64,000 bases of DNA from Monocercomonoides exilis PA203 (taxonomy: Eukaryota; Protista; Preaxostyla), in assembly GCA_001643675.2 (NCBI GenBank), contig LSRY02000033.1:434001-498000 (forward strand), given 5' to 3'. The notes beneath the pieces are model-generated. The model made no database searches. It saw nothing but the letters and a program-made list of their open reading frames with translations, and was not told where the DNA came from. Positions 1 to 64,000 of the stretch are shown piece by piece. The position numbers were made by a program, and so were the translations under genes. Numbering within the stretch: the first letter of the stretch is position 1; every line of letters begins with the position of its first letter.

Positions 1-32
1 TTGTCCTTCAACAAAATTCTAAACATGATCAA

Positions 33-3000
33 TTGAACTTACAGGAATTTTCTCAAACGTTGGCCGCAATTAGAAATGAGTATGTTGGTGAGATGGATGA
101 ATCAGATATATTTATGAATGTTCCATGTGAATCTATGATGAGCACAAAATATTTTATAAATTGTTCATTTACAAATTCTCGTTGCAAAACGATTGACGAT
201 GATAACAACACAATATTAGATCTTTTCTCGAAAGAAAAGAACGACACACATTTTGCGGAGAATGAAAACTTCAGTCAAAACAATTTAATAAAGAGTAACA
301 CCATCAAAAAACAGAATGTTGGATCTGTATACGTTTCTGTAGAAGGAAATGATGAAAATTCTTGTGAGACGCAACAAGATTCTTGTGAATCAATAAACAG
401 AGCTAAAGAACAATTGACTGAGATACCAAACATAATCATTATAATCAACACTGGAAAAGTGATTAATGAAATAACATTAGAAGATACAACATTACAGCCT
501 CAAGCAGATTTAAATTATGTAGCAATACAAGTATCATTAAATAACTATCAACAATCACAATTTGGATTATTAAACTTTAAAGGAATATCATCAATTTATT
601 GGACAAAAATAAAAGTAGGTCCGACGATCCATCACGAAGCGTTGATTTATGTGGAAGAGGGAGAGCTGAGGATCAGGAATGTTGGAGTTGTGGAAGAAGG
701 GACGGGCGGGCTTGAGTTTGCGATAGGGATGATTGGGGCGGGGAGCGGAACGATTGAATCAGTGACGGTTGAAGGGCTGAGCTTTATGTCAGCGGTGTTT
801 GCGGTGCTGGAAGGAGGGTCTGTGAGTATGAAAGGGGTGACGCTGAGCAAGTTGGGGATTGGGGCAGCAGACAAAAAAGCGAGTGCGATTGAATTGGCGG
901 TTGGGGAAGGGCAGACGGCTACGATTGAAGGGTGCAAATTTGAAGAGATTGATGGGAGCACGATTACAGAAGGGAAAGGAGGAGCGATGAATGTGAGACT
1001 GGCTGGAAGCGGAAAACTTGAGGTGAAGACGACATCGGTGGTGAAATGCAAAGTGAATGAGGAAAGCGGGCGTGGAGGTGGGATGTATGTGCAGCTTGAA
1101 GACGGGTCAGGGAACGATTACAAATTTAATCTGGAGAAGATGGAAAATAATGGAGGGTTTAAAGGGCGAGACATATATTTGTCAGCGGAAGACTTGAAAA
1201 GTGCAGCATTGAGGAACAAGTTTGATTTTGGGATTTGGGAGGAGAGTTATGACCGTGTGAATGCGCTGTATGGAGAAGATCGTTTGAGAGAAGAGAGGGA
1301 TGTTGATTTGTTCGCGCTGTGGGAATACACGGGGAGCGATGTATACATTGGGCAGAGCGGGAAGGATATTGACTATTGTGGAGCGCACGATGATCCGTGC
1401 AAAAGTGTAAACTACGGAACGAAGCATCTGAAAGGAGGGGATAAACGGCTTGTGATTATTGATGAAGGAGAGTTTACCGACGAGTTCAGTGCTGAAGATG
1501 TTTCGATGGAGGGGGAAAGCACAACGGAGATGAAAGGTGTGAATGTTGTACTGGAAGAGAAAGCAGGAGCGACGAAGGGAGGGATGACGAGCAAAGGGAT
1601 ATCGAAGGTTGAATGGATCAGATTCAAAGTAGGTCCGACGATCCATCACGAAGCGTTGATTTATGTGGAAGAGGGAGAGCTGAGGATCAGGAATGTTGGA
1701 GTTGTGGAAGAAGGGACGGGCGGGCTTGAGTTTGCGATAGGGATGATTGGGGCGGGGAGCGGAACGATTGAATCAGTGACGGTTGAAGGGCTGAGCTTTA
1801 TGTCAGCGGTGTTTGCGGTGCTGGAAGGAGGGTCTGTGAGTATGAAAGGGGTGACGCTGAGCAAGTTGGGGATTGGGGCAGCAGACAAAAAAGCGAGTGC
1901 GATTGAATTGGCGGTTGGGGAAGGGCAGACGGCTACGATTGAAGGGTGCAAATTTGAAGAGATTGATGGGAGCACGATTACAGAAGGGAAAGGAGGAGCG
2001 ATGAATGTGAGACTGGCTGGAAGCGGAAAACTTGAGGTGAAGACGACATCGGTGGTGAAATGCAAAGTGAATGAGGAAAGCGGGCGTGGAGGTGGGATGT
2101 ATGTGCAGCTTGAAGACGGGTCAGGGAACGATTACAAATTTAATCTGGAGAAGATGGAAAATAATGGAGGGTTTAAAGGGCGAGACATATATTTGTCAGC
2201 GGAAGACTTGAAAAGTGCAGCATTGAGGAACAAGTTTGATTTTGGGATTTGGGAGGAGAGTTATGACCGTGTGAATGCGCTGTATGGAGAAGATCGTTTG
2301 AGAGAAGAGAGGGATGTTGATTTGTTCGCGCTGTGGGAATACACGGGGAGCGATGTATACATTGGGCAGAGCGGGAAGGATATTGACTATTGTGGAGCGC
2401 ACGATGATCCGTGCAAAAGTGTAAACTACGGAACGAAGCATCTGAAAGGAGGGGATAAACGGCTTGTGATTATTGATGAAGGAGAGTTTACCGACGAGTT
2501 CAGTGCTGAAGATGTTTCGATGGAGGGGGAAAGCACAACGGAGATGAAAGGTGTGAATGTTGTACTGGAAGAGAAAGCAGGAGCGACGAAGGGAGGGATG
2601 ACGAGCAAAGGGATATCGAAGGTTGAATGGATCAGATTCAAAGTAGGTCCGACGATCCATCACGAAGCGTTGATTTATGTGGAAGAGGGAGAGCTGAGGA
2701 TCAGGAATGTTGGAGTTGTGGAAGAAGGGACGGGCGGGCTTGAGTTTGCGATAGGGATGATTGGGGCGGGGAGCGGAACGATTGAATCAGTGACGGTTGA
2801 AGGGCTGAGCTTTATGTCAGCGGTGTTTGCGGTGCTGGAAGGAGGGTCTGTGAGTATGAAAGGGGTGACGCTGAGCAAGTTGGGGATTGGGGCAGCAGAC
2901 AAAAAAGCGAGTGCGATTGAATTGGCGGTTGGGGAAGGGCAGACGGCTACGATTGAAGGGTGCAAATTTGAAGAGATTGATGGGAGCACGATTACAGAAG

Positions 3001-6000
3001 GGAAAGGAGGAGCGATGAATGTGAGACTGGCTGGAAGCGGAAAACTTGAATTTAGAGATTGTTTGTTTAAAGCATGTTATGCAAATGAAATCACAGGAAG
3101 GGGTGGAGCAATGTATATGTATTTGAATGATAAATGTGATAATTTTTACCAATTTGACAATATTGTTACTTTAAATTGTATTGCATTTAAAGGAAGAGAT
3201 ATTTATCTTAGCGCATATGATCTTAAAGCTTCTGCAATTAGAGCAAATTTTGGAGAATATTTTCAAAAAGATACTTACGATCGAACGGATGCGTTATTTG
3301 GGAGTGATAGGAAAAGCGGAAACGATGATATTGATTTGTTTTCTTTATGGGAATATCGAAATGAAGTAATATATGTTAGTTCTGATAATTCTTTTGAAGA
3401 TGATTTGTGCGGAACTTCCGAACGACCTTGTAATTCGTTGCATCTTGGTTCAAGTCATCTGAAGGGAAAAGAACAATTCAAACTTATTGTTGTGTCATCT
3501 GTTAATATTGGAGAAGATACTGACATTAGTGGAGTAGTTATAACTCCACAAGGAGAATCTCCAGAAGAGGCGCAATTGATTGTAAATATTCCATCAGAAC
3601 ATGTTCCTCCAGTGCCTGATAGATTGTTGCTTAACAGGGAAGGTAATTGTAATTTACGATTAATGAGAATTTGCATAAATGCAAACATAAAGCACAGAGC
3701 TTTAATTGAAACTCAAGGGAAGAAGCTTGAAATTGAAAAATGTTCCATTTTACCACCTGGTGAAGAATCTGTAGTTATTGAACCAATCATCATTCTTCTA
3801 AGTTCGGGATCTCTTGTTATAAATGATATGAAATTAAATACGTTTTCTTGTGCAAATGGATTTTTGAAAGCTATGTCAAAAACAACCTTGAGCATTGATA
3901 AGCTTTTATTAACAAAAGGTGCAATAAGTGATGCGGCAGCATTACAGTTACTGAGATTTGAACAGTGCGAACTCAACAATTCACAATTCATCGGATTTAC
4001 ACTTCCAACAGACAAGACGGCGTCGTTGATTCAAACAATTTTCAATTATTCCACTTTTGCGTTGAGCAACTGCACATTTGACAAAATTAAATCTGAAGCG
4101 CATGGATCATGTGGAGGATCTGTCATGTCACAGCTTCCTCTTGGCTCAAGGCTTAGCACCTCTAAATGCACATTTCGCGAAAGTTTCGTGGATGAAATTG
4201 AAGGAAGAGGAGGAGCAATCAAATTAGTTCTAACATACGAGGACAAAGACAGCTTTATATTCAAAGGAGATGAGTATAATAAAAATAAAGCGAAATATGG
4301 ACGTGATATCCATCTTACGACTCCAAATCTCAAAACTATCGCACTTCGGGAAAAGTTTGCTTTTGATCAGAGAAAAAGTGTGTTTGACAAAGAAAATGCG
4401 CTTGTAGGAACAGATTCCGACACCGGAGGTGAGATAGATCTCTTTTCATTGTGGGTTTATTCTGGGACAGACGTTTTCGTTGCAGCTGCATATGGAGAAG
4501 ACGAATTCTACTGCGGAAGAGTGTCGGAGCCCTGTGAAACCGTTTCATTTGGGCTGTCGCATTTGCTTCCTGCTCAGAGTTCTTGTCAATCTACAGATAC
4601 GCTCGTATCAACGGAGAATGAACTCGAGACAATTTCTCTCATGCAACATTTCTCTAACAGAATGAGTAAGCATTATTCGAATGAGGTTCCAACAAGGTCA
4701 ATTCGTATTATTGAAAAAGCAAGTCTCAAAAATGAGATTGACTTTACAGGAATTATAGTGACAGCGTCAACTGTTTCAAAATTAACAATCATAAATATTG
4801 CTGAAAATGATGATGCACATTCGTCACAAAGCGGATTCATGATAAACAAGGGAAACTTTGTTTGCTCTTATTTAACTGTTTCAATTGATAAGCCAATACA
4901 CCAAGCTGCATTGTTTGACTTTTCAGCTGGGACAACGGACTTGATATCTGTTAAGTTTTCGAGTTCACTAGACATCGATTTTACTCTGATATCAATACGA
5001 GGAGGGGCATTTACTGCGAATAGCATTGAAGCGAACTCATTAAAACTTCAAAAGCCATTCTTTGTGTGTGATATTGATCAAGATGCTATTGATAGCATTT
5101 TGCTTCAGAGCTTAAAATTTGATGGCATAACCGTTGAATCTCAATCACTCCTGTCAATCGCTGGCTCAGTCTCGGCTTGTATTATTGGATCAACAATGAA
5201 TTCTGTTCACTTCGGAAAGCAAACATCTTCACTTACTCGCACATCGAGTGAAACTGCAGGAAAAGCTGCATTGCCATTGGGAAGTATTATTGTTGCCCAT
5301 TTCACAAAGCAGACATTGCTGAATATATCCAAATCAACGTTCTCATCAACGGTTTCCATCGCGGAAAACAGTGCTGGATCGTGCATTCATGCCACTGTAG
5401 GATCTGTCGGAAAAGTTCAGATTGAAAATACAGAATTTTTCTCAAATCATATCAATGAAGCAAATGGAAAAGGAGGAGCTGTTTATTTTTCTTTGAGTGG
5501 CAACAATGAAAAGGGATGGTTTTCGTTACAAAAAGCTATTTTCAAATTAAATATAGCCAAATACGGAACGGACGCCTATTTTTACAGCGCAAATTTGATA
5601 GACGTCGCAAAAAAAGAACGATTTGATCTTGATTGGACAATGTATGATGTTACTGCTTCAAATGCTTTTTGTGGAACTGATGAAGCAACGTTCAAAGATG
5701 TTGAGAAGAACTTATTTGATTTCTGGTTTTACAGACAGAACAACGTTTATATGGATTCCACTGGAATTGACACTGATACATGCGGATCCAATAAAGATCC
5801 CTGCAAAACATTTAATTTTGGAGTGACACATCTTATAGGTATTAAAAGAACAGTTGAAATTGTAACATTAGTAAGTGTTGCTGGGGCTGCAACATTAACA
5901 AACACAACTGTAATACCTCAAAATTATGAATCAAACCATAACAAAGCAACTTTGGATGTAAATGTACCAAATACAGATCAGGTCCAGCATGCGCTTATCT

Positions 6001-9000
6001 CCACATGCGGGTGCAACGAATTCAAATCATTAACAATAATGATAGATTCTCATTTTGGTGCAGAGTGTTTGATTTGCAATGTTTTCGGGAATCTTACACT
6101 GACAATTCTGCAGTTTTCAAGCAAACTTGGGCAAAATGCAATTAAAGGCAAATTTATTATGTGCGAAGATGATTGCCTCTTTTTGAGCCAAGTGAAATTT
6201 GAAGATTTATCCACCGCTGGAGAACTGATCTATGCAACCTCATTTTCATCCATAAACCTTGATACAGTTAGTTTTAAGAACCTGAAATCTGATGCTTTGC
6301 CTTTGATGAGAGTATCCACAGGCCCAACGCTCTTGATCTTTAACTGTACATTTGATACAATAGACATCAAGGCAGAAACTGTTCAGGCTGATGCTACAAC
6401 AGGCGCAGTGTGTTTATCACCAGAGCAGTCTGTGTACGTTATTGAGAAATCGACTTTCAGTAAAATAACTGCACAAGTGGCACAAGGCATTAACGTTGGA
6501 AAAGGTGCGAGTTGCAGCGTTAACATGAGACTAAATGGTCATCTTTCAATAAAAGAGAGTTCATTTAAGTCAAGCGTTATTACTTCAGGTACTGCACATG
6601 AAGCTCCTGAGACGATTACTCCAAGTGGAAAAGGGGGTGCTTTGTTTATATCAACGAGCATTGATTGCACAGGAGATTTTATTTTGTATTCAGTTGATGT
6701 TGATAAAAATGCAGCTTACTATGGAGAAGATGTGTTTTTGTCTGCATATTATTTAAAAGAAGCAGCTGCCAAAAACAGATTCAATTTGAATTTTGGAGCA
6801 GATCATCAGAAAAAGAACTCACTTTGGGGTGAATCTCTGCAAGAACACAGCGCTCCTGTGAGTCTTTACACATTTTGGGAGTATTTTTCATCGACAATTT
6901 ACGTTTCTTCTGCAAAAGGAAGGAACAACAACTTGTGTGGCAAAGTTGAGGAGCCGTGCTTAACTATTGAAGTCGGACGGAGCCATCTTGAGGAAAGTGC
7001 AAAATCGTATGACTCTGCTGCTTCATTCGGAATGAGCAACAATCAGAAAGAGCTAATAGTTATGTCAGACGCTGTCCTTGGGAATGTTGTGCTGATATCT
7101 GACATATCATTCCATTCGTATGAGGATTCGGTATTAGCATCAGTGATTATTTATTACAATAAAACTGAAAGCATTTTAGCAATGATTATTAATCAGGGAG
7201 AAGCAAGCATAAAGCATCTTACTTTTCGATTGACGGGAAACGAAAGTTTGAAAGCACTAATTCATTCTGGAACCGAAGGCTTGCAAACTTCTTCTGCATC
7301 TTCAAGAGCAAATGGTGCTGAAGAAACTGCATCATTGTTATTAGAATCTTGCCTATTTGTGTGCTCAACGGCACAATCAAATGAAGTTCAATACAATTTA
7401 GTTCAAGTTACATCTGGAAGTGTAATTATCAAAGAATGTGATTGCATGGCTTCAAGGTTCCAGGCTTCTCCTTTTGTTTTGAGCGGAAATTCAGTTCAGA
7501 TTAAAAATTGCTCGTCTAAAAGCAGTTATACTTTGGGAAGCAAAGCTAATATCTCGTTTATGAGAATATCGTTGGAAAGCGATTCAGAATTTGTCATGTC
7601 TGAATCAAATATTTCCGAAATCAATTCGTATTACAGAGCTGCATGTGGAGGTTTAATGAATGTTCATGTAAAAGAAACAGGAAGCATTGTATCGATAAAA
7701 GATTCTGAATTATTCGGAATTGGATGCGAAGGAAAGGAATCAAAAGGAGGTGTTTTGTACTGTAATATCCAAGAAGCGAAAGAAACAAATTTGCATTTTG
7801 AAGCAAAATTCCATCACAATTCAGCTCAAGTGGGTAAAGATGCATATTTTGTTGCGAACTCACTTGCCGAGCAGGTTAAAAAGGGAGACTTCTTCTTTGA
7901 ATTGGATGAATCTGAGTATTCCAGAACCAATGCGCTCTATGGAGAAGACAAAGATGGGCACTCAACGAGCACAGATCTATTCACAATCTGGGAGCATCAT
8001 TCAAAGACAATTACAGTCGACTCCAAAACAGGAAACGATGCTGATCAGTGCGGAACCGAGCAACTGCCATGCATGACAATACAATTTGGCATAAAACACT
8101 TGATTATCAACAGAAGCTCTTCTGCAAGTCCACCAAAGTCTAACATTCAGATAAGCAATGAAACTTACCTTTATTCTCCTGTCACTCTTAGTGGCTTTAC
8201 AATAAGCGCAGCAAAGACCTCCTCTGTTCCATCAATTCATTTGCTGATTTCTGATGCAGGAACTGCAATAAGTCTCAAAAGAAACGACCACATTAACAAT
8301 TTTGGTGGAGATTTGGATGATGCGGCTGAAGATGCCTCGATTAAAAATGTTGGATATTTATCTTTTAAAACCGTTGTTATCAATCCTCAAGTCTCACATG
8401 TTCCAAGTTCTCTTTTTTTGTCACATCCACAAGTGGCTGGATGCACGCTTTCATTTTACAACGTTTCTTTTTATTCCGATCAGCAGGTCGGATATACGTT
8501 GCTTACAGTGAAGAATGGAATTTGCATTATTGAGCGATCTACACTGGAAATTCCATCAATGTACAAAACGCCTTTTGTTTTTACAAGCGAAACTCAAGTC
8601 GTAAATATCAGTAGTTTTAAAACAAATTCTTTAACTTTGCAAGCGAATCCTTTGATAAGTTCAGACGAGATTAAGCGTCTGAACATTGTCAATTGCAATT
8701 TTAATTCTATTACATCATCTTCACCAAAGGGAACAATTCTTCTTGCTTCTATTACAACTGGCACTCACGTTAGCCTTATTAACACCAAGTTTAACTCAAT
8801 TAATTCGAATCGTGTGAAGTCTTCATTGCTCTCAAATCATGTGCAGATTTTGTCTGAAAATGCAATTAGTGAGACACAGAGTAATGATGAGGACGATACA
8901 ACAAAAGGTGGATGCTGCCACTTCATATTGAAAGACGATGGTTTATTGAATGTGAACGATTGCAATTTCACCAAATGCACCATAAACGAAAATTATGGGA

Positions 9001-11288
9001 AAGGAGGAGCTGTCTACATGGATATTCAGCCAGGCTGCTCCAGCAAATTCCAGTACAACGGAGGTTTCTTTAAAGAATGCAAGGCTCACAGCGGAAATGA
9101 CATCTATTTGATCAGCGACAATTTGGTTGAAAGTGCCGCTCTCTCACGATTCAACTTCTCTTTAACGAAGGATTCATTCGACAGGACGAATTCAATATAC
9201 GGTCGAAATCGGGGGGATGAAGCTGACACAGACATAATCAGCACGTGGGAGTATAAAAACCCTCGGATTTTTGTATCAAAAAGTGGAGAAGACTATTCGA
9301 TGTGTGGGACTGTCGAAATTCCATGCAATCACATCGAATACGGAATTCTTCATTTGGAGTCAAACAACGGAAAACTAATTCTAATGGGCGACATCGAACT
9401 CTCTCGCAATGTGTATATTTCAAACACAGTGATAAAATCTGAAGAAACAGAAGCTCCTATTTCTGTTCGCATTGTGATCAAAGTGGCTAGCGAATCCGCA
9501 GTATTTAAAAACCTAGCGATTGCAGGAATTGAGTCTTTGAAATTGGTTATTGCAGATCCAAAGAGCTCTACAAGTATTTTGCACTCAGATGGAGCGCACT
9601 TAACTGTGGTTGATTGCACATTTTCGACAGAAATGGAAAAGATAGGAATTCCTCTTGTTACAGTAAAGGGGGGACAATTCACAGCAAACGGACTGCAAAT
9701 AGTCAACATTGTGTTTGAGAAGGATGCAAAGGACGGTAAAGCTTCAACAAATGGAGTGTGCCCGATGCTTTTTGAAGAAATAACATATGTTCAACTGAAA
9801 CAACTAACAATTCGGAATGTTACAACAGATCGACAACCATTTATTTCTGTGGATGACACATCGAATGCGAAAAAGAATTACGATGTTTTTGTCATGTCTT
9901 CATCCACTTTAGATACAATTACAGCAAATGTTGATCCGATTTCAGCACAGAAATTAGATTCTCAGTCGTTAACAAGAAAAAGCACAATGAAAAATGATGA
10001 TCCACCCTCGTCAATCACATCTGTTTCTGCGGTGTTAACTTTTCATTCGAAGCAAGGAAACAAAGCGATGCTCGAAAATTGCACGTTTTCAAACTGTGTT
10101 GCGGAACCACGCAAACAGAAACCTTCTTCAAATGAAATGGTTGACAAAGACGCAGAAGAAACAATCGGAAGCGTTGCTTCGTTTTTCAGTTCAACTATCG
10201 AAATGAACTATTGCAGAGTTATTGGTACGCAGACATCAACTGAATCTTTATCTGTCTCTTCATCAATAACCAATTCTGAATCGTCTGATTTATTTACTCC
10301 TTTGGATAGCACTGATGACAGAATGCAAAACAAGAACACAGCAAATTCTGACAATGACCAAGATTTAGAACTCTGCGGATGGACGACTGGGATGGTGTCT
10401 TTGAAGAATTGCAGTGCGATATTTTCAGAGACAGTATTCTCAAAGTCGAGTGAAGGAGCAATTTCCATGAGTTCGAAGAGCAGCTTGGACATCAAAAATT
10501 GCCAGTTTTACGACAACACTTTTTCTGTGGCGAAGTATTTGTCTGCTCGACGAAATATTCGCTGTGGAGGCGGCTCAACTTTGAATGTAGAGAATGTCAA
10601 GGCAGGAGATGGAATCGGAGTTTCTGGGACGACTTCTGCTTCGCTTTGGATTTACAAAGAGAAAGAAGGCGAAGGGTGTATCATAAAAGGCAAAGAAACA
10701 GCTGTTTTGGCTCCGTTATTCACGCCAGTTGTCACTCAGATTGTGTCAACACCAAAGGACGACTTGTATCAAATCTCTTTCAAAGGAGAATTGCTTCTGC
10801 CATGCAACTTGATGATGGAGGTTGTTGTTAAAGGATTGAATTCCACAGGTAAAAGCGAAAAAACTGTCAGATGGTCAGTGCAACAGGAGCTCACCAGCTT
10901 TGTTAATGAATACGAGGTTATTGGGCAAGTGCCTCTATCGCTCCTCTCAAACGTTAGTGAATACGATGAGGTTGTGGTGCGGCTCGTCTATGGAGAAGAA
11001 ATGGCCGAGAAGAAACGACAGACAACAACATCATTTGTACTGATTGAAGCAAAAGAATATGTACCCCCAACTCCAAAGCCTAAATTTGGCACGTCGTACG
11101 TTGTTGGCTTTGCAGTTGCCTTTGGAGTGATGTTTGTTGTGATGGTTGCTTTGATAGTGATGATCCTTGTCCTTAAAAAGAGAAGAAAGAAGAGGAGAAG
11201 AAGGAAGAAGAAGGGATTTGGTGATGATACTTTGAGACAGCATCTCATCATGAGCGAAAGTGAGTCGGTGTATCCAGGACAGCTTTAG
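33..11288 (+). CDS. Giant type-I membrane surface protein with Pmp-like/pectin-lyase (parallel beta-helix) modules; true start uncertain, possibly upstream of the window
   Basis: 3751-aa open frame ending TAG. About 9 modules start with Y(V/I)xxxGxDxxxCGxxxxPC, usually preceded by DLFxxW(E)Y, with GGA(I/M/V) and NxAxxGxD motifs. C-terminal TM helix (YVVGFAVAFGVMFVVMVALIVMILVL) is followed by a polybasic stop-transfer (KKRRKKRRRRKKK). ORF starts at TTG and has no clear signal peptide. Confidence 0.85.
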   Translation: MNLQEFSQTLAAIRNEYVGEMDESDIFMNVPCESMMSTKYFINCSFTNSRCKTIDDDNNTILDLFSKEKNDTHFAENENFSQNNLIKSNTIKKQNVGSVYVSVEGNDENSCETQQDSCESINRAKEQLTEIPNIIIIINTGKVINEITLEDTTLQPQADLNYVAIQVSLNNYQQSQFGLLNFKGISSIYWTKIKVGPTIHHEALIYVEEGELRIRNVGVVEEGTGGLEFAIGMIGAGSGTIESVTVEGLSFMSAVFAVLEGGSVSMKGVTLSKLGIGAADKKASAIELAVGEGQTATIEGCKFEEIDGSTITEGKGGAMNVRLAGSGKLEVKTTSVVKCKVNEESGRGGGMYVQLEDGSGNDYKFNLEKMENNGGFKGRDIYLSAEDLKSAALRNKFDFGIWEESYDRVNALYGEDRLREERDVDLFALWEYTGSDVYIGQSGKDIDYCGAHDDPCKSVNYGTKHLKGGDKRLVIIDEGEFTDEFSAEDVSMEGESTTEMKGVNVVLEEKAGATKGGMTSKGISKVEWIRFKVGPTIHHEALIYVEEGELRIRNVGVVEEGTGGLEFAIGMIGAGSGTIESVTVEGLSFMSAVFAVLEGGSVSMKGVTLSKLGIGAADKKASAIELAVGEGQTATIEGCKFEEIDGSTITEGKGGAMNVRLAGSGKLEVKTTSVVKCKVNEESGRGGGMYVQLEDGSGNDYKFNLEKMENNGGFKGRDIYLSAEDLKSAALRNKFDFGIWEESYDRVNALYGEDRLREERDVDLFALWEYTGSDVYIGQSGKDIDYCGAHDDPCKSVNYGTKHLKGGDKRLVIIDEGEFTDEFSAEDVSMEGESTTEMKGVNVVLEEKAGATKGGMTSKGISKVEWIRFKVGPTIHHEALIYVEEGELRIRNVGVVEEGTGGLEFAIGMIGAGSGTIESVTVEGLSFMSAVFAVLEGGSVSMKGVTLSKLGIGAADKKASAIELAVGEGQTATIEGCKFEEIDGSTITEGKGGAMNVRLAGSGKLEFRDCLFKACYANEITGRGGAMYMYLNDKCDNFYQFDNIVTLNCIAFKGRDIYLSAYDLKASAIRANFGEYFQKDTYDRTDALFGSDRKSGNDDIDLFSLWEYRNEVIYVSSDNSFEDDLCGTSERPCNSLHLGSSHLKGKEQFKLIVVSSVNIGEDTDISGVVITPQGESPEEAQLIVNIPSEHVPPVPDRLLLNREGNCNLRLMRICINANIKHRALIETQGKKLEIEKCSILPPGEESVVIEPIIILLSSGSLVINDMKLNTFSCANGFLKAMSKTTLSIDKLLLTKGAISDAAALQLLRFEQCELNNSQFIGFTLPTDKTASLIQTIFNYSTFALSNCTFDKIKSEAHGSCGGSVMSQLPLGSRLSTSKCTFRESFVDEIEGRGGAIKLVLTYEDKDSFIFKGDEYNKNKAKYGRDIHLTTPNLKTIALREKFAFDQRKSVFDKENALVGTDSDTGGEIDLFSLWVYSGTDVFVAAAYGEDEFYCGRVSEPCETVSFGLSHLLPAQSSCQSTDTLVSTENELETISLMQHFSNRMSKHYSNEVPTRSIRIIEKASLKNEIDFTGIIVTASTVSKLTIINIAENDDAHSSQSGFMINKGNFVCSYLTVSIDKPIHQAALFDFSAGTTDLISVKFSSSLDIDFTLISIRGGAFTANSIEANSLKLQKPFFVCDIDQDAIDSILLQSLKFDGITVESQSLLSIAGSVSACIIGSTMNSVHFGKQTSSLTRTSSETAGKAALPLGSIIVAHFTKQTLLNISKSTFSSTVSIAENSAGSCIHATVGSVGKVQIENTEFFSNHINEANGKGGAVYFSLSGNNEKGWFSLQKAIFKLNIAKYGTDAYFYSANLIDVAKKERFDLDWTMYDVTASNAFCGTDEATFKDVEKNLFDFWFYRQNNVYMDSTGIDTDTCGSNKDPCKTFNFGVTHLIGIKRTVEIVTLVSVAGAATLTNTTVIPQNYESNHNKATLDVNVPNTDQVQHALISTCGCNEFKSLTIMIDSHFGAECLICNVFGNLTLTILQFSSKLGQNAIKGKFIMCEDDCLFLSQVKFEDLSTAGELIYATSFSSINLDTVSFKNLKSDALPLMRVSTGPTLLIFNCTFDTIDIKAETVQADATTGAVCLSPEQSVYVIEKSTFSKITAQVAQGINVGKGASCSVNMRLNGHLSIKESSFKSSVITSGTAHEAPETITPSGKGGALFISTSIDCTGDFILYSVDVDKNAAYYGEDVFLSAYYLKEAAAKNRFNLNFGADHQKKNSLWGESLQEHSAPVSLYTFWEYFSSTIYVSSAKGRNNNLCGKVEEPCLTIEVGRSHLEESAKSYDSAASFGMSNNQKELIVMSDAVLGNVVLISDISFHSYEDSVLASVIIYYNKTESILAMIINQGEASIKHLTFRLTGNESLKALIHSGTEGLQTSSASSRANGAEETASLLLESCLFVCSTAQSNEVQYNLVQVTSGSVIIKECDCMASRFQASPFVLSGNSVQIKNCSSKSSYTLGSKANISFMRISLESDSEFVMSESNISEINSYYRAACGGLMNVHVKETGSIVSIKDSELFGIGCEGKESKGGVLYCNIQEAKETNLHFEAKFHHNSAQVGKDAYFVANSLAEQVKKGDFFFELDESEYSRTNALYGEDKDGHSTSTDLFTIWEHHSKTITVDSKTGNDADQCGTEQLPCMTIQFGIKHLIINRSSSASPPKSNIQISNETYLYSPVTLSGFTISAAKTSSVPSIHLLISDAGTAISLKRNDHINNFGGDLDDAAEDASIKNVGYLSFKTVVINPQVSHVPSSLFLSHPQVAGCTLSFYNVSFYSDQQVGYTLLTVKNGICIIERSTLEIPSMYKTPFVFTSETQVVNISSFKTNSLTLQANPLISSDEIKRLNIVNCNFNSITSSSPKGTILLASITTGTHVSLINTKFNSINSNRVKSSLLSNHVQILSENAISETQSNDEDDTTKGGCCHFILKDDGLLNVNDCNFTKCTINENYGKGGAVYMDIQPGCSSKFQYNGGFFKECKAHSGNDIYLISDNLVESAALSRFNFSLTKDSFDRTNSIYGRNRGDEADTDIISTWEYKNPRIFVSKSGEDYSMCGTVEIPCNHIEYGILHLESNNGKLILMGDIELSRNVYISNTVIKSEETEAPISVRIVIKVASESAVFKNLAIAGIESLKLVIADPKSSTSILHSDGAHLTVVDCTFSTEMEKIGIPLVTVKGGQFTANGLQIVNIVFEKDAKDGKASTNGVCPMLFEEITYVQLKQLTIRNVTTDRQPFISVDDTSNAKKNYDVFVMSSSTLDTITANVDPISAQKLDSQSLTRKSTMKNDDPPSSITSVSAVLTFHSKQGNKAMLENCTFSNCVAEPRKQKPSSNEMVDKDAEETIGSVASFFSSTIEMNYCRVIGTQTSTESLSVSSSITNSESSDLFTPLDSTDDRMQNKNTANSDNDQDLELCGWTTGMVSLKNCSAIFSETVFSKSSEGAISMSSKSSLDIKNCQFYDNTFSVAKYLSARRNIRCGGGSTLNVENVKAGDGIGVSGTTSASLWIYKEKEGEGCIIKGKETAVLAPLFTPVVTQIVSTPKDDLYQISFKGELLLPCNLMMEVVVKGLNSTGKSEKTVRWSVQQELTSFVNEYEVIGQVPLSLLSNVSEYDEVVVRLVYGEEMAEKKRQTTTSFVLIEAKEYVPPTPKPKFGTSYVVGFAVAFGVMFVVMVALIVMILVLKKRRKKRRRRKKKGFGDDTLRQHLIMSESESVYPGQL
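612..3049 (+). repeat. Intragenic tandem repeat, 1014-bp (338-aa) unit, about 2.4 identical copies
   Basis: AAAGTAGGTCCGACGATCC starts at 612, 1626 and 2640. Identity ends after GGAAAACTTGA at 3049. The ORF track shows identical shadow ORFs offset by 1014. Confidence 0.97.
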
Positions 11289-11322
11289 TCAACTGTTGCA
11301 TTACATAAAAATTCATCTGTCT

Positions 11323-11323
<1 letters not shown>

Positions 11324-11364
<41 letters not shown>
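11324..11364 (+). repeat. Poly(A) tract (41 nt)
   Basis: Read directly; begins 35 nt after the giant ORF stop. Confidence 0.9.
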
Positions 11365-11367
<3 letters not shown>

Positions 11368-12253
11368 TTTTTTGGAACATTGCTTTTTTCTTTTGTTGCG
11401 TTTGAGTGACTTTTCCTCGTGTTATTTTGTAAAAGTTGTGAATAAATTGTGCATTTTGTTTTTATTTTGTTTTATTTCTTTATTTTTCTCCTGATTCAAA
11501 AATTTTTTTCATTTGTATTTCTTTCAAACGCATTTCATTTATCTTCTCATCATGTTTTCCGAGGCTTTCCTAACTTTGAAATTTGGTATGAGCACTTGCC
11601 AAAGCATGAATCTGTAATTGCAAGTTTTTTCTTATAATTATAAATAATTCTGTAATCTGAGATATCTTTGTTAAGTGACATTTTGAACGCATGTGGTTTA
11701 AGGAATTGATTATCTTCGTTATAAATCATTTTCATTTCATTTTTTTATAATCTTTTTTGTTGAACTCTTGGAGGTTCTATCAAATTTCTTAATGGTTTTT
11801 TCTTTTCTTCTTCAATTTTGTTGATTTATCTTTATAACAATTTTTCAAAAACTAATAATAATATCAATAATTTCTTTTTTGAAATTAAAGTTGAAAACAA
11901 AATATATTTTGAAAACCCCAAAATGTCGATAATGAAATACTGAAAATAATATAAATGAAATAGCGAATTAAAAGAAAAAATTTGATGTGACACAATTGTT
12001 CGTAACAATGAATTATCTTTTTTTTTTTTTTCTAAGGGTTTTATTGCAAAATTCATTTTTGTTAACAAACTTTTGATGCAATGAAAAAATAAAGCAAATA
12101 CCCAAAATTGAAAAAATGTATGATTATTAATAAAAAAACATGTTTTTCAGTTCTTCAGAAAAAAGTTCAAAAAATGATCCCATCGAATATATTATGGGTA
12201 CTCTTTTCAACGATTAATTTTTTTATTTGAAAAGTTTGCGTACTCTATTTTAA

Positions 12254-15200
12254 ATGGCTAGCGGCTTCGCAGATTTCGCTGCTCTTGGATCTTTTTTAAA
12301 TGATGAAAATAAGCGTTTGACTGAGCAGGTGTGCTGCAATGAATTATCTCAATAAAGATCATTTTTTTGATTTCTTGATGTTCGTGAAAGGTTGAACAAT
12401 ACACCAATGAAGTAGCTGAATTAGAAGAAAAAATAGAAGAGCAGAATGAACGATATAATATAATGACGCAGCATTTGTCATCCGTGAAAGCTCAGCTTAC
12501 GCAAACTACACAGCTAGTGAGAGCAAAGGTGAACATTTTCAGAACTTCAAGTTATCTTTAATAAATTTTATTTTTTAATTTTCTTTTTGAAAAGGAAAAA
12601 GAAGCTCAAGATGAAGAACACCAGAAAGATCTAAACTTGAGGCAAATGGGAAAACTTCAAGAATTGTTAAAGAATGCGACTAAAGAAGCACTCGAGTTAG
12701 AAGAGAGAAATTCAGAATTACAAAATCATCTGTTTCGGAGAAAAGATGAAATTGATGCTTTGAAAGCAAGCTTTCATTTGAATCAAGTTGAATATGATAA
12801 TTGGCAAGTTGTATTAAAACAGAAAGAAGCAGATATTACAGCAATTGAAAAATATTCATCTGCAGATTCAAGCCATATACGAGATTTGCAAATGAATTTA
12901 GAACGAATGCAAAAGGAATTATCTCGACGAAAGACTGAACTTGAACAAGAAGTGACAAACACTCAATCTCTGCAGATTGAGCTTGATAAAACAGCTGAGG
13001 ATTTCCAAAAGATTCAAAAGAGACGTCATGATCTTGTTAAGCAATTTGAAGATTTAATTAATTCAATGAAAGAACGAGATGAGATGATTGAGCGCAATCG
13101 AGAAGTGTATAATAAGCAAAAACAAGACATGAGCAAGCTGACAGAGGCAATTTCTGATCAGCGGACGATTCTCGAGCAGCATCAAGCGGACAACAAGAGA
13201 CTCGAGACGCAAATTAATACGATCGACGCTGGGCTACAGAGGCTCCTCACAGAGCATCAGACGTGGAGTGCAACAGTGCAGCAGGCTACGGATGAGGTGT
13301 CAGTCCAGCGGGGGATCCTAACAAAAGCGCAAGTTGAGCTCAACCAGACCAACGTGGAAGTTGAGAATCTGAAGAAGCAGATTGAGCAGAAGAGAGTTGC
13401 TGTTGATCGGCAGGAAAAGAAGCTTTTGGCAAAAAAGGGAGAATTGAATGATGTGATGGATGAGACCAAGTCAAAAGAAGAACAATCAGAAAAGGTGTGT
13501 ATCGATTATTATTGTTGATATTTTTGATTCGATAAAACTGCAATGGCATTTCTTGGGTCTTAATTTTTTAACTTTTCTTTCTCTCTTTTTTTTATTCAAT
13601 GATACAATTTTGCTTCAACACATCATTTGTTAAAAGGTCGAATCGATGCTTGCGGAAGAAGAATCGCGTCTGAATCAAGCGAATCGCGAGCTGAAAGAGC
13701 TCAAGGAGGAGATATTCAAGCACGGCGAGATTCTGCACCGGGCGTCGCTTGAGAAGTCCACGGCGATTGCGGAGCTGAACGGTGCAGAGACGTCGATCAA
13801 GAACCTGAACATGAAGATTAAGAAGCTGGACTCCGACTCGCTGCGGCAGAACGAGCTGATCTACCACGCGGACTTCCAGATCCAGCTGATGGAGCGCAAG
13901 ATCCCGCGCGCACAGGGCGTCCGCTCTGACGAGGAGAAGCAGGTGCTCAACGCGAAGATCAACGAGCTGACGGAAGAGGTGAACGGGCAGACAAAGCAGT
14001 GGAATGTCCTCAGCCAGCAGGTGAAGCGGCTGGAGGAGGAGCTGCACGAGGTCACGTCATCTATTGAGAAGAAGAAAGAAGAGAAGAAGCACATCGAATC
14101 GAAAATTGCGGATCTCAAGTTAGAAAATGATAACAGTGTGATTTATTAGTAAAGCTTTCGATTTTGAAATGATATATTTATTTATTTCTTCTTCAACTTA
14201 TCATTAACAACTTCTATTTATCCTAATTTGCTATTCTTTTCTTTTCTATTTTTCATTCATTCATTCTTTCTTTCTGTTGCGTTTCAGCTGTTCGCTCGCT
14301 GACGCAGTCGAAGACGCAAAAAGAGGAGCTGGCTGTGCGACATGATGTGCTTCATCTGGAAATGAAGCGTTTGACAGACACGTTCCACCAGCGCCATGCA
14401 GAAGTTGTCTCGCTGAAGAACCGCCAGGCGCAGCTGGAGCTGACAATCAGAGAGCGCAATGAGCAAATCAAAGTACACAACGATCTTCTGCGGGCAGAGC
14501 TAAGGCAAGTTGAGGAAGAAAAACACAAAGTGGCACTGGAGCTGAACGAGCGGACGATGAAGATTGAGCGGCTAAAGCAGAAATACGAATCGGTCATTGG
14601 GCTGCGGGGTGGAACGTCTGAAGAGTCTGCACAATCACACGGACTGGCTATTGTCAAGGCGCGGCAGAGGCGTCAGGAACTGGAAGTGAAAGGAGACGAG
14701 CTGTTCACCGAGATCAAAGCAAAGCAAAAGGAGCTGCAACAAATGGAGAAGGCGCTGGAGCAACTGGAAGGCGCGAACAAAACATACCGCGAGTCGTTCA
14801 AGACTGTTGGCGCCTCGTCGCAGGAGGTGGAAGAGAAGCAGGCTGCCGAAGAGCAGCACCACACGGCGCAGGAGCGGCTGAAGGCGAAGCGGGCGGAGCT
14901 GGCGGAGACGACGCAGCTGGCAGCGTTCCAGGAGCGAGGCCTGGCGGAGTCTGACATGGAAGTGGATGTGCTCACGCGGGAGGTGCAGGAGTACACTCTG
15001 CGGAGGCAGCAGCTCGAGAAGGACGTGCAGGCGCAGGTGCCCAAAATCGAGAGGGCGCAGAAGCAGCTGCAGAAGCTGTCGAGGGACCATCGCTCGAGCT
15101 ATCTTGCTGGGCCGAAGGAGAAAGGCGAGGCGGACGAGAACGGAGACACGCCGATTGAAAAGGAGTTCCAGCTGGATGAGCTGCGGGAGACAAACAACAT

Positions 15201-15837
15201 CATCCTCTCGTCGCTGCTGACGATTGGGCAGCAGAACAAAGAAATCGGAGAAATGCTCAGCACTTTACTGGCAGAACGGCATCTTTCCACGAAGGGAATT
15301 GCATCCGCATCTGCTTCATCATCGTCATCTTCTTCTTCTTCTTCCTTATCTGCCTCCACCTCCTCCACTTCGTCTCGTGGTGTAAGAGCCTCTCAGCCTT
15401 TGTCAGCTTCTCGCTCTCGTCCATCATCACGGTCTGCTGCTCCTTCCAATTCATCTGCATCTTCTGCCACTCCTGTGGCTGTTGCAAGACCGAAGTCGTC
15501 GTCTAGGTCATCCCCTTCTGCTTCGTCATCGTCTACTTCATCTCGCCCTTCCTCTTCAAAGCTTCCCCCACTCACTGGCACCCCGAAGCGTGCTACGTCT
15601 TCTCCTCGCTCGCTGTCTGCCTCTCGCAACAGCTCTCCCAGGCCAACGTCGTCTTCTTCGCCAAAGTCTGTCTCTTCTGCTGTTCAGAAGCCTGCCACAC
15701 CCAGACACACTCCGCCTTCTACTCCGCCTCGTGCTTCAAGCAGGGGACGAACTCCTCCATCTCCTTCTTCCGGGCTTGCTCCTATTCGGCGAACTCCACC
15801 ATCTTCGCCATCAACCCGTTCATCTTTCACAAAATAA
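12254..15837 (+). CDS. CCDC39: Coiled-coil domain-containing protein 39 (FAP59, axonemal 96-nm ruler); exons about 12254-12328, 12391-12528, 12595-13494, 13637-14135, 14288-15837
   Basis: Spliced product MASGFADFAALGSFLNDENKRLTEQ...ERYNIMTQHLSSVK...ELDKTAEDFQKIQKRRHDLVKQFE..MKERD matches CCDC39 motifs (NEENK, ELDKxAxDF). Ser-rich tail. GT-AG introns keep frame. Confidence 0.88.
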
Positions 15838-16307
15838 TTGAAATCTAGATTTTCATTTACACAAAAAATTAAGTTTAGTTTTATTTAACAATTTTCTTTT
15901 CATTATTTTATAATTTATGTTGTTATTAATTCCAAAAATGCATCAAAAATCAAGCAAATAAAAATTTTTGCCCAATAAAAAATTATTTTTTAATTCCAAT
16001 AAATACCTTGATTGAGGATCCAGATAATACTTTAACTGATTCTTCTTTGACAACCCTGTCCATACAGTTATATTCAATGAGAGGAACTCCTTAAAAAATT
16101 CAATTAACTTTATTTTATTTTATTTTGTTTCATTTTTATTTATTTCATTTTTTTGCATCTTCAATTTTTGCATCTAGTGATTTTCACAAACTTTTGAGAA
16201 CTTTTTTCAGATTAATGGTTTTTTTATGAAAAGTTAATAATTTGCACATCTGGTTTGTTTGCAACGTCAAATCAAAGATGGGATGTTGAGCACCTCCATC
16301 TCTTATA

Positions 16308-17271
16308 GGTGAGTATTTTTATTGGCACCAAAAATTATTTTCATAATCTTCATTTCATTAAAGCTCATAAATCTGTTTCATAACTTAAGAACAATAAACA
16401 AATAAAAATTAAGCTATACGTCAAATATTTTTTTAAAAAACTTTCTCAGAAAAACGATCTAATAATTTTTTACTTTTATATTTCGAACAATGTTTTGCTC
16501 GTATTTTCTTGACTGATTGCGGTTGCGAGTTTTTATCACGGAATTCACAAAAACAATTGTATTTTCCGTATTTGTTACTTATTCGTTATATTTTGAACCA
16601 TTTATTTAAGTGAATTTTTGGATTTCACCATTTTTGTTAAAACATGCAAAATCAAGTGAATGTGTTTGTTTTGTAAAAAATGGTCAAAAGATATCGATAA
16701 AATAATCTTTTTTGTATATGATACATGTTTTGAAAACGAATTTTTATTCAAAATAAAAAAGAAATTAAATGATCATGTTTTTTAAAGAATTACATTTATC
16801 TAAGTATTGACAAATTGGCAATTATCAAATATCAAGAATTTGTTGTTCAAAAAACTTATTAAATTTTATGTACTTCATGCAAATCAATAAAACAAACACA
16901 TTCACTTGATTTTGCATGTTTTAACAAAAATGGTGAAATCCAAAAATTCACTTAAATAAATGGTTCAAAATATAACGAATAAGTAACAAATACGGAAAAT
17001 ACAATTGTTTTTGTGAATTCCGTGATAAAAACTCGCAACCGCAATCAGTCAAGAAAATACGAGCAAAACATTGTTCGAAATATAAAAGTAAAAAATTATT
17101 AGATCGTTTTTCTGAGAAAGTTTTTTAAAAAAATATTTGACGTATAGCTTAATTTTTATTTGTTTATTGTTCTTAAGTTATGAAACAGATTTATGAGCTT
17201 TAATGAAATGAAGATTATGAAAATAATTTTTGGTGCCAATAAAAATACTTGTGCCAATTAAAATACTCACC
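16308..17271. mobile_element. Palindromic (foldback/MITE-like) element 1: 361-bp perfect inverted arms (16312-16672 and 16889-17249), 216-bp spacer, 21-bp outer TIR, TA on both flanks
   Basis: Arms read as reverse complements with no mismatch seen. Termini are TA|GGTGAGTATTTTTATTGGCAC and GTGCCAATTAAAATACTCACC|TA. Confidence 0.85.
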
Positions 17272-18724
17272 TAAGTGACCCCTGAGACGATTTGGATGAT
17301 ATTAATGCGGTCAAATTTGTTCAACATAAATTGTCAATCATGTGTTTTATTTACCAAAATTCTTTGAAATGTTCCTTTTGTAATATTTTCAAGTTAAAAC
17401 GAGAATTTAATGTTTTCAACAAATTTTCTTTTCTAACTCGCCAAAATTCACAATCACAAAAGCAAAAACTTGACAATGAAAAGATTTTCATACTAATGAA
17501 ATTTGGTCAGTTGGAATGAATAAGTGAAGAAAACATTCAATTTTCATTTTCACCTGAAAACAAAACAGAAGGAACTTTTAGAATAAAAATTGGAATTATT
17601 ATTTACCAAGATTTCAATATATATTCAAAATTTTATTCGTTTCTGAAATAAGTCATAATGAGTGTTGCGGAAAATAAATAAAAACAACAAGATTTTTTGT
17701 CTTATCGATGTTTGAAGAATTCACATAAAAACCTTCAAATTGAAGGCTGATTGGAACGCATTGCAACGATTATTGTGAACGGAAAAGCTCGGGCAATTGA
17801 TGCAAAAAACATTAATGAATTCACCAGTATGGCAATTGATAGGTTCGTTGTTGCTATTAAAGATAGAAAATGCATGAAAAAATGGAAGACCAGATTAATT
17901 AATCCACCAAGAAATTGAAAATCAATTGGGTGTTCAAAATATCGAATAAGAAAGTTTACCAAGTGACAGCGCTGTTCAATTTTGGACTTTTTTTGATTAT
18001 TGTTTTTTTATTCGTTGCATAAATCTTTCTTAAAAACTTAATAAATTAATTTTGTTATCAACGATCGAAAAAAAGTTATCTTTGAAGAAGAAAAAGAAGA
18101 AGACAACATTCAACAATCTTATCAGAATTTTTCATTCAATAAGAATCGCAAGTCACTTGTATCTCATTTAAGAAATGTTTATTCCCAAAGAATTTCATTA
18201 TCATATGGGTGAAAATACAGACTTTCAAGCTTTTTTGGCACAAGGCATGGAAATAATTGTTTCACTCATAACTATATTTCGCTTACTCAGATTTCAAAAT
18301 ATATTTGATGAGCATATCCATAGACAGGCAACGTTAAAATTGAAATATGAAGTTTTCCAACATTTCGCGAATGAAAAAAAAAATGGAACCATTTTTATTA
18401 TGTTTTGTGTTCCCAAAAATTCAATGAAAAAGCTTAAAACAAAATATTTTGCCCCATATTTACAAACTATTCCACATTCATCCTCTTCTGCTTAACAAAC
18501 ATAATCAACTTATTATTTCTCTTTTTCTTTTCTATATCATACACGAATATTCATTATAGCTTTTCGATTATTTCTCTTCCCATCTTTTCCTTCCTTCAGA
18601 CGTGCTTGTGTGTTTCTTTAAAACAATTTCTGAAAATTTTGTATTCAACTCCTGTTGAACTTTAGAAACAGCAACAAAAACGAAAAACATAAAATAAAAA
18701 ATGATCGATTGAAATGCGGAGATT

Positions 18725-18725
<1 letters not shown>

Positions 18726-18774
<49 letters not shown>
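18726..18774 (+). repeat. Poly(A) tract (49 nt)
   Basis: Read directly. Confidence 0.9.
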
Positions 18775-18775
<1 letters not shown>

Positions 18776-19360
18776 GATTTTTAAATAAACTTGATGAATT
18801 TAGCAAACGAAAAAAGTGATCAGAAAAAAATGCCACAATCTATTTTTCAATGAATTTATTTTTCATTGAAATATTTGATGTTATTTATTTAATTGTAAAA
18901 ATATTATTTTGTATGCAAAATTTTAAATTCGATTGCAAGTTCTCTCATTTTGTATTATTATAAATGTAGCTCCTGCTTTTAAAATATAAATAAATAAAAA
19001 TAAAAACATATTATAAAAAACAAAAATAAAACAAAGTATAATAGGGATATATATAAAAAAATACTTTTACAACAAATCCAAAAATCACAAAACATGAATT
19101 AGAATATCAATAACCCTTCCAAACAATAATAACAGATGTTTTAAGAACTATCCAACAGAAACTCATTCACAAATAACAACAATCTCATCAGTAGCAATTG
19201 CAACTGTAACTGTAATTGTAACTGTAACTGCAACTGCAACTGCAATTCTAATCACAAAATAGAAACATTGAAAAAAAGAAAAAAAGTAAAAAAAGAAAAA
19301 AACATAAAAAAAAAAAAGAAAATGTGGTGTTGACCTGCCCTTCATTTGACTACGTGCTGC

Positions 19361-22071
19361 TCAGACAAGCCACGAAAACGAACCAGTCCTCAGAATCTTT
19401 TCCCAAAGCACATGAATTTCGTGATTTACAGCAGGTTCCTTTTTATAACAATCATTCATGCTATTTACTGTCTTTTTCTTTTCTTCCTTCTCTTTCTTTG
19501 CTTCCTCCTCTGCTCTTTTCTTTTCCGCTTCCTCTGCCTCCACTTCTTCTGCTTCTTTTCGATCTTCATCTTCGTAATACTTGTTGATCTCATCGATTGC
19601 AGCACTCAACTCTTCAGGACTCAGCCCCCTTTGCGTCACCTCTATCAGTCTCTGATCTTTCTCTTTTTCTCGCGTCTCCTTCGCTTTCGCCCTCGCCTCC
19701 TCCTTCTCCTTCTTCTCCAGCTCTGCTCGTTCTGCTTCCTCTTTTTCTTGCTTTTTCTTTCTCCGTTCATCTGCCCGTACTTCCTCCATTTCTCTGCCCC
19801 TTCTATACGGTGCTAATTTCTGCCACGCAAATAGCCCTTTCTTCAAACTCAATCTTCGCTCAATCCACTGCACATCCCCTTTCACCAGATACAGCCCCAA
19901 GCAGAACGCCAAATACTCAACAAACAGCCACGCCAGCATCGGAACCAGTGACAGCATCATATTTCTTTCCATCTTGTGCGCTCGCTCAATCAGCTCGTCG
20001 GTCACAACCACCGCTGACATGAACCGCTCTGCTCCTTCCCACGCCTCTCCGCTCGAAGTCGGCGGGTCAAACTTCCCAATCCCATCCAAGCACAGTGTCG
20101 GAATAAGCACAATGGCAATCCCAATCGCTGATCCAAACACAATCCCACAGTAACGCACACTCTTGCTGCACATCGTCTCGAAAGTGGAAGCACCAGGTGG
20201 CTCCATGTTGAATATAAAAATATGCAGAGTGATGATTGCCAAGAACAGCGGAATGAAAGTAATTGTCCACGAGCTCGTGAAGTTGTCTGTTTGATCGTTC
20301 ATTTGTCATAATCATTCCAATCACACACATTCGCATTCACACAAAAAGAACAAAACAAAAAAATGATGAATGAATGAATAAATAAACAAACAAATAAATC
20401 AAATAGAAACATAATTTTTGTGCGCAACAGATACAATTATTAAAAAAAATTAAATAAATAAAAACGTAATGCCTCTCTTCTCATTCGATTCGCATTCGCT
20501 CATTCACTCATTCACTCATTCATCCTCCTTTAACACTTTGCATACAGCACAGTTTCACAGAAAATAACACCCACGCTAAAATGATTCCAACTAAAGAAAT
20601 TATAAACATAATCAAAGTGAAGCAGAAATCGCCCGGGCAACTCATCCAAAAACCGTATTGAATATTCATTAAGAACATTCCGCCAAAGAACATTATAAAA
20701 TAGAACAAAAGAGAGAATAAAATAGTATCTGAGTTTGTAATCAATCGCCCGTCTTCTGTGAATTTTTGTGTGATATTTTCTGTGGCTGCTGCTTCTCTGA
20801 AGAGCACATCATAAGTGGTCCTATTTTCCTTGATGCTCCTTTCAGGATACGGCTTCGTCACTGGACCATCAACTAAGCGATTGCGGATGTTAAATGTGTG
20901 GTAATCCCCATTCACAAAAGTATCAAGATCCTTGCACAAAAAGTAAAGCATCACAAAAAATCCAGCCACAGATGCCGCGCTGATAATTATTCCCAGCCAC
21001 ATATCATCTCTGTCCTTTATGAATATAAACATGAAAAACAAAAACAATGTCAGCATCACAATTGAAACACTGAAAAGGCCTTTTGACCGAGAAAGGCTGA
21101 ACGAAAAAACCGATCTGGTGACTTTGTTCGTCAAAAGATTCGACACATGCCCATCATCAGCCAGCTTGTCGAAAACTGGCCCACGGATAAAATTCGTTGC
21201 GTAGAAGATGGCAAAGAAAAAGAAGAAAAGAAACAGCATCAACGATATCCACGTCAATGTGAACAGAATAAAACTTATCCACGGATGTTCGACCGTGTTT
21301 TTCAGATCAAATATATCCTTCCAGAAACCCTGCCTCTTCCCAAACAGCACTTCTGGAAAAGTCCCGTACAACCGAATGGTGTCCTTCCATCCTTTCGGGC
21401 TCAGACCAAATCGGGTCTTGTCCGCAACATCCTGAATGCAATTTAAAGCAAAATACAAATCAACAAATAAACAAAAACGAAAAGAAGCCCATCAAAAAGA
21501 GAGTCACTCGCTGTGCCTGCTCCGGCACAGCGCAAAACACACACATCTGCATTGTTTGGATTGTACGTGTCCAGATCCTGGAATTCGTTCTGGCTCATGT
21601 AGATGTTGTCTCTCAGCCGCGGCAGCTCCTCAACAACAATCTCATGCCAGTACCTTCATCCAGCCAAACCCCGTCAAAATTGCCCATGAAAAAAATAAAA
21701 TGCATGTCATACTCGTCTGTATCCAGCATCTCTCGGAAAAACTTCGATGTCCCCATCAGCCTCATTTTCGTTCTTGTGTCGCATTCCTTCAAAATCCTGC
21801 CAATTTTTCAAAACCCCAAAACCCAACTAAAAATCCCACACCGCTTCCATATGTCCATCGGCACTCCTGCACCACCCGCGTTCAAGCACAAACCGTCCGA
21901 TAACCGCAAAACAGCAAAAAACAAAAAATGCACACTTTTCACATCCACCAGTCCACAATCTTCGTCTGACGAGCTGCTGCACATCAGATCAACATCATTT
22001 TCCACCATGGGAATCAACTCTTGGAAAAGACCCTCCTTTCCTGTGTGGTTATTATTTTCTGAAGATTTCAT
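19361..22071 (-). CDS. Multi-exon multi-pass membrane protein with charged E/K-rich C-terminal coiled coil; hypothetical, weak TMEM185-like WxxxFIPL motif
   Basis: Same-strand ORFs 21808-22071, 20520-21458 and 19361-20302 plus small exons near 21500-21790, separated by GT-AG introns. Many hydrophobic helices. Confidence 0.65.
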
Positions 22072-22650
22072 CGATCTGGTGTATTATATGTTTAATTGAA
22101 TCACACTCAAACGAAAAGGCATCTTCAAGCACGTAGTTTGTTCATTATCATTTCTGCAAAATCTGGTAATTATTTGGAGTGTTTTTGAATTTTTCAAAGT
22201 TTACTGAAAAATATATTAAAGGTGCCAATTTCAAAAAACAAGTTCGAAAAACCAACAGACTCGATGGCAACACAGCCGTCATATCGCTACACATCTTCGC
22301 TGGGGCAGGTGAGGATGGGCAGAGGAAGGGACGAGGGCGGGGTGCAGGTGCATGGCGCAGACACACGCGTCAAAAAATTTTCTGATCCAGTTTTGGAGCT
22401 CAGGCAGGAGGGACGGGGGCAGAAGACTACATACGGTGTGCGCAACACAGATTGCAGTTTTTGTGCATAATGCATTCGGGTTTCGTTTTTTGTTCAGCGT
22501 CCATCCATCTGCGAGGCGAAAAAGGCTTATTCGAAAGAAACGGGAGCAATCTTCAGAGAAAAGAAAAAGGTTTGAGTGCTCGTTGCTGCCTGTGCACTGC
22601 ACGGCATGTTTGGAATCGATTCATATCATTTTGCTTTTTAACCCCTCGTT

Positions 22651-25600
22651 TTGCAATGCAATTCTGACTTTTTGGCAGGCAAAGGCGACGAAGAGGAAGA
22701 GGATGAAGAGGAAGGCGATGAAGAAGAATTCGAGAGCGAAACAGACGAGGACGAGAACTCGGAGTACGAATTGGTTGAAGAAGAAAAGGGGCTGGAGGAG
22801 GGAGCAGGGCAAGAAGATTTTGAGCAGGAGGGCATGGCTGATGAAAACACCGAGTTGGAGAGCAACCAGGAAGAGCCAATGGACCGGCTGGACGAGGACG
22901 ATGAAGACGAAAATGTCGAGGAGGATGAACATACTGGAGAACGGTCAGAAGGCAGCAGCGATGATGACGCTGAAATGAGCAGGAGTGACACGGAGAATCG
23001 GATGGCTGAGAGCGAGGAAGAGGAGGGTGTGGAGAGCGGAAAAGAGAGCGAAGAAGCTGAATACGCTGTGAGCAGCATGCAAGAGAAAAGAGAGGAAGGA
23101 AGTGACTGGGAGCCTGACGTCTCATCTCCTTCTGAAGACAGGGTTCATCTTCAGCCAGTGACAACTTCAGAAAAGCTGAGGAGGGAGGGTTCTGTTGTGG
23201 ATGAGAAAGGAAGGAGAGAGGCTGAGAAAAGCGATGCTGAGGTGTGTGGTGAGAGTGTTGCAGCGACTTTGGGCAGCACGCAAAAGCGAAAGGGAAGGAG
23301 TGCAGCTGCATCATTTTTGATGTCTCTCCAACAGCAGAAAGCTCAGAATATCTTCAGCAGAAAGAACGATGTAGAAGTTGGGGAGAAAAGAATGGCTGAA
23401 GAGAGTTCACCAAAAATGAAGACAAGTCCTGAAGAACAACAAGAGGAAGACTACAGCAGCACAGAGGTAAGTGCAGTAAGCAAAACAGACAAGTCGAAAG
23501 AAGCAGGCGATTTGGATCGGAAAGAACTGCTGGTTTCTGATTCGCAAAGCACAGATATACAAGCAGAATTACCAACTTCTGAAGAAGTGGGAAATGCAGG
23601 AACTCCGTTGGCATTGAAAAGATCGAAAGAAAACGAAAGTGCAGCAAGCATGGATGAATCTGGGTCAACTGCATCAAGAAGACTGCGAACTGGTGGGATA
23701 GGTGAATATTCAGCCAGTCGAGACCAGCCGGCTTCTTCGCTTCTTACTCCACCTTCGACACCTCCATCTTCAGCACATTCTGTGCGCTCCTCACACACAG
23801 CACAAACAGCACGCACACAACGTTCGGTGCAATCAGCAGCAGAGCCGAATTCTTCTCCTTCTCCTTTTCCTTCTCCTTTCATGACTCATGCTTCTTTTCT
23901 TTCGTCCTCATTGACAAGCGCTGCTTCCGCAAATACTTCCGCGCTGATGTCTCCGCAGTTCCCTTCGCCGTTGCAGCTGCAAACCCAGTCGCAATCGCTC
24001 GTGACGCATTCTACTCTCATCCGGGTGTCTGACGGAGGGTTTGGATCTCCTGGTGATTTGGAAAATCCGTTTCAGGGCAGCCAGTTTTATTCTCCTCCTT
24101 CTTCCCCTCTCTCAAACAGCACCGGAGGGTCTGCGCAAGTTGGGAGAGTGCGCAGTGCTTCTGGTAGCTCAGATGGAGCGTTTTCGCCTTCTTCTCCTCC
24201 GGGCGCTTCTTTCTCACCTGCGTTTTCTGTATATTCTGCGTTTTTATCTCCTGAGCAGGAAAAGGAAAGAAAAGCGAAGGGTCAACAGAAAGGCAGCCCA
24301 GGATGGAAGGGAATTGGGAAGGAGAAAGGCAATTGGGAAGATGAGAAACATGCGAATGGGGAATCAGAAGCAAACAGAGATGAGGAAGCAGGCAGATGGG
24401 GAGACAGAGGGAAAAACAGATCTATGGCAGGCGGAGCTCAAACAGGTGGGTATGCGCATCGGTCGGCAATTTGGTCAGAATCTTCGATCGATGGGGAGAC
24501 TGGGCAGGAAGGGAGAGAGACGAGCGAAAGAGAGGTGGAACGTGGGATGTTTGGGGCAGACACAGATCTGAATGGATGGATTAGCCGAAGAGAAGCCGCA
24601 CGGCAGCCAAGAAACAGGACATTGGATGCGGGTTCTGAATCGAATGGGATGGGAAAAGCACAGACAGGGTGGGGATCAACTGCTGCTGCGGGTGATGCAA
24701 GCGCAGAGACTGGAAAGAGTATAGCGCAGTCTAATGACAGACGGTCGCGTTTTGCATCGAATTCGTTCGGAGCAAGTTATTTGACTTCACCACTTCGAGC
24801 ACCAGCCAATTCTGGTTTGGATGCATCAGATCTTTCGCCTGGTTCAACAGCAGCTGAAAGAGGAGGAAGAGGAAGGGAAGGAGCAACAGGAAGAACACAA
24901 TCAACAGATGTGGCTGAGAGCAGTGGGATGGATGCAAAGCAGGAGATGAGGAGGCTGAAGGCGAAGTTGGAGGAAAAAGATGAAACGATTCTTCGTCTTC
25001 TGAAAGAGAAGAAGGAGGAAGCAGAGGAGATGGCGAAGGAGCGAGAGCGGGAAAAGAGCAGAGAGGAGTCAGCGGAGAGGAGCAGGGAAAGAGAGCGGGA
25101 ACGAGAGAAGAGCAGGATTCGGGAGCTGGAGGAGGCAGTAAAGCGGAAGGAGGAGGAAGGGGAGAAGATGCGTGCGGAGATGGAGGAGCTGAGAGAGGAG
25201 GCTGAGCGGAGCAGGCGGGAGATGCGGCGGATGGCGGAAGGGGTGGGAGAGGAGAAGGAGAAGGCAGCGGGGGCGGGGCGAGCTGAGCGGGAGGAGTGGG
25301 AGGAGAAGGAGCGGCGGCTGGTGAAGGAGAAGGAAGAGGCGGAGAGGGAGCTGAAGAGGGAGAAGGAGGCGCGGAAGGAGATGGGGCGGAAGTGGGAGAA
25401 GATTGAGGAAGAGAAGGACATTGAGGTGAAGCGAGTGAAGCGGGCGCTGGCAGAGGCAGAAGGGAGGGTAGAGAGCGAGTGGAAGAAGGGGAGGGAGGCA
25501 GAGAAAGAGCGAGAGAGGGAAAGGCAGGAGGCGAAGGTGAAGGAGAGGAGCATGACACGACAGCTGGAGGAGACGGTGGCAGCAGCACAGGAGGAGCTAA

Positions 25601-27336
25601 GCCGGATGAAGAGCGTGATGAAAGGGATGGAGGAAGAGAAGGAGGAGTTAGGAGCGAGGCTGCGAGAAGCGAAGAGGACAGTGGAGGATCTGAAGAGGGA
25701 GAATGCGGAAGTGGCAGAAAGAGCAGAAGCGAAGGAGGCAGAGTGGGAGAGAGAGCTGGAGGAGGAGAAGCGGAGGATGGAGGCACGCCTGAAGGGGAAG
25801 ATTGGAGAGGTTGAGAATGAAAGAGATCGGGATCGAAGGTGGTATGAAACAGCGGAAGAGGAGTGGAACAGCGAAAAGGAGGGATTGGAGGCAGAAATAC
25901 GATCGCTGAAGCAGCAAGTGCAGACACTCCAACAACAGCAGCATTCCGCTGAACACTCTTCTCCATCGCTCAAATACACAGCTGGAGAAGAAGTCGCAAA
26001 CAGAACGAGCCGGCCATCTGTTTATTTGAGGAGCGATCATCGGGCGAATGGGGTATCCCGCACTTACAGCGAGGATCCTCCATCTGCTCTTTCTCCACCG
26101 CTTCAGGTTCAGCCATCTGCACATTCAGCCTCTTCTCAGCTGCCTTCTCGCTCTGGCCAGCGCCTTTCACCGTCTTCTTCTTCTTCTTCTTCTTCCCAGT
26201 CAACAGCTCCAAAAGCTGCTTCTTCATATTCGTTGAGCTCTTCGTCGTCTGAGAAAGCCTATTCATTTTTGGATGGATTTCCTTCTTCTCGTCCTTCGTC
26301 AGCGAGAAGAATTGAGCGAAGACAGTACAAGGACAGTGCTATTATTAATGATGCTATTAGCGAAAGAGAGAAAGAGAAGGAAAAAAGTAGCAGAGTTAAA
26401 ATTGAGCAAGATGAAGGAATTGAAGGGCGAAACGACAAATATGGAAGGAACGACCGAAGAGAAAGAAACGATCGATACTCAAACGCACTTTCTTCTACCT
26501 CCTCTTCTTCTTCCTATTCATTTTATCGTTCTGAAGCACCTCAGCAAACATCAGCGAGAAATTCTCGCAGGGTAACACTTCACTACGAAGCCGAAGAACC
26601 CGAAAGCACAACGCCAGCTCGGACATCTCGCAACCGGTTTTCTTCGACTTTTTCGCCATCTCCCTTTTTGTCGAGGAGCGTTGCTGATTTGCATCTGAGG
26701 CAGCAGAAAGAGTCGAGCGGATATGAATCGCTGGAATCATCTTCGTCTCCTCCTCAGCTGCGCAACACCCCGTCTGACACTTCAACCGCTAAGTCTGCTT
26801 CTTTGTCTTCCACACTCTCTCAGCTGGCTCCTTCGCGCAATCAACAACAACAGCAGCAGCAGAAGCAGCCAGTGCAGGAGCAAGACACTTCACCAAAGCG
26901 ATTCACATCGCAGCAGCGGATGAGGCAGATGTCTTCGTCGATTACATTTGGAGATTCGTCTGCACGTTCAGAACAGCCAAGCACAAATGACAGAGCAATG
27001 TCGTCAACATTAGCATCGACAGCATCAACATCGTCGTTGTCAGCACTCTCAAGCACATCTTCACTCTCATCGACTGAAGCAGAGAATGCAGCAAAGACGC
27101 AAACACAAACGCAGGCACTATCGCTGTCGCAGCTGCAGAAGATGCTCAGCACAAAGCAGATGGAACTGGATCAGTTGGAGAGCGAGTTTCGGAGAGAGCC
27201 AGTTCGCGGGTGCAGACAGGTGGAGGTGAAGAGGAGGAGAGAAGAAGTAGAGCGGAGGAGTGACGATCTGAGGAGGGATATTGGGAAGCTGAAGATGCAG
27301 GTGAAGCAGAAGCAGAAGGAGGAAATGATGATTTGA
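22651..27336 (+). CDS. Large low-complexity coiled-coil protein (acidic N-terminus, Ser/Pro regions, E/R/K coiled coil, C-terminal helical hairpin); probable small upstream exons from about 22264
   Basis: 1561-aa ORF. Acceptor TTTTGGCAG near 22678 and GT-AG-bounded segments at 22264-22570. C-terminus QLESEFRREP..VKRRREEVERR..DIGKLKMQVK. Confidence 0.8.
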   Translation: MQCNSDFLAGKGDEEEEDEEEGDEEEFESETDEDENSEYELVEEEKGLEEGAGQEDFEQEGMADENTELESNQEEPMDRLDEDDEDENVEEDEHTGERSEGSSDDDAEMSRSDTENRMAESEEEEGVESGKESEEAEYAVSSMQEKREEGSDWEPDVSSPSEDRVHLQPVTTSEKLRREGSVVDEKGRREAEKSDAEVCGESVAATLGSTQKRKGRSAAASFLMSLQQQKAQNIFSRKNDVEVGEKRMAEESSPKMKTSPEEQQEEDYSSTEVSAVSKTDKSKEAGDLDRKELLVSDSQSTDIQAELPTSEEVGNAGTPLALKRSKENESAASMDESGSTASRRLRTGGIGEYSASRDQPASSLLTPPSTPPSSAHSVRSSHTAQTARTQRSVQSAAEPNSSPSPFPSPFMTHASFLSSSLTSAASANTSALMSPQFPSPLQLQTQSQSLVTHSTLIRVSDGGFGSPGDLENPFQGSQFYSPPSSPLSNSTGGSAQVGRVRSASGSSDGAFSPSSPPGASFSPAFSVYSAFLSPEQEKERKAKGQQKGSPGWKGIGKEKGNWEDEKHANGESEANRDEEAGRWGDRGKNRSMAGGAQTGGYAHRSAIWSESSIDGETGQEGRETSEREVERGMFGADTDLNGWISRREAARQPRNRTLDAGSESNGMGKAQTGWGSTAAAGDASAETGKSIAQSNDRRSRFASNSFGASYLTSPLRAPANSGLDASDLSPGSTAAERGGRGREGATGRTQSTDVAESSGMDAKQEMRRLKAKLEEKDETILRLLKEKKEEAEEMAKEREREKSREESAERSREREREREKSRIRELEEAVKRKEEEGEKMRAEMEELREEAERSRREMRRMAEGVGEEKEKAAGAGRAEREEWEEKERRLVKEKEEAERELKREKEARKEMGRKWEKIEEEKDIEVKRVKRALAEAEGRVESEWKKGREAEKERERERQEAKVKERSMTRQLEETVAAAQEELSRMKSVMKGMEEEKEELGARLREAKRTVEDLKRENAEVAERAEAKEAEWERELEEEKRRMEARLKGKIGEVENERDRDRRWYETAEEEWNSEKEGLEAEIRSLKQQVQTLQQQQHSAEHSSPSLKYTAGEEVANRTSRPSVYLRSDHRANGVSRTYSEDPPSALSPPLQVQPSAHSASSQLPSRSGQRLSPSSSSSSSSQSTAPKAASSYSLSSSSSEKAYSFLDGFPSSRPSSARRIERRQYKDSAIINDAISEREKEKEKSSRVKIEQDEGIEGRNDKYGRNDRRERNDRYSNALSSTSSSSSYSFYRSEAPQQTSARNSRRVTLHYEAEEPESTTPARTSRNRFSSTFSPSPFLSRSVADLHLRQQKESSGYESLESSSSPPQLRNTPSDTSTAKSASLSSTLSQLAPSRNQQQQQQQKQPVQEQDTSPKRFTSQQRMRQMSSSITFGDSSARSEQPSTNDRAMSSTLASTASTSSLSALSSTSSLSSTEAENAAKTQTQTQALSLSQLQKMLSTKQMELDQLESEFRREPVRGCRQVEVKRRREEVERRSDDLRRDIGKLKMQVKQKQKEEMMI

Positions 27337-28026
27337 AGGTGGCATGTGTATGTGGAGAGGAAAGAGGATGAAGCGTGTGCATAATTAAGTTATTTGCGAA
27401 AATTCTGTCAATCTTTCTTTTCTTATCTTTTCTTTTCTCTTCTCTTTTCTTAAACTCAGTGTTTTCCGAAAAAAAGTAATTATCTTAACATTTTCTTTTT
27501 CAAAGCATCTCCATTCATTCCGATGCTTTCTGTGTTTTCTCTGAATTTTCTGTTTGAGTGAAAAAAAAAAAGAAGTAAAACAAAAAGACAAATTTACTTT
27601 TTTTCTGATTCACCAAACAGTTTTCAGAAAGTTCACTTTGCAATTCATCAATCGTCGTTATTCCATTTCACTTTTGGTTCATTATAACCCTTTTTTGGCA
27701 AATGTTTTTTTTTTTAATTTTCTTTTTTCTTTCTTTATTTTTCTTTTGATGATTTGCAACTAGTTTTGCTGTTGCTAATCCAGAAATATTCAACTTATTA
27801 ACAAAAATGTTGAGACAAAAAGATTAAGTTTTTCTGTTGAAATTTCTATTTTAAAAAAATCATGATTTCCTTTTTCAAAATTGTTTTTTTTTTAAGTGAA
27901 GTGAGAAATATAAAAAAAATTTCAAGAAATTTGTTAGCAGTCAGAGAAATCAAAAACGAAGTGTATTCAATTGATTTGACAACAAACAAACAAAAAAATA
28001 ACAATAAATAAAATAAAATAAAATTT

Positions 28027-30255
28027 TCACATCTTCTTCATCGATCCCTGCGGCTGATCAATTGCCGACATCAGAATAGATGGAGGTTTCAGCGGCGGGA
28101 AAGAAGAAACCGGAGATGGCGAGTTAGAAGCCTGCACGGGCGGAGGCGGGGCATCGGTGAAAGGGAAAATGGAGGCAGCAGGCGACAGCGAAAACTGTGC
28201 AGAGAGTGGTTGTGGGAGGCCGATAGTGGGCAAGCGAGGAGCAGGCGGGGGCTTTGAGGGAGGGGGGGGAGTGGGCGGGGTGCTGGAAGAGAGCTGGAAG
28301 GGGATTGAAGGAGGAGGAGAAACAGAAGAAGGAGAAGACATCAGGCTGGAGGATGAGGAGGATGAAGAAGAAGATGAAGCGAACGGGGCTGAAATGTTGA
28401 ATGAGTCATGCGGCGATGTGAATAATGACGATGAATTAGAAGAGGATGAAGAAGAAGAAGAAATCGAAGGATTTGAACCAGAGGAATTCGAAACTGATGC
28501 AGAAAGCGGGGTGTCCAAAGAGAAATACGGGTGCAGAAGCGATGTAGCTGAGGTGACTACCTGCTCTGCCGAAGAGAGCGACCCTTCGTCGCTGAGCATC
28601 CCGCCGTCTGAGCGGAACAACGCTGCGCGCTGCCTCTCGCTGTCTTCGTACACAAACCGGTCTGCCCCTTCCTTCGCGTCGCTGTCCATCCAATCGGCCG
28701 GCTCGTCGGCGATGTTGAACCACTGGTCCATGATGTCCTCTGCCAGCTCCCGCACCTTGTCGTCCTCGTGGTTCACCAGCATGCCCAGCGTCGTGTCTGC
28801 CTCGCACCGCACCATCCGGTCGATGACAATATTTCCGCTCGACTTCTGCAGCTGCTTCGGATCCACAATGCCCATCGCATTCGCCCGCAGCCCGTTGGAA
28901 GAGCCGTCGGACGAAGGAGCCATTGAATCGAAGGAGGATAAAGTGGAGGAAGGGAAAGTGGAGGAAGGAAAGGCAGAAGTAGAAGAAGAAGAAGAAGAAG
29001 GAAATGATGATGATGATGATGATGATTGAGAAGTAGTAGAAGAAGAAAAAGAATGTGATGAAGTCACAGCGTCGTCCTCAGCTGCCAGCATCTGGTCGAA
29101 GCGATGCCCCACAACGAGCATCTGCTGCAGTGTGTCGATGGTAGCGCATTTGACTCTGTTCGAAGGGGCAGACAAAAGCTCGCATATTTTTTCGATCCCG
29201 TTCAAGTTCAGGAAGACAGACAGGCAGCGTGCGGAGTCGCGGCAGAAGTGGCGGAAGCAGGCGAGCATCTGCTCGTGGATCTCGTCGTCGACGTCTGGCA
29301 GCATCTTCAGCACACGCATCATCACGGGGTGGTTCAGGATGTCCTCGGCCTGGGCGATGGAAAAGAGGGAAAGAAGAAAAAGGGGGTTTATTTATTTTGA
29401 AGGGGGGAAGGGGAAGGAGGGGAGAAAGTATGAAGAATGTGATGAATGTTTCGGTTTGAGTCATATCATCAAATAAAAAGAATGAAATGATAGATAGACA
29501 AATGAATTTAAATTTATTTCATAGCAATAAAAACAAAAGCAATAAAATTTATAAACGAAAGCTTCCAAATATTTTCCGTTAATGAATAATAATCGCCAAG
29601 CCCCCAAATAAGATGAAAATAAAAATAAATGAAAATAAAATGCAATGAAAGTTGCATATATTTCACACATGATCAGGATCCCTCCCCATCGAATCGAGTG
29701 TGCGCAACACAGCATATGTCAGATATCCATTGTTTTTGTGGAGGATTTCTGAAGCAATGGTCAGAAAATCAGCTTCGATCAATTTCTGTGTTGTTTTAAA
29801 AAGGAAGGGAAAAAAAGTATTTTTGATGATAAAGAAAGAAAGAAAGAAAGGTAGGAAGGAAGGAAAAAAGAAAGGAAAAAAGAAATGATTGAAATAAAAG
29901 AAGAAGAAAGAATAAATTCCAACATAAAATAAGAATAAGAATAATAATGTGATAAGCACACTTGAACGTAAAATGGAGAGCACCTAGCGATGTTGTTCAT
30001 CATGTGTATCAAAGGCTCAACCACTTCAGGAACAGGTCCTGTCAACATTGAAAAGATCTTTGGAAACGATTGGGTTGTTACAAGCAGCTGAATGGGGAAG
30101 TGGAAAGAGAGAAAAAGAGAAAAAGAGAGAAAGAGAGAAAGAGAGAAAGAGAGAAAGAGAGAAAGAGAGAAAGAAAGAAAGAAAGAAAGAAAAGAAAAGA
30201 AAAGAAAAGAAAAGAAAAGAAAAGAAAAGAAAAGAAAAGAAAAGAAAAGAAAAGA

Positions 30256-30299
<44 letters not shown>

Positions 30300-30307
30300 A
30301 GAGAGAA

Positions 30308-30340
<33 letters not shown>

Positions 30341-31839
30341 AGAAGAGAAGAAAGAAAGATAGCAGTTCAGATAAAATTCAAAGAAAATTTGCAAATTTAA
30401 AGGAAAATTCAACAAATACGTATTAAAAACAATATATTAATTTCAACATTATTTTTTACGAAAAGTATCACAATATGCAGTCCAAAAAAATAAAATAAAA
30501 GACCCCTTCAAATACCTTCACAGCCCGTGGATTGTCTCTTGTGATTCTGTTCAGTGCAGTTGCTGCGCACTCACATATTTGAGTCGAAAGAGGCATACTG
30601 CCTCCCTGCTGAAAGGTCTGGAACGAGCTGTCGCTGGGATCAGTAGAGACAAGAGCCTCAACGACGATGGGGATTCCTTCATAGAGTGTGCGCTCTGCTT
30701 CTTCGATCGCTGCATCTATTGGCGAGGTGCTTGCAACAAGGGCGGCAGAAGGAAAGGGCGAAGGCGCAGCTGAACCTGACAAGAAAGAAGGTCGATCATC
30801 TGAGCTCATTCCATTCGTCTCGCCTGTTTCATCGCCCATTTGCCCGCTGTGTTCCTGTTCTGCATCGGCTTTTTCTTGCTCTCGCTCCAGCCACCGACAG
30901 CGGTCGGATGAGCGCGCTAACGTGGCATATGCATCTATCGCACGAAGATATATGTCTGGAGGGAGCTTTATGTTTTTCACAAGTTCGACAACCGGTCGGA
31001 CAATATCAAATTGAATGCAGTAATTCCGCATATCTGTCCAATATCTCGTGAAAGTTGAAATACATAATAGTGCCTTATTGGCGCATTGTCGAGGAGCATT
31101 AAAATGTTGAGATAATCGAAAATGTCAAGAATTTTTGGAAAAAAAATCGAATCAATGCAAAATAAAAATAAAACGATTCAAAAAATTATACTATCTTTAA
31201 GACGCCTTCATCGTTTGAAGATAAAAATTTCTTAAAATGCACTAATGTTCCTGAATAAAGAACAGTTTCTGTATATTTCGTTGAACGATCGCTTGCTGAC
31301 AATTTGAGAAAAAATGAGAAGGAAAAAACAGATATTTTTCCAAACCAATTGAATTTAATATAACTAGTACATGATATTGGATTGAAGGATATTGTGTTTG
31401 CGAAAGAAGTCGATTAAAAATATCCATTGGATTCAAAGAAACTAAGAGAGCAATTGTTTCTGAATTTTCTTCTGATGATCCTCTTGAAATTGCATCTTCA
31501 ATTGCCTTTATTCCTTCAAATGCTTTTTCAGGTACTTGTGAATTTGCCTCGTCAAGCAACTGAGACATTTGCATTATCTTAGAAAAAAAATTGAAAAGTG
31601 AAATCATCAAAACAGAAAAAGAAAACATTTATTGTAGGCTTAAAGGTTCTTTGTTCCATGTCTTCACGCATTTTATTTATCTCGTTATCTCTTGAACGTA
31701 AACGAATTTTCCCCAGAGATTCGTCATTTTCACTTCTCAAATTCTGAAAGTCTACATCTCGCTGAAATTTGTCTGATCGACCTTTTTGAAAACGACTACT
31801 TTCTCCTCTGAAAAAAGATGTGGAATAACGATTTGACAT
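28027..31839 (-). CDS. Importin-alpha-like ARM-repeat protein (multi-exon) with Ser/Pro-rich C-terminal extension
   Basis: N-terminal basic IBB-like segment (RSDKFQRDVDFQNLR..IRLRSRDNEINKMR), ARM-like helical exons, and LVNHEDDKVRELAEDIMDQWF resembling the importin-alpha final ARM (LQxHExxxVxxxAxxIIxxYF). Confidence 0.7.
30102..30359. repeat. Compound intronic microsatellite (GA)n/(GAAAA)n/(GAAA)n
   Basis: Pure purine tract inside an intron of the importin-alpha-like gene. Confidence 0.95.
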
Positions 31840-31989
31840 CGCAAAATATGATAATTTTTATTTTTCCATAAAAATTATGCTTTTGTTATGAAATGAACAA
31901 AAGACTGAAAATTTCTTTGATAAATTGCCAAACTTTCCAAGATAACCTGTTTCAACAAATTCCAAAAAATTTCAACCATAAGAAAATAT

Positions 31990-32445
31990 ATGCAGTTAAA
32001 CATCCTTTCAACGGATATGAGCCCTGACCATATGCAGGGATTGAAAACGTTATCAAAAGAGTTTTATGATAGAATTTTACTTCAAGCAAAGGATCAATAT
32101 TTGAACAAAGGCTTTGAACGCGTTGTTGCGAAATGGTTTAAAGAAGGATTTGATCATCAATTTGGGTGTGATATAAATATAATGAATGTTCATTTATTGA
32201 GTCTGAAAATTAATTCTTTATTATAACATTATCATCATAGGCCTGCATGGCACTGCATTGCTGGGCCAGAGTTTGCAGCCTTTGTAACCCATGAAGCAAA
32301 ATCCTTAGCATACTTTAACCTTCAATATTCTCCTCCACCAAAAAAAGCTAGTCATACTCAAGGTCAGCAAGAAGATGAATTTGAAAAAAAGAAAGAAGCT
32401 CAACCGATTGCATTTTGGAGGATATTACTTTTCAAGGCGGGTTGA
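31990..32445 (+). CDS. Dynein light chain type 1 (LC8 family), two exons (31990-32165, 32241-32445)
   Basis: Spliced: ILSTDMS...VAKWFKEGFDHQFG|PAWHCIAGPEFAAFVTHE..YF..ILLFKAG*. This carries the LC8 signature FDxxxGxxWHCIxGxxFxxxVTHE and the terminal LFK. Confidence 0.9.
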
Positions 32446-32772
32446 AATAAATAACGACTCCTTTGTTGAATTAAAAAAATTCACTTCATCATTCAATTTT
32501 CTTATGTTTGTTTGAATTATTAATTGAATCATTTAATAAGATCTTGAAAAATCAAAACAAAGATTTCTCTTTTTTTTCAAAATTTAAATAAATGTTTTTT
32601 TTTTTTCTTATTTATTTGTTATATTTTAGCGCATGGCGAATCGTTCATGTTATATGTTCTTTTATTTGAAATAGCAATGAGGAATTTGATTTTCGAGTTT
32701 TCCGGTTGAAAAAAATTATCCAAGACTTTTTTAGAACCCTTAATCAAAATTGATAATACTAGCTTCTTGTCG

Positions 32773-34992
32773 ATGGGGCTTACATGTTCGACACCAGAAG
32801 TTCCAATTAATGTTCTGAATACTAAAGATGAAAACATTTTTGATCTTTCGCTTAAAATTGAGCCTTCAATGACATTGAAGCAATTAAAGGAGAAAGTGGC
32901 AACTTTTATGAGTTTGAACTCTAATAACTTTGTTTTTATTGAGCCTTCTCTAAATGGTGATAAAAATGAATCTGAGTCAATGTCGTTCAAGAAATTAAAA
33001 ATACATCCTGAAAGAATTGTTCTTTTGTACGATAATAATGGAATAAATAACAAAAGAATAGCTTCTCATAAAACTTATTCAAAGGAACTCATTAATGCTT
33101 CCAATGAAAATAAAAGGAAAATTTACGCTTTGAAGAGAAATGGGCAGAATTCTTCAATTGATTCACCTTCTTTATCATCACAAATAGCATCACACCTAAA
33201 TGACGGGCCAAATCTTGCTCTTTCTGAACATGTTTCATCGGATTTTACTTTAAAAGAGATGTCTAATTTTTTCATCCTTATTCAAAACCAGTCAAAGAAT
33301 CAAGATCTTCCTCTTTTTTTGGATACAATTCGAATTCATGATTTAACAATAGTTCCTAAATTCGAGATGGGTTCTTTTTTTGAAGCCGTTGAATATGCAT
33401 GTAAGGAACTTAAATTGCTTGTTGCATATGTTCATAAAGAAGGTGAAGAAGGGCGAACGATTTTTCAAGAAATATTCTGCAAAGATTCAATGATTAATTT
33501 TTTGAACAATGATTGTGTATTTTATGGAATAAGTTTCTCAAAAGCCAAAACTTTTGATAAAGCCACAGAAAAACTGCTTCCCTGCTGTCTTATTTTAGCA
33601 CCGTTAGCAGGACAAATTCATGTGATGCGAATGTTGCGTCTTGGCAAAGGAAAGAAAGCACAGAATGGTAAAAGCTCTTCGTCAACAAGTTCATCGAATT
33701 CCCCACATCCGTCTGTTTCTGTTCATGTCTCTACCGAGACGGTTTTTGAGCAGCTGCTGGCAGCTTCAGTTGAATTGAACGAGATGCATGAGCTTCTCTA
33801 TTCAGCAGGCGATGACGACCACTCTCTTGCCTTGCTGGACAGATTTGTGATGAAATCGATTGTTTCCGAAAGAAATGCCTCGCGAGCCAGTCGTGCAGAT
33901 AACGACGCGCACTCCATAGAATCTGAGATTCTGCAGTCATCTTCTATTATGTATCCTTCTTCGCCTTCTTCTTCATCTTCATCATCATCATCATCTTCTT
34001 CTTCTTCTTCTTCTGGTGCTCGGTCGGCTTCTGCTTCAGCTTCGGCTTCTGCATCTGCATCTTCGTCTGATTATTCTTCAATGGCAAGTGTATCAAATCC
34101 CATTTCACAAGCATCACCTCGCATGTCACCGTCATCTCATTTGTATTCTGACTCTTTCGACCCGTTTTCACCAGCAAGCAGCCAGCCAGCCGACGTCTTG
34201 TCTTCACAAGGAGCAAGAATGGAGTGGGGAGGAGCGCCTCAGAGCGATGCGGAGCTCGCCAGGAACATTGTGAAGATGCTGAATGAGATGGTGCCTGGGA
34301 GTGGGAGTGGGAATGTGAGCAGCGGGCCAGGCGGCATTGGAGGTGTGAAGTCACCGAGGCAGACGCACACGCTGAGTGCAGAGGAAGAGGCAAAGCTGCT
34401 GGAAGACAGGGAAATCGCATCGGCGACGCAGGCTGAGTATGAAGAGTCGATGCTCATTGACCAAGCAAAGGAGCAGTCGCGGAAGGACGAAGAAGAAAGG
34501 CAGATGAGGCTGGTGAGAGAGGCAGAGCTTGCCGAGCAGAGGCGAGCAGAAGAAGCGGAAGCGAAAGAGATCGAGCGATTGGAGAAGCTGGAGACGAGGA
34601 AAAAGATGAATGCGGAACTGGCTGTTCCTGAGCCGTCTGAAGACGAGTCCCTTCCAGCGGGAGAAGTGCGGTGTGTGCTGCAGCTGCGCCTTCCTGCTCC
34701 GTTTGAAACCTTCACAAGAACATTCATCACAAACAACACAATTGCCAATGTGGCTGCTGTGGTCAGGCAGAAGTATCCGGAGCTGCTGGAAAGAGACGTC
34801 AAGCTGGTGTCGTTTCCACGCGTTGTGCATTCTGATGAGCAGACGCTGAGAGAGGCAGGGCTGTTTCCAAGGGCGGCGCTTATTGTGGAGATAAGCGAGC
34901 CTGAAGATGAAGAAGATGATGATGAAGATGAAGAAGGAGAAGGAGAAGAGGGAGAAGGCAGTGCAGAAGAAGAGGGAGCAGATGGGAGATGA
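32773..34992 (+). CDS. FAF1/FAF2-like UBX-domain protein (UBL-like, UAS, coiled coil, UBX); p97/Cdc48 adaptor
   Basis: UBL-like KIEPSMTLKQLKEKV; UAS-like PKFEMGSFFEAVEYACKELKLLVAYVH; QAEYEESMLIDQAK coiled coil; UBX LQLRLP..FTRTF..SFPR..TLREAGLFPRAALIVE. Confidence 0.85.
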   Translation: MGLTCSTPEVPINVLNTKDENIFDLSLKIEPSMTLKQLKEKVATFMSLNSNNFVFIEPSLNGDKNESESMSFKKLKIHPERIVLLYDNNGINNKRIASHKTYSKELINASNENKRKIYALKRNGQNSSIDSPSLSSQIASHLNDGPNLALSEHVSSDFTLKEMSNFFILIQNQSKNQDLPLFLDTIRIHDLTIVPKFEMGSFFEAVEYACKELKLLVAYVHKEGEEGRTIFQEIFCKDSMINFLNNDCVFYGISFSKAKTFDKATEKLLPCCLILAPLAGQIHVMRMLRLGKGKKAQNGKSSSSTSSSNSPHPSVSVHVSTETVFEQLLAASVELNEMHELLYSAGDDDHSLALLDRFVMKSIVSERNASRASRADNDAHSIESEILQSSSIMYPSSPSSSSSSSSSSSSSSSSGARSASASASASASASSSDYSSMASVSNPISQASPRMSPSSHLYSDSFDPFSPASSQPADVLSSQGARMEWGGAPQSDAELARNIVKMLNEMVPGSGSGNVSSGPGGIGGVKSPRQTHTLSAEEEAKLLEDREIASATQAEYEESMLIDQAKEQSRKDEEERQMRLVREAELAEQRRAEEAEAKEIERLEKLETRKKMNAELAVPEPSEDESLPAGEVRCVLQLRLPAPFETFTRTFITNNTIANVAAVVRQKYPELLERDVKLVSFPRVVHSDEQTLREAGLFPRAALIVEISEPEDEEDDDEDEEGEGEEGEGSAEEEGADGR

Positions 34993-36201
34993 AGCAGAAA
35001 GGGGATGTTGCAATAGAATTGTAGATGCAATTTTTTAAAGAAGAACAACAGTTTTTGTGATTTGTCACAATAATTTAGCTTCACTTAATTGAAATGTATT
35101 TCGGAATAATGAAGAATAAAGTTATGACTATTTTCTTTTGGATGGAAAAATAAATTGCGTTTTGCGAGCAATTTACGACAAAAAATCAAAAGGATTCGAT
35201 TTATGAACTTCGTTTTGAACACATTTTCGATATCTTCATATCAATTAAATCTAATCGTTATTTCATTATTTTTTTTTTTTCCATTCATTTATTGCAATAT
35301 TAGGATATATAGTCATGCGTCAAATAGTCATTTCCATTGAATCTTCCATGTTTTTAATGAACTTTTTGTTGTTTTTTTTGAATTCATTGGAGTTTTGTAA
35401 CATTTATGTTTTGTTAATCATTCATCATTTGCTTTGAGTATGAAGTTGCATTTCGTCATGATTTATGTTTTTTCTATTCTTTTTCTTTTTTTTTCTTTTT
35501 AACTCCATTGTCAATTTATTCTGATAATGTTTTTGTTGATGGGAAAAAAAAATCATTTCAACTGCTTATTTCTTTCTTCCTCTGATTTTTTATGTGATAA
35601 CCTTTGTCAATTCATTTTCGCTCATATTATTTTGCGGAATAAAATAGTTTTTTTTTAAAAAAAAAAATATTGGACAAATATTATGAAAAAGAAAAAGAAA
35701 TGAGTTTGCAATGTTTAATGCTGTTATTTCATTTCCGCTCAATTTGAAACAAAAAATAAAAAAAAATTGTAATCATAACTCTCTTTTTTTAAAAAAAATC
35801 ACTCTTTGATAGACGACATGCTCAAGAAAGTTAGCCTTTAAAAAATATAAATATAACATGAATAGAACTCAAATTTTCGAGAGTGCGTAATGAATAATTC
35901 CATTATTCTTTGAAAGTATCTGCTCTTCCTTCATTGAGTTTGTTGCAATTATTAAAACATTCAAAAAACAGTTGCTTTGTATTTACAGTTTGTTTTTTTT
36001 CTGTTTTTCCCCAAACATAAAATAAAAACAATCATAACAATGTGTTATGGTACTGTAAAGGCCAAATAATAAATACAATAAAAAAATACAAATTAATAAA
36101 TATATATAGAAAAAAAAGAAATAATCTTCTCACACATTTCATAATTTTCCTTTGCTATTTGCGACAGATACCCTCTTTTTCATCAATCTTTTACACTCTC
36201 C

Positions 36202-37677
36202 TTAATGAGCAACCTGAACAGCAGCAATGATTGCTGCACCAAGCCCGCTTCCATCTTGTGTCCCCACAACATGTACTTCTGGGGGTGTTGGACCCATCAT
36301 CAGTGACTTACAGCACTTGTCCACTGATGCGTGCAGCTCCTCCTTGTATCCAATGTGCTTGTGATAAACTGAACCGTCAATGGCCACAGTCAACTCCTCC
36401 AGCTGTTCCCCGGTGGTCACAATGTGTTGAATGAGAGTTGAAATTGCAACAGCCGCATAGCGGGCGCTTCGAACAACGATTGCATGGAACAAAGAACGAA
36501 TCAAAACAACTTCGTGCAGTGGAATGGCATTTTTGTCCAGTGATTTGTCTTCACAAAAACGAATGATAAAGCTTCGTGCCATATCCATGTTTGGTGAGCG
36601 GTCATGTTCAACTTTTCCAATTTCGATTAGTGACAATTCTTCATTTTTGTCCCAAACTCCGATTTTCTCTTGATCGAAGCAGTTAAGAATCCAACCGCAT
36701 CGAATGCATTTGTTCATGCACACGCGAACCAGCATTGGAAGATAACGACCAGAAACCATTTTTTCAAGTCGCTGTTGCCCTTGTTTCCTTGTCATGTGAT
36801 TGACTTCGTCATCTTCTGGAGTACTTGGAAATCCATCATAGCCTCCCCACTCCATGTTAATGATCATTTTCTTTGATGCCGCTTCTGACGATGACGATGA
36901 TGATGATGATGCTCCTTCTTGATTAATTTTCGTGATTGCTTCCATTCTTTCCTGATAGCATGCATTTGAACCTGTTCCGAGAATCACTCCGATCTTGGCT
37001 GTTGGATGCTCAGTAGTTGATGCGCAAAGTGTTCCAACTGTATCATTACACAAAGCAACAACTTTGACCCATTCGTATTTACGCTTTGCCAGTTCTGCGT
37101 GCAATAATTCAACAACGTCCTTTCCAACAACACCCGAAGCAACAAATTCTTTTGTCCACATAATCAATTTCCCTGAAGCAATTGAAGTCTGTTGAATAGG
37201 AAAAGAAAAAGTGAAGCCAACTGGCAGCACTTCAGGCCTTGGTTCAAGGAATGATTTGTTTTCTTCCAAAAATTCGACAATGAAACTTGCGATTGTTGAA
37301 AACAAGATTTCGCCTGTTGGAATCTTTGGATCAAGAACCATGCTGCGCTGCACCTTATTGCGAATAGTGTTCAATTCTGTTTTTATAAGCAAGCAACGCA
37401 AATTTGTTCCTCCAAAATCAACTGCAAGAAACACTCCACTTTCATTTCCTGATGGCGTGTCAGTAAAGCTTGGGATCATCATCAATGATCCTCCTTTCCC
37501 TGCAAGCCCAGATTTCATTGTTTGTAGCATGTGATGAGAAACATCATGCATTTTTGTCACATCGCAATCAAACTGTTGAATAAATTGTTCCATTTCACGA
37601 AGTCGATCTTGTTCGCATAATTTTATTGATCATCTTTGTAGATTAAGGGACTTTTCTCAACGAAATGAGTCAGACAT
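36202..37677 (-). CDS. HK: Hexokinase (eukaryotic type); probable short first exon MSDSF at 37662-37677
   Basis: Motifs LAVDFGGTNLR, LPVGFTFSFP, WTKEF, NDTVGTL, ILGTGSNACY, INMEWG, EKMVSGRYL, IDGSVY, DGSGLGAA. Confidence 0.95.
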
Positions 37678-38716
37678 TTTTTTAATATTTTTTCATATTT
37701 ATCTTTAAAAAAAAATAAGATAATTAATTATATCAAATGAAAATAAAATTTACTTCTCTGAATTAATAATAAAAATTTTCTCAATTTTCACACTAACTAA
37801 TCACATTTTTTTTTATTTAAGGAAAACAATGATATCATTTCATGAATAAATAATTTTACACACTAAAAGGTTCGTTTTATTTTTAATAAATAAATTGATA
37901 ATAAATTGTATTTATTATTCTGGAGAAACACGGAGAAATTTTTGAGGTTTTCAAACATGTCAAATACAAAACGTTCACGTAGTTATTTGTATCAAATGCA
38001 AAGATTGTTAATAGTTGAAACGGGAAATATATTTTTTATTTAAAACTGTAGTGAAAAAAAGATTTAACGAAATATTTTTTTAAAAAGATTCAAATAAACG
38101 CTGTTGAAAATTGGAATTTTATAATGAAACGTTTTAAACTGAACAATTTTTATTGCTGAAAACCATATGTTTATGATATCGTGGATGAATCGCTTTGGTA
38201 TTTTTTTACAGTTTTTTCATTGAATGGTTTCATTCATGTGATCCGGAATAATGAAATATTTGGGAAACATTTTTTTTCCAAATACGCTTTCTTCCATTTT
38301 CAACAAAACAAGCTCTATTCATAACTTCATTACTGTCAAAATTAATCGAATAAAATGTGAAGACTTTTTTCAAAATGTCAACGTTCACATATGAGTGATT
38401 CTTTTTGATGTTAAATGTTTATCAAATTAAATGACTATCCAAATATTTTTTTACAGATATTTTATGAGATGAATTCAACGATTTTTAAAAAAAGTTGAAC
38501 ATCCATTTCGAAAACTTTCATTAACCGAAAACAAGTTTGTCGCAAATTTTTTTGAATTGTGTTAAACAAATGGGGAAAAATATGAACATTCAAGCTTTTT
38601 TGTTCAAACCATAAAAATAATAATTCATTCATATCTTTATTTATCTTTTTAAAATTTAAGTATGAATTGAATTTTAATAACTGTTAACAAGAATTACTGT
38701 AGCACATAACATGATT

Positions 38717-39093
38717 CAGATATCGCACAAAATACCGGACAAGATCGATATCTCAATAACCGCAAGAAGAAAAATTCTAATAATTTTCATCAAAATATAT
38801 CTCATCAATACAAACTCACATGACATACAAGACTTTCATGACTTCCTCGTTTGAACTCAGAAAAAATATATATCGAAATCTCGGAGAAACTCAAAATCCT
38901 ATTTCTCCGAGATTTCGATATATATTTTTTCTGAGTTCAAACGAGGAAGTCATGAAAGTCTTGTATGTCATGTGAGTTTGTATTGATGAGATATATTTTG
39001 ATGAAAATTATTAGAATTTTTCTTCTTGCGGTTATTGAGATATCGATCTTGTCCGGTATTTTGTGCGACGTCCGGTATTTTATGCGATATCTG
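38717..39093. mobile_element. Palindromic (foldback/MITE-like) element 2: 167-bp perfect inverted arms (38723-38889 and 38902-39068), 12-nt loop, 24-bp CAG-initiated outer TIR
   Basis: Arms checked as exact reverse complements. Loop is CTCAAAATCCTA. Termini are TT|CAGATATCGCACAAAATACCGGAC and GTCCGGTATTTTATGCGATATCTG|TA. Confidence 0.87.
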
Positions 39094-39829
39094 TATCTTG
39101 TGACCTCGTAAGATTATCAAAAAACAAACAGATTTTATTTTTAATATTGTATCACAAAAAGTTCATCTGCTGTGAAATGTTTTTCTATGAAAATACACGA
39201 AGTTGTATATTATGTCCCCAAGATGATATCATTAATTCAACAATGAAGATTTTCGGAATGACGATTCCAAGCTGGTATTTTCTTTGTTGAAAAATTTTCC
39301 ATTGAAATGTTAAATAATTTGTATTTATGTAACAGCCCGATATTAATGACGATCAAATTACAAAATAGTCATCTTTGACATTATCATTATTATTACGTTC
39401 ATGAATTTATTAAATTGGAACATTTTTGAAATGAAATTTTCGATCTTGAAAATATGGAAAACAATATCATGCATTTTGTATTTTGTTCCACTTGACATTT
39501 TATTTAATATTCGTAATCACATGATAATTTCAAATGCTTTTTTCAGAGGACGAAAGACAATTAATGGTATGATGAATGTGAATGTTTGGAATAAATTCTT
39601 CTTTTTTCATTTATGCAGAAAATATTTTTACCATTATTGATTAAGTTTATTATCAAAAACATTTCATGAATCCTCAATATTCTATTTTGATAAAGTCTCT
39701 GCTTCTGAATATTCACATTTTATTTGTTAAAGAAATTCAACAATTTCAAAAAATTGTGGGAACAAAAACTTCGAAATGTGAAATTTGCATTTGAAGTTCG
39801 AAATGGTATATCTTTCAATGAAAAAGGTT

Positions 39830-41100
39830 TTGCAGCTCTTGATGCTTTTCCATAGAAGATTAGTTTTTTGTCAGAAGCGTTAACATTACGAACCAAAAAA
39901 TTTATAGCGCTGTCAAATGTTATTGCTCCGGACAAACTTGGAACTAAAAGGAAATTCACACAAGGTCTTGTTTGCTGAATTTTGAGTGTGAAGAAAAGGA
40001 ATTGAGTATTGTTCATGAAAAAATATCAACAACACGATAGAAGTACAACACAAGAGTTAAGTGAAATCATTTATTCGGAAATGCAAAGGCAAAATTCGAA
40101 ATCATTAAAAATATCTCCACAATTTGGATTTTTTCCTGTTACAAAGCATTTTGTTAAACAACTTGTACCATCATCTTCAGCATATGTGTTTGGATTCATT
40201 TCGAAGCACAAGCTGAAAGTACTCTCTCCCATTAATATTCCTCCAGCCAAATTGAATTCAGCATTCATGTCAAACATCAGAGCATGGTTCAATTTTATGT
40301 TTAATAAAGATATCAAGCCATCTGTCAATAAGCTCGATGTGTTCAACAACGACGAATGGAGCACTGATATTTATTCTGAACAAAAATCAACAATGAAAGT
40401 TTGAAAAAAAAGAGCCCTTGTTTGCATTAAAGAATCCTCAAATAATCATATTTCACTTATGACAACAATTGGACTATTTTTTATTTCACCTCTACAATTA
40501 ATCATCATTTCTGTCTTGAAAATGGTAACTCATGAACTTCTGGAGCACAAAAAAGCAGGCTCATGTGAAATCCACGTCAATACATCAAGAGGAGTGGATA
40601 AAAATACTTTCTACTGTTATGCCGTTCATCTCTGCTCATAGGTTACAATTTGTTGGTCGCTTGGAGTTATTCCACCTCATTCACGAGATTTTTTTTTTTA
40701 TTCTTGATGGTCACCAATCTCGTCTTTGTTCTTCAGCGTTGGTTTTATTTGAACAATATTAAATTTTCGTGTTCACTCTTTCTGGAAATTTGTCTCATAT
40801 TTTTCTGTCTTTTGAAAGTGGTATTGCATGTCCTCTTCGAAAAACATTCAGAAAGCTGCGAAGGAAAAGGATATTTCAATTGGTGAATGAGTTTAATAAT
40901 GGTTAAAATGAAAGCTCATGACAGAACAAAAATGACTGTTGAGAATGCAATTGATTCAGAAAAAACTGCAATATCATTACTGAACAAGGAGAATGCACTG
41001 AGGACAACCGGTGTGTACCCAAACGATCCAGGAATCTTGGATTCAAATCCGTTTGTTTCTGTTGATTCAGATAACCCAAAGAATCCAAAAGGAATCGGGA
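39830..41100 (+). pseudogene. Decayed pogo/Fot1-type (DDE_1, DD35D) transposase; boundaries approximate
   Basis: Across stops and frameshifts: RAWFNF, VFNNDE (FNxDE, first D), HISLMTTI, NTSRGVDKNTF, ILDGHQSR (second D), FTLSGNLSHIFLSFE.GI..PLRKTF (degenerate LPxHxSHxxQPxD, 35 residues between the second D and this E), ENALRTTGVYPNDP. Confidence 0.85.
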
Positions 41101-41505
41101 CAGGCGAATTTGAAGTTCCTTTTAAATGGTTCACAAGTCCAAGTTTTGCATTTTTTTTTCAAAAAAGAGAAAAGGAAAAAAGAACAAAATACAAATATTT
41201 CACAGAACAAATGATCGAATCAAATCGTTTTGAATTGGAAAATCATTATGTGTCAAAAACGCGTCTCTTCAATAATGATTTCTTTCGTTTCGTTTCAATT
41301 TGTTTTTTTATTATTTATTTATTGATTGATTGATTATTTTAACCACTAATAATCATCATCATGGATTTTTTTATGTGTCACAGAATAAAAAAATAAAATT
41401 CAACAACCTTGCACCACAAATTGAAAATGATTCCAATAGTTTTATTGATCAGAGAAATGGGAAATCTCAATACAAATAACATTTTTTATTCAATGTTAAT
41501 CTATA

Positions 41506-42367
41506 CACCAAAAATAATTCTAATTCGAAAAAGAATAATTTAAAATCGGAATTAATAATTCGAATTCGAAAAAAATAATTCGATTTCGGAAATAATAATT
41601 CAAAATCGTAAATTAATAATTCAATTTCGTAATTTATTAATTCGATCTCGAAAAAGAATAATTTAATTTCGAAAATGATTATTTTTTTGATTTGTGGAAT
41701 GAATAACTTGTGTTTTGGGTTTTAAATCCTCTTTATTTTTATTTCATCAATTCACTTTGTTTATCTATATTTGAAAAATGATGATTTTTCACAAAAAAAT
41801 ATTCATTTATTTTCATTGAAAAAAATATGATTGGAGTTAATTCAAAAAGAAAATGTATTCGTTTTCATGAAAGAATTGATGCTTTTCTAATTTTTAATTA
41901 GAGAAGCAAAAAAAGTATTATTGGGAAAAAATACTTGTTTATTGTTTAGCAATAAATGAGATTGAAAATTAACAACTTTTATTTGCTTATTTAATAGAAT
42001 GAATGTTTTTATTATTTTTACCATTTGAGTGATGATTTTCGAAAATGAAAAAAAAATTATCAAAAATTGATTTATTGATTATTGTTATAAAAAAAACAGT
42101 TTTCTTAGAGTAATAATATTTGATTGGTTACATAATTTCAAAAAATTTTCTGAAATCCATTCTCGAGAAAAATTAAAAATTTCAGTTTTAAATGAATTTC
42201 GAACTTGAAATATTCATTTTCGAAATTGAATTATTAATTTTCGATTTTGAATTAATAAATTACGAAATTGAATTATTAATTTTCGAAATTGAAATATTAA
42301 TTCCGATTTTGAATTATTCTTTTTCGAAAATGAATTATTTTTTTTCGAATTAGAATTATTTTTGGTG
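41506..42367. mobile_element. Non-autonomous foldback/MITE with modular TIRs built from about 8 copies of a 20-21-bp unit per end; TA flanks
   Basis: TA|CACCAAAAATAATTCTAATTCGAAAAA ... TTTTTCGAATTAGAATTATTTTTGGTG|TA. The AATAATTCxATTTCGAAAA-like unit is repeated at 41512-41680 and inverted at 42193-42361. Confidence 0.85.
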
Positions 42368-43240
42368 TAATGCACTTGAAAACAAAATGAAGAGAAATGA
42401 AAATTTCTAGCACTCGTTTTTATAAACTTTTATGAGAAAAAAAGAAAGAAAGAAAAACCGAAATATTTTTTTTCATATTTTTCACCATAAATTATTTGAA
42501 AGGGTTAAATTTTCTTTTAAAAATTTTTTTACATTCATCCTCTTATGTGAAAATAATAATTTCTCGAATATAAAAATTTTCCTTTTTGAAAACAAAGATT
42601 CATTAAAAATAAAAAGTAAAATTGATGAGGATGTGAAAGATTTTTCTTTTAAAACTCAATAATAATGTAAACAATCAATACCCATTGTTATTAAAAGTAG
42701 GAAACTTTTAAATTTAAAGAAATATAATAAAAACAGATAAAAATGTTAATTTCAAAAAAGAAAAAAGGAAATGAATTTCACATCAACGAAAAACTACAAA
42801 ATCAAATAAAAATTTGGTGAAAGATAAAAAAAGTTAATTTGTCTCTCCCAAAAAAATTCGGAAACAAATTATTTGCAGATATTAGAATCACTAAATTTGA
42901 ACGAAAAAATAGAAGAAGCAAACTCATTAAAACAAAAACAAAAACAAAAACGAACAAATAGATTTATTACAAAAATAAAAAAATAAAGATCAATAAAAAT
43001 TGAAATGACTTTAAAAATTTTGATGCACTAAAATTAGACGCAAAATTTAAAATGTGAAAAATAAAAAGAAAGAAAGAAAGAAAAAGAAAATAATTATAGA
43101 AAACTCAAAATAATAATAATAAATTCCAAAACATTTATTTTTTTAGAATCTATGAAAATCAATCATTGAATGATTGCTCGAAAAACAACTTTCTATTACC
43201 AGCGGTCCATACATCTTTGAATTTGAAAATTTCTTAGTTC

Positions 43241-44179
43241 TCAAACTGTATCGAATATTTGATTGCTATTGAATACATTTGATATACTATTTTGTGTAGC
43301 ACACAAAGTTGAATTTATATCGTCATTTTGCTGGTTGGGTGAAGCTTGTTTATCATTTATGATAATTCCTTCGCATAAAAGCCAATATTCAACTTGTTGC
43401 AATCTAGGATTTATTGTTGGGAAAAACCACAAAAGTGGACTTTCCCCTAAAAAGCATTTGACATTTGCCAATCTGTTTCCTTTGTCATATTTATGCTTGT
43501 GACGGATAAGAAATCTAGTTGAAATATCTATATATGCAAGTGGATTTATTAATTCAACTGATGTCATATTTGTTGTAATAACTCTAAGTTGATGAACAAA
43601 TGCAGGCAAGCAAATGACAAAAATTACACAACACAATCCAGTGTCAAATAATGCCCCAACAATTTGAACCACAAACATAATTATCGTCAATTTTTTTTGT
43701 AAACATGCAGATTTTAAGTTCAACAATTGAAAAAACCACTGCACATTTACGAGAACGCTTTCAGCACACACAAACAAGCAATAAAACAATAAGAGAATAA
43801 ATGCCTTGTGATTTCCTGCTCCAATGCAAGTATCGAGCCATTTGCAATGATGATCCATTCTTAGAATGCATTTCTTGCATCTAGAACAGTGATGAGAACG
43901 AGGAACTTTCATTTGATGGCAATAAGCACAAAATTTCAATGAATTTCCATTTTCCAAGTTAGAAGGACAAAAGTTCATTAAAAATCCAGGACTCGCAAAT
44001 ATAACAAATGAATATGATAATGTGAGTAACGTGAGAAGAATAAGGTAAATTACACAATGCACAACTCCATTTATGGTATGTGAAAATGACAGAAGAATTT
44101 TTAATCCCAATGTATTTCCACAATTCACACACATCAATGTTAGCCATGCTACATGTATCCACTTGCCACAAAAATACAT
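43241..44179 (-). CDS. DHHC palmitoyl acyltransferase
   Basis: CxxC..KVPRSHHCSRCKKCILRMDHHCKWLDTCIGAGNHKAF, NMTSVE, YDKG..NVKCFLG; four TM helices. Confidence 0.95.
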   Translation of the reverse strand: MYFCGKWIHVAWLTLMCVNCGNTLGLKILLSFSHTINGVVHCVIYLILLTLLTLSYSFVIFASPGFLMNFCPSNLENGNSLKFCAYCHQMKVPRSHHCSRCKKCILRMDHHCKWLDTCIGAGNHKAFILLLFYCLFVCAESVLVNVQWFFQLLNLKSACLQKKLTIIMFVVQIVGALFDTGLCCVIFVICLPAFVHQLRVITTNMTSVELINPLAYIDISTRFLIRHKHKYDKGNRLANVKCFLGESPLLWFFPTINPRLQQVEYWLLCEGIIINDKQASPNQQNDDINSTLCATQNSISNVFNSNQIFDTV

Positions 44180-44416
44180 TGAAATTTTCAACAACTGTTT
44201 TTATTCAACTTATCACGTTTTCAATTTGAAATTGGCTTTTACAAAATAAGATAACTGATGGGTCATCGATCAATCAACTTATTCGTTTTAAGTTTTTAAA
44301 TAATAGTTTTTTTGCGTAAAAAAAAGCAAATCTTTATTAAAGAATTCGTGTTAACAAACACAATCATAAAATACTTTAAAATAAGAAAGATATTTCAGAA
44401 ATGATATAAAAGATTT

Positions 44417-44788
44417 TTATGCGTTTGACATGTATTTTGTCACAGATTTTGTTCCTTCAGAAACTGCATGCTTAGCAAGTTCACCAGGAAGAAGAAGACG
44501 AACAGCTGTTTGGATCTCCCGAGATGTGAGAGTGTGACGGTTGTTGTAACGAGCAAGACGAGATGCTTCAGTTGCGATTCTTTCAAAGATATCGTTGATG
44601 AATGAGTTCATGATTGCCATGGCGCGATTTGAGATTCCAGTTTCTGGGTGAACAGACTTCAACACACGGTAAATGTAGCTGGAATAGGTCTCATGACGCT
44701 TCTTCTTTCTCTCTTTCTTATCTCCAGCAACTTTTGCGGCTTTATCAACTTTTGGAACTGGTTTTGTTTCAGTGTTAACTTGAGACAT
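44417..44788 (-). CDS. H2B: Histone H2B
   Basis: [74 protein letters not shown]. Confidence 0.99.
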
Positions 44789-44944
44789 TATAATAGTTTA
44801 ATAAATATTTCAAATGTATTTGTGGAATCATGAAGATAATTATCTTTATATATAATATATTGATCAAAATTGAAATGATTTGTGCACAAAATTAAAATAG
44901 AAATAGTGGGAAGATGATCATTGAACAATCACCCATAAATAAAA

Positions 44945-47173
44945 ATGGCAACTCAACGGACAATAGTTTGTTTTTCATTTTGTGAGCTATTTTCTAATAT
45001 TCAATACTCAATATTTTTAATTATTAATCACATTTAGTCCGTTTCCGGACCACCTTTGGGATAGTGTGAAGAAATTTTGTTTTGAGTTTATTTATTAATA
45101 ATTATTTATTTGAAGTACTCCACTTGCGCCAAATGATAAATTATTACTAAAACAACCACATCCTCCTCCAATTATTGATTTAACATGGAAACAAGTATAT
45201 ATATTATTAATTGGGTTGATTATCTCGACTTTTTATTGGTTTTGTTTAAGGACTCCATTCGCCCAAAGCCATCTTCACCAGATAAATCAATACCTTCTCT
45301 TGAAAACCCTGGTGAAATAATTCGCATTAGCGAGCCAGTCGATCCTTCTGCTCCAATTCCTGGACGAATAAGTCCAAATACTCGTGAAATCGAAAAATTA
45401 AATCATTTATCAACATTAACTCAACAAATTCAAGAATCTATTGAATTGGTTCAAGATCAGTGTTTTGAGGCTGCAAAAGGTTTTTTTTTTTTTATTTTGG
45501 CCTATTGTTATTGTATTGATTGATGATCAATATTTCTTTCAGAAAGTGAAAAGCAACTTGCTCGTCAATTTAAGGATAGAATTAGCGAGGCAGAACGTGA
45601 AATAGATGAGCTTAAAAAAAAGGTTAGATTTTTTGAATAGAATTTTGAGTTTTTTACATTTTAAACTTTTGATTATTTACTGAAGGAACCTGAATTTGAT
45701 GCAATGTATTGGATGAAGAAATTTAAAGAAGCTTCGAAAGAATTAGATCTAATGCGAGGTGAAGCTATTAGGCTTGATCGGCTTAATGATCTCGTTTGCG
45801 AAAATATTCATTGTTATTTATTTTATTTCATTCATTTATCATTATATATTCAAATGTGAAATGTCTTTTAAAGATGGAGAAAGAACTAAAAATGGTCCGA
45901 GTTGAATTGCAATCATCTCAAGCTGAATGTGAAAGTCTTACAAAGAAAATATTTTCTGTTTGTATCTTTTGTTGAGGAAAATCTTCTTTTTGAAAAAAAG
46001 ATCAAATTTATTTATTTCATTTTTTAACAATATTTTTGAATTTTATCAATTAATTTTTGATGTGCAGGTGAAAAAAGAAAACAAGCTCCTTCAAGATCAA
46101 CTCGATCAATTGCGCCCTGCTGAATCTTCTTCTCCCCCAGCTGTTAGAAGCGATAGCTTCGATCCAATCATCACAAGATCTTTCACTTCATCCATTTCTC
46201 AAAGTATGACTTTTTTATTTGATTATTTAACTATGACTCACAAAAACGTTATTTGCTCGTTCATTTTCTCTTGTTCTATTACATTTTCTTTTATTTTCAT
46301 TATTCTGTTCTTCTCACTTTCTCTCTCTCTTATATATATATATGATAAAGCCACTCGTCCTCGTCCTTCGAACTTGCGTGGCTCATATGCACCCTCCTCT
46401 CCCTCCACACTGACAAGCAGAAGTCAAAGAGGACACAACGAGGGCTGGCAGACCACGCGCGAGAGGACAGCAAAAAGCAGACGCAGCGCCAGCATCGGAA
46501 GCAAGCGCGGCTCAATGACTGCTCGTTCGTTCGGCTCTACTGCTGCTTCTGTTTCTGGCTCTGTTTCTGGTTCTGCTTCGATGAGTCAGTCGAGTGATCG
46601 CATCACACTCCCACAGCTCTCCTTCTCTCAGACGGGAGACTTCGCTGAGCAGACTTTTAGGGCTGAGGAAGAAGATCGTATGTGCTTTTTGAAGTTGAAT
46701 TGCAATTAACTGGGAAATAACAAAAAAAATGATGTCATTTCATTTGTTTTCTCTTTCTCTTTCTCTCTTTCTCTCTTTCTCTCTTTCTCTCTTTCTCTCT
46801 TTCTCTCTTTCTCTCTTTCTCTCTTTCTCTCTTTCTCTCTTTCTCTCTTTCTCTCTTTTTTCTCTCTATCTCTTCTTCTATCTTTCAATTCCACAGCCGA
46901 AGCGCTGATCACTCATCTGAAGCGCCACAACGAGCGTCTGCGGGCGATGATCGCAGCCGAAAAGAAGAACACGAAGGTCATTCGGAATGCGCATCTCCGG
47001 ACGCTTGCTGAGCGGACAGAGCTGCAGCAGTTTTTGCAGCAGTGCATCAAAGACACGCAGAAGGAGATGGCACACGCACAGGCAACGGAGGTGTGTTGTG
47101 TGGATGGGTGAAGGTGGTGAATGAGTTAGTAAATGAGTGAGTGAGATAGAAATAGAAAGAGAAAGAAAGAGAG

Positions 47174-47210
<37 letters not shown>

Positions 47211-47211
47211 A

Positions 47212-47242
<31 letters not shown>

Positions 47243-48253
47243 GAGAGCATGTATGCATGAGAAGTTAATGTTGATACATTTTAGAAAGAATAACCGTGAA
47301 GGAATTGATGAAAAAGAAAGAGAGAGGAAATAAAAAGATTATATGTTGTTTTATGTCTCCGTTTGGAGCGATGATGATTTTGCTCTTTTGTTTGTTCTTG
47401 ATCATTTTTTAATATTCTAATTTAAATGTGTTTGAAATTTTTTTTTTAAATACAACCACATCCAGTTCTCATCAGCTGAGGCAAGGAGGCGGACGATGGA
47501 GCTTCTTCTGTCTCGGTCGAGGGTGTTGGACATTCTGAATGACAAGACATTTCCAAATGTGACTCTTTTGACTTCTGGATTGAGTATGTTGAATGAGCGG
47601 ATATACGTTTTGTGAGTTTTGTGAGTTGTGAGTTATTTTGGTTTTAAAAATAAATGGAAATTTTGAATTGACTTTTTATTTTTGTTGTTGTTTTGTCTTG
47701 TCTTGTTTTGTTTTTGCATTTTGCATTTTTCATTTTGAAAAGTTTCATATTTCTATGCATTGTTCGTTTCACTGTTTTATTCTATTTTATTTGCACATAT
47801 TCTTTATCAATTATTTTTCCTCATTTCTGTTTTTTTTTTCTTTCTTTCTTTCTTTCTTTCTTTATTTTTATCTATCAAGCCAACATTTCTGGCAAAAGCG
47901 AAAAGGATCTGTTTGAGTCGCTGTTTGCGCGGGAGCGGGCGGAGATGGCGCTGGAGCAGCAAAAAGAAGAGAAATCCTGGCTTCAGCAGTGGCACGCTTC
48001 TGGAAATGGAGGGAGTGGCTCATTCAATCGGAAAGGAGCATACAGGCGGAAGGATAACGATGGAGAAGCAAATGTTGGGAAAATGGGATATGAGAAAAGG
48101 AATGCTGATAATGTGAAGAAAGGAGAAGAAAGAGAAGGAGGAGAAGTGGACGAGAATAAAAGTATGGATATGAATGCAGATGTTGGAGGAAGTGAGAGAA
48201 AGGACAATCAAAGTTATGGTGCTGTTAATGATAATATTTCTTATGATCAATAA
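44945..48253 (+). CDS. Multi-exon coiled-coil protein (possibly cilia/basal-body associated, BBOF1/CFAP157-like C-terminal motif)
   Basis: Frame-consistent splicing MATQRTI|SVSGPPLGY|TPLAP..WKQ|DSIRP... over more than 10 exons. Contains ERTELQQFLQQCIKD and RRRTMELLLSRSRVLDILNDKTFP. Family assignment is weak. Confidence 0.7.
46748..46880. repeat. Intronic (TTTCTCTC)n-type pyrimidine microsatellite
   Basis: Read directly; lies upstream of exon 46897-47090. Confidence 0.9.
47142..47247. repeat. Intronic (GAGAGAAA)n/(GA)n purine microsatellite
   Basis: Read directly; lies downstream of exon 46897-47090. Confidence 0.9.
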
Positions 48254-48626
48254 TGAAATTTCAGAAAAGATTGAAAGTTAATATTCCATTATAGAATTAC
48301 AAATAAGAACTTGAGTGTTAAAATCGTTATGTTTTTCTGGCTAATGCTTATTCATTGCTTTTATTTATTTGTATGATATTTTCACTTCAATTTCGTTCTT
48401 TATTTGTCTAGTTTTTACTTTTTTTAATTTATCCTTTTGAGTTTTGCATCGTTAATACATCAAAACTGTTTCGTCTTTTAAATCACTTCAACATTTAAGT
48501 TTATTGTTTGAAAAATAGTTGCAATGCAATGAAATGAAACATTGTAAAAAATATTCGCACGAATTTCAATTTATTAAGGTTTAATAATTCACAGAAATTT
48601 TCAACGGGTTTTCCGTTCATAATTCA

Positions 48627-49952
48627 ATGTTTACACGCAAATCACTAAAAAGTTTTTTGTGTGAAGCTGCTTTTCTTGTTTTTTCTTTGCTGACATGGCT
48701 TGGATGTGGTTTGAGATTTTGGAATCTTTATTTATATAATTCATTTCATTTGCAATAATTTCCAGTTGCATATTGCATAAAACCTGCACATCAATCTTTT
48801 TCTCCAAAATCACTTGAAATTGCAAAGCATTTTAATACAAAGGAAACTGTCACATTTACTCATTTAATTATTTTCACAAGTGTAGTATCTATTGTGTACA
48901 TGATTGCATTTGCTTTAACTTCGCGTAGCAAAATAGCTTCTTTCTGGATATGCATCGTAGCATTTATATTTGGATTTGGAATTGATCAATCAATAACTGT
49001 TTTACTCAAATATAGTGTTGGGCGCCTCAGGCCAGATTTTCTTGAGCGTTGCAAAATTAATGTAACTGAATACAGAAACATGGTTTCAAAACAGATATCA
49101 GAATACGGGATAGAAACTACTGCTGATTATCCATGTACTGGAAAAGAAAAAGATATTCATGAAGGTCGATTATCATTTCCCAGTGGGCATTCATCGACTT
49201 CAGGATTTGCAGCGTGGTATTGCACTGTATTGTGTTTTATACGTTCGATGCTATATTGTAAGAAACTTAAAAATGAGAAAAGGAAAAGGGTTTACTATTC
49301 TTTTAAGTATTTTTTTTTTATTGTCTTTTATGTTTCAATCTTGAAAATTTGTAAGAATCAACCTCTGCTTGATCCTTCGAATCATATTCCTTCGTATTCA
49401 ATAAATCAAGTGCTTGAAGAAGAGCAAGTTCATTCATCATCCGCTCCAATGACCACAGCTGTTGATGTTAGTGTTGGACAAAATGAATCTCAAAACACAT
49501 ATCATCAACCTCCTATCACAAAGAATGATTCTAATGTTATTTCTGTGGATGTTTCGTCAAATCCAGTGAATGCAGCAAAAGGTACAACTTTTGTATCCGT
49601 TGATGATACAACCCCGTCTTCAATAAACCAGAGTTACTCCTTCGATGCATATTCCTCATCTTCTTCTAATGGATCTTATGAAGAGTTAGATTTTGCTCCA
49701 TTGATAACTCCGCTGTGTGTGTATGTGATTGGAACGCTGCTGTCGCTGATTCCGATTCTTTTGTCTCTCTGGATTGCTGCCTCTAGGGTTAGTGACCATT
49801 GGCACCATCCTTCGGATGCTATTTTTGGATGGATTCTTGGTCTTGTCAGTGGAGTGATGTGCTTTCCTTTGATATGGACAAAAGAAAAACAATTCGAGAA
49901 AGATTTTCTGATTCAGGAGACTTTGAAGATGAGGAGAGGAAAAAAAGAATGA
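48627..49952 (+). CDS. PAP2-family lipid phosphate phosphatase (spliced)
   Basis: C1 KYSVGRLRP, C2 FPSGHS, C3 SRVSDHWHHPSD; TM helices; probable first exon MFTRKSLK from 48627. Confidence 0.92.
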
Positions 49953-50395
49953 ACAAAAAATAAAATTGATAAATACAGATATATTAGAAGATATTCACAT
50001 CATTAATATGTAACGTTTGTGTTATTTTTTTCTTTGGAATTTATTATGTTTCAAGTTAGTTTCTGTGAAAATAATTTGATGAAAGCATCGAATTGATATC
50101 CAAATTAAAGATTTTTATTAAAGGATTATGTATTGTTTCAATGTCTTTCGTTTTTTATCTGATGATTATTTTTTTATGACGTTATGTTGTTTTCGATATT
50201 ACTCTTTTTTTGTAATCAACACAAACACCAAATTTTTTTGTATTTCCTTGAAATGGGGTCTTGATCAATCTCACTGGGAAAAGAATATGTTTGAAAAGCA
50301 ATTATTATTCTTTAAAAGTTTCATGAATAAATTTTATGAATATTGTTATAATTTTATAACTGCTTATGGAAAGATAGATTTAAATATTTGTCTCA

Positions 50396-51913
50396 ATGAA
50401 AGTGACATTGAAAACTTTGACATCAAAACTTTATCCTGTTGAAATTCAACCAACGGACAGTGTTTTAACATTAAAACAAAAAGTTGAAGCAGAGCATACA
50501 TTTCCTGTTGCTTCTCAGAACTTAGTCTACAACGGGAGAGTGATGCAAGATTCTCAAACTTTGTCCGAATTGGGAATAGTTTGAAGCAATTTATTCTTAT
50601 TTTTATTAGAATATTTTCTTTTAATACGATATTTATGAATAATTTTATTTTGTCCGATTGACGAATACAGAATGATGGATCTATGATCATTTTCTTTGTA
50701 AAAAAGGTTTGGTTTTTAATATTTTTGCTTTCAATTAGCATTACTTTCGCTTTAATTATTTATGCAGATTGCAGCCAAACCGTCTGCTCCCACATCACAA
50801 CCCACAGCACCCCAGCCCAGTACAACAACAGAAACAGCTTCATCCTCTGCACCCTCATCTACTCCGTCTGCAGCTCAACCAGCTTCTCAACCATCTTCAG
50901 CACAACCAATATCAGCACAACCAACAGCAACACAATCTGCACCCACCACTTCTTCAGTAATTCCGGCTTCTAGTTCTCTTCAAAGTTCTGCTCCTTCAGC
51001 GTCAGCATCAGTTTCATCTGCTACACCTCAATCTGGAACTACAGGAACAACTCAACAAAGTGGAATTCCTGATGTTGATGATAATAAAATTGAAGAGCTT
51101 GTGTCAATGGGCTTTGACAGAGAAGAATCGCGCAGGGCGTTGAGAGCTGCTTTTGGAGAGGTTAGCGTGGCAGCTGAATATCTGATGAGTGGTATTCCTG
51201 AAGATTTGGCTGGAATAGCATCTGGAATGCCTCTTGCAGGTGGAATGGCAAGAGGATTAGGGCAAGCACCTCCAATGCCTCAGTTGGGAGCTCTTCCTGG
51301 ATTAGGAGCGGGTGGCGCCGGAGGCTTCACCGCTCCTCCAAGTTCTGGTGTTGGAGCAGGAGTAGGAGCTGGAACTGGAACCACAGGCGGATCTGGAAGT
51401 GCTTTGGAGCAATTGAGGGCGTCTCCTCAGCTGCCACAACTTCAGGCGATGATTAGACAGAACCCTGCTGCTTTGTCCCAAGTAATTCAAATGCTGTCGC
51501 AGCAAAATCCGCAATTGGCTGTGGAGGCTCAGCAAGATCCCATCGGATTCACTGCAGTTCTGATGGGTGTGGAAAGGGGAATGCTGGAAATGATAATGGC
51601 GCAGGAAGCAGCCAGTGGGCAGCTTGGAGGAATGGGTGGCTTTGGCGGGATGGGTGGAATGGGCGGAATGGGTGGAGCAGGGGCTGGTGCTGGCGAAGGA
51701 ATGCCTGGAGAAGGCATTAGATTGTTTGGAGACTCAGGTGCTGTTATGCATCGGACGTCAGAGGGAATTGCCGTGGCCATCTCACAAGAGGATAAAACAA
51801 GCATTGAACACATCAAAGAAGTGACTGGAGCTTCTGATCAGCAAGCACTTGAGGCATATTTTGCTTGTCAGAAGAGCGTTGAAGGAGCAATCAACTTTTT
51901 GTTTGACTCTTAA
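50396..51913 (+). CDS. RAD23: UV excision repair / ubiquitin receptor RAD23 (UBL-UBA-STI1-UBA); exons 50396-50578, 50671-50706, 50768-51913
   Basis: UBL MKVTLKTL..QNLVYNGRVMQD; UBA IEELVSMGFDREESRRALRAAF; XPC-binding LEQLRASPQ..IRQNP..QQNPQL; second UBA ALEAYFACQKSVEGAINFLFD. Confidence 0.95.
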
Positions 51914-53708
51914 ATGCGGAAATTTATCCAAATTTGGCAGATTTTTATGACTTTTTTCAAAATGTTATTTTTTTATTTTCTTTGATTTATCTTTTTGTTG
52001 CTCATTTTTTATCTTTCCCATTTTTAAAATGAAACATTTCAAATATAAAAATCAATTTCATAATTTGGAAAGGAAAAGAGATAGACGCATTATTTGATAA
52101 ACTGTAAGTTGATTGATCTCTTTTATTTGTTTTTGAATATGTATTTTTTTTGTGTAATTGTTGTGGCAATACACTCTATATAAATCAAAACAATTATTTA
52201 TTAATTTCTTTTAGAAAATATGAAGTTATATAATTAGAAGTTTTTATCAAAAATATGTTACAATGAGAATATTTGGTAAATTCTTATTGAAATCATGATA
52301 AATCTTCAAATTTTTTTGTTACAAAAAATATGTAGATAATTCCAAAAAATGAATAATTCCAAAAATATAAATAATAATTATTAATTTTAAAAAAAAAATT
52401 TTTTTTGAACGATTGATATCTTATTCAAAAAGTCTCTTTTGTTTGCAACTTGATTTTCATAAACAAATCATTTTTCAGTCACTTTTCTCACAAAAAAGCA
52501 ATAAATATCACATGAATTCCAAGTATCAAAAATTAAAATAATCACGAATTAGATAATTATTTTCTATAGAAAGATTTTATTTTTTTGTTTTTTCACAAAA
52601 AGTGATTTCAATTCGTTTGTTTTTGTTTCAGTGTGATATAATCCAACACATGTGCATTTACCGTGTGTACAACATTTTTTTCCTTTTAAATCTTAATGGA
52701 ATATATCGTGTCCAAATGATATTTACGTTTTAACTCAGCAATTTATATTTGTTTGGTTAATATTACGATTTGGAAAAATAGTCCTAACTGTATATAATCA
52801 CATCTGGTTTAACACCACTTATTGTTATCAAATCTGTTTGTGAATATAAACAATGTCGCTCAACACACACAGAAAAAAATAAAAATCAATCCGTCAATCA
52901 ATAAATATTGTGTGTATTTTTGCTCTTTAGTATTTTTTTTTACAAATACATTTTCTTCAACGACAAAAACAATTTTTATCAATTCTTAATATTAAATAGA
53001 CTCAAATAAACACATTTTTAAGTTATTGATAAATGCAATTCACGAACAAAAAATCGATTCTTTTTGAAAAAATCTCCCAAAAAATTTATTGAATGAGATT
53101 TAACATTTTTGGACAAATGATTATAAGTGATGAAAAATAAATGGATAAATACAAAAAATGTTCAAGCAACCAAAAATGTGATAATTAGCCAATGAGATAA
53201 TATTCGATGTGACAACATCAGGTAAGAACTGTTCGTCAAATTATTGAAAAATGAATGTTGCTAAATAGTAACTTCAAGAAAATATCACTTCTTCTTGAAT
53301 TCTTGCAGTTTTTTTCAGCATATAATTATTTCACATTAAACAGATGGATTGGATATTTCTTCTCAAATAAAAAACTTTGTAGATAAACCACATTCCGAAA
53401 AAATATAAGATTTCAGAAATAATAAATTATATTTCGAGTTCAGAATGTTTATGAACGTTCGCTGAAAATTGATAATACCACTTCTTGATTATTTTGTCAC
53501 AAACTCATCTCATTCATATTATTTTGAAACCATTATGAAGTATAATAAATTATGCAGAATATTGCTTTTGCCAATGAAAGACAACATTTCAATATTCAGA
53601 ACACTTCATATTTTTATGACAACATTATTATTCTATCTGTGAACGAATTTCCATCTTATTTCTTAAACAAAAAATCATGAATCCAAATAAATGGTTAATT
53701 ATTTTTTT

Positions 53709-54055
53709 GGTGAGAGTGGACTCAACCGACACCCTAAAATAAACATTCATAATCATTTTTCCAACATATTAAATGATAAATATTTTATAAATTCTAATTT
53801 TATTAAGAAAAATAACTATATTCAAATTAAAAAAATCATCTTCTTTCTTATCATTTATTTACAAAAATAACTGGATTTTCTAGGAAAACCCTAACTTTTT
53901 TTCCTTTTCTTAACCCTATCAATTAAGAATAGAAAACAATAAGTTAAAAAACACTCAAAAATCTATAATTCAGAGTTTGTTTAAGAAAAGAAATAACATT
54001 GACATAAATACAATGGGCGTGATAAAAATAGGTGTTGATTGATTCCACTTTTACC
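53709..54055. mobile_element. Small degenerate MITE with about 25-bp imperfect TIRs and 8-bp TSD (Merlin- or hAT-like)
   Basis: Left GGTGAGAGTGGACTCAACCGACACC versus reverse complement of right GGTAAAAGTGGAATCAATCAACACC. Both flanks are ATTTTTTT (53701-53708 and 54056-54063). Confidence 0.6.
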
Positions 54056-54856
54056 ATTTTTTTCATGTCATTTTTGTGAAAATTTCATGTTAAAATGAAT
54101 ATTGCACATAATGCTTAAACTTCTGTTCCAACTCACCAAATTTCAAATGAATAGTAATAAATGGGTGATTATTTTTGAAATCATATTTATTCTTTCAAAT
54201 TTTTCGAACCGAAAATTTCTTTTGAATGCCAACAAATGAACACTGAAAAGTGAACAGGCATATTCAAGATCTCTTTAATTTAATTTCTGATCATGCATTT
54301 GTATTTGAAACAGTTGTGATAATTATAGCATTTGAATACAAAATTTCTTCCCAAAGGCAAACAATCTTCTAAAAACCAACACCCCGAAAAAAGATATGAT
54401 TTCAAAAATAATAACCCATATTTAAAATGAGAGATGAATAATCAAATTATAACAAATTGAATATCATTCCCCTCCTTGACAATTATTTTCTTATAAATAT
54501 TTCCAATTGTTTTTCTTTATAAAATACAAATATTCATCACAATATAATCCATGTTTCAAACTAATCATTGCAAAACAAAAAGTGGAAGTGTAACATTAAT
54601 TATGAATAGGTGTTGTTGTTTTCACAAGAGCATAATACCCAAGAATAATATACACATTTTCGAAAATTGGCCTATTATTCAATAAAATCATATCATAAAC
54701 AAGATTATCATAATATATATAAGTTATATTTATCATCCAAATTGTTAAAAATCATTAATTATTCAAAGTGTTTCAAACAAAACACACCAAAATCTCGAAT
54801 TTCGATAAAAACAGGAATCTAAAATTAAGAGTAATTCTCCACTAAGTTCCCTTCTC

Positions 54857-57800
54857 CTACGACCCCTGCAACCTGCGCGGTGATCCGGCAGACCCAGACG
54901 AAGACGAGAAGATCGACGAAGAAGAGCGAGGAGACCCGATTCTGCGGGAAGAAGGTGTTTCTGGCTTGCGCGAGGGAGAGAGCGGGCCAGACGAGGCAGA
55001 CGAGGAGTCGGTGGAGATAACCAGCTTGCGGTGCACAGATGAGCCGGCAGACGTCGGTGACGTCGATCGGCCTGCAGAGCCCAGCCTTGAGCTCCCTGTG
55101 GACGACAGCAGCCTCCCCGTAGTGCCTGAGGGGGAAGAAGTTGCAGAGGACTGAGATGCAGAAGATGAAGGAGATGAGGAAGAGGATGATGAGGATGATG
55201 AGTTGGAGGATGGCATGTATGTGCCGTCCGCTCCTACAAGCGTGCCTCCACCCACCATACTGGCTGGACGCAGCGGCATCGAATGTCCGCCCATCCCACC
55301 GCTGTTGGCAACATTGTCTGAAGAATGGTCGCCAATGATTATTCCGCCTGATTTGGGGTCAATCTCTGGCTGCTCAGAGCCATAGAACAGCTTCGGGAAC
55401 CGCGTTCCAGACGCTGAATGAGTCATCGCACGTGGCAGGTTGCACTGCTTGATCACCAGATGGATCTTCTTCTCGTTGCAGAGCAGGCACGCCCCGCTGT
55501 TCGAGTCGCGGTAGTTCGATGATGAGAACACAGTGAAGCACTTCCCGTTCAACGACAGCTGCATGCCATCAGCCTGGTCTTCGTGACCACGAAGCACCAG
55601 TGTCAATCCAGCATTCTTCAGGAATGAGTCAATTGCAGGCTGCCCAAACATCACAGAGTCTGGGCCACGCACACCGACACAGTAGCCAGATGGGTCGAGA
55701 ATACGCTCAGGAGGTGCAGGATCAGCCCACAACAGGTCAGACAGCAGCGGGCACGACTCGTGGAAGCCCAGAGTGCCTGGCAGAGAGGGAGGGAAGGCGC
55801 GGATGGCGTCGATGCGGGACTCGTTGGACTGGTGGAAGAAGGCCTTTGAGGGAGAAGGTGCCAGTGTGGATGGGATGGAGGACAGGAGCTGTGCTGTGGA
55901 TGGTGAGGCTCCCATGGCGAGTGCCTGCTGTTTGGACTCCAGCGCCATCTGTGCGGCGGTTGACTGGGAAGACGAAGATGCAGCAGTGGCAGCTGCCAAT
56001 GATCCCATCAGTGCTCCCTTGTTGGAGCCCATTCCACCTGCGCCTCCTGCTTTTCCGCCCATTCCGTCGCCGAACAGATTGAAGTTGAAGTTCAGCATGG
56101 ATCCTTGGCGCAGCATTGACTGTGCCTTTTGGATGTTCACAGTTTGTGGTGGACGGATGGCAGGAGAAGGTGGAGGAGGTGTGGGTGATGGAGGAAGGTT
56201 TGGACGAGGAATACCTGAATGGAAGAAGAAAGGGAAGGAAAAACAGAAGAAGACCAAGAAAGAAAATGATAATAAAAAATAAGAATCAATTATTTTTTGG
56301 TAATTTTGAATATTTTCTACTGCAATGAAGCAAAGGGTAAATATACCTCCATGAACGCAAAAGATTTCATGATCGATGATAGCAGCGAGAGGAAGACAAT
56401 CGAATGCTCTGTTGATTGCCCAGAACACATCATCTCCACGAGACTTAAATGCATTTTGACCTTTCAAGTGAAAGAAATAAAAATAATGATAATATTTTTA
56501 TTGTCAATAATTTCATGTCATTTGAATTTAAAGCAATTTGTTTTTAATAATGATAATTGAAGCAAGTTATTAACGAAATAATAATGAGAAAAATAATAAT
56601 CAAAATAATAACAATATTAATTTTAAAAATAAAAGATTTCATACATTGCAATCTGAAGCAGCCCTGTCCATAAGTCTCAACCTGAGAGTTGACATATGAC
56701 AGTTCGTGGTTACCACGAAGAAGGAACACTTTTGTCTTAAAAAAGAAATATATCACAAAACACAATTTAATCAATATAACAGTTAAAAGAATCATATAAA
56801 CATATAAAATTTATTTCAAAGAAAAAATTCATCCAGAACAACATACCCGACTGCAGATTTTGTCAATAAACAATCTTGCCACAACTTCAATTGAATGGTC
56901 ACCTCTATCCACGTAATCACCCAGAAACAGAAGTTTGTGGGGAAGCCAGCCCATTCGACCAGTTGGATTGAAACGAGAAAGGTAAAAGCGGAGATCTTTG
57001 TAGTTGCCGTGGATATCTCCAAACACATAAACTGGAGAGCGAATCTCCAATACTTTGTTTTCCATTGCAACCAATGATCTAACCTCTTCTGCCAGCTGAA
57101 TGAAAAGGTCTGCAAATTGATAAAGTGGAGTTGTGTGAACGTATTTTCTTTCTTCAAATCTATTCAACAATGTTGCTATTTTTTGAACAACTGGAAAATC
57201 TAGTTCGGGCATAAGTCCAACTATAGAACGGTAATAACAAAAAATAACATTAAAATTTATGATAATCAAAAATATCTTTTAAGAAAAATATATAAACTTC
57301 ACATACATTGCTCTTCATCATCAGACACATAACCATCCGATGCAAGATTTGCCATAGATGGAACAGACGAAGTGTCTTTGAAGATTGCAGCATGCTCATG
57401 AACAGTATAGTGTTCTCCATCACTTTGACCCTGGGTCGAATGAGCACCTTGCATTGCATTAGAAGCCTTGATTTGTTCAAGTTTTGTTTTTAAAAGCTGA
57501 TTTTGTCTAGTAAGAAATGTATTTTTTTCTGACAGCTGTTTGCATTGTTTTTCTAATCGTTGAACAGATGCAATAGAAGATCTTAATTCTTCTTCTTCCT
57601 CTTTACCGTCCTCATCACTAAAAGTATAAACCTCTTGAATTTTTTAAAATAAATAAGCAATACTTACAAAGAAGATAATTTCCAAATATTTAAAAAACCT
57701 GAATGTCCTTTTGCTTTCATTGCGCTGATTTCTCCACGAAGCTGATTAACTTCCTTTTCTAAAGCATTGTATGATCGCTCCATTTGACCGTAGTATTTTT

Positions 57801-58002
57801 CAGTGGCATCTAATATATATGCACATATATAAATATATTGTCAATTGTAAATACACAGGGATTTAATCATTTCTATCTTCAAACCAATAATTCGTACAAG
57901 AACTTGTTGAACAGCTGGAGTAAGTTGAGATACGGTAAACTTTGTGTCAACTTTTTCTGTAAATTTAAAAATTCTATCCAGCGCTTCCATTTGAGCTGAC
58001 AT
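54857..58002 (-). CDS. PPP-family Ser/Thr protein phosphatase with N-terminal coiled coil and low-complexity insert/tail (multi-exon)
   Basis: VFGDIHG, LGDYVDRG, LLRGNHE, CVHGGI|PRP, DLLWADP, LRGHE, TVFSSSNY; probable start MSAQMEALDRI at 58002. Confidence 0.92.
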
Positions 58003-58358
58003 TTGCGACTCACAAATTCCACCAGATCAAAAAAAGCAAATGATGGTTATCTTAAAAGAAAACTATCAAGATAATACAAAATTTAGATTCATTTTAAACA
58101 ACAATACTGACCATTTCATTATAATGCTTCGAAAATCATTTGACAATAATAGATATTATTTTTGAAAAATTAAAACTGTGTATTGTCAATTGTGGATATC
58201 AATAATAACGCTATATAACAACTGCTGTAAATGTTGCAAACCGAAATAAATATGCCAAAAAGTGTCCCACTATAATTACAATTCTATTACATTTATTTAT
58301 TTGGTTTTTTCTGAATAGATATCCGTTGTAAATTGTTAATTTACGTTGAACAAACAAG

Positions 58359-60761
58359 ATGTTCAATATTTTCGATAACACACACAACGAGACAGATGAT
58401 ATTGATTTGGATCAAGAAAATGATGATCCAATGTTAGCCGAAATATTTACGGTTCTTCCTGACATTGATAAAGAATTTGCAGTTAATTTGCTAAATGACA
58501 ATAAGGATAAAGATAATCCTGTTGCAGAAGTCTTGGAATATATTTTTTCATTGGATTATGAATACCCAAAGAAAAGTATCATTCCTGTTCAAGCAAAACC
58601 CAAAGCTTCAAAAGAATCTGAACAAATAAAAATAATTGGACCCCAATTATCTGTTAGTACAAGAAATAAACCTCCAAAAATTATTGATTATAACGATTTT
58701 TCAAGTCCAGTTGGACCTCATTATCGTTATCAAGCTTTTTCATATTTATTAACATCTTTCCCAATGTACAACCGTTTTATTCACAGACAAATTATGAACT
58801 ATTATAATAATCATCTCACGCCTTCCTGGAGACGGTTGTGGAAGCTGCACTGCTCGCTTGAAGACATGATTGAAAAAACTCAAACAATTATTTCTGATCA
58901 ATCATCCATTTCCTCTTCGCTTCAAACGTCTACTGCATCTGCAGCAACGACTTCTTTAGAAGAACAAAATAGATTAAATCCAGCAACAATAGAAATGCCA
59001 TCATCATCATCAACACCATCAACTGAAGGATGTCCAATAACACTTTCAGTTTTGAAACGAAATTACATTCAAATAAAAGGATCAAACACGACAGGTGAAA
59101 AAGAAGATGTCACGGGGCTCTTCGATGAAGATATTGCCAGGGATATTGCTGCGTTTCAAGATAATCTGAACATAGAACCTGAAGAAGAACTGCAGGATGC
59201 ATCTGAAAATAATGATGAAGGGGAAGAAGAAAGCGAGGAAATTCGACGCGCAAAGCGGGAAAGTCGAATGCAACGACTCAAAAAGCAAAAAGCAGAAGAC
59301 GAAGAGAAGTTTATCGATGAGCTGATGCACTTGAAGTTGCTGGAGAGCATGAAGACAGCCAAGAGAGAAGAGATGAAGCGACTGGAAAGAGAACGAAGGG
59401 AGATCTACGAAATAATGCAGAGCGAGCAAGAAGAGAAGCAGCGGGCAGAGCAAGCAAGCAAAGCAGCTGCCAAAGAAGCCTCCGCGCCCGAGGCCAACGA
59501 TGCTGACAAGCACATCCAGCAAGCCAGCGAAGTGAAGGCAGCCACCGCTCCCAGCGAAGCACCAGCACGCTCCACAATCCCCGTCCCTCCACCGCTGCCG
59601 GCGACTCTCGAGAAGTTCCGCACGCAGTACAAGAACAACTACACAGGAGGGCTGGCGAGCTCTTCCTCGTCGCCTGCGACGCTGCCTCGCTTCTGGACGT
59701 GCCCCATCTGCCTCAACGAGGAGTGCGTGCCGAGCGAGAGGGTGTTCTGCCAGGCGGGGCACGCAGTGTGCAAGTGGTGTGTCAAGCAGCAGATGAAGAC
59801 GGCGCTGAGCCGCGGGTACCCGACGTTCAGCTGCATGGTGAAGAAGGACTGCAACTGCGCGTACCAGGAGGCGCAGCTGGACAAGATGTTCAGTGTGACC
59901 TCGTCGACTCTGTTTTCGCGGTGGATGAAGAGCGTCTCGCTGGTCAACCTGCGGATGTCTGACATCCCCACGCTCAACTGCCCGTTCTGTGTGTATGCAG
60001 AGTCGTATGACAAGGACGCACCGATCCCTGATGTCTTCCAGTGCATGAACCCAGAGTGCGGGAGAAGGAGCTGCACACACTGCGGAAAGGCGGAACATCT
60101 CCCTGTTCCTTTGGAAGAAGCGGAAGGAAATGAGAAAGATGAGAGAAAACAGGACGATCCAGAAGGGCATAATGCAAGAAATGAACTGGCACAATCTCCG
60201 TCATCATCATCATCATCTTCTTCTACTTCCTCATCTTCATCTTCGCTGTCATCCTCATCTAAGCCCTCTCAGCCAACAATCTATGTGATCCGGATGTGCC
60301 AAGAATACGAGGACAAGCAGCGGAAGCTGGCAAAAGAGAAAGCAGAGAACGAGGAGAGGGACATTGGTGTGAAGCACCTGCACTTCATAGAGGCAGCGAT
60401 CGACAATGCGCTGATCCACCTGTGTCCGCACTGCAAGAGCCGGATAATGAAAGACGGGGGCTGCAACACGATCCACTGTGTGTGCGGGCATTTCTCGTGC
60501 TACAAGTGCAGAAAGTCGATGGAGGAGCAGTACAACCCGTCGACGCACCACACGGTGTACTCGACGAAGTGTGTGCAGTACACAGACCAGGCAGCAGATG
60601 ACGAGGAGGAGGTGAAGCAGGCGATAGCGCATGCGGAGGTGGAGTGGGCAGCGAGTCATCCGAAGTGGGTGAAGGCGGAGGAAGACGACAGGATGGTGCA
60701 GAAGCTGATGAGTGAGTATATTGCGAGAAGGGAGGTTGAGAGAAAGAAGCAGAGCTCTTAG
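58359..60761 (+). CDS. RBR-type E3 ubiquitin ligase (RNF216/TRIAD3-like) with N-terminal CUE-like segment
   Basis: RING1 CPIC..CQAGHAVCKWC..C..C; IBR CPFC..CMNPECGRRSCTHCGKAEH; RING2 CPHC..KDGGCNTIHCVCGHFSCYKC. N-terminal VLPDIDKEFA resembles CUE. Confidence 0.9.
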   Translation: MFNIFDNTHNETDDIDLDQENDDPMLAEIFTVLPDIDKEFAVNLLNDNKDKDNPVAEVLEYIFSLDYEYPKKSIIPVQAKPKASKESEQIKIIGPQLSVSTRNKPPKIIDYNDFSSPVGPHYRYQAFSYLLTSFPMYNRFIHRQIMNYYNNHLTPSWRRLWKLHCSLEDMIEKTQTIISDQSSISSSLQTSTASAATTSLEEQNRLNPATIEMPSSSSTPSTEGCPITLSVLKRNYIQIKGSNTTGEKEDVTGLFDEDIARDIAAFQDNLNIEPEEELQDASENNDEGEEESEEIRRAKRESRMQRLKKQKAEDEEKFIDELMHLKLLESMKTAKREEMKRLERERREIYEIMQSEQEEKQRAEQASKAAAKEASAPEANDADKHIQQASEVKAATAPSEAPARSTIPVPPPLPATLEKFRTQYKNNYTGGLASSSSSPATLPRFWTCPICLNEECVPSERVFCQAGHAVCKWCVKQQMKTALSRGYPTFSCMVKKDCNCAYQEAQLDKMFSVTSSTLFSRWMKSVSLVNLRMSDIPTLNCPFCVYAESYDKDAPIPDVFQCMNPECGRRSCTHCGKAEHLPVPLEEAEGNEKDERKQDDPEGHNARNELAQSPSSSSSSSSTSSSSSSLSSSSKPSQPTIYVIRMCQEYEDKQRKLAKEKAENEERDIGVKHLHFIEAAIDNALIHLCPHCKSRIMKDGGCNTIHCVCGHFSCYKCRKSMEEQYNPSTHHTVYSTKCVQYTDQAADDEEEVKQAIAHAEVEWAASHPKWVKAEEDDRMVQKLMSEYIARREVERKKQSS

Positions 60762-61052
60762 AGGAGTTGGCTGGATGAAGAAATAAAGGATATGAGGAAG
60801 TGATGAATTTGAAAAGAAGAAGAAGAAAATAAATAAAACATTGTTAATGAAATGAAAAACAACTCATAAATTTGAATGAAAAAAAAGTTGAAACAAATTA
60901 AATAAAAGGTGATGAAAATATAAAAATTTCATTCTCAACAAATCAAAAGGTTAAGAAGTGAATCAAAATCACATGAAAAAAAAAACAAAGCAATGAAATA
61001 TGCTCATTCAACAAGTTTGCCTTTTATTCATCTTCATTCATTTTCACATTTA

Positions 61053-61085
<33 letters not shown>

Positions 61086-62552
61086 TTTTTTTTAGACTAG
61101 TTTGTTTTTTTTATTTCATATGCTAATGACTCACTTCTCCTCCTTTATTTCTATGCTGAGTTCTCCAGCTAACTGGAAAGTTTGTTCTTTTTTAATTTTC
61201 CTTTCCTTTTCCTTTCCTTTTTCTTTTCTTTCCCTTTTCTTTTTGATGATCCTTACATAATTGCTCACCTTTCTTATTAGGAAATAAACCTGATTAGGTT
61301 GAATAATCTTTCCTGTTTTCATGAATCGAATACTTCATTTGCTTTTTTGCGACAACCAGATGCAACTTTATTTTTCTTTTGCATCAAACTCAATCTATCA
61401 ATGGGATTTTTTACTTTTTTAAACCTTCAATTAATCTTATTTTTTTTTCACATTGCGTGACTTTTATTTGATTTTATCGATTCAAAAATTTCTTTTCTTT
61501 TCTTTCTTTTCTTTTTTTTCAGATTTATTTTGATTTTCTTTGAGCTTTTTTATATTGAATTTATTAAACGTCATTTTCATTTGGTTATATTTTCTTTTCT
61601 TTTTAATGATGAATTTTTTTGTATTTCTATTTCTGGATTATGTTTGTTTCTCTGTTTTTTTATATTTTGAATTCCTTCTTTAAAATTTTCGTCCAATTAT
61701 GACAGTTTCTTGCTTGTCATTGATGGCTTCAACATAAATTTGAACATTACACATATTTTTTAAGCATTTCTTCAAAGCAGTTTTTCTGATGCAGTTCTTT
61801 TCAATGAATTGGCACACAAATCTTTTTTGGAATTTCCATCTGGTTGTCATTTTTGGCTTTTTTCTTTTAATCATCTCACAATTTTTTTAATGAAAGTTAC
61901 ATTATCAATATTCAAATTCCACTTAACAGAAATGTGATACGCAGCAAAAAATGAAGGGAAAAAAAGATTAAAAAATAAAAGATTCTGGAAAAATTTAGAT
62001 AAATTGAAAGAAAAATTCACAACGAGGAAAAGAAAGAAGAAGAAAAAAAGATAATGAAAAGAAAAAAAGATCAGTTAAATTAAATTCAAAATATGTCTCT
62101 ATTATAAATAAATATATATGAAAGAACTTCAGCCTCATGCACAAGAGCAAAGTCATGCAACGACTAAATGAAAAACAAAGTTTGACTATTTCTCTTTAAA
62201 ATGAAGAAGAAGAAGAATTTAATCTCATTCAATCAAAACAGGTTCTTTTCATTTCAATCACGAATAACAATCTGATTCCAAACTAATAAACCAACAAAAA
62301 AATTGTGCAAAAATCAAATTGAATCACAGATCTCATTAACATGCTTCATGGTTGTGTAACATTTTCAAATTTCTTCATCCTTTCAAATGCTTTCTCTCTC
62401 TTTCTTTCCTTTTTGTTATCGAAAAATCAAACATTTAGGCTTTATCAATAAAAAAAAATCATCAAAGATAATTTCTCGATAAATACCTAACAATTTCGAC
62501 TATTTACAATCACATCCATTCATCTCAACCGTCACATCATCACATCATCATT

Positions 62553-64000
62553 TCATTTCCTTTGCTGCTCTTTTTTTGCCCCCTTGAAATTGAGCACCAT
62601 CAAAATAACCAAAAAAATGCTTGCCACAGCAAACGCAGCAGCCAGTGATACAGTCGCTGCGATAAGAGGAGTGTTATTCCCACTCACATTCATTCCACAA
62701 ACCTCGTTGAACCAGTGCGAGTCATCTGGCTGATTCAGAAGATCTTTCCACGGAGATATAAAAGTCTGAAAATGGTGAAGAAAAAAAAAATATCCGGTTT
62801 TGAGAAAAAGAAAAAGAAAAATGAAAGATAAAAGAAAAGAAGAGAAAGATAAAAAAAGAATGAACTGATGAACTTTGCAAAAACGAGTATTGTTCACACT
62901 TCAAAAGGACAGAATTCCTCATTGCTTGGACAATGGTTCGGGACAAATGAAGTCAGATTCAGCCTTTTTGGATCATTGTCAATGTTGAAGTCAGTTCTAA
63001 TTCTGACGAACACATTCGAAGCAGCCGACTTAGAAACAGAGCTATTTTCACGAGGATTATAAATATCTCTTTCTCTTTCTCTTTCTCTGTCTCTCCCTCT
63101 TTCTCTTTCATCTGCAGAGTCGCGATGATGTACCTGTTCTCTTTCATTATTAATGTGAAGCTCGAATGCAGCAATAGCACCATAAGACGGGTTTTGAGCC
63201 ATCTCTAAGCCGAGGCAGCCAATCAGAAAGCGCAGAGAGGAGTCGTGGCAGGCAAAATGAGACAGAAGCATGTGGGAGTCTGGTGGATTTCGTGACTCAG
63301 ACGAAATGACTTCTTTCATTTCCTTTATTAACTTTACAAACAATCAAACATAAAAACATACAATAGGCAAAAAACAAGACAAAAAACCAAAAAATAATAA
63401 AGTTAAAAGAAAATTAAACTCTTTCAAAAGAAATCATAATTAAATGAACCTTAGCCATAAAATATCCAGATGATGCTTCACAATAATTTCTATTACCAAT
63501 TGGTGTGTAGAGGGAGGTTACTAATGATTATGTAAACAAGAGAAAGCAAAACACCATTCATTAGATGATAATGAAAAATACATTTTAACATAATTTCAGA
63601 GAGAGAGAGAAAAAAGCAGAACATAAAAATTTATCGTTGAAATAAATATCGCAAACATCCATTGTAAAGAGATGTAAATTCTCTTAAATCATCTTCAGTC
63701 ATTCCTTTTGGAAGAGGCAAACTTTTATCACAAAATCGCAAACACATGTAATAATAAAAGAATTATAAAAGATAGTAATAAAAAACATCATCAAAAATAC
63801 TTGTGGAATCGTTGATATCTAACAGCATCCACCAATTCTGCTATTTGGTATCCCTCTGCCTTCAATCCAGTTAACTTGAACAATTTTTCTATCGTCTCTT
63901 TGTTTTTTTTCATGAAATTTTCAAGGATGCTGGACTCCTGAATCTTGTAAATTTCATCTAACGCTCTTCGACTATCAAAAATAATTCCAAAACATGAAGG
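62553..64000 (-). CDS. Histidine acid phosphatase (lysosomal/prostatic type), 3' part only, with C-terminal TM
   Basis: SHFACHDSSL (HD motif), PSYGAIAAFELH, VFVRI, CP...CPFE, then a TM helix and basic tail. The 5' exons with RHG lie beyond the window. Confidence 0.8.

Follow-up and report, generated by a model that had tools for sequence, protein, structure and literature searches.

Why should two palindromes in one 64,000-nt window of the Monocercomonoides exilis genome (the window being the whole stretch of DNA analysed) end in the same lopsided way, with a single terminal unit on the left and two units on the right? The reading preferred here, to which we give a probability of roughly 85%, is that both are non-autonomous hairpin MITEs of the pogo/Tc1-mariner kind that insert at TA, with inherited two-unit ends whose unit number changes by slippage or unequal exchange and with arms that are homogenised in place. 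The descriptive part of the earlier note on this DNA is reproduced in full: both elements have perfect arms (361 nt in one, 167 nt in the other), and at the right end the tandem unit of 18/19 nt lies exactly where it had been placed.

Element 1 (964 nt; 16308-17271, equal to C29:450308-451271) is built as follows.

16306..16307, no strand: left target-site duplication, TA (TA stands at both ends of nearly all copies of the family)
16308..16328, + strand: left terminus, one 21-nt terminal unit, GGTGAGTATTTTTATTGGCAC
16312..16672, + strand: left arm, 361 nt, 100% complementary to 16889-17249
16673..16888, + strand: loop, 216 nt, non-palindromic
16889..17249, + strand: right arm, 361 nt, ending with the inner terminal unit
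17233-17249: inner right unit, GTGCCAATAAAAATACT, 17 nt, the final stretch of the right arm
17250..17271, + strand: junction base T at 17250, then the outer right terminal unit
17272..17273, no strand: right target-site duplication, TA

The outer right unit, GTGCCAATTAAAATACTCACC at 17251-17271, differs from the left terminus at one position through a private A>T change, and the junction base is T at 17250 where the canonical base is G. Canonical copies of this family carry a second 18-nt unit, CAGTTTTTTTATTGGCAC, after the left terminal unit, and element 1 has none there. The second half of its loop is dimorphic across the family.

Element 2 (377 nt; 38717-39093, equal to C29:472717-473093) repeats the plan at a smaller scale.

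38715..38716, no strand: left target-site copy, now TT (decayed TA; C29:472715 is listed with one mismatch)
38717..38740, + strand: left terminus, consisting of one hybrid unit, 24 nt long
38723..38889, + strand: left arm, 167 nt, 100% complementary to 38902-39068
38890..38901, + strand: loop, 12 nt
38902..39068, + strand: right arm, 167 nt, ending with the inner unit
39051-39068: inner right unit, 18 nt, the final stretch of the right arm
39069..39093, + strand: junction base C at 39069, then the canonical outer right unit
39094..39095, no strand: right target-site duplication, TA

The left unit is a hybrid in that its CAGAT tip matches the outer-unit type and its diagnostic base, C at 38728, the inner-unit type. 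The outer copy at 39070-39093 shows one mismatch, and the junction base 39069 is C, versus the canonical T that forms the final base of the 19-nt period.

Each element belongs to a dispersed family. In the 82.3-Mb genome, family 1 (element 1) comprises about 14 full copies of ~1 kb at 90-94% identity, while family 2 (element 2) yields 545 candidates and hundreds of copies of roughly 380-400 nt with the same build; both are spread over many contigs, and the hairpin build is common to all copies of both. A fold z-score of -44 counts against chance. Neither element is coding, with no ORF longer than 51 aa inside either. Where a family-2 copy has inserted into a family-1 copy, comparison with the uninterrupted sequence shows TA once in the empty site and twice in the filled one. 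At least 732 candidate DDE_1 loci are found in the genome, and four Piwi-domain loci are also present, an observation that touches the earlier idea that such hairpins could be sources of dsRNA/siRNA.

One of the DDE_1 loci supplies a transposase partner for family 1. The 2.26-kb element L061 (C36:539690-541952) is a decayed pogo-type (DDE_1) element bearing the family-1 doubled ends on both sides, together with a third degenerate site ~130 nt inside. Its DDE_1 domain is frameshifted, scoring 24.7 bits against PF03184 (cut-off 22), and the preceding segment of the profile lies in another frame. Only the outer ~126-160 nt are common to L061 and family 1; the arm interior is not. For family 2, no transposase-bearing partner was found in the genome DNA examined. 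Two family-2 candidates, L065 and L066, with doubled ends 5.7-6.2 kb apart, were rejected as autonomous elements, each being two separate MITEs, and the DDE_1 loci 1.4 kb from copies L036 and L038 were set aside, having no adjoining family-2 units in the DNA examined. That the units are conserved, and recur in L061, suggests that both families are mobilised in trans by a cognate transposase that binds the terminal units.

MITEs derived from pogo/Tigger elements include the Tigger-related MER elements of mammals and Emigrant/Lemi1 of Arabidopsis. Like these, both families are short, non-coding, multi-copy and dispersed and duplicate TA on insertion, and family 1 alone also has termini in common with a ~2-kb DDE_1 (pogo-type) transposase element, here L061. 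The earlier assignment to the Tc1/mariner/pogo kind with TA duplication is borne out by the filled and empty sites and, for family 1, by the DDE_1 partner. Unlike pogo/Tigger MITEs, both families are nearly all one long hairpin with arms of 167-380 nt, which are kept identical in place; in family 1 the arm interior is not common with the partner. IR/DR Tc1-like elements such as Sleeping Beauty and Tc3 likewise have two binding sites per inverted repeat, with an additional left-end-specific half-site, and provide a case of real end asymmetry in the Tc1/mariner superfamily. Their inverted repeats measure 200-250 bp, their sites lie ~150-200 bp apart, their transposase is of the DDE_3 type, and their asymmetry is fixed and functional, whereas the sites here abut and the asymmetry is variable. 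Abutting sites at 18/19 nt and a DDE_1 rather than DDE_3 partner rule out membership of that group. Drosophila-type Foldback (FB) elements, in which the arms are arrays of short tandem subrepeats and the target duplication is 9 bp, are ruled out by arms that are unique in sequence apart from the terminal units and by the TA duplication.

The terminal unit consists of a cleavage tip and a ~13-nt core (AAAATACCGGAC in family 2), directly adjoined by a second, tip-less copy, the period being 18 nt (family 1) or 19 nt (family 2). In the canonical copy of each family the unit is doubled at both ends, as it is in 11 of 14 family-1 copies and in most family-2 copies; the two window copies, with one unit on the left and two on the right, are otherwise canonical. 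A 43-nt pattern for the family-2 doubled end, allowing up to 3 mismatches, occurs 286 times, versus 0 for the reversed-pattern control, and a count of family-2 ends in the genome gives 340 doubled and 130 single (controls 0). Pairing of the listed coordinates yields at least 22 copies with one single and one doubled end and at least 12 that are single at both ends; 1/1, 1/2 and 2/2 arrangements are all present at many loci. The units are most likely two adjacent, putative transposase-binding sites, in keeping with the earlier suggestion that the repeated unit resembles an extra binding site. Drosophila pogo, too, carries two copies of its recognition sequence at each end. The title of Wang, Hartswood & Finnegan 1999, as cited in PMC4231638, has the pogo transposase recognising a 12-bp sequence in the TIRs. 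The resemblance lies in the repetition of a short recognition sequence (putative here) at each end, and the difference in that the copies here abut head to tail at a fixed 18/19-nt period and number one or two per end.

These counts bear on how the asymmetry arose. The earlier note had invoked a recurrent process that converts TIR elements into hairpins de novo, either by repair synthesis that switches template, leaving an inner right-end site for the left TIR, or as a foldback class with built-in asymmetry. Such a model predicts that a full terminus follows a truncated copy after one filler base, which is how the window copies look, and fold-back copying does occur in family 1, where copy L062 has been re-made into a perfect palindrome of 900 nt around a 14-nt spacer. 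Against it, every copy of both families is a hairpin, and all of them, spread over many TA-duplicated loci, have inherited this build together with the tandem geometry. Asymmetry is not built in either, since canonical ends are doubled on both sides, those of L061 included. The supposed filler base sits at the canonical period position, where other copies have G or T, and element 1 keeps a 216-nt asymmetric loop, unlike what fold-back resynthesis should leave. A de novo origin is accordingly very improbable. Judged from this comparison of copies, the end asymmetry is a common unit-number polymorphism of an inherited, putatively two-site transposon end; the single mismatch, like the 4-6-nt shortfall and the '1 extra nt', belongs to the inherited tandem geometry and is no junction scar, and no new hairpin-making mechanism appears to stand behind the shared architecture.

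The 'doubled right end' of the earlier description holds insofar as the doubling is seen at the right, and the side itself carries little meaning. In family 2 'right' is meaningless because the 12-nt loop leaves orientation arbitrary, and in family 1 two duplicated loci carry the loop in opposite orientations.

How units would be lost or gained can be sketched for each element. In element 2, 19 nt would have been lost by slippage or unequal exchange between its two units, and a crossover placed inside ATCGCA would generate the hybrid unit found at the left, fully complementary to the right inner unit. In element 1, the same kind of loss may have occurred, or a single/single ancestor may have re-duplicated 18 nt; a near-identical loop segment in L001 and the single/single copy L005 favours a gain at the right over a loss at the left. 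Among perfect single family-2 ends, 20 carry the outer-type base and 15 the inner-type base, which points to several independent events. A further proposal, that unit number spreads from one end to the other, was dropped, as the listed coordinates are compatible with independent ends.

A change of unit number might instead be the work of the transposase, which during transposition would select ends aberrantly, or cut at one of the two sites or between them. With the sites abutting, a synaptic complex might take hold of either one, and single/single family-2 copies with clean TA flanks at many loci do transpose. Single ends nevertheless retain the outer tip (CAGAT or GGTG) in register with either unit type (20 versus 15). 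This tip-to-unit register is the product expected of homologous misalignment, whereas a cut at the inner site would leave no tip, and we regard direct action of the transposase as quite unlikely.

Slippage or unequal exchange accounts for the ends; the perfection of the arms calls for a separate explanation. Within family-1 copies the arms diverge by 0.64%, versus 6.5% between copies, and 79 copy-private substitutions are present on both arms versus 31 arm differences. The two arms are sisters in 14/14 family-1 copies, in a star tree, and in 16/24 family-2 copies. Mismatches concentrate in the loop-proximal fifth of the arm (30/31 in family 1, 45/56 in family 2). Moreover, 5-6 arm sites distinguish the segmental duplicates L012 and L013, the change being symmetrical in every case, and the two hold their central segment in opposite orientations. 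Their loops also differ over a dimorphic segment of ~45-100 nt, a difference that keeps the inversion from clearly proving a simple crossover between the arms and possibly reflects exchange with another copy.

Sequence patterns of this kind suggest that the two arms of one copy are repeatedly overwritten in place by intramolecular gene conversion between inverted repeats, which would leave the window arms free of mismatches. Conversion would fail ~10-20 nt from the homology borders, so that changes survive only at the loop edge, in the outermost unit and in the flanks, and the few mismatches first noticed in the window fall exactly there. Termini are 2-3x better conserved than arm interiors; part of the divergence between copies may therefore predate insertion, and the star tree alone is no proof that all symmetric changes arose in place.

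Mismatch-free arms had earlier been attributed to recent origin or active homogenisation. The within-copy and between-copy divergences, the star tree and the loop-edge mismatches speak for homogenisation and not for youth. Very recent insertion from perfect-palindrome sources, with no in-place copying, would draw on the many family-2 copies with 0 arm differences and on the better-conserved termini, which imply that the families may still be turning over. It is unlikely, however, given that the unpaired parts of the window copies are privately changed (the left TT of element 2, both junction bases, the outer unit of element 1), that their arms carry private symmetric changes (stems of 0.022 and 0.035), and that the symmetric change in L012/L013 arose after the segmental duplication; the source lineages, too, would still require arm homogenisation.

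A technical origin of the palindromes or of their perfect symmetry, in long-read assembly or ten rounds of Pilon, has some basis in that the assembly is ONT-based with ten rounds of short-read polishing (PMC8767320) and reads from the two arms are mutual reverse complements. Polishing could have slightly inflated arm identity. Yet dozens to hundreds of copies at separate loci have the same build, arm identity is not forced (arm divergence runs from 0 to 24% in family 2, and family-1 copies retain 1-7 loop-edge mismatches), and cross-mapping between copies cannot create copy-private symmetric variants, which makes an artefact highly unlikely.

Arm-to-arm conversion and inversion have an example in TIR-TIR recombination of insertion sequences (Ling & Cordaux 2010, PMC3004938). 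The families studied here share with such inverted repeats the concerted arms and a centre found in either orientation (L012 versus L013), and differ in their small scale (arms of 167-380 nt), in their MITE setting and in a mechanism deduced from sequence patterns only. Y-chromosome palindromes and plastid IRs also undergo arm-to-arm gene conversion and inversion. In place of patchy conversion, episodic whole-arm re-synthesis is conceivable, if doubtful, in which hairpin cleavage or a transposase-induced break leads one arm to template the other. Were it true, the changes in end-unit number would be its scars, the re-made palindrome L062 would be the same process overshooting, and this protist's hairpin MITEs would offer a natural system for fold-back repair at small and large scale.

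The main value of the preferred reading, with inherited two-unit ends and arms homogenised in place, is a correction: a striking "shared asymmetric architecture" reduces to unit-number polymorphism. A literature search for M. exilis transposon papers gave none, and the M. exilis genome paper makes no mention of MITEs or inverted repeats (PMC8767320). The two families help to classify part of the 35% of "unclassified" repeats in that assembly (PMC8767320). Both are clean natural data on the number of adjacent, putatively transposase-binding units required at a pogo-type end and on the reach of arm-to-arm conversion toward a homology border, and they indicate that MITE arms can appear young though old.

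The two palindromes described in the earlier note are present in the window at the positions reported there, with perfect arms and a tandem arrangement at the right end, and are composed as follows.

Element 1: 16308-17271; arms 16312-16672 and 16889-17249, 361 nt each, 100% complementary; loop of 216 nt; right-end tandem period 18 nt; TA on both flanks.
Element 2: 38717-39093; arms 38723-38889 and 38902-39068, 167 nt each, 100% complementary; loop of 12 nt; right-end tandem period 19 nt; TA on the right flank, TT on the left.

At the right end of both elements, a copy of the terminus lacking its tip is followed by one base and then by a full-length copy that differs from the left end at one position. 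Single-strand folding generates a near-perfect hairpin from either element, with the extra unit bulged out (z = -44), and no open reading frame longer than 51 aa lies inside either. Four Piwi-domain loci are found in the genome. The 8-nt flanks of element 2 (38709-38716, ACATGATT; 39094-39101, TATCTTGT) form a near inverted repeat, indicating that its TA target lay at the centre of a short near-palindrome.

Copies of both elements were sought across 82,301,135 bases in 101 contigs of the M. exilis PA203 assembly, in which the window occupies C29:434001-498000; the assembly derives from Nanopore reads, corrected with Nanopolish and by ten Pilon rounds, and contains 35% unclassified repeats (PMC8767320). 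Family 1 comprises about 14 full-length copies with 90-94% identity to element 1, in addition to fragments and interrupted copies, while the element 2 query yields 545 first-look candidates for family 2, of which the 40 scored show 82-91% identity. Ends were read on copies cut out in query orientation, 14 from family 1 and a sample of 24 from family 2, and are built from short units: an outer unit bearing the cleavage tip and, at doubled ends, a tip-less inner unit in tandem. The canonical family-1 end, TA followed by GGTGAGTATTTTTATTGGCAC-CAGTTTTTTTATTGGCAC-CAAAAATT..., is mirrored at the opposite end, and 11 of the 14 copies are doubled on both sides; two copies (L005 and L014) are single at both ends, and only the window copy combines one unit on the left with two on the right. 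The canonical family-2 end, on either side, is TA followed by CAGATATCGCATAAAATACCGGAC-ATCGCACAAAATACCGGAC-AAGATCG..., and the 24 sampled copies divide into 15 doubled/doubled, 7 single/doubled and 2 single/single. Genome-wide, a 43-nt pattern of the family-2 doubled end (up to 3 mismatches) gives 286 matches versus 0 in the reversed control, and matched 35-nt patterns (up to 2 mismatches) recover 340 ends that are doubled and 130 that are single, versus 0 in the controls. When the listed coordinates are paired, single/doubled copies number at least 22 and single/single copies at least 12, so the mixed state is common; "left" and "right" are arbitrary in this family because its loop spans only 12 nt. 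The canonical state in both families is therefore symmetric, and the end asymmetry that had been suggested to be built in is a frequent polymorphism in unit number: asymmetric ends arise when a two-unit tandem array gains or loses a unit. A second outer-unit type, CAGTTTGTGCAAAAAATACCGGAC, with the same core as the standard one, occurs in six family-2 copies (L036, L041, L042, L044, L045 and L058), some of which are mixed, with the standard tip on one side and the alternative on the opposite side.

The proposed TA target duplication and Tc1/mariner/pogo character are borne out by two loci. On contig C45, a family-2 copy is nested in a family-1 copy, and comparison of the filled site (...CACTTAAATA, element, TAAATGGTTC...) with the uninterrupted window copy (...CACTTAAATAAATGGTTC...) identifies TA as the target duplication. 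The second, L061 (C36:539500-542150), holds a 2.26-kb element (C36:539690-541952) bounded on either side by doubled ends of family 1; a third, degenerate unit lies about 130 nt inside each end. The element encloses a decayed transposase, in which one fragment matches the pogo-group transposase domain DDE_1 (PF03184) at positions 74-127 (24.7 bits, cut-off 22) and the preceding fragment, in a different frame, gives a weak match to positions 5-71; the fragments hold the expected ...DET..., ...VDSHSS... and ...QPFDRG... stretches. Given these doubled ends and the decayed DDE_1 domain, family 1 is a pogo-type MITE, a small non-autonomous passenger transposon. Family 2 shares its layout and TA duplication, and no transposase-bearing partner for it was found among the end pairs of loci L065 and L066 or in the DNA by DDE_1 loci near L036 and L038. 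At least 732 first-look DDE_1 candidates occur genome-wide, and most of the 150 scored have stop-free open frames of 300-680 aa, many of them 400-680 aa long, so pogo-type transposons form a very large and probably active fraction of the genome. The pogo-type element of L061 is itself flanked by 190-nt stretches (1-190 and 2454-2643) that form an inverted repeat with 99% identity, so the TA at which it sits is the midpoint of a further palindromic sequence. Two further family-1 copies carry inserted sequence close to the loop, 4.8 kb in L063 (C1:2543300-2549300) and 1.5 kb in L064 (C67:148300-151000), and the ORFs of the 4.8-kb insert are of low complexity. In L065, the interval between two family-2 MITEs (2474-5115; C26:286773-289414) holds a series of ORFs, one with a ubiquitin-hydrolase-like GNxCYxxS motif and two others, of 352 and 244 aa, with cysteine and histidine motifs.

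The unit anatomy accounts for the junction details at the right ends. The cleavage tip (GGTG in family 1, CAGAT in family 2) is missing from the inner unit, which makes the period (18 or 19 nt) shorter than the terminal unit (21 or 24 nt). The right arm does stop 4-6 nt short of the left terminus, as the tip-less inner unit dictates, and this is not a junction scar; likewise, the one extra nucleotide exists as the last period position (canonically G in family 1 and T in family 2) rather than as filler, privately changed to T in element 1 and to C in element 2. The single mismatch is also present in both elements, with an origin that differs between them instead of a common cause. In element 2 it is a family-wide diagnostic difference, T in the outer and C in the inner unit, and the single left unit is a hybrid of the outer tip and the inner-type C, hence it pairs perfectly with the right inner unit and differs at one position from the right outer unit. 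Such a hybrid would be left if two units misaligned and recombined within ATCGCA, deleting 19 nt. Both crossover classes are found among 35 perfect single family-2 ends genome-wide (20 outer-type T, 15 inner-type C), so units were lost on more than one occasion. In element 1, the mismatch is a private A>T change in the outer unit, and the right inner unit is of outer type. One possible route to this arrangement is unit loss at the left and later point changes; the outer-type inner unit is most simply accounted for by an 18-nt re-duplication, which would have occurred in a single/single ancestor. The first 150 nt of the loop are nearly identical between element 1 (L001) and L005, a single/single copy from the same contig. 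Slippage is the likely origin of the one-or-two-unit polymorphism.

The arms of family 1 diverge by a mean of 0.64% within a copy versus 6.5% between copies, with 79 copy-private substitutions on both arms versus 31 arm-difference positions, and the two arms are sisters in 14/14 copies on a star-like maximum-likelihood tree (stems 0.009-0.046, tips 0-0.015). Family-2 arms are sisters in 16/24 copies, and their within-copy divergence is bimodal, 0-3% or 5-24%, versus 15.5% between copies, as expected if copying stops once arms drift too far apart. Moreover, two family-1 copies in a segmental duplication on C91 (L012 and L013; right flank identical over 1,400 nt, left about 98-99%) differ at 5-6 arm sites, each symmetric in a copy with 100% complementary arms, demonstrating that symmetric change arises in place. 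Leftover arm mismatches concentrate in the loop-proximal fifth (30/31 in family 1, 45/56 in family 2), and at the outer border asymmetric changes are seen in the outermost unit only. Such an edge effect is expected when copying between inverted repeats depends on homology: the arms of a copy would be repeatedly copied onto each other, with copying failing near homology borders. Owing to the edge effect, the apparent errors of the window copies lie only in the unpaired outer unit, the junction base and the flank. Of the two readings offered for the perfect arms, recent origin or active homogenisation, sister arms and symmetric private changes support homogenisation, without any need to invoke recent origin. 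Conservation is 2-3 times higher at the termini than in the arm interiors (deviation from consensus in family 2, 3.2% versus 9.9%), so lineage diversity among active sources may explain part of the between-copy divergence. Short-read polishing could have slightly raised arm identity; symmetric variants private to one copy cannot come from it, and other copies show that such identity was not forced. Among the closest known parallels is arm-to-arm recombination in inverted repeats (PMC3004938).

The copies L012 (C91:1147030-1147993) and L013 (C91:1374311-1375274) represent one insertion in duplicates 227 kb apart, with the same flanks and strand. Their loops face opposite ways and differ strongly over about 100 nt, the rest being near-identical; the cause is either arm-arm recombination that flipped a loop or an exchange with another copy. 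The second half of the family-1 loop (e.g. window 16820-16880) exists in two sequence versions, in eight and six of the 14 copies, which do not follow the arm tree, and the arms of L001 and L005 differ by about 6% despite their shared loop stretch. Family-1 copies are mosaics, and conversion between them is suggested by this. One family-1 copy, L062 (C6:240200-242300), is a 100% perfect palindrome with 900-nt arms (139-1038 and 1053-1952) and a 14-nt spacer, in which one arm, carrying an insertion, is mirrored together with adjoining sequence. It looks like a product of fold-back copying and, to that extent, agrees with the idea that a recurrent process makes hairpins from ordinary TIR elements. 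However, the normal loop is destroyed in L062, whereas the window copies retain that of their family, and the hairpin build and tandem geometry are inherited across copies, which contradicts recurrent hairpin formation as their source.

MITEs derived from pogo/Tigger are among the closest known systems. Another is Drosophila pogo, which reportedly carries a repeated recognition sequence at each end. To these, the M. exilis families add the two-unit anatomy of the ends, a one-or-two-unit polymorphism that probably arose by slippage, the edge effect seen in arm conversion, and a second family of about 380-400 nt built on the same plan as family 1.
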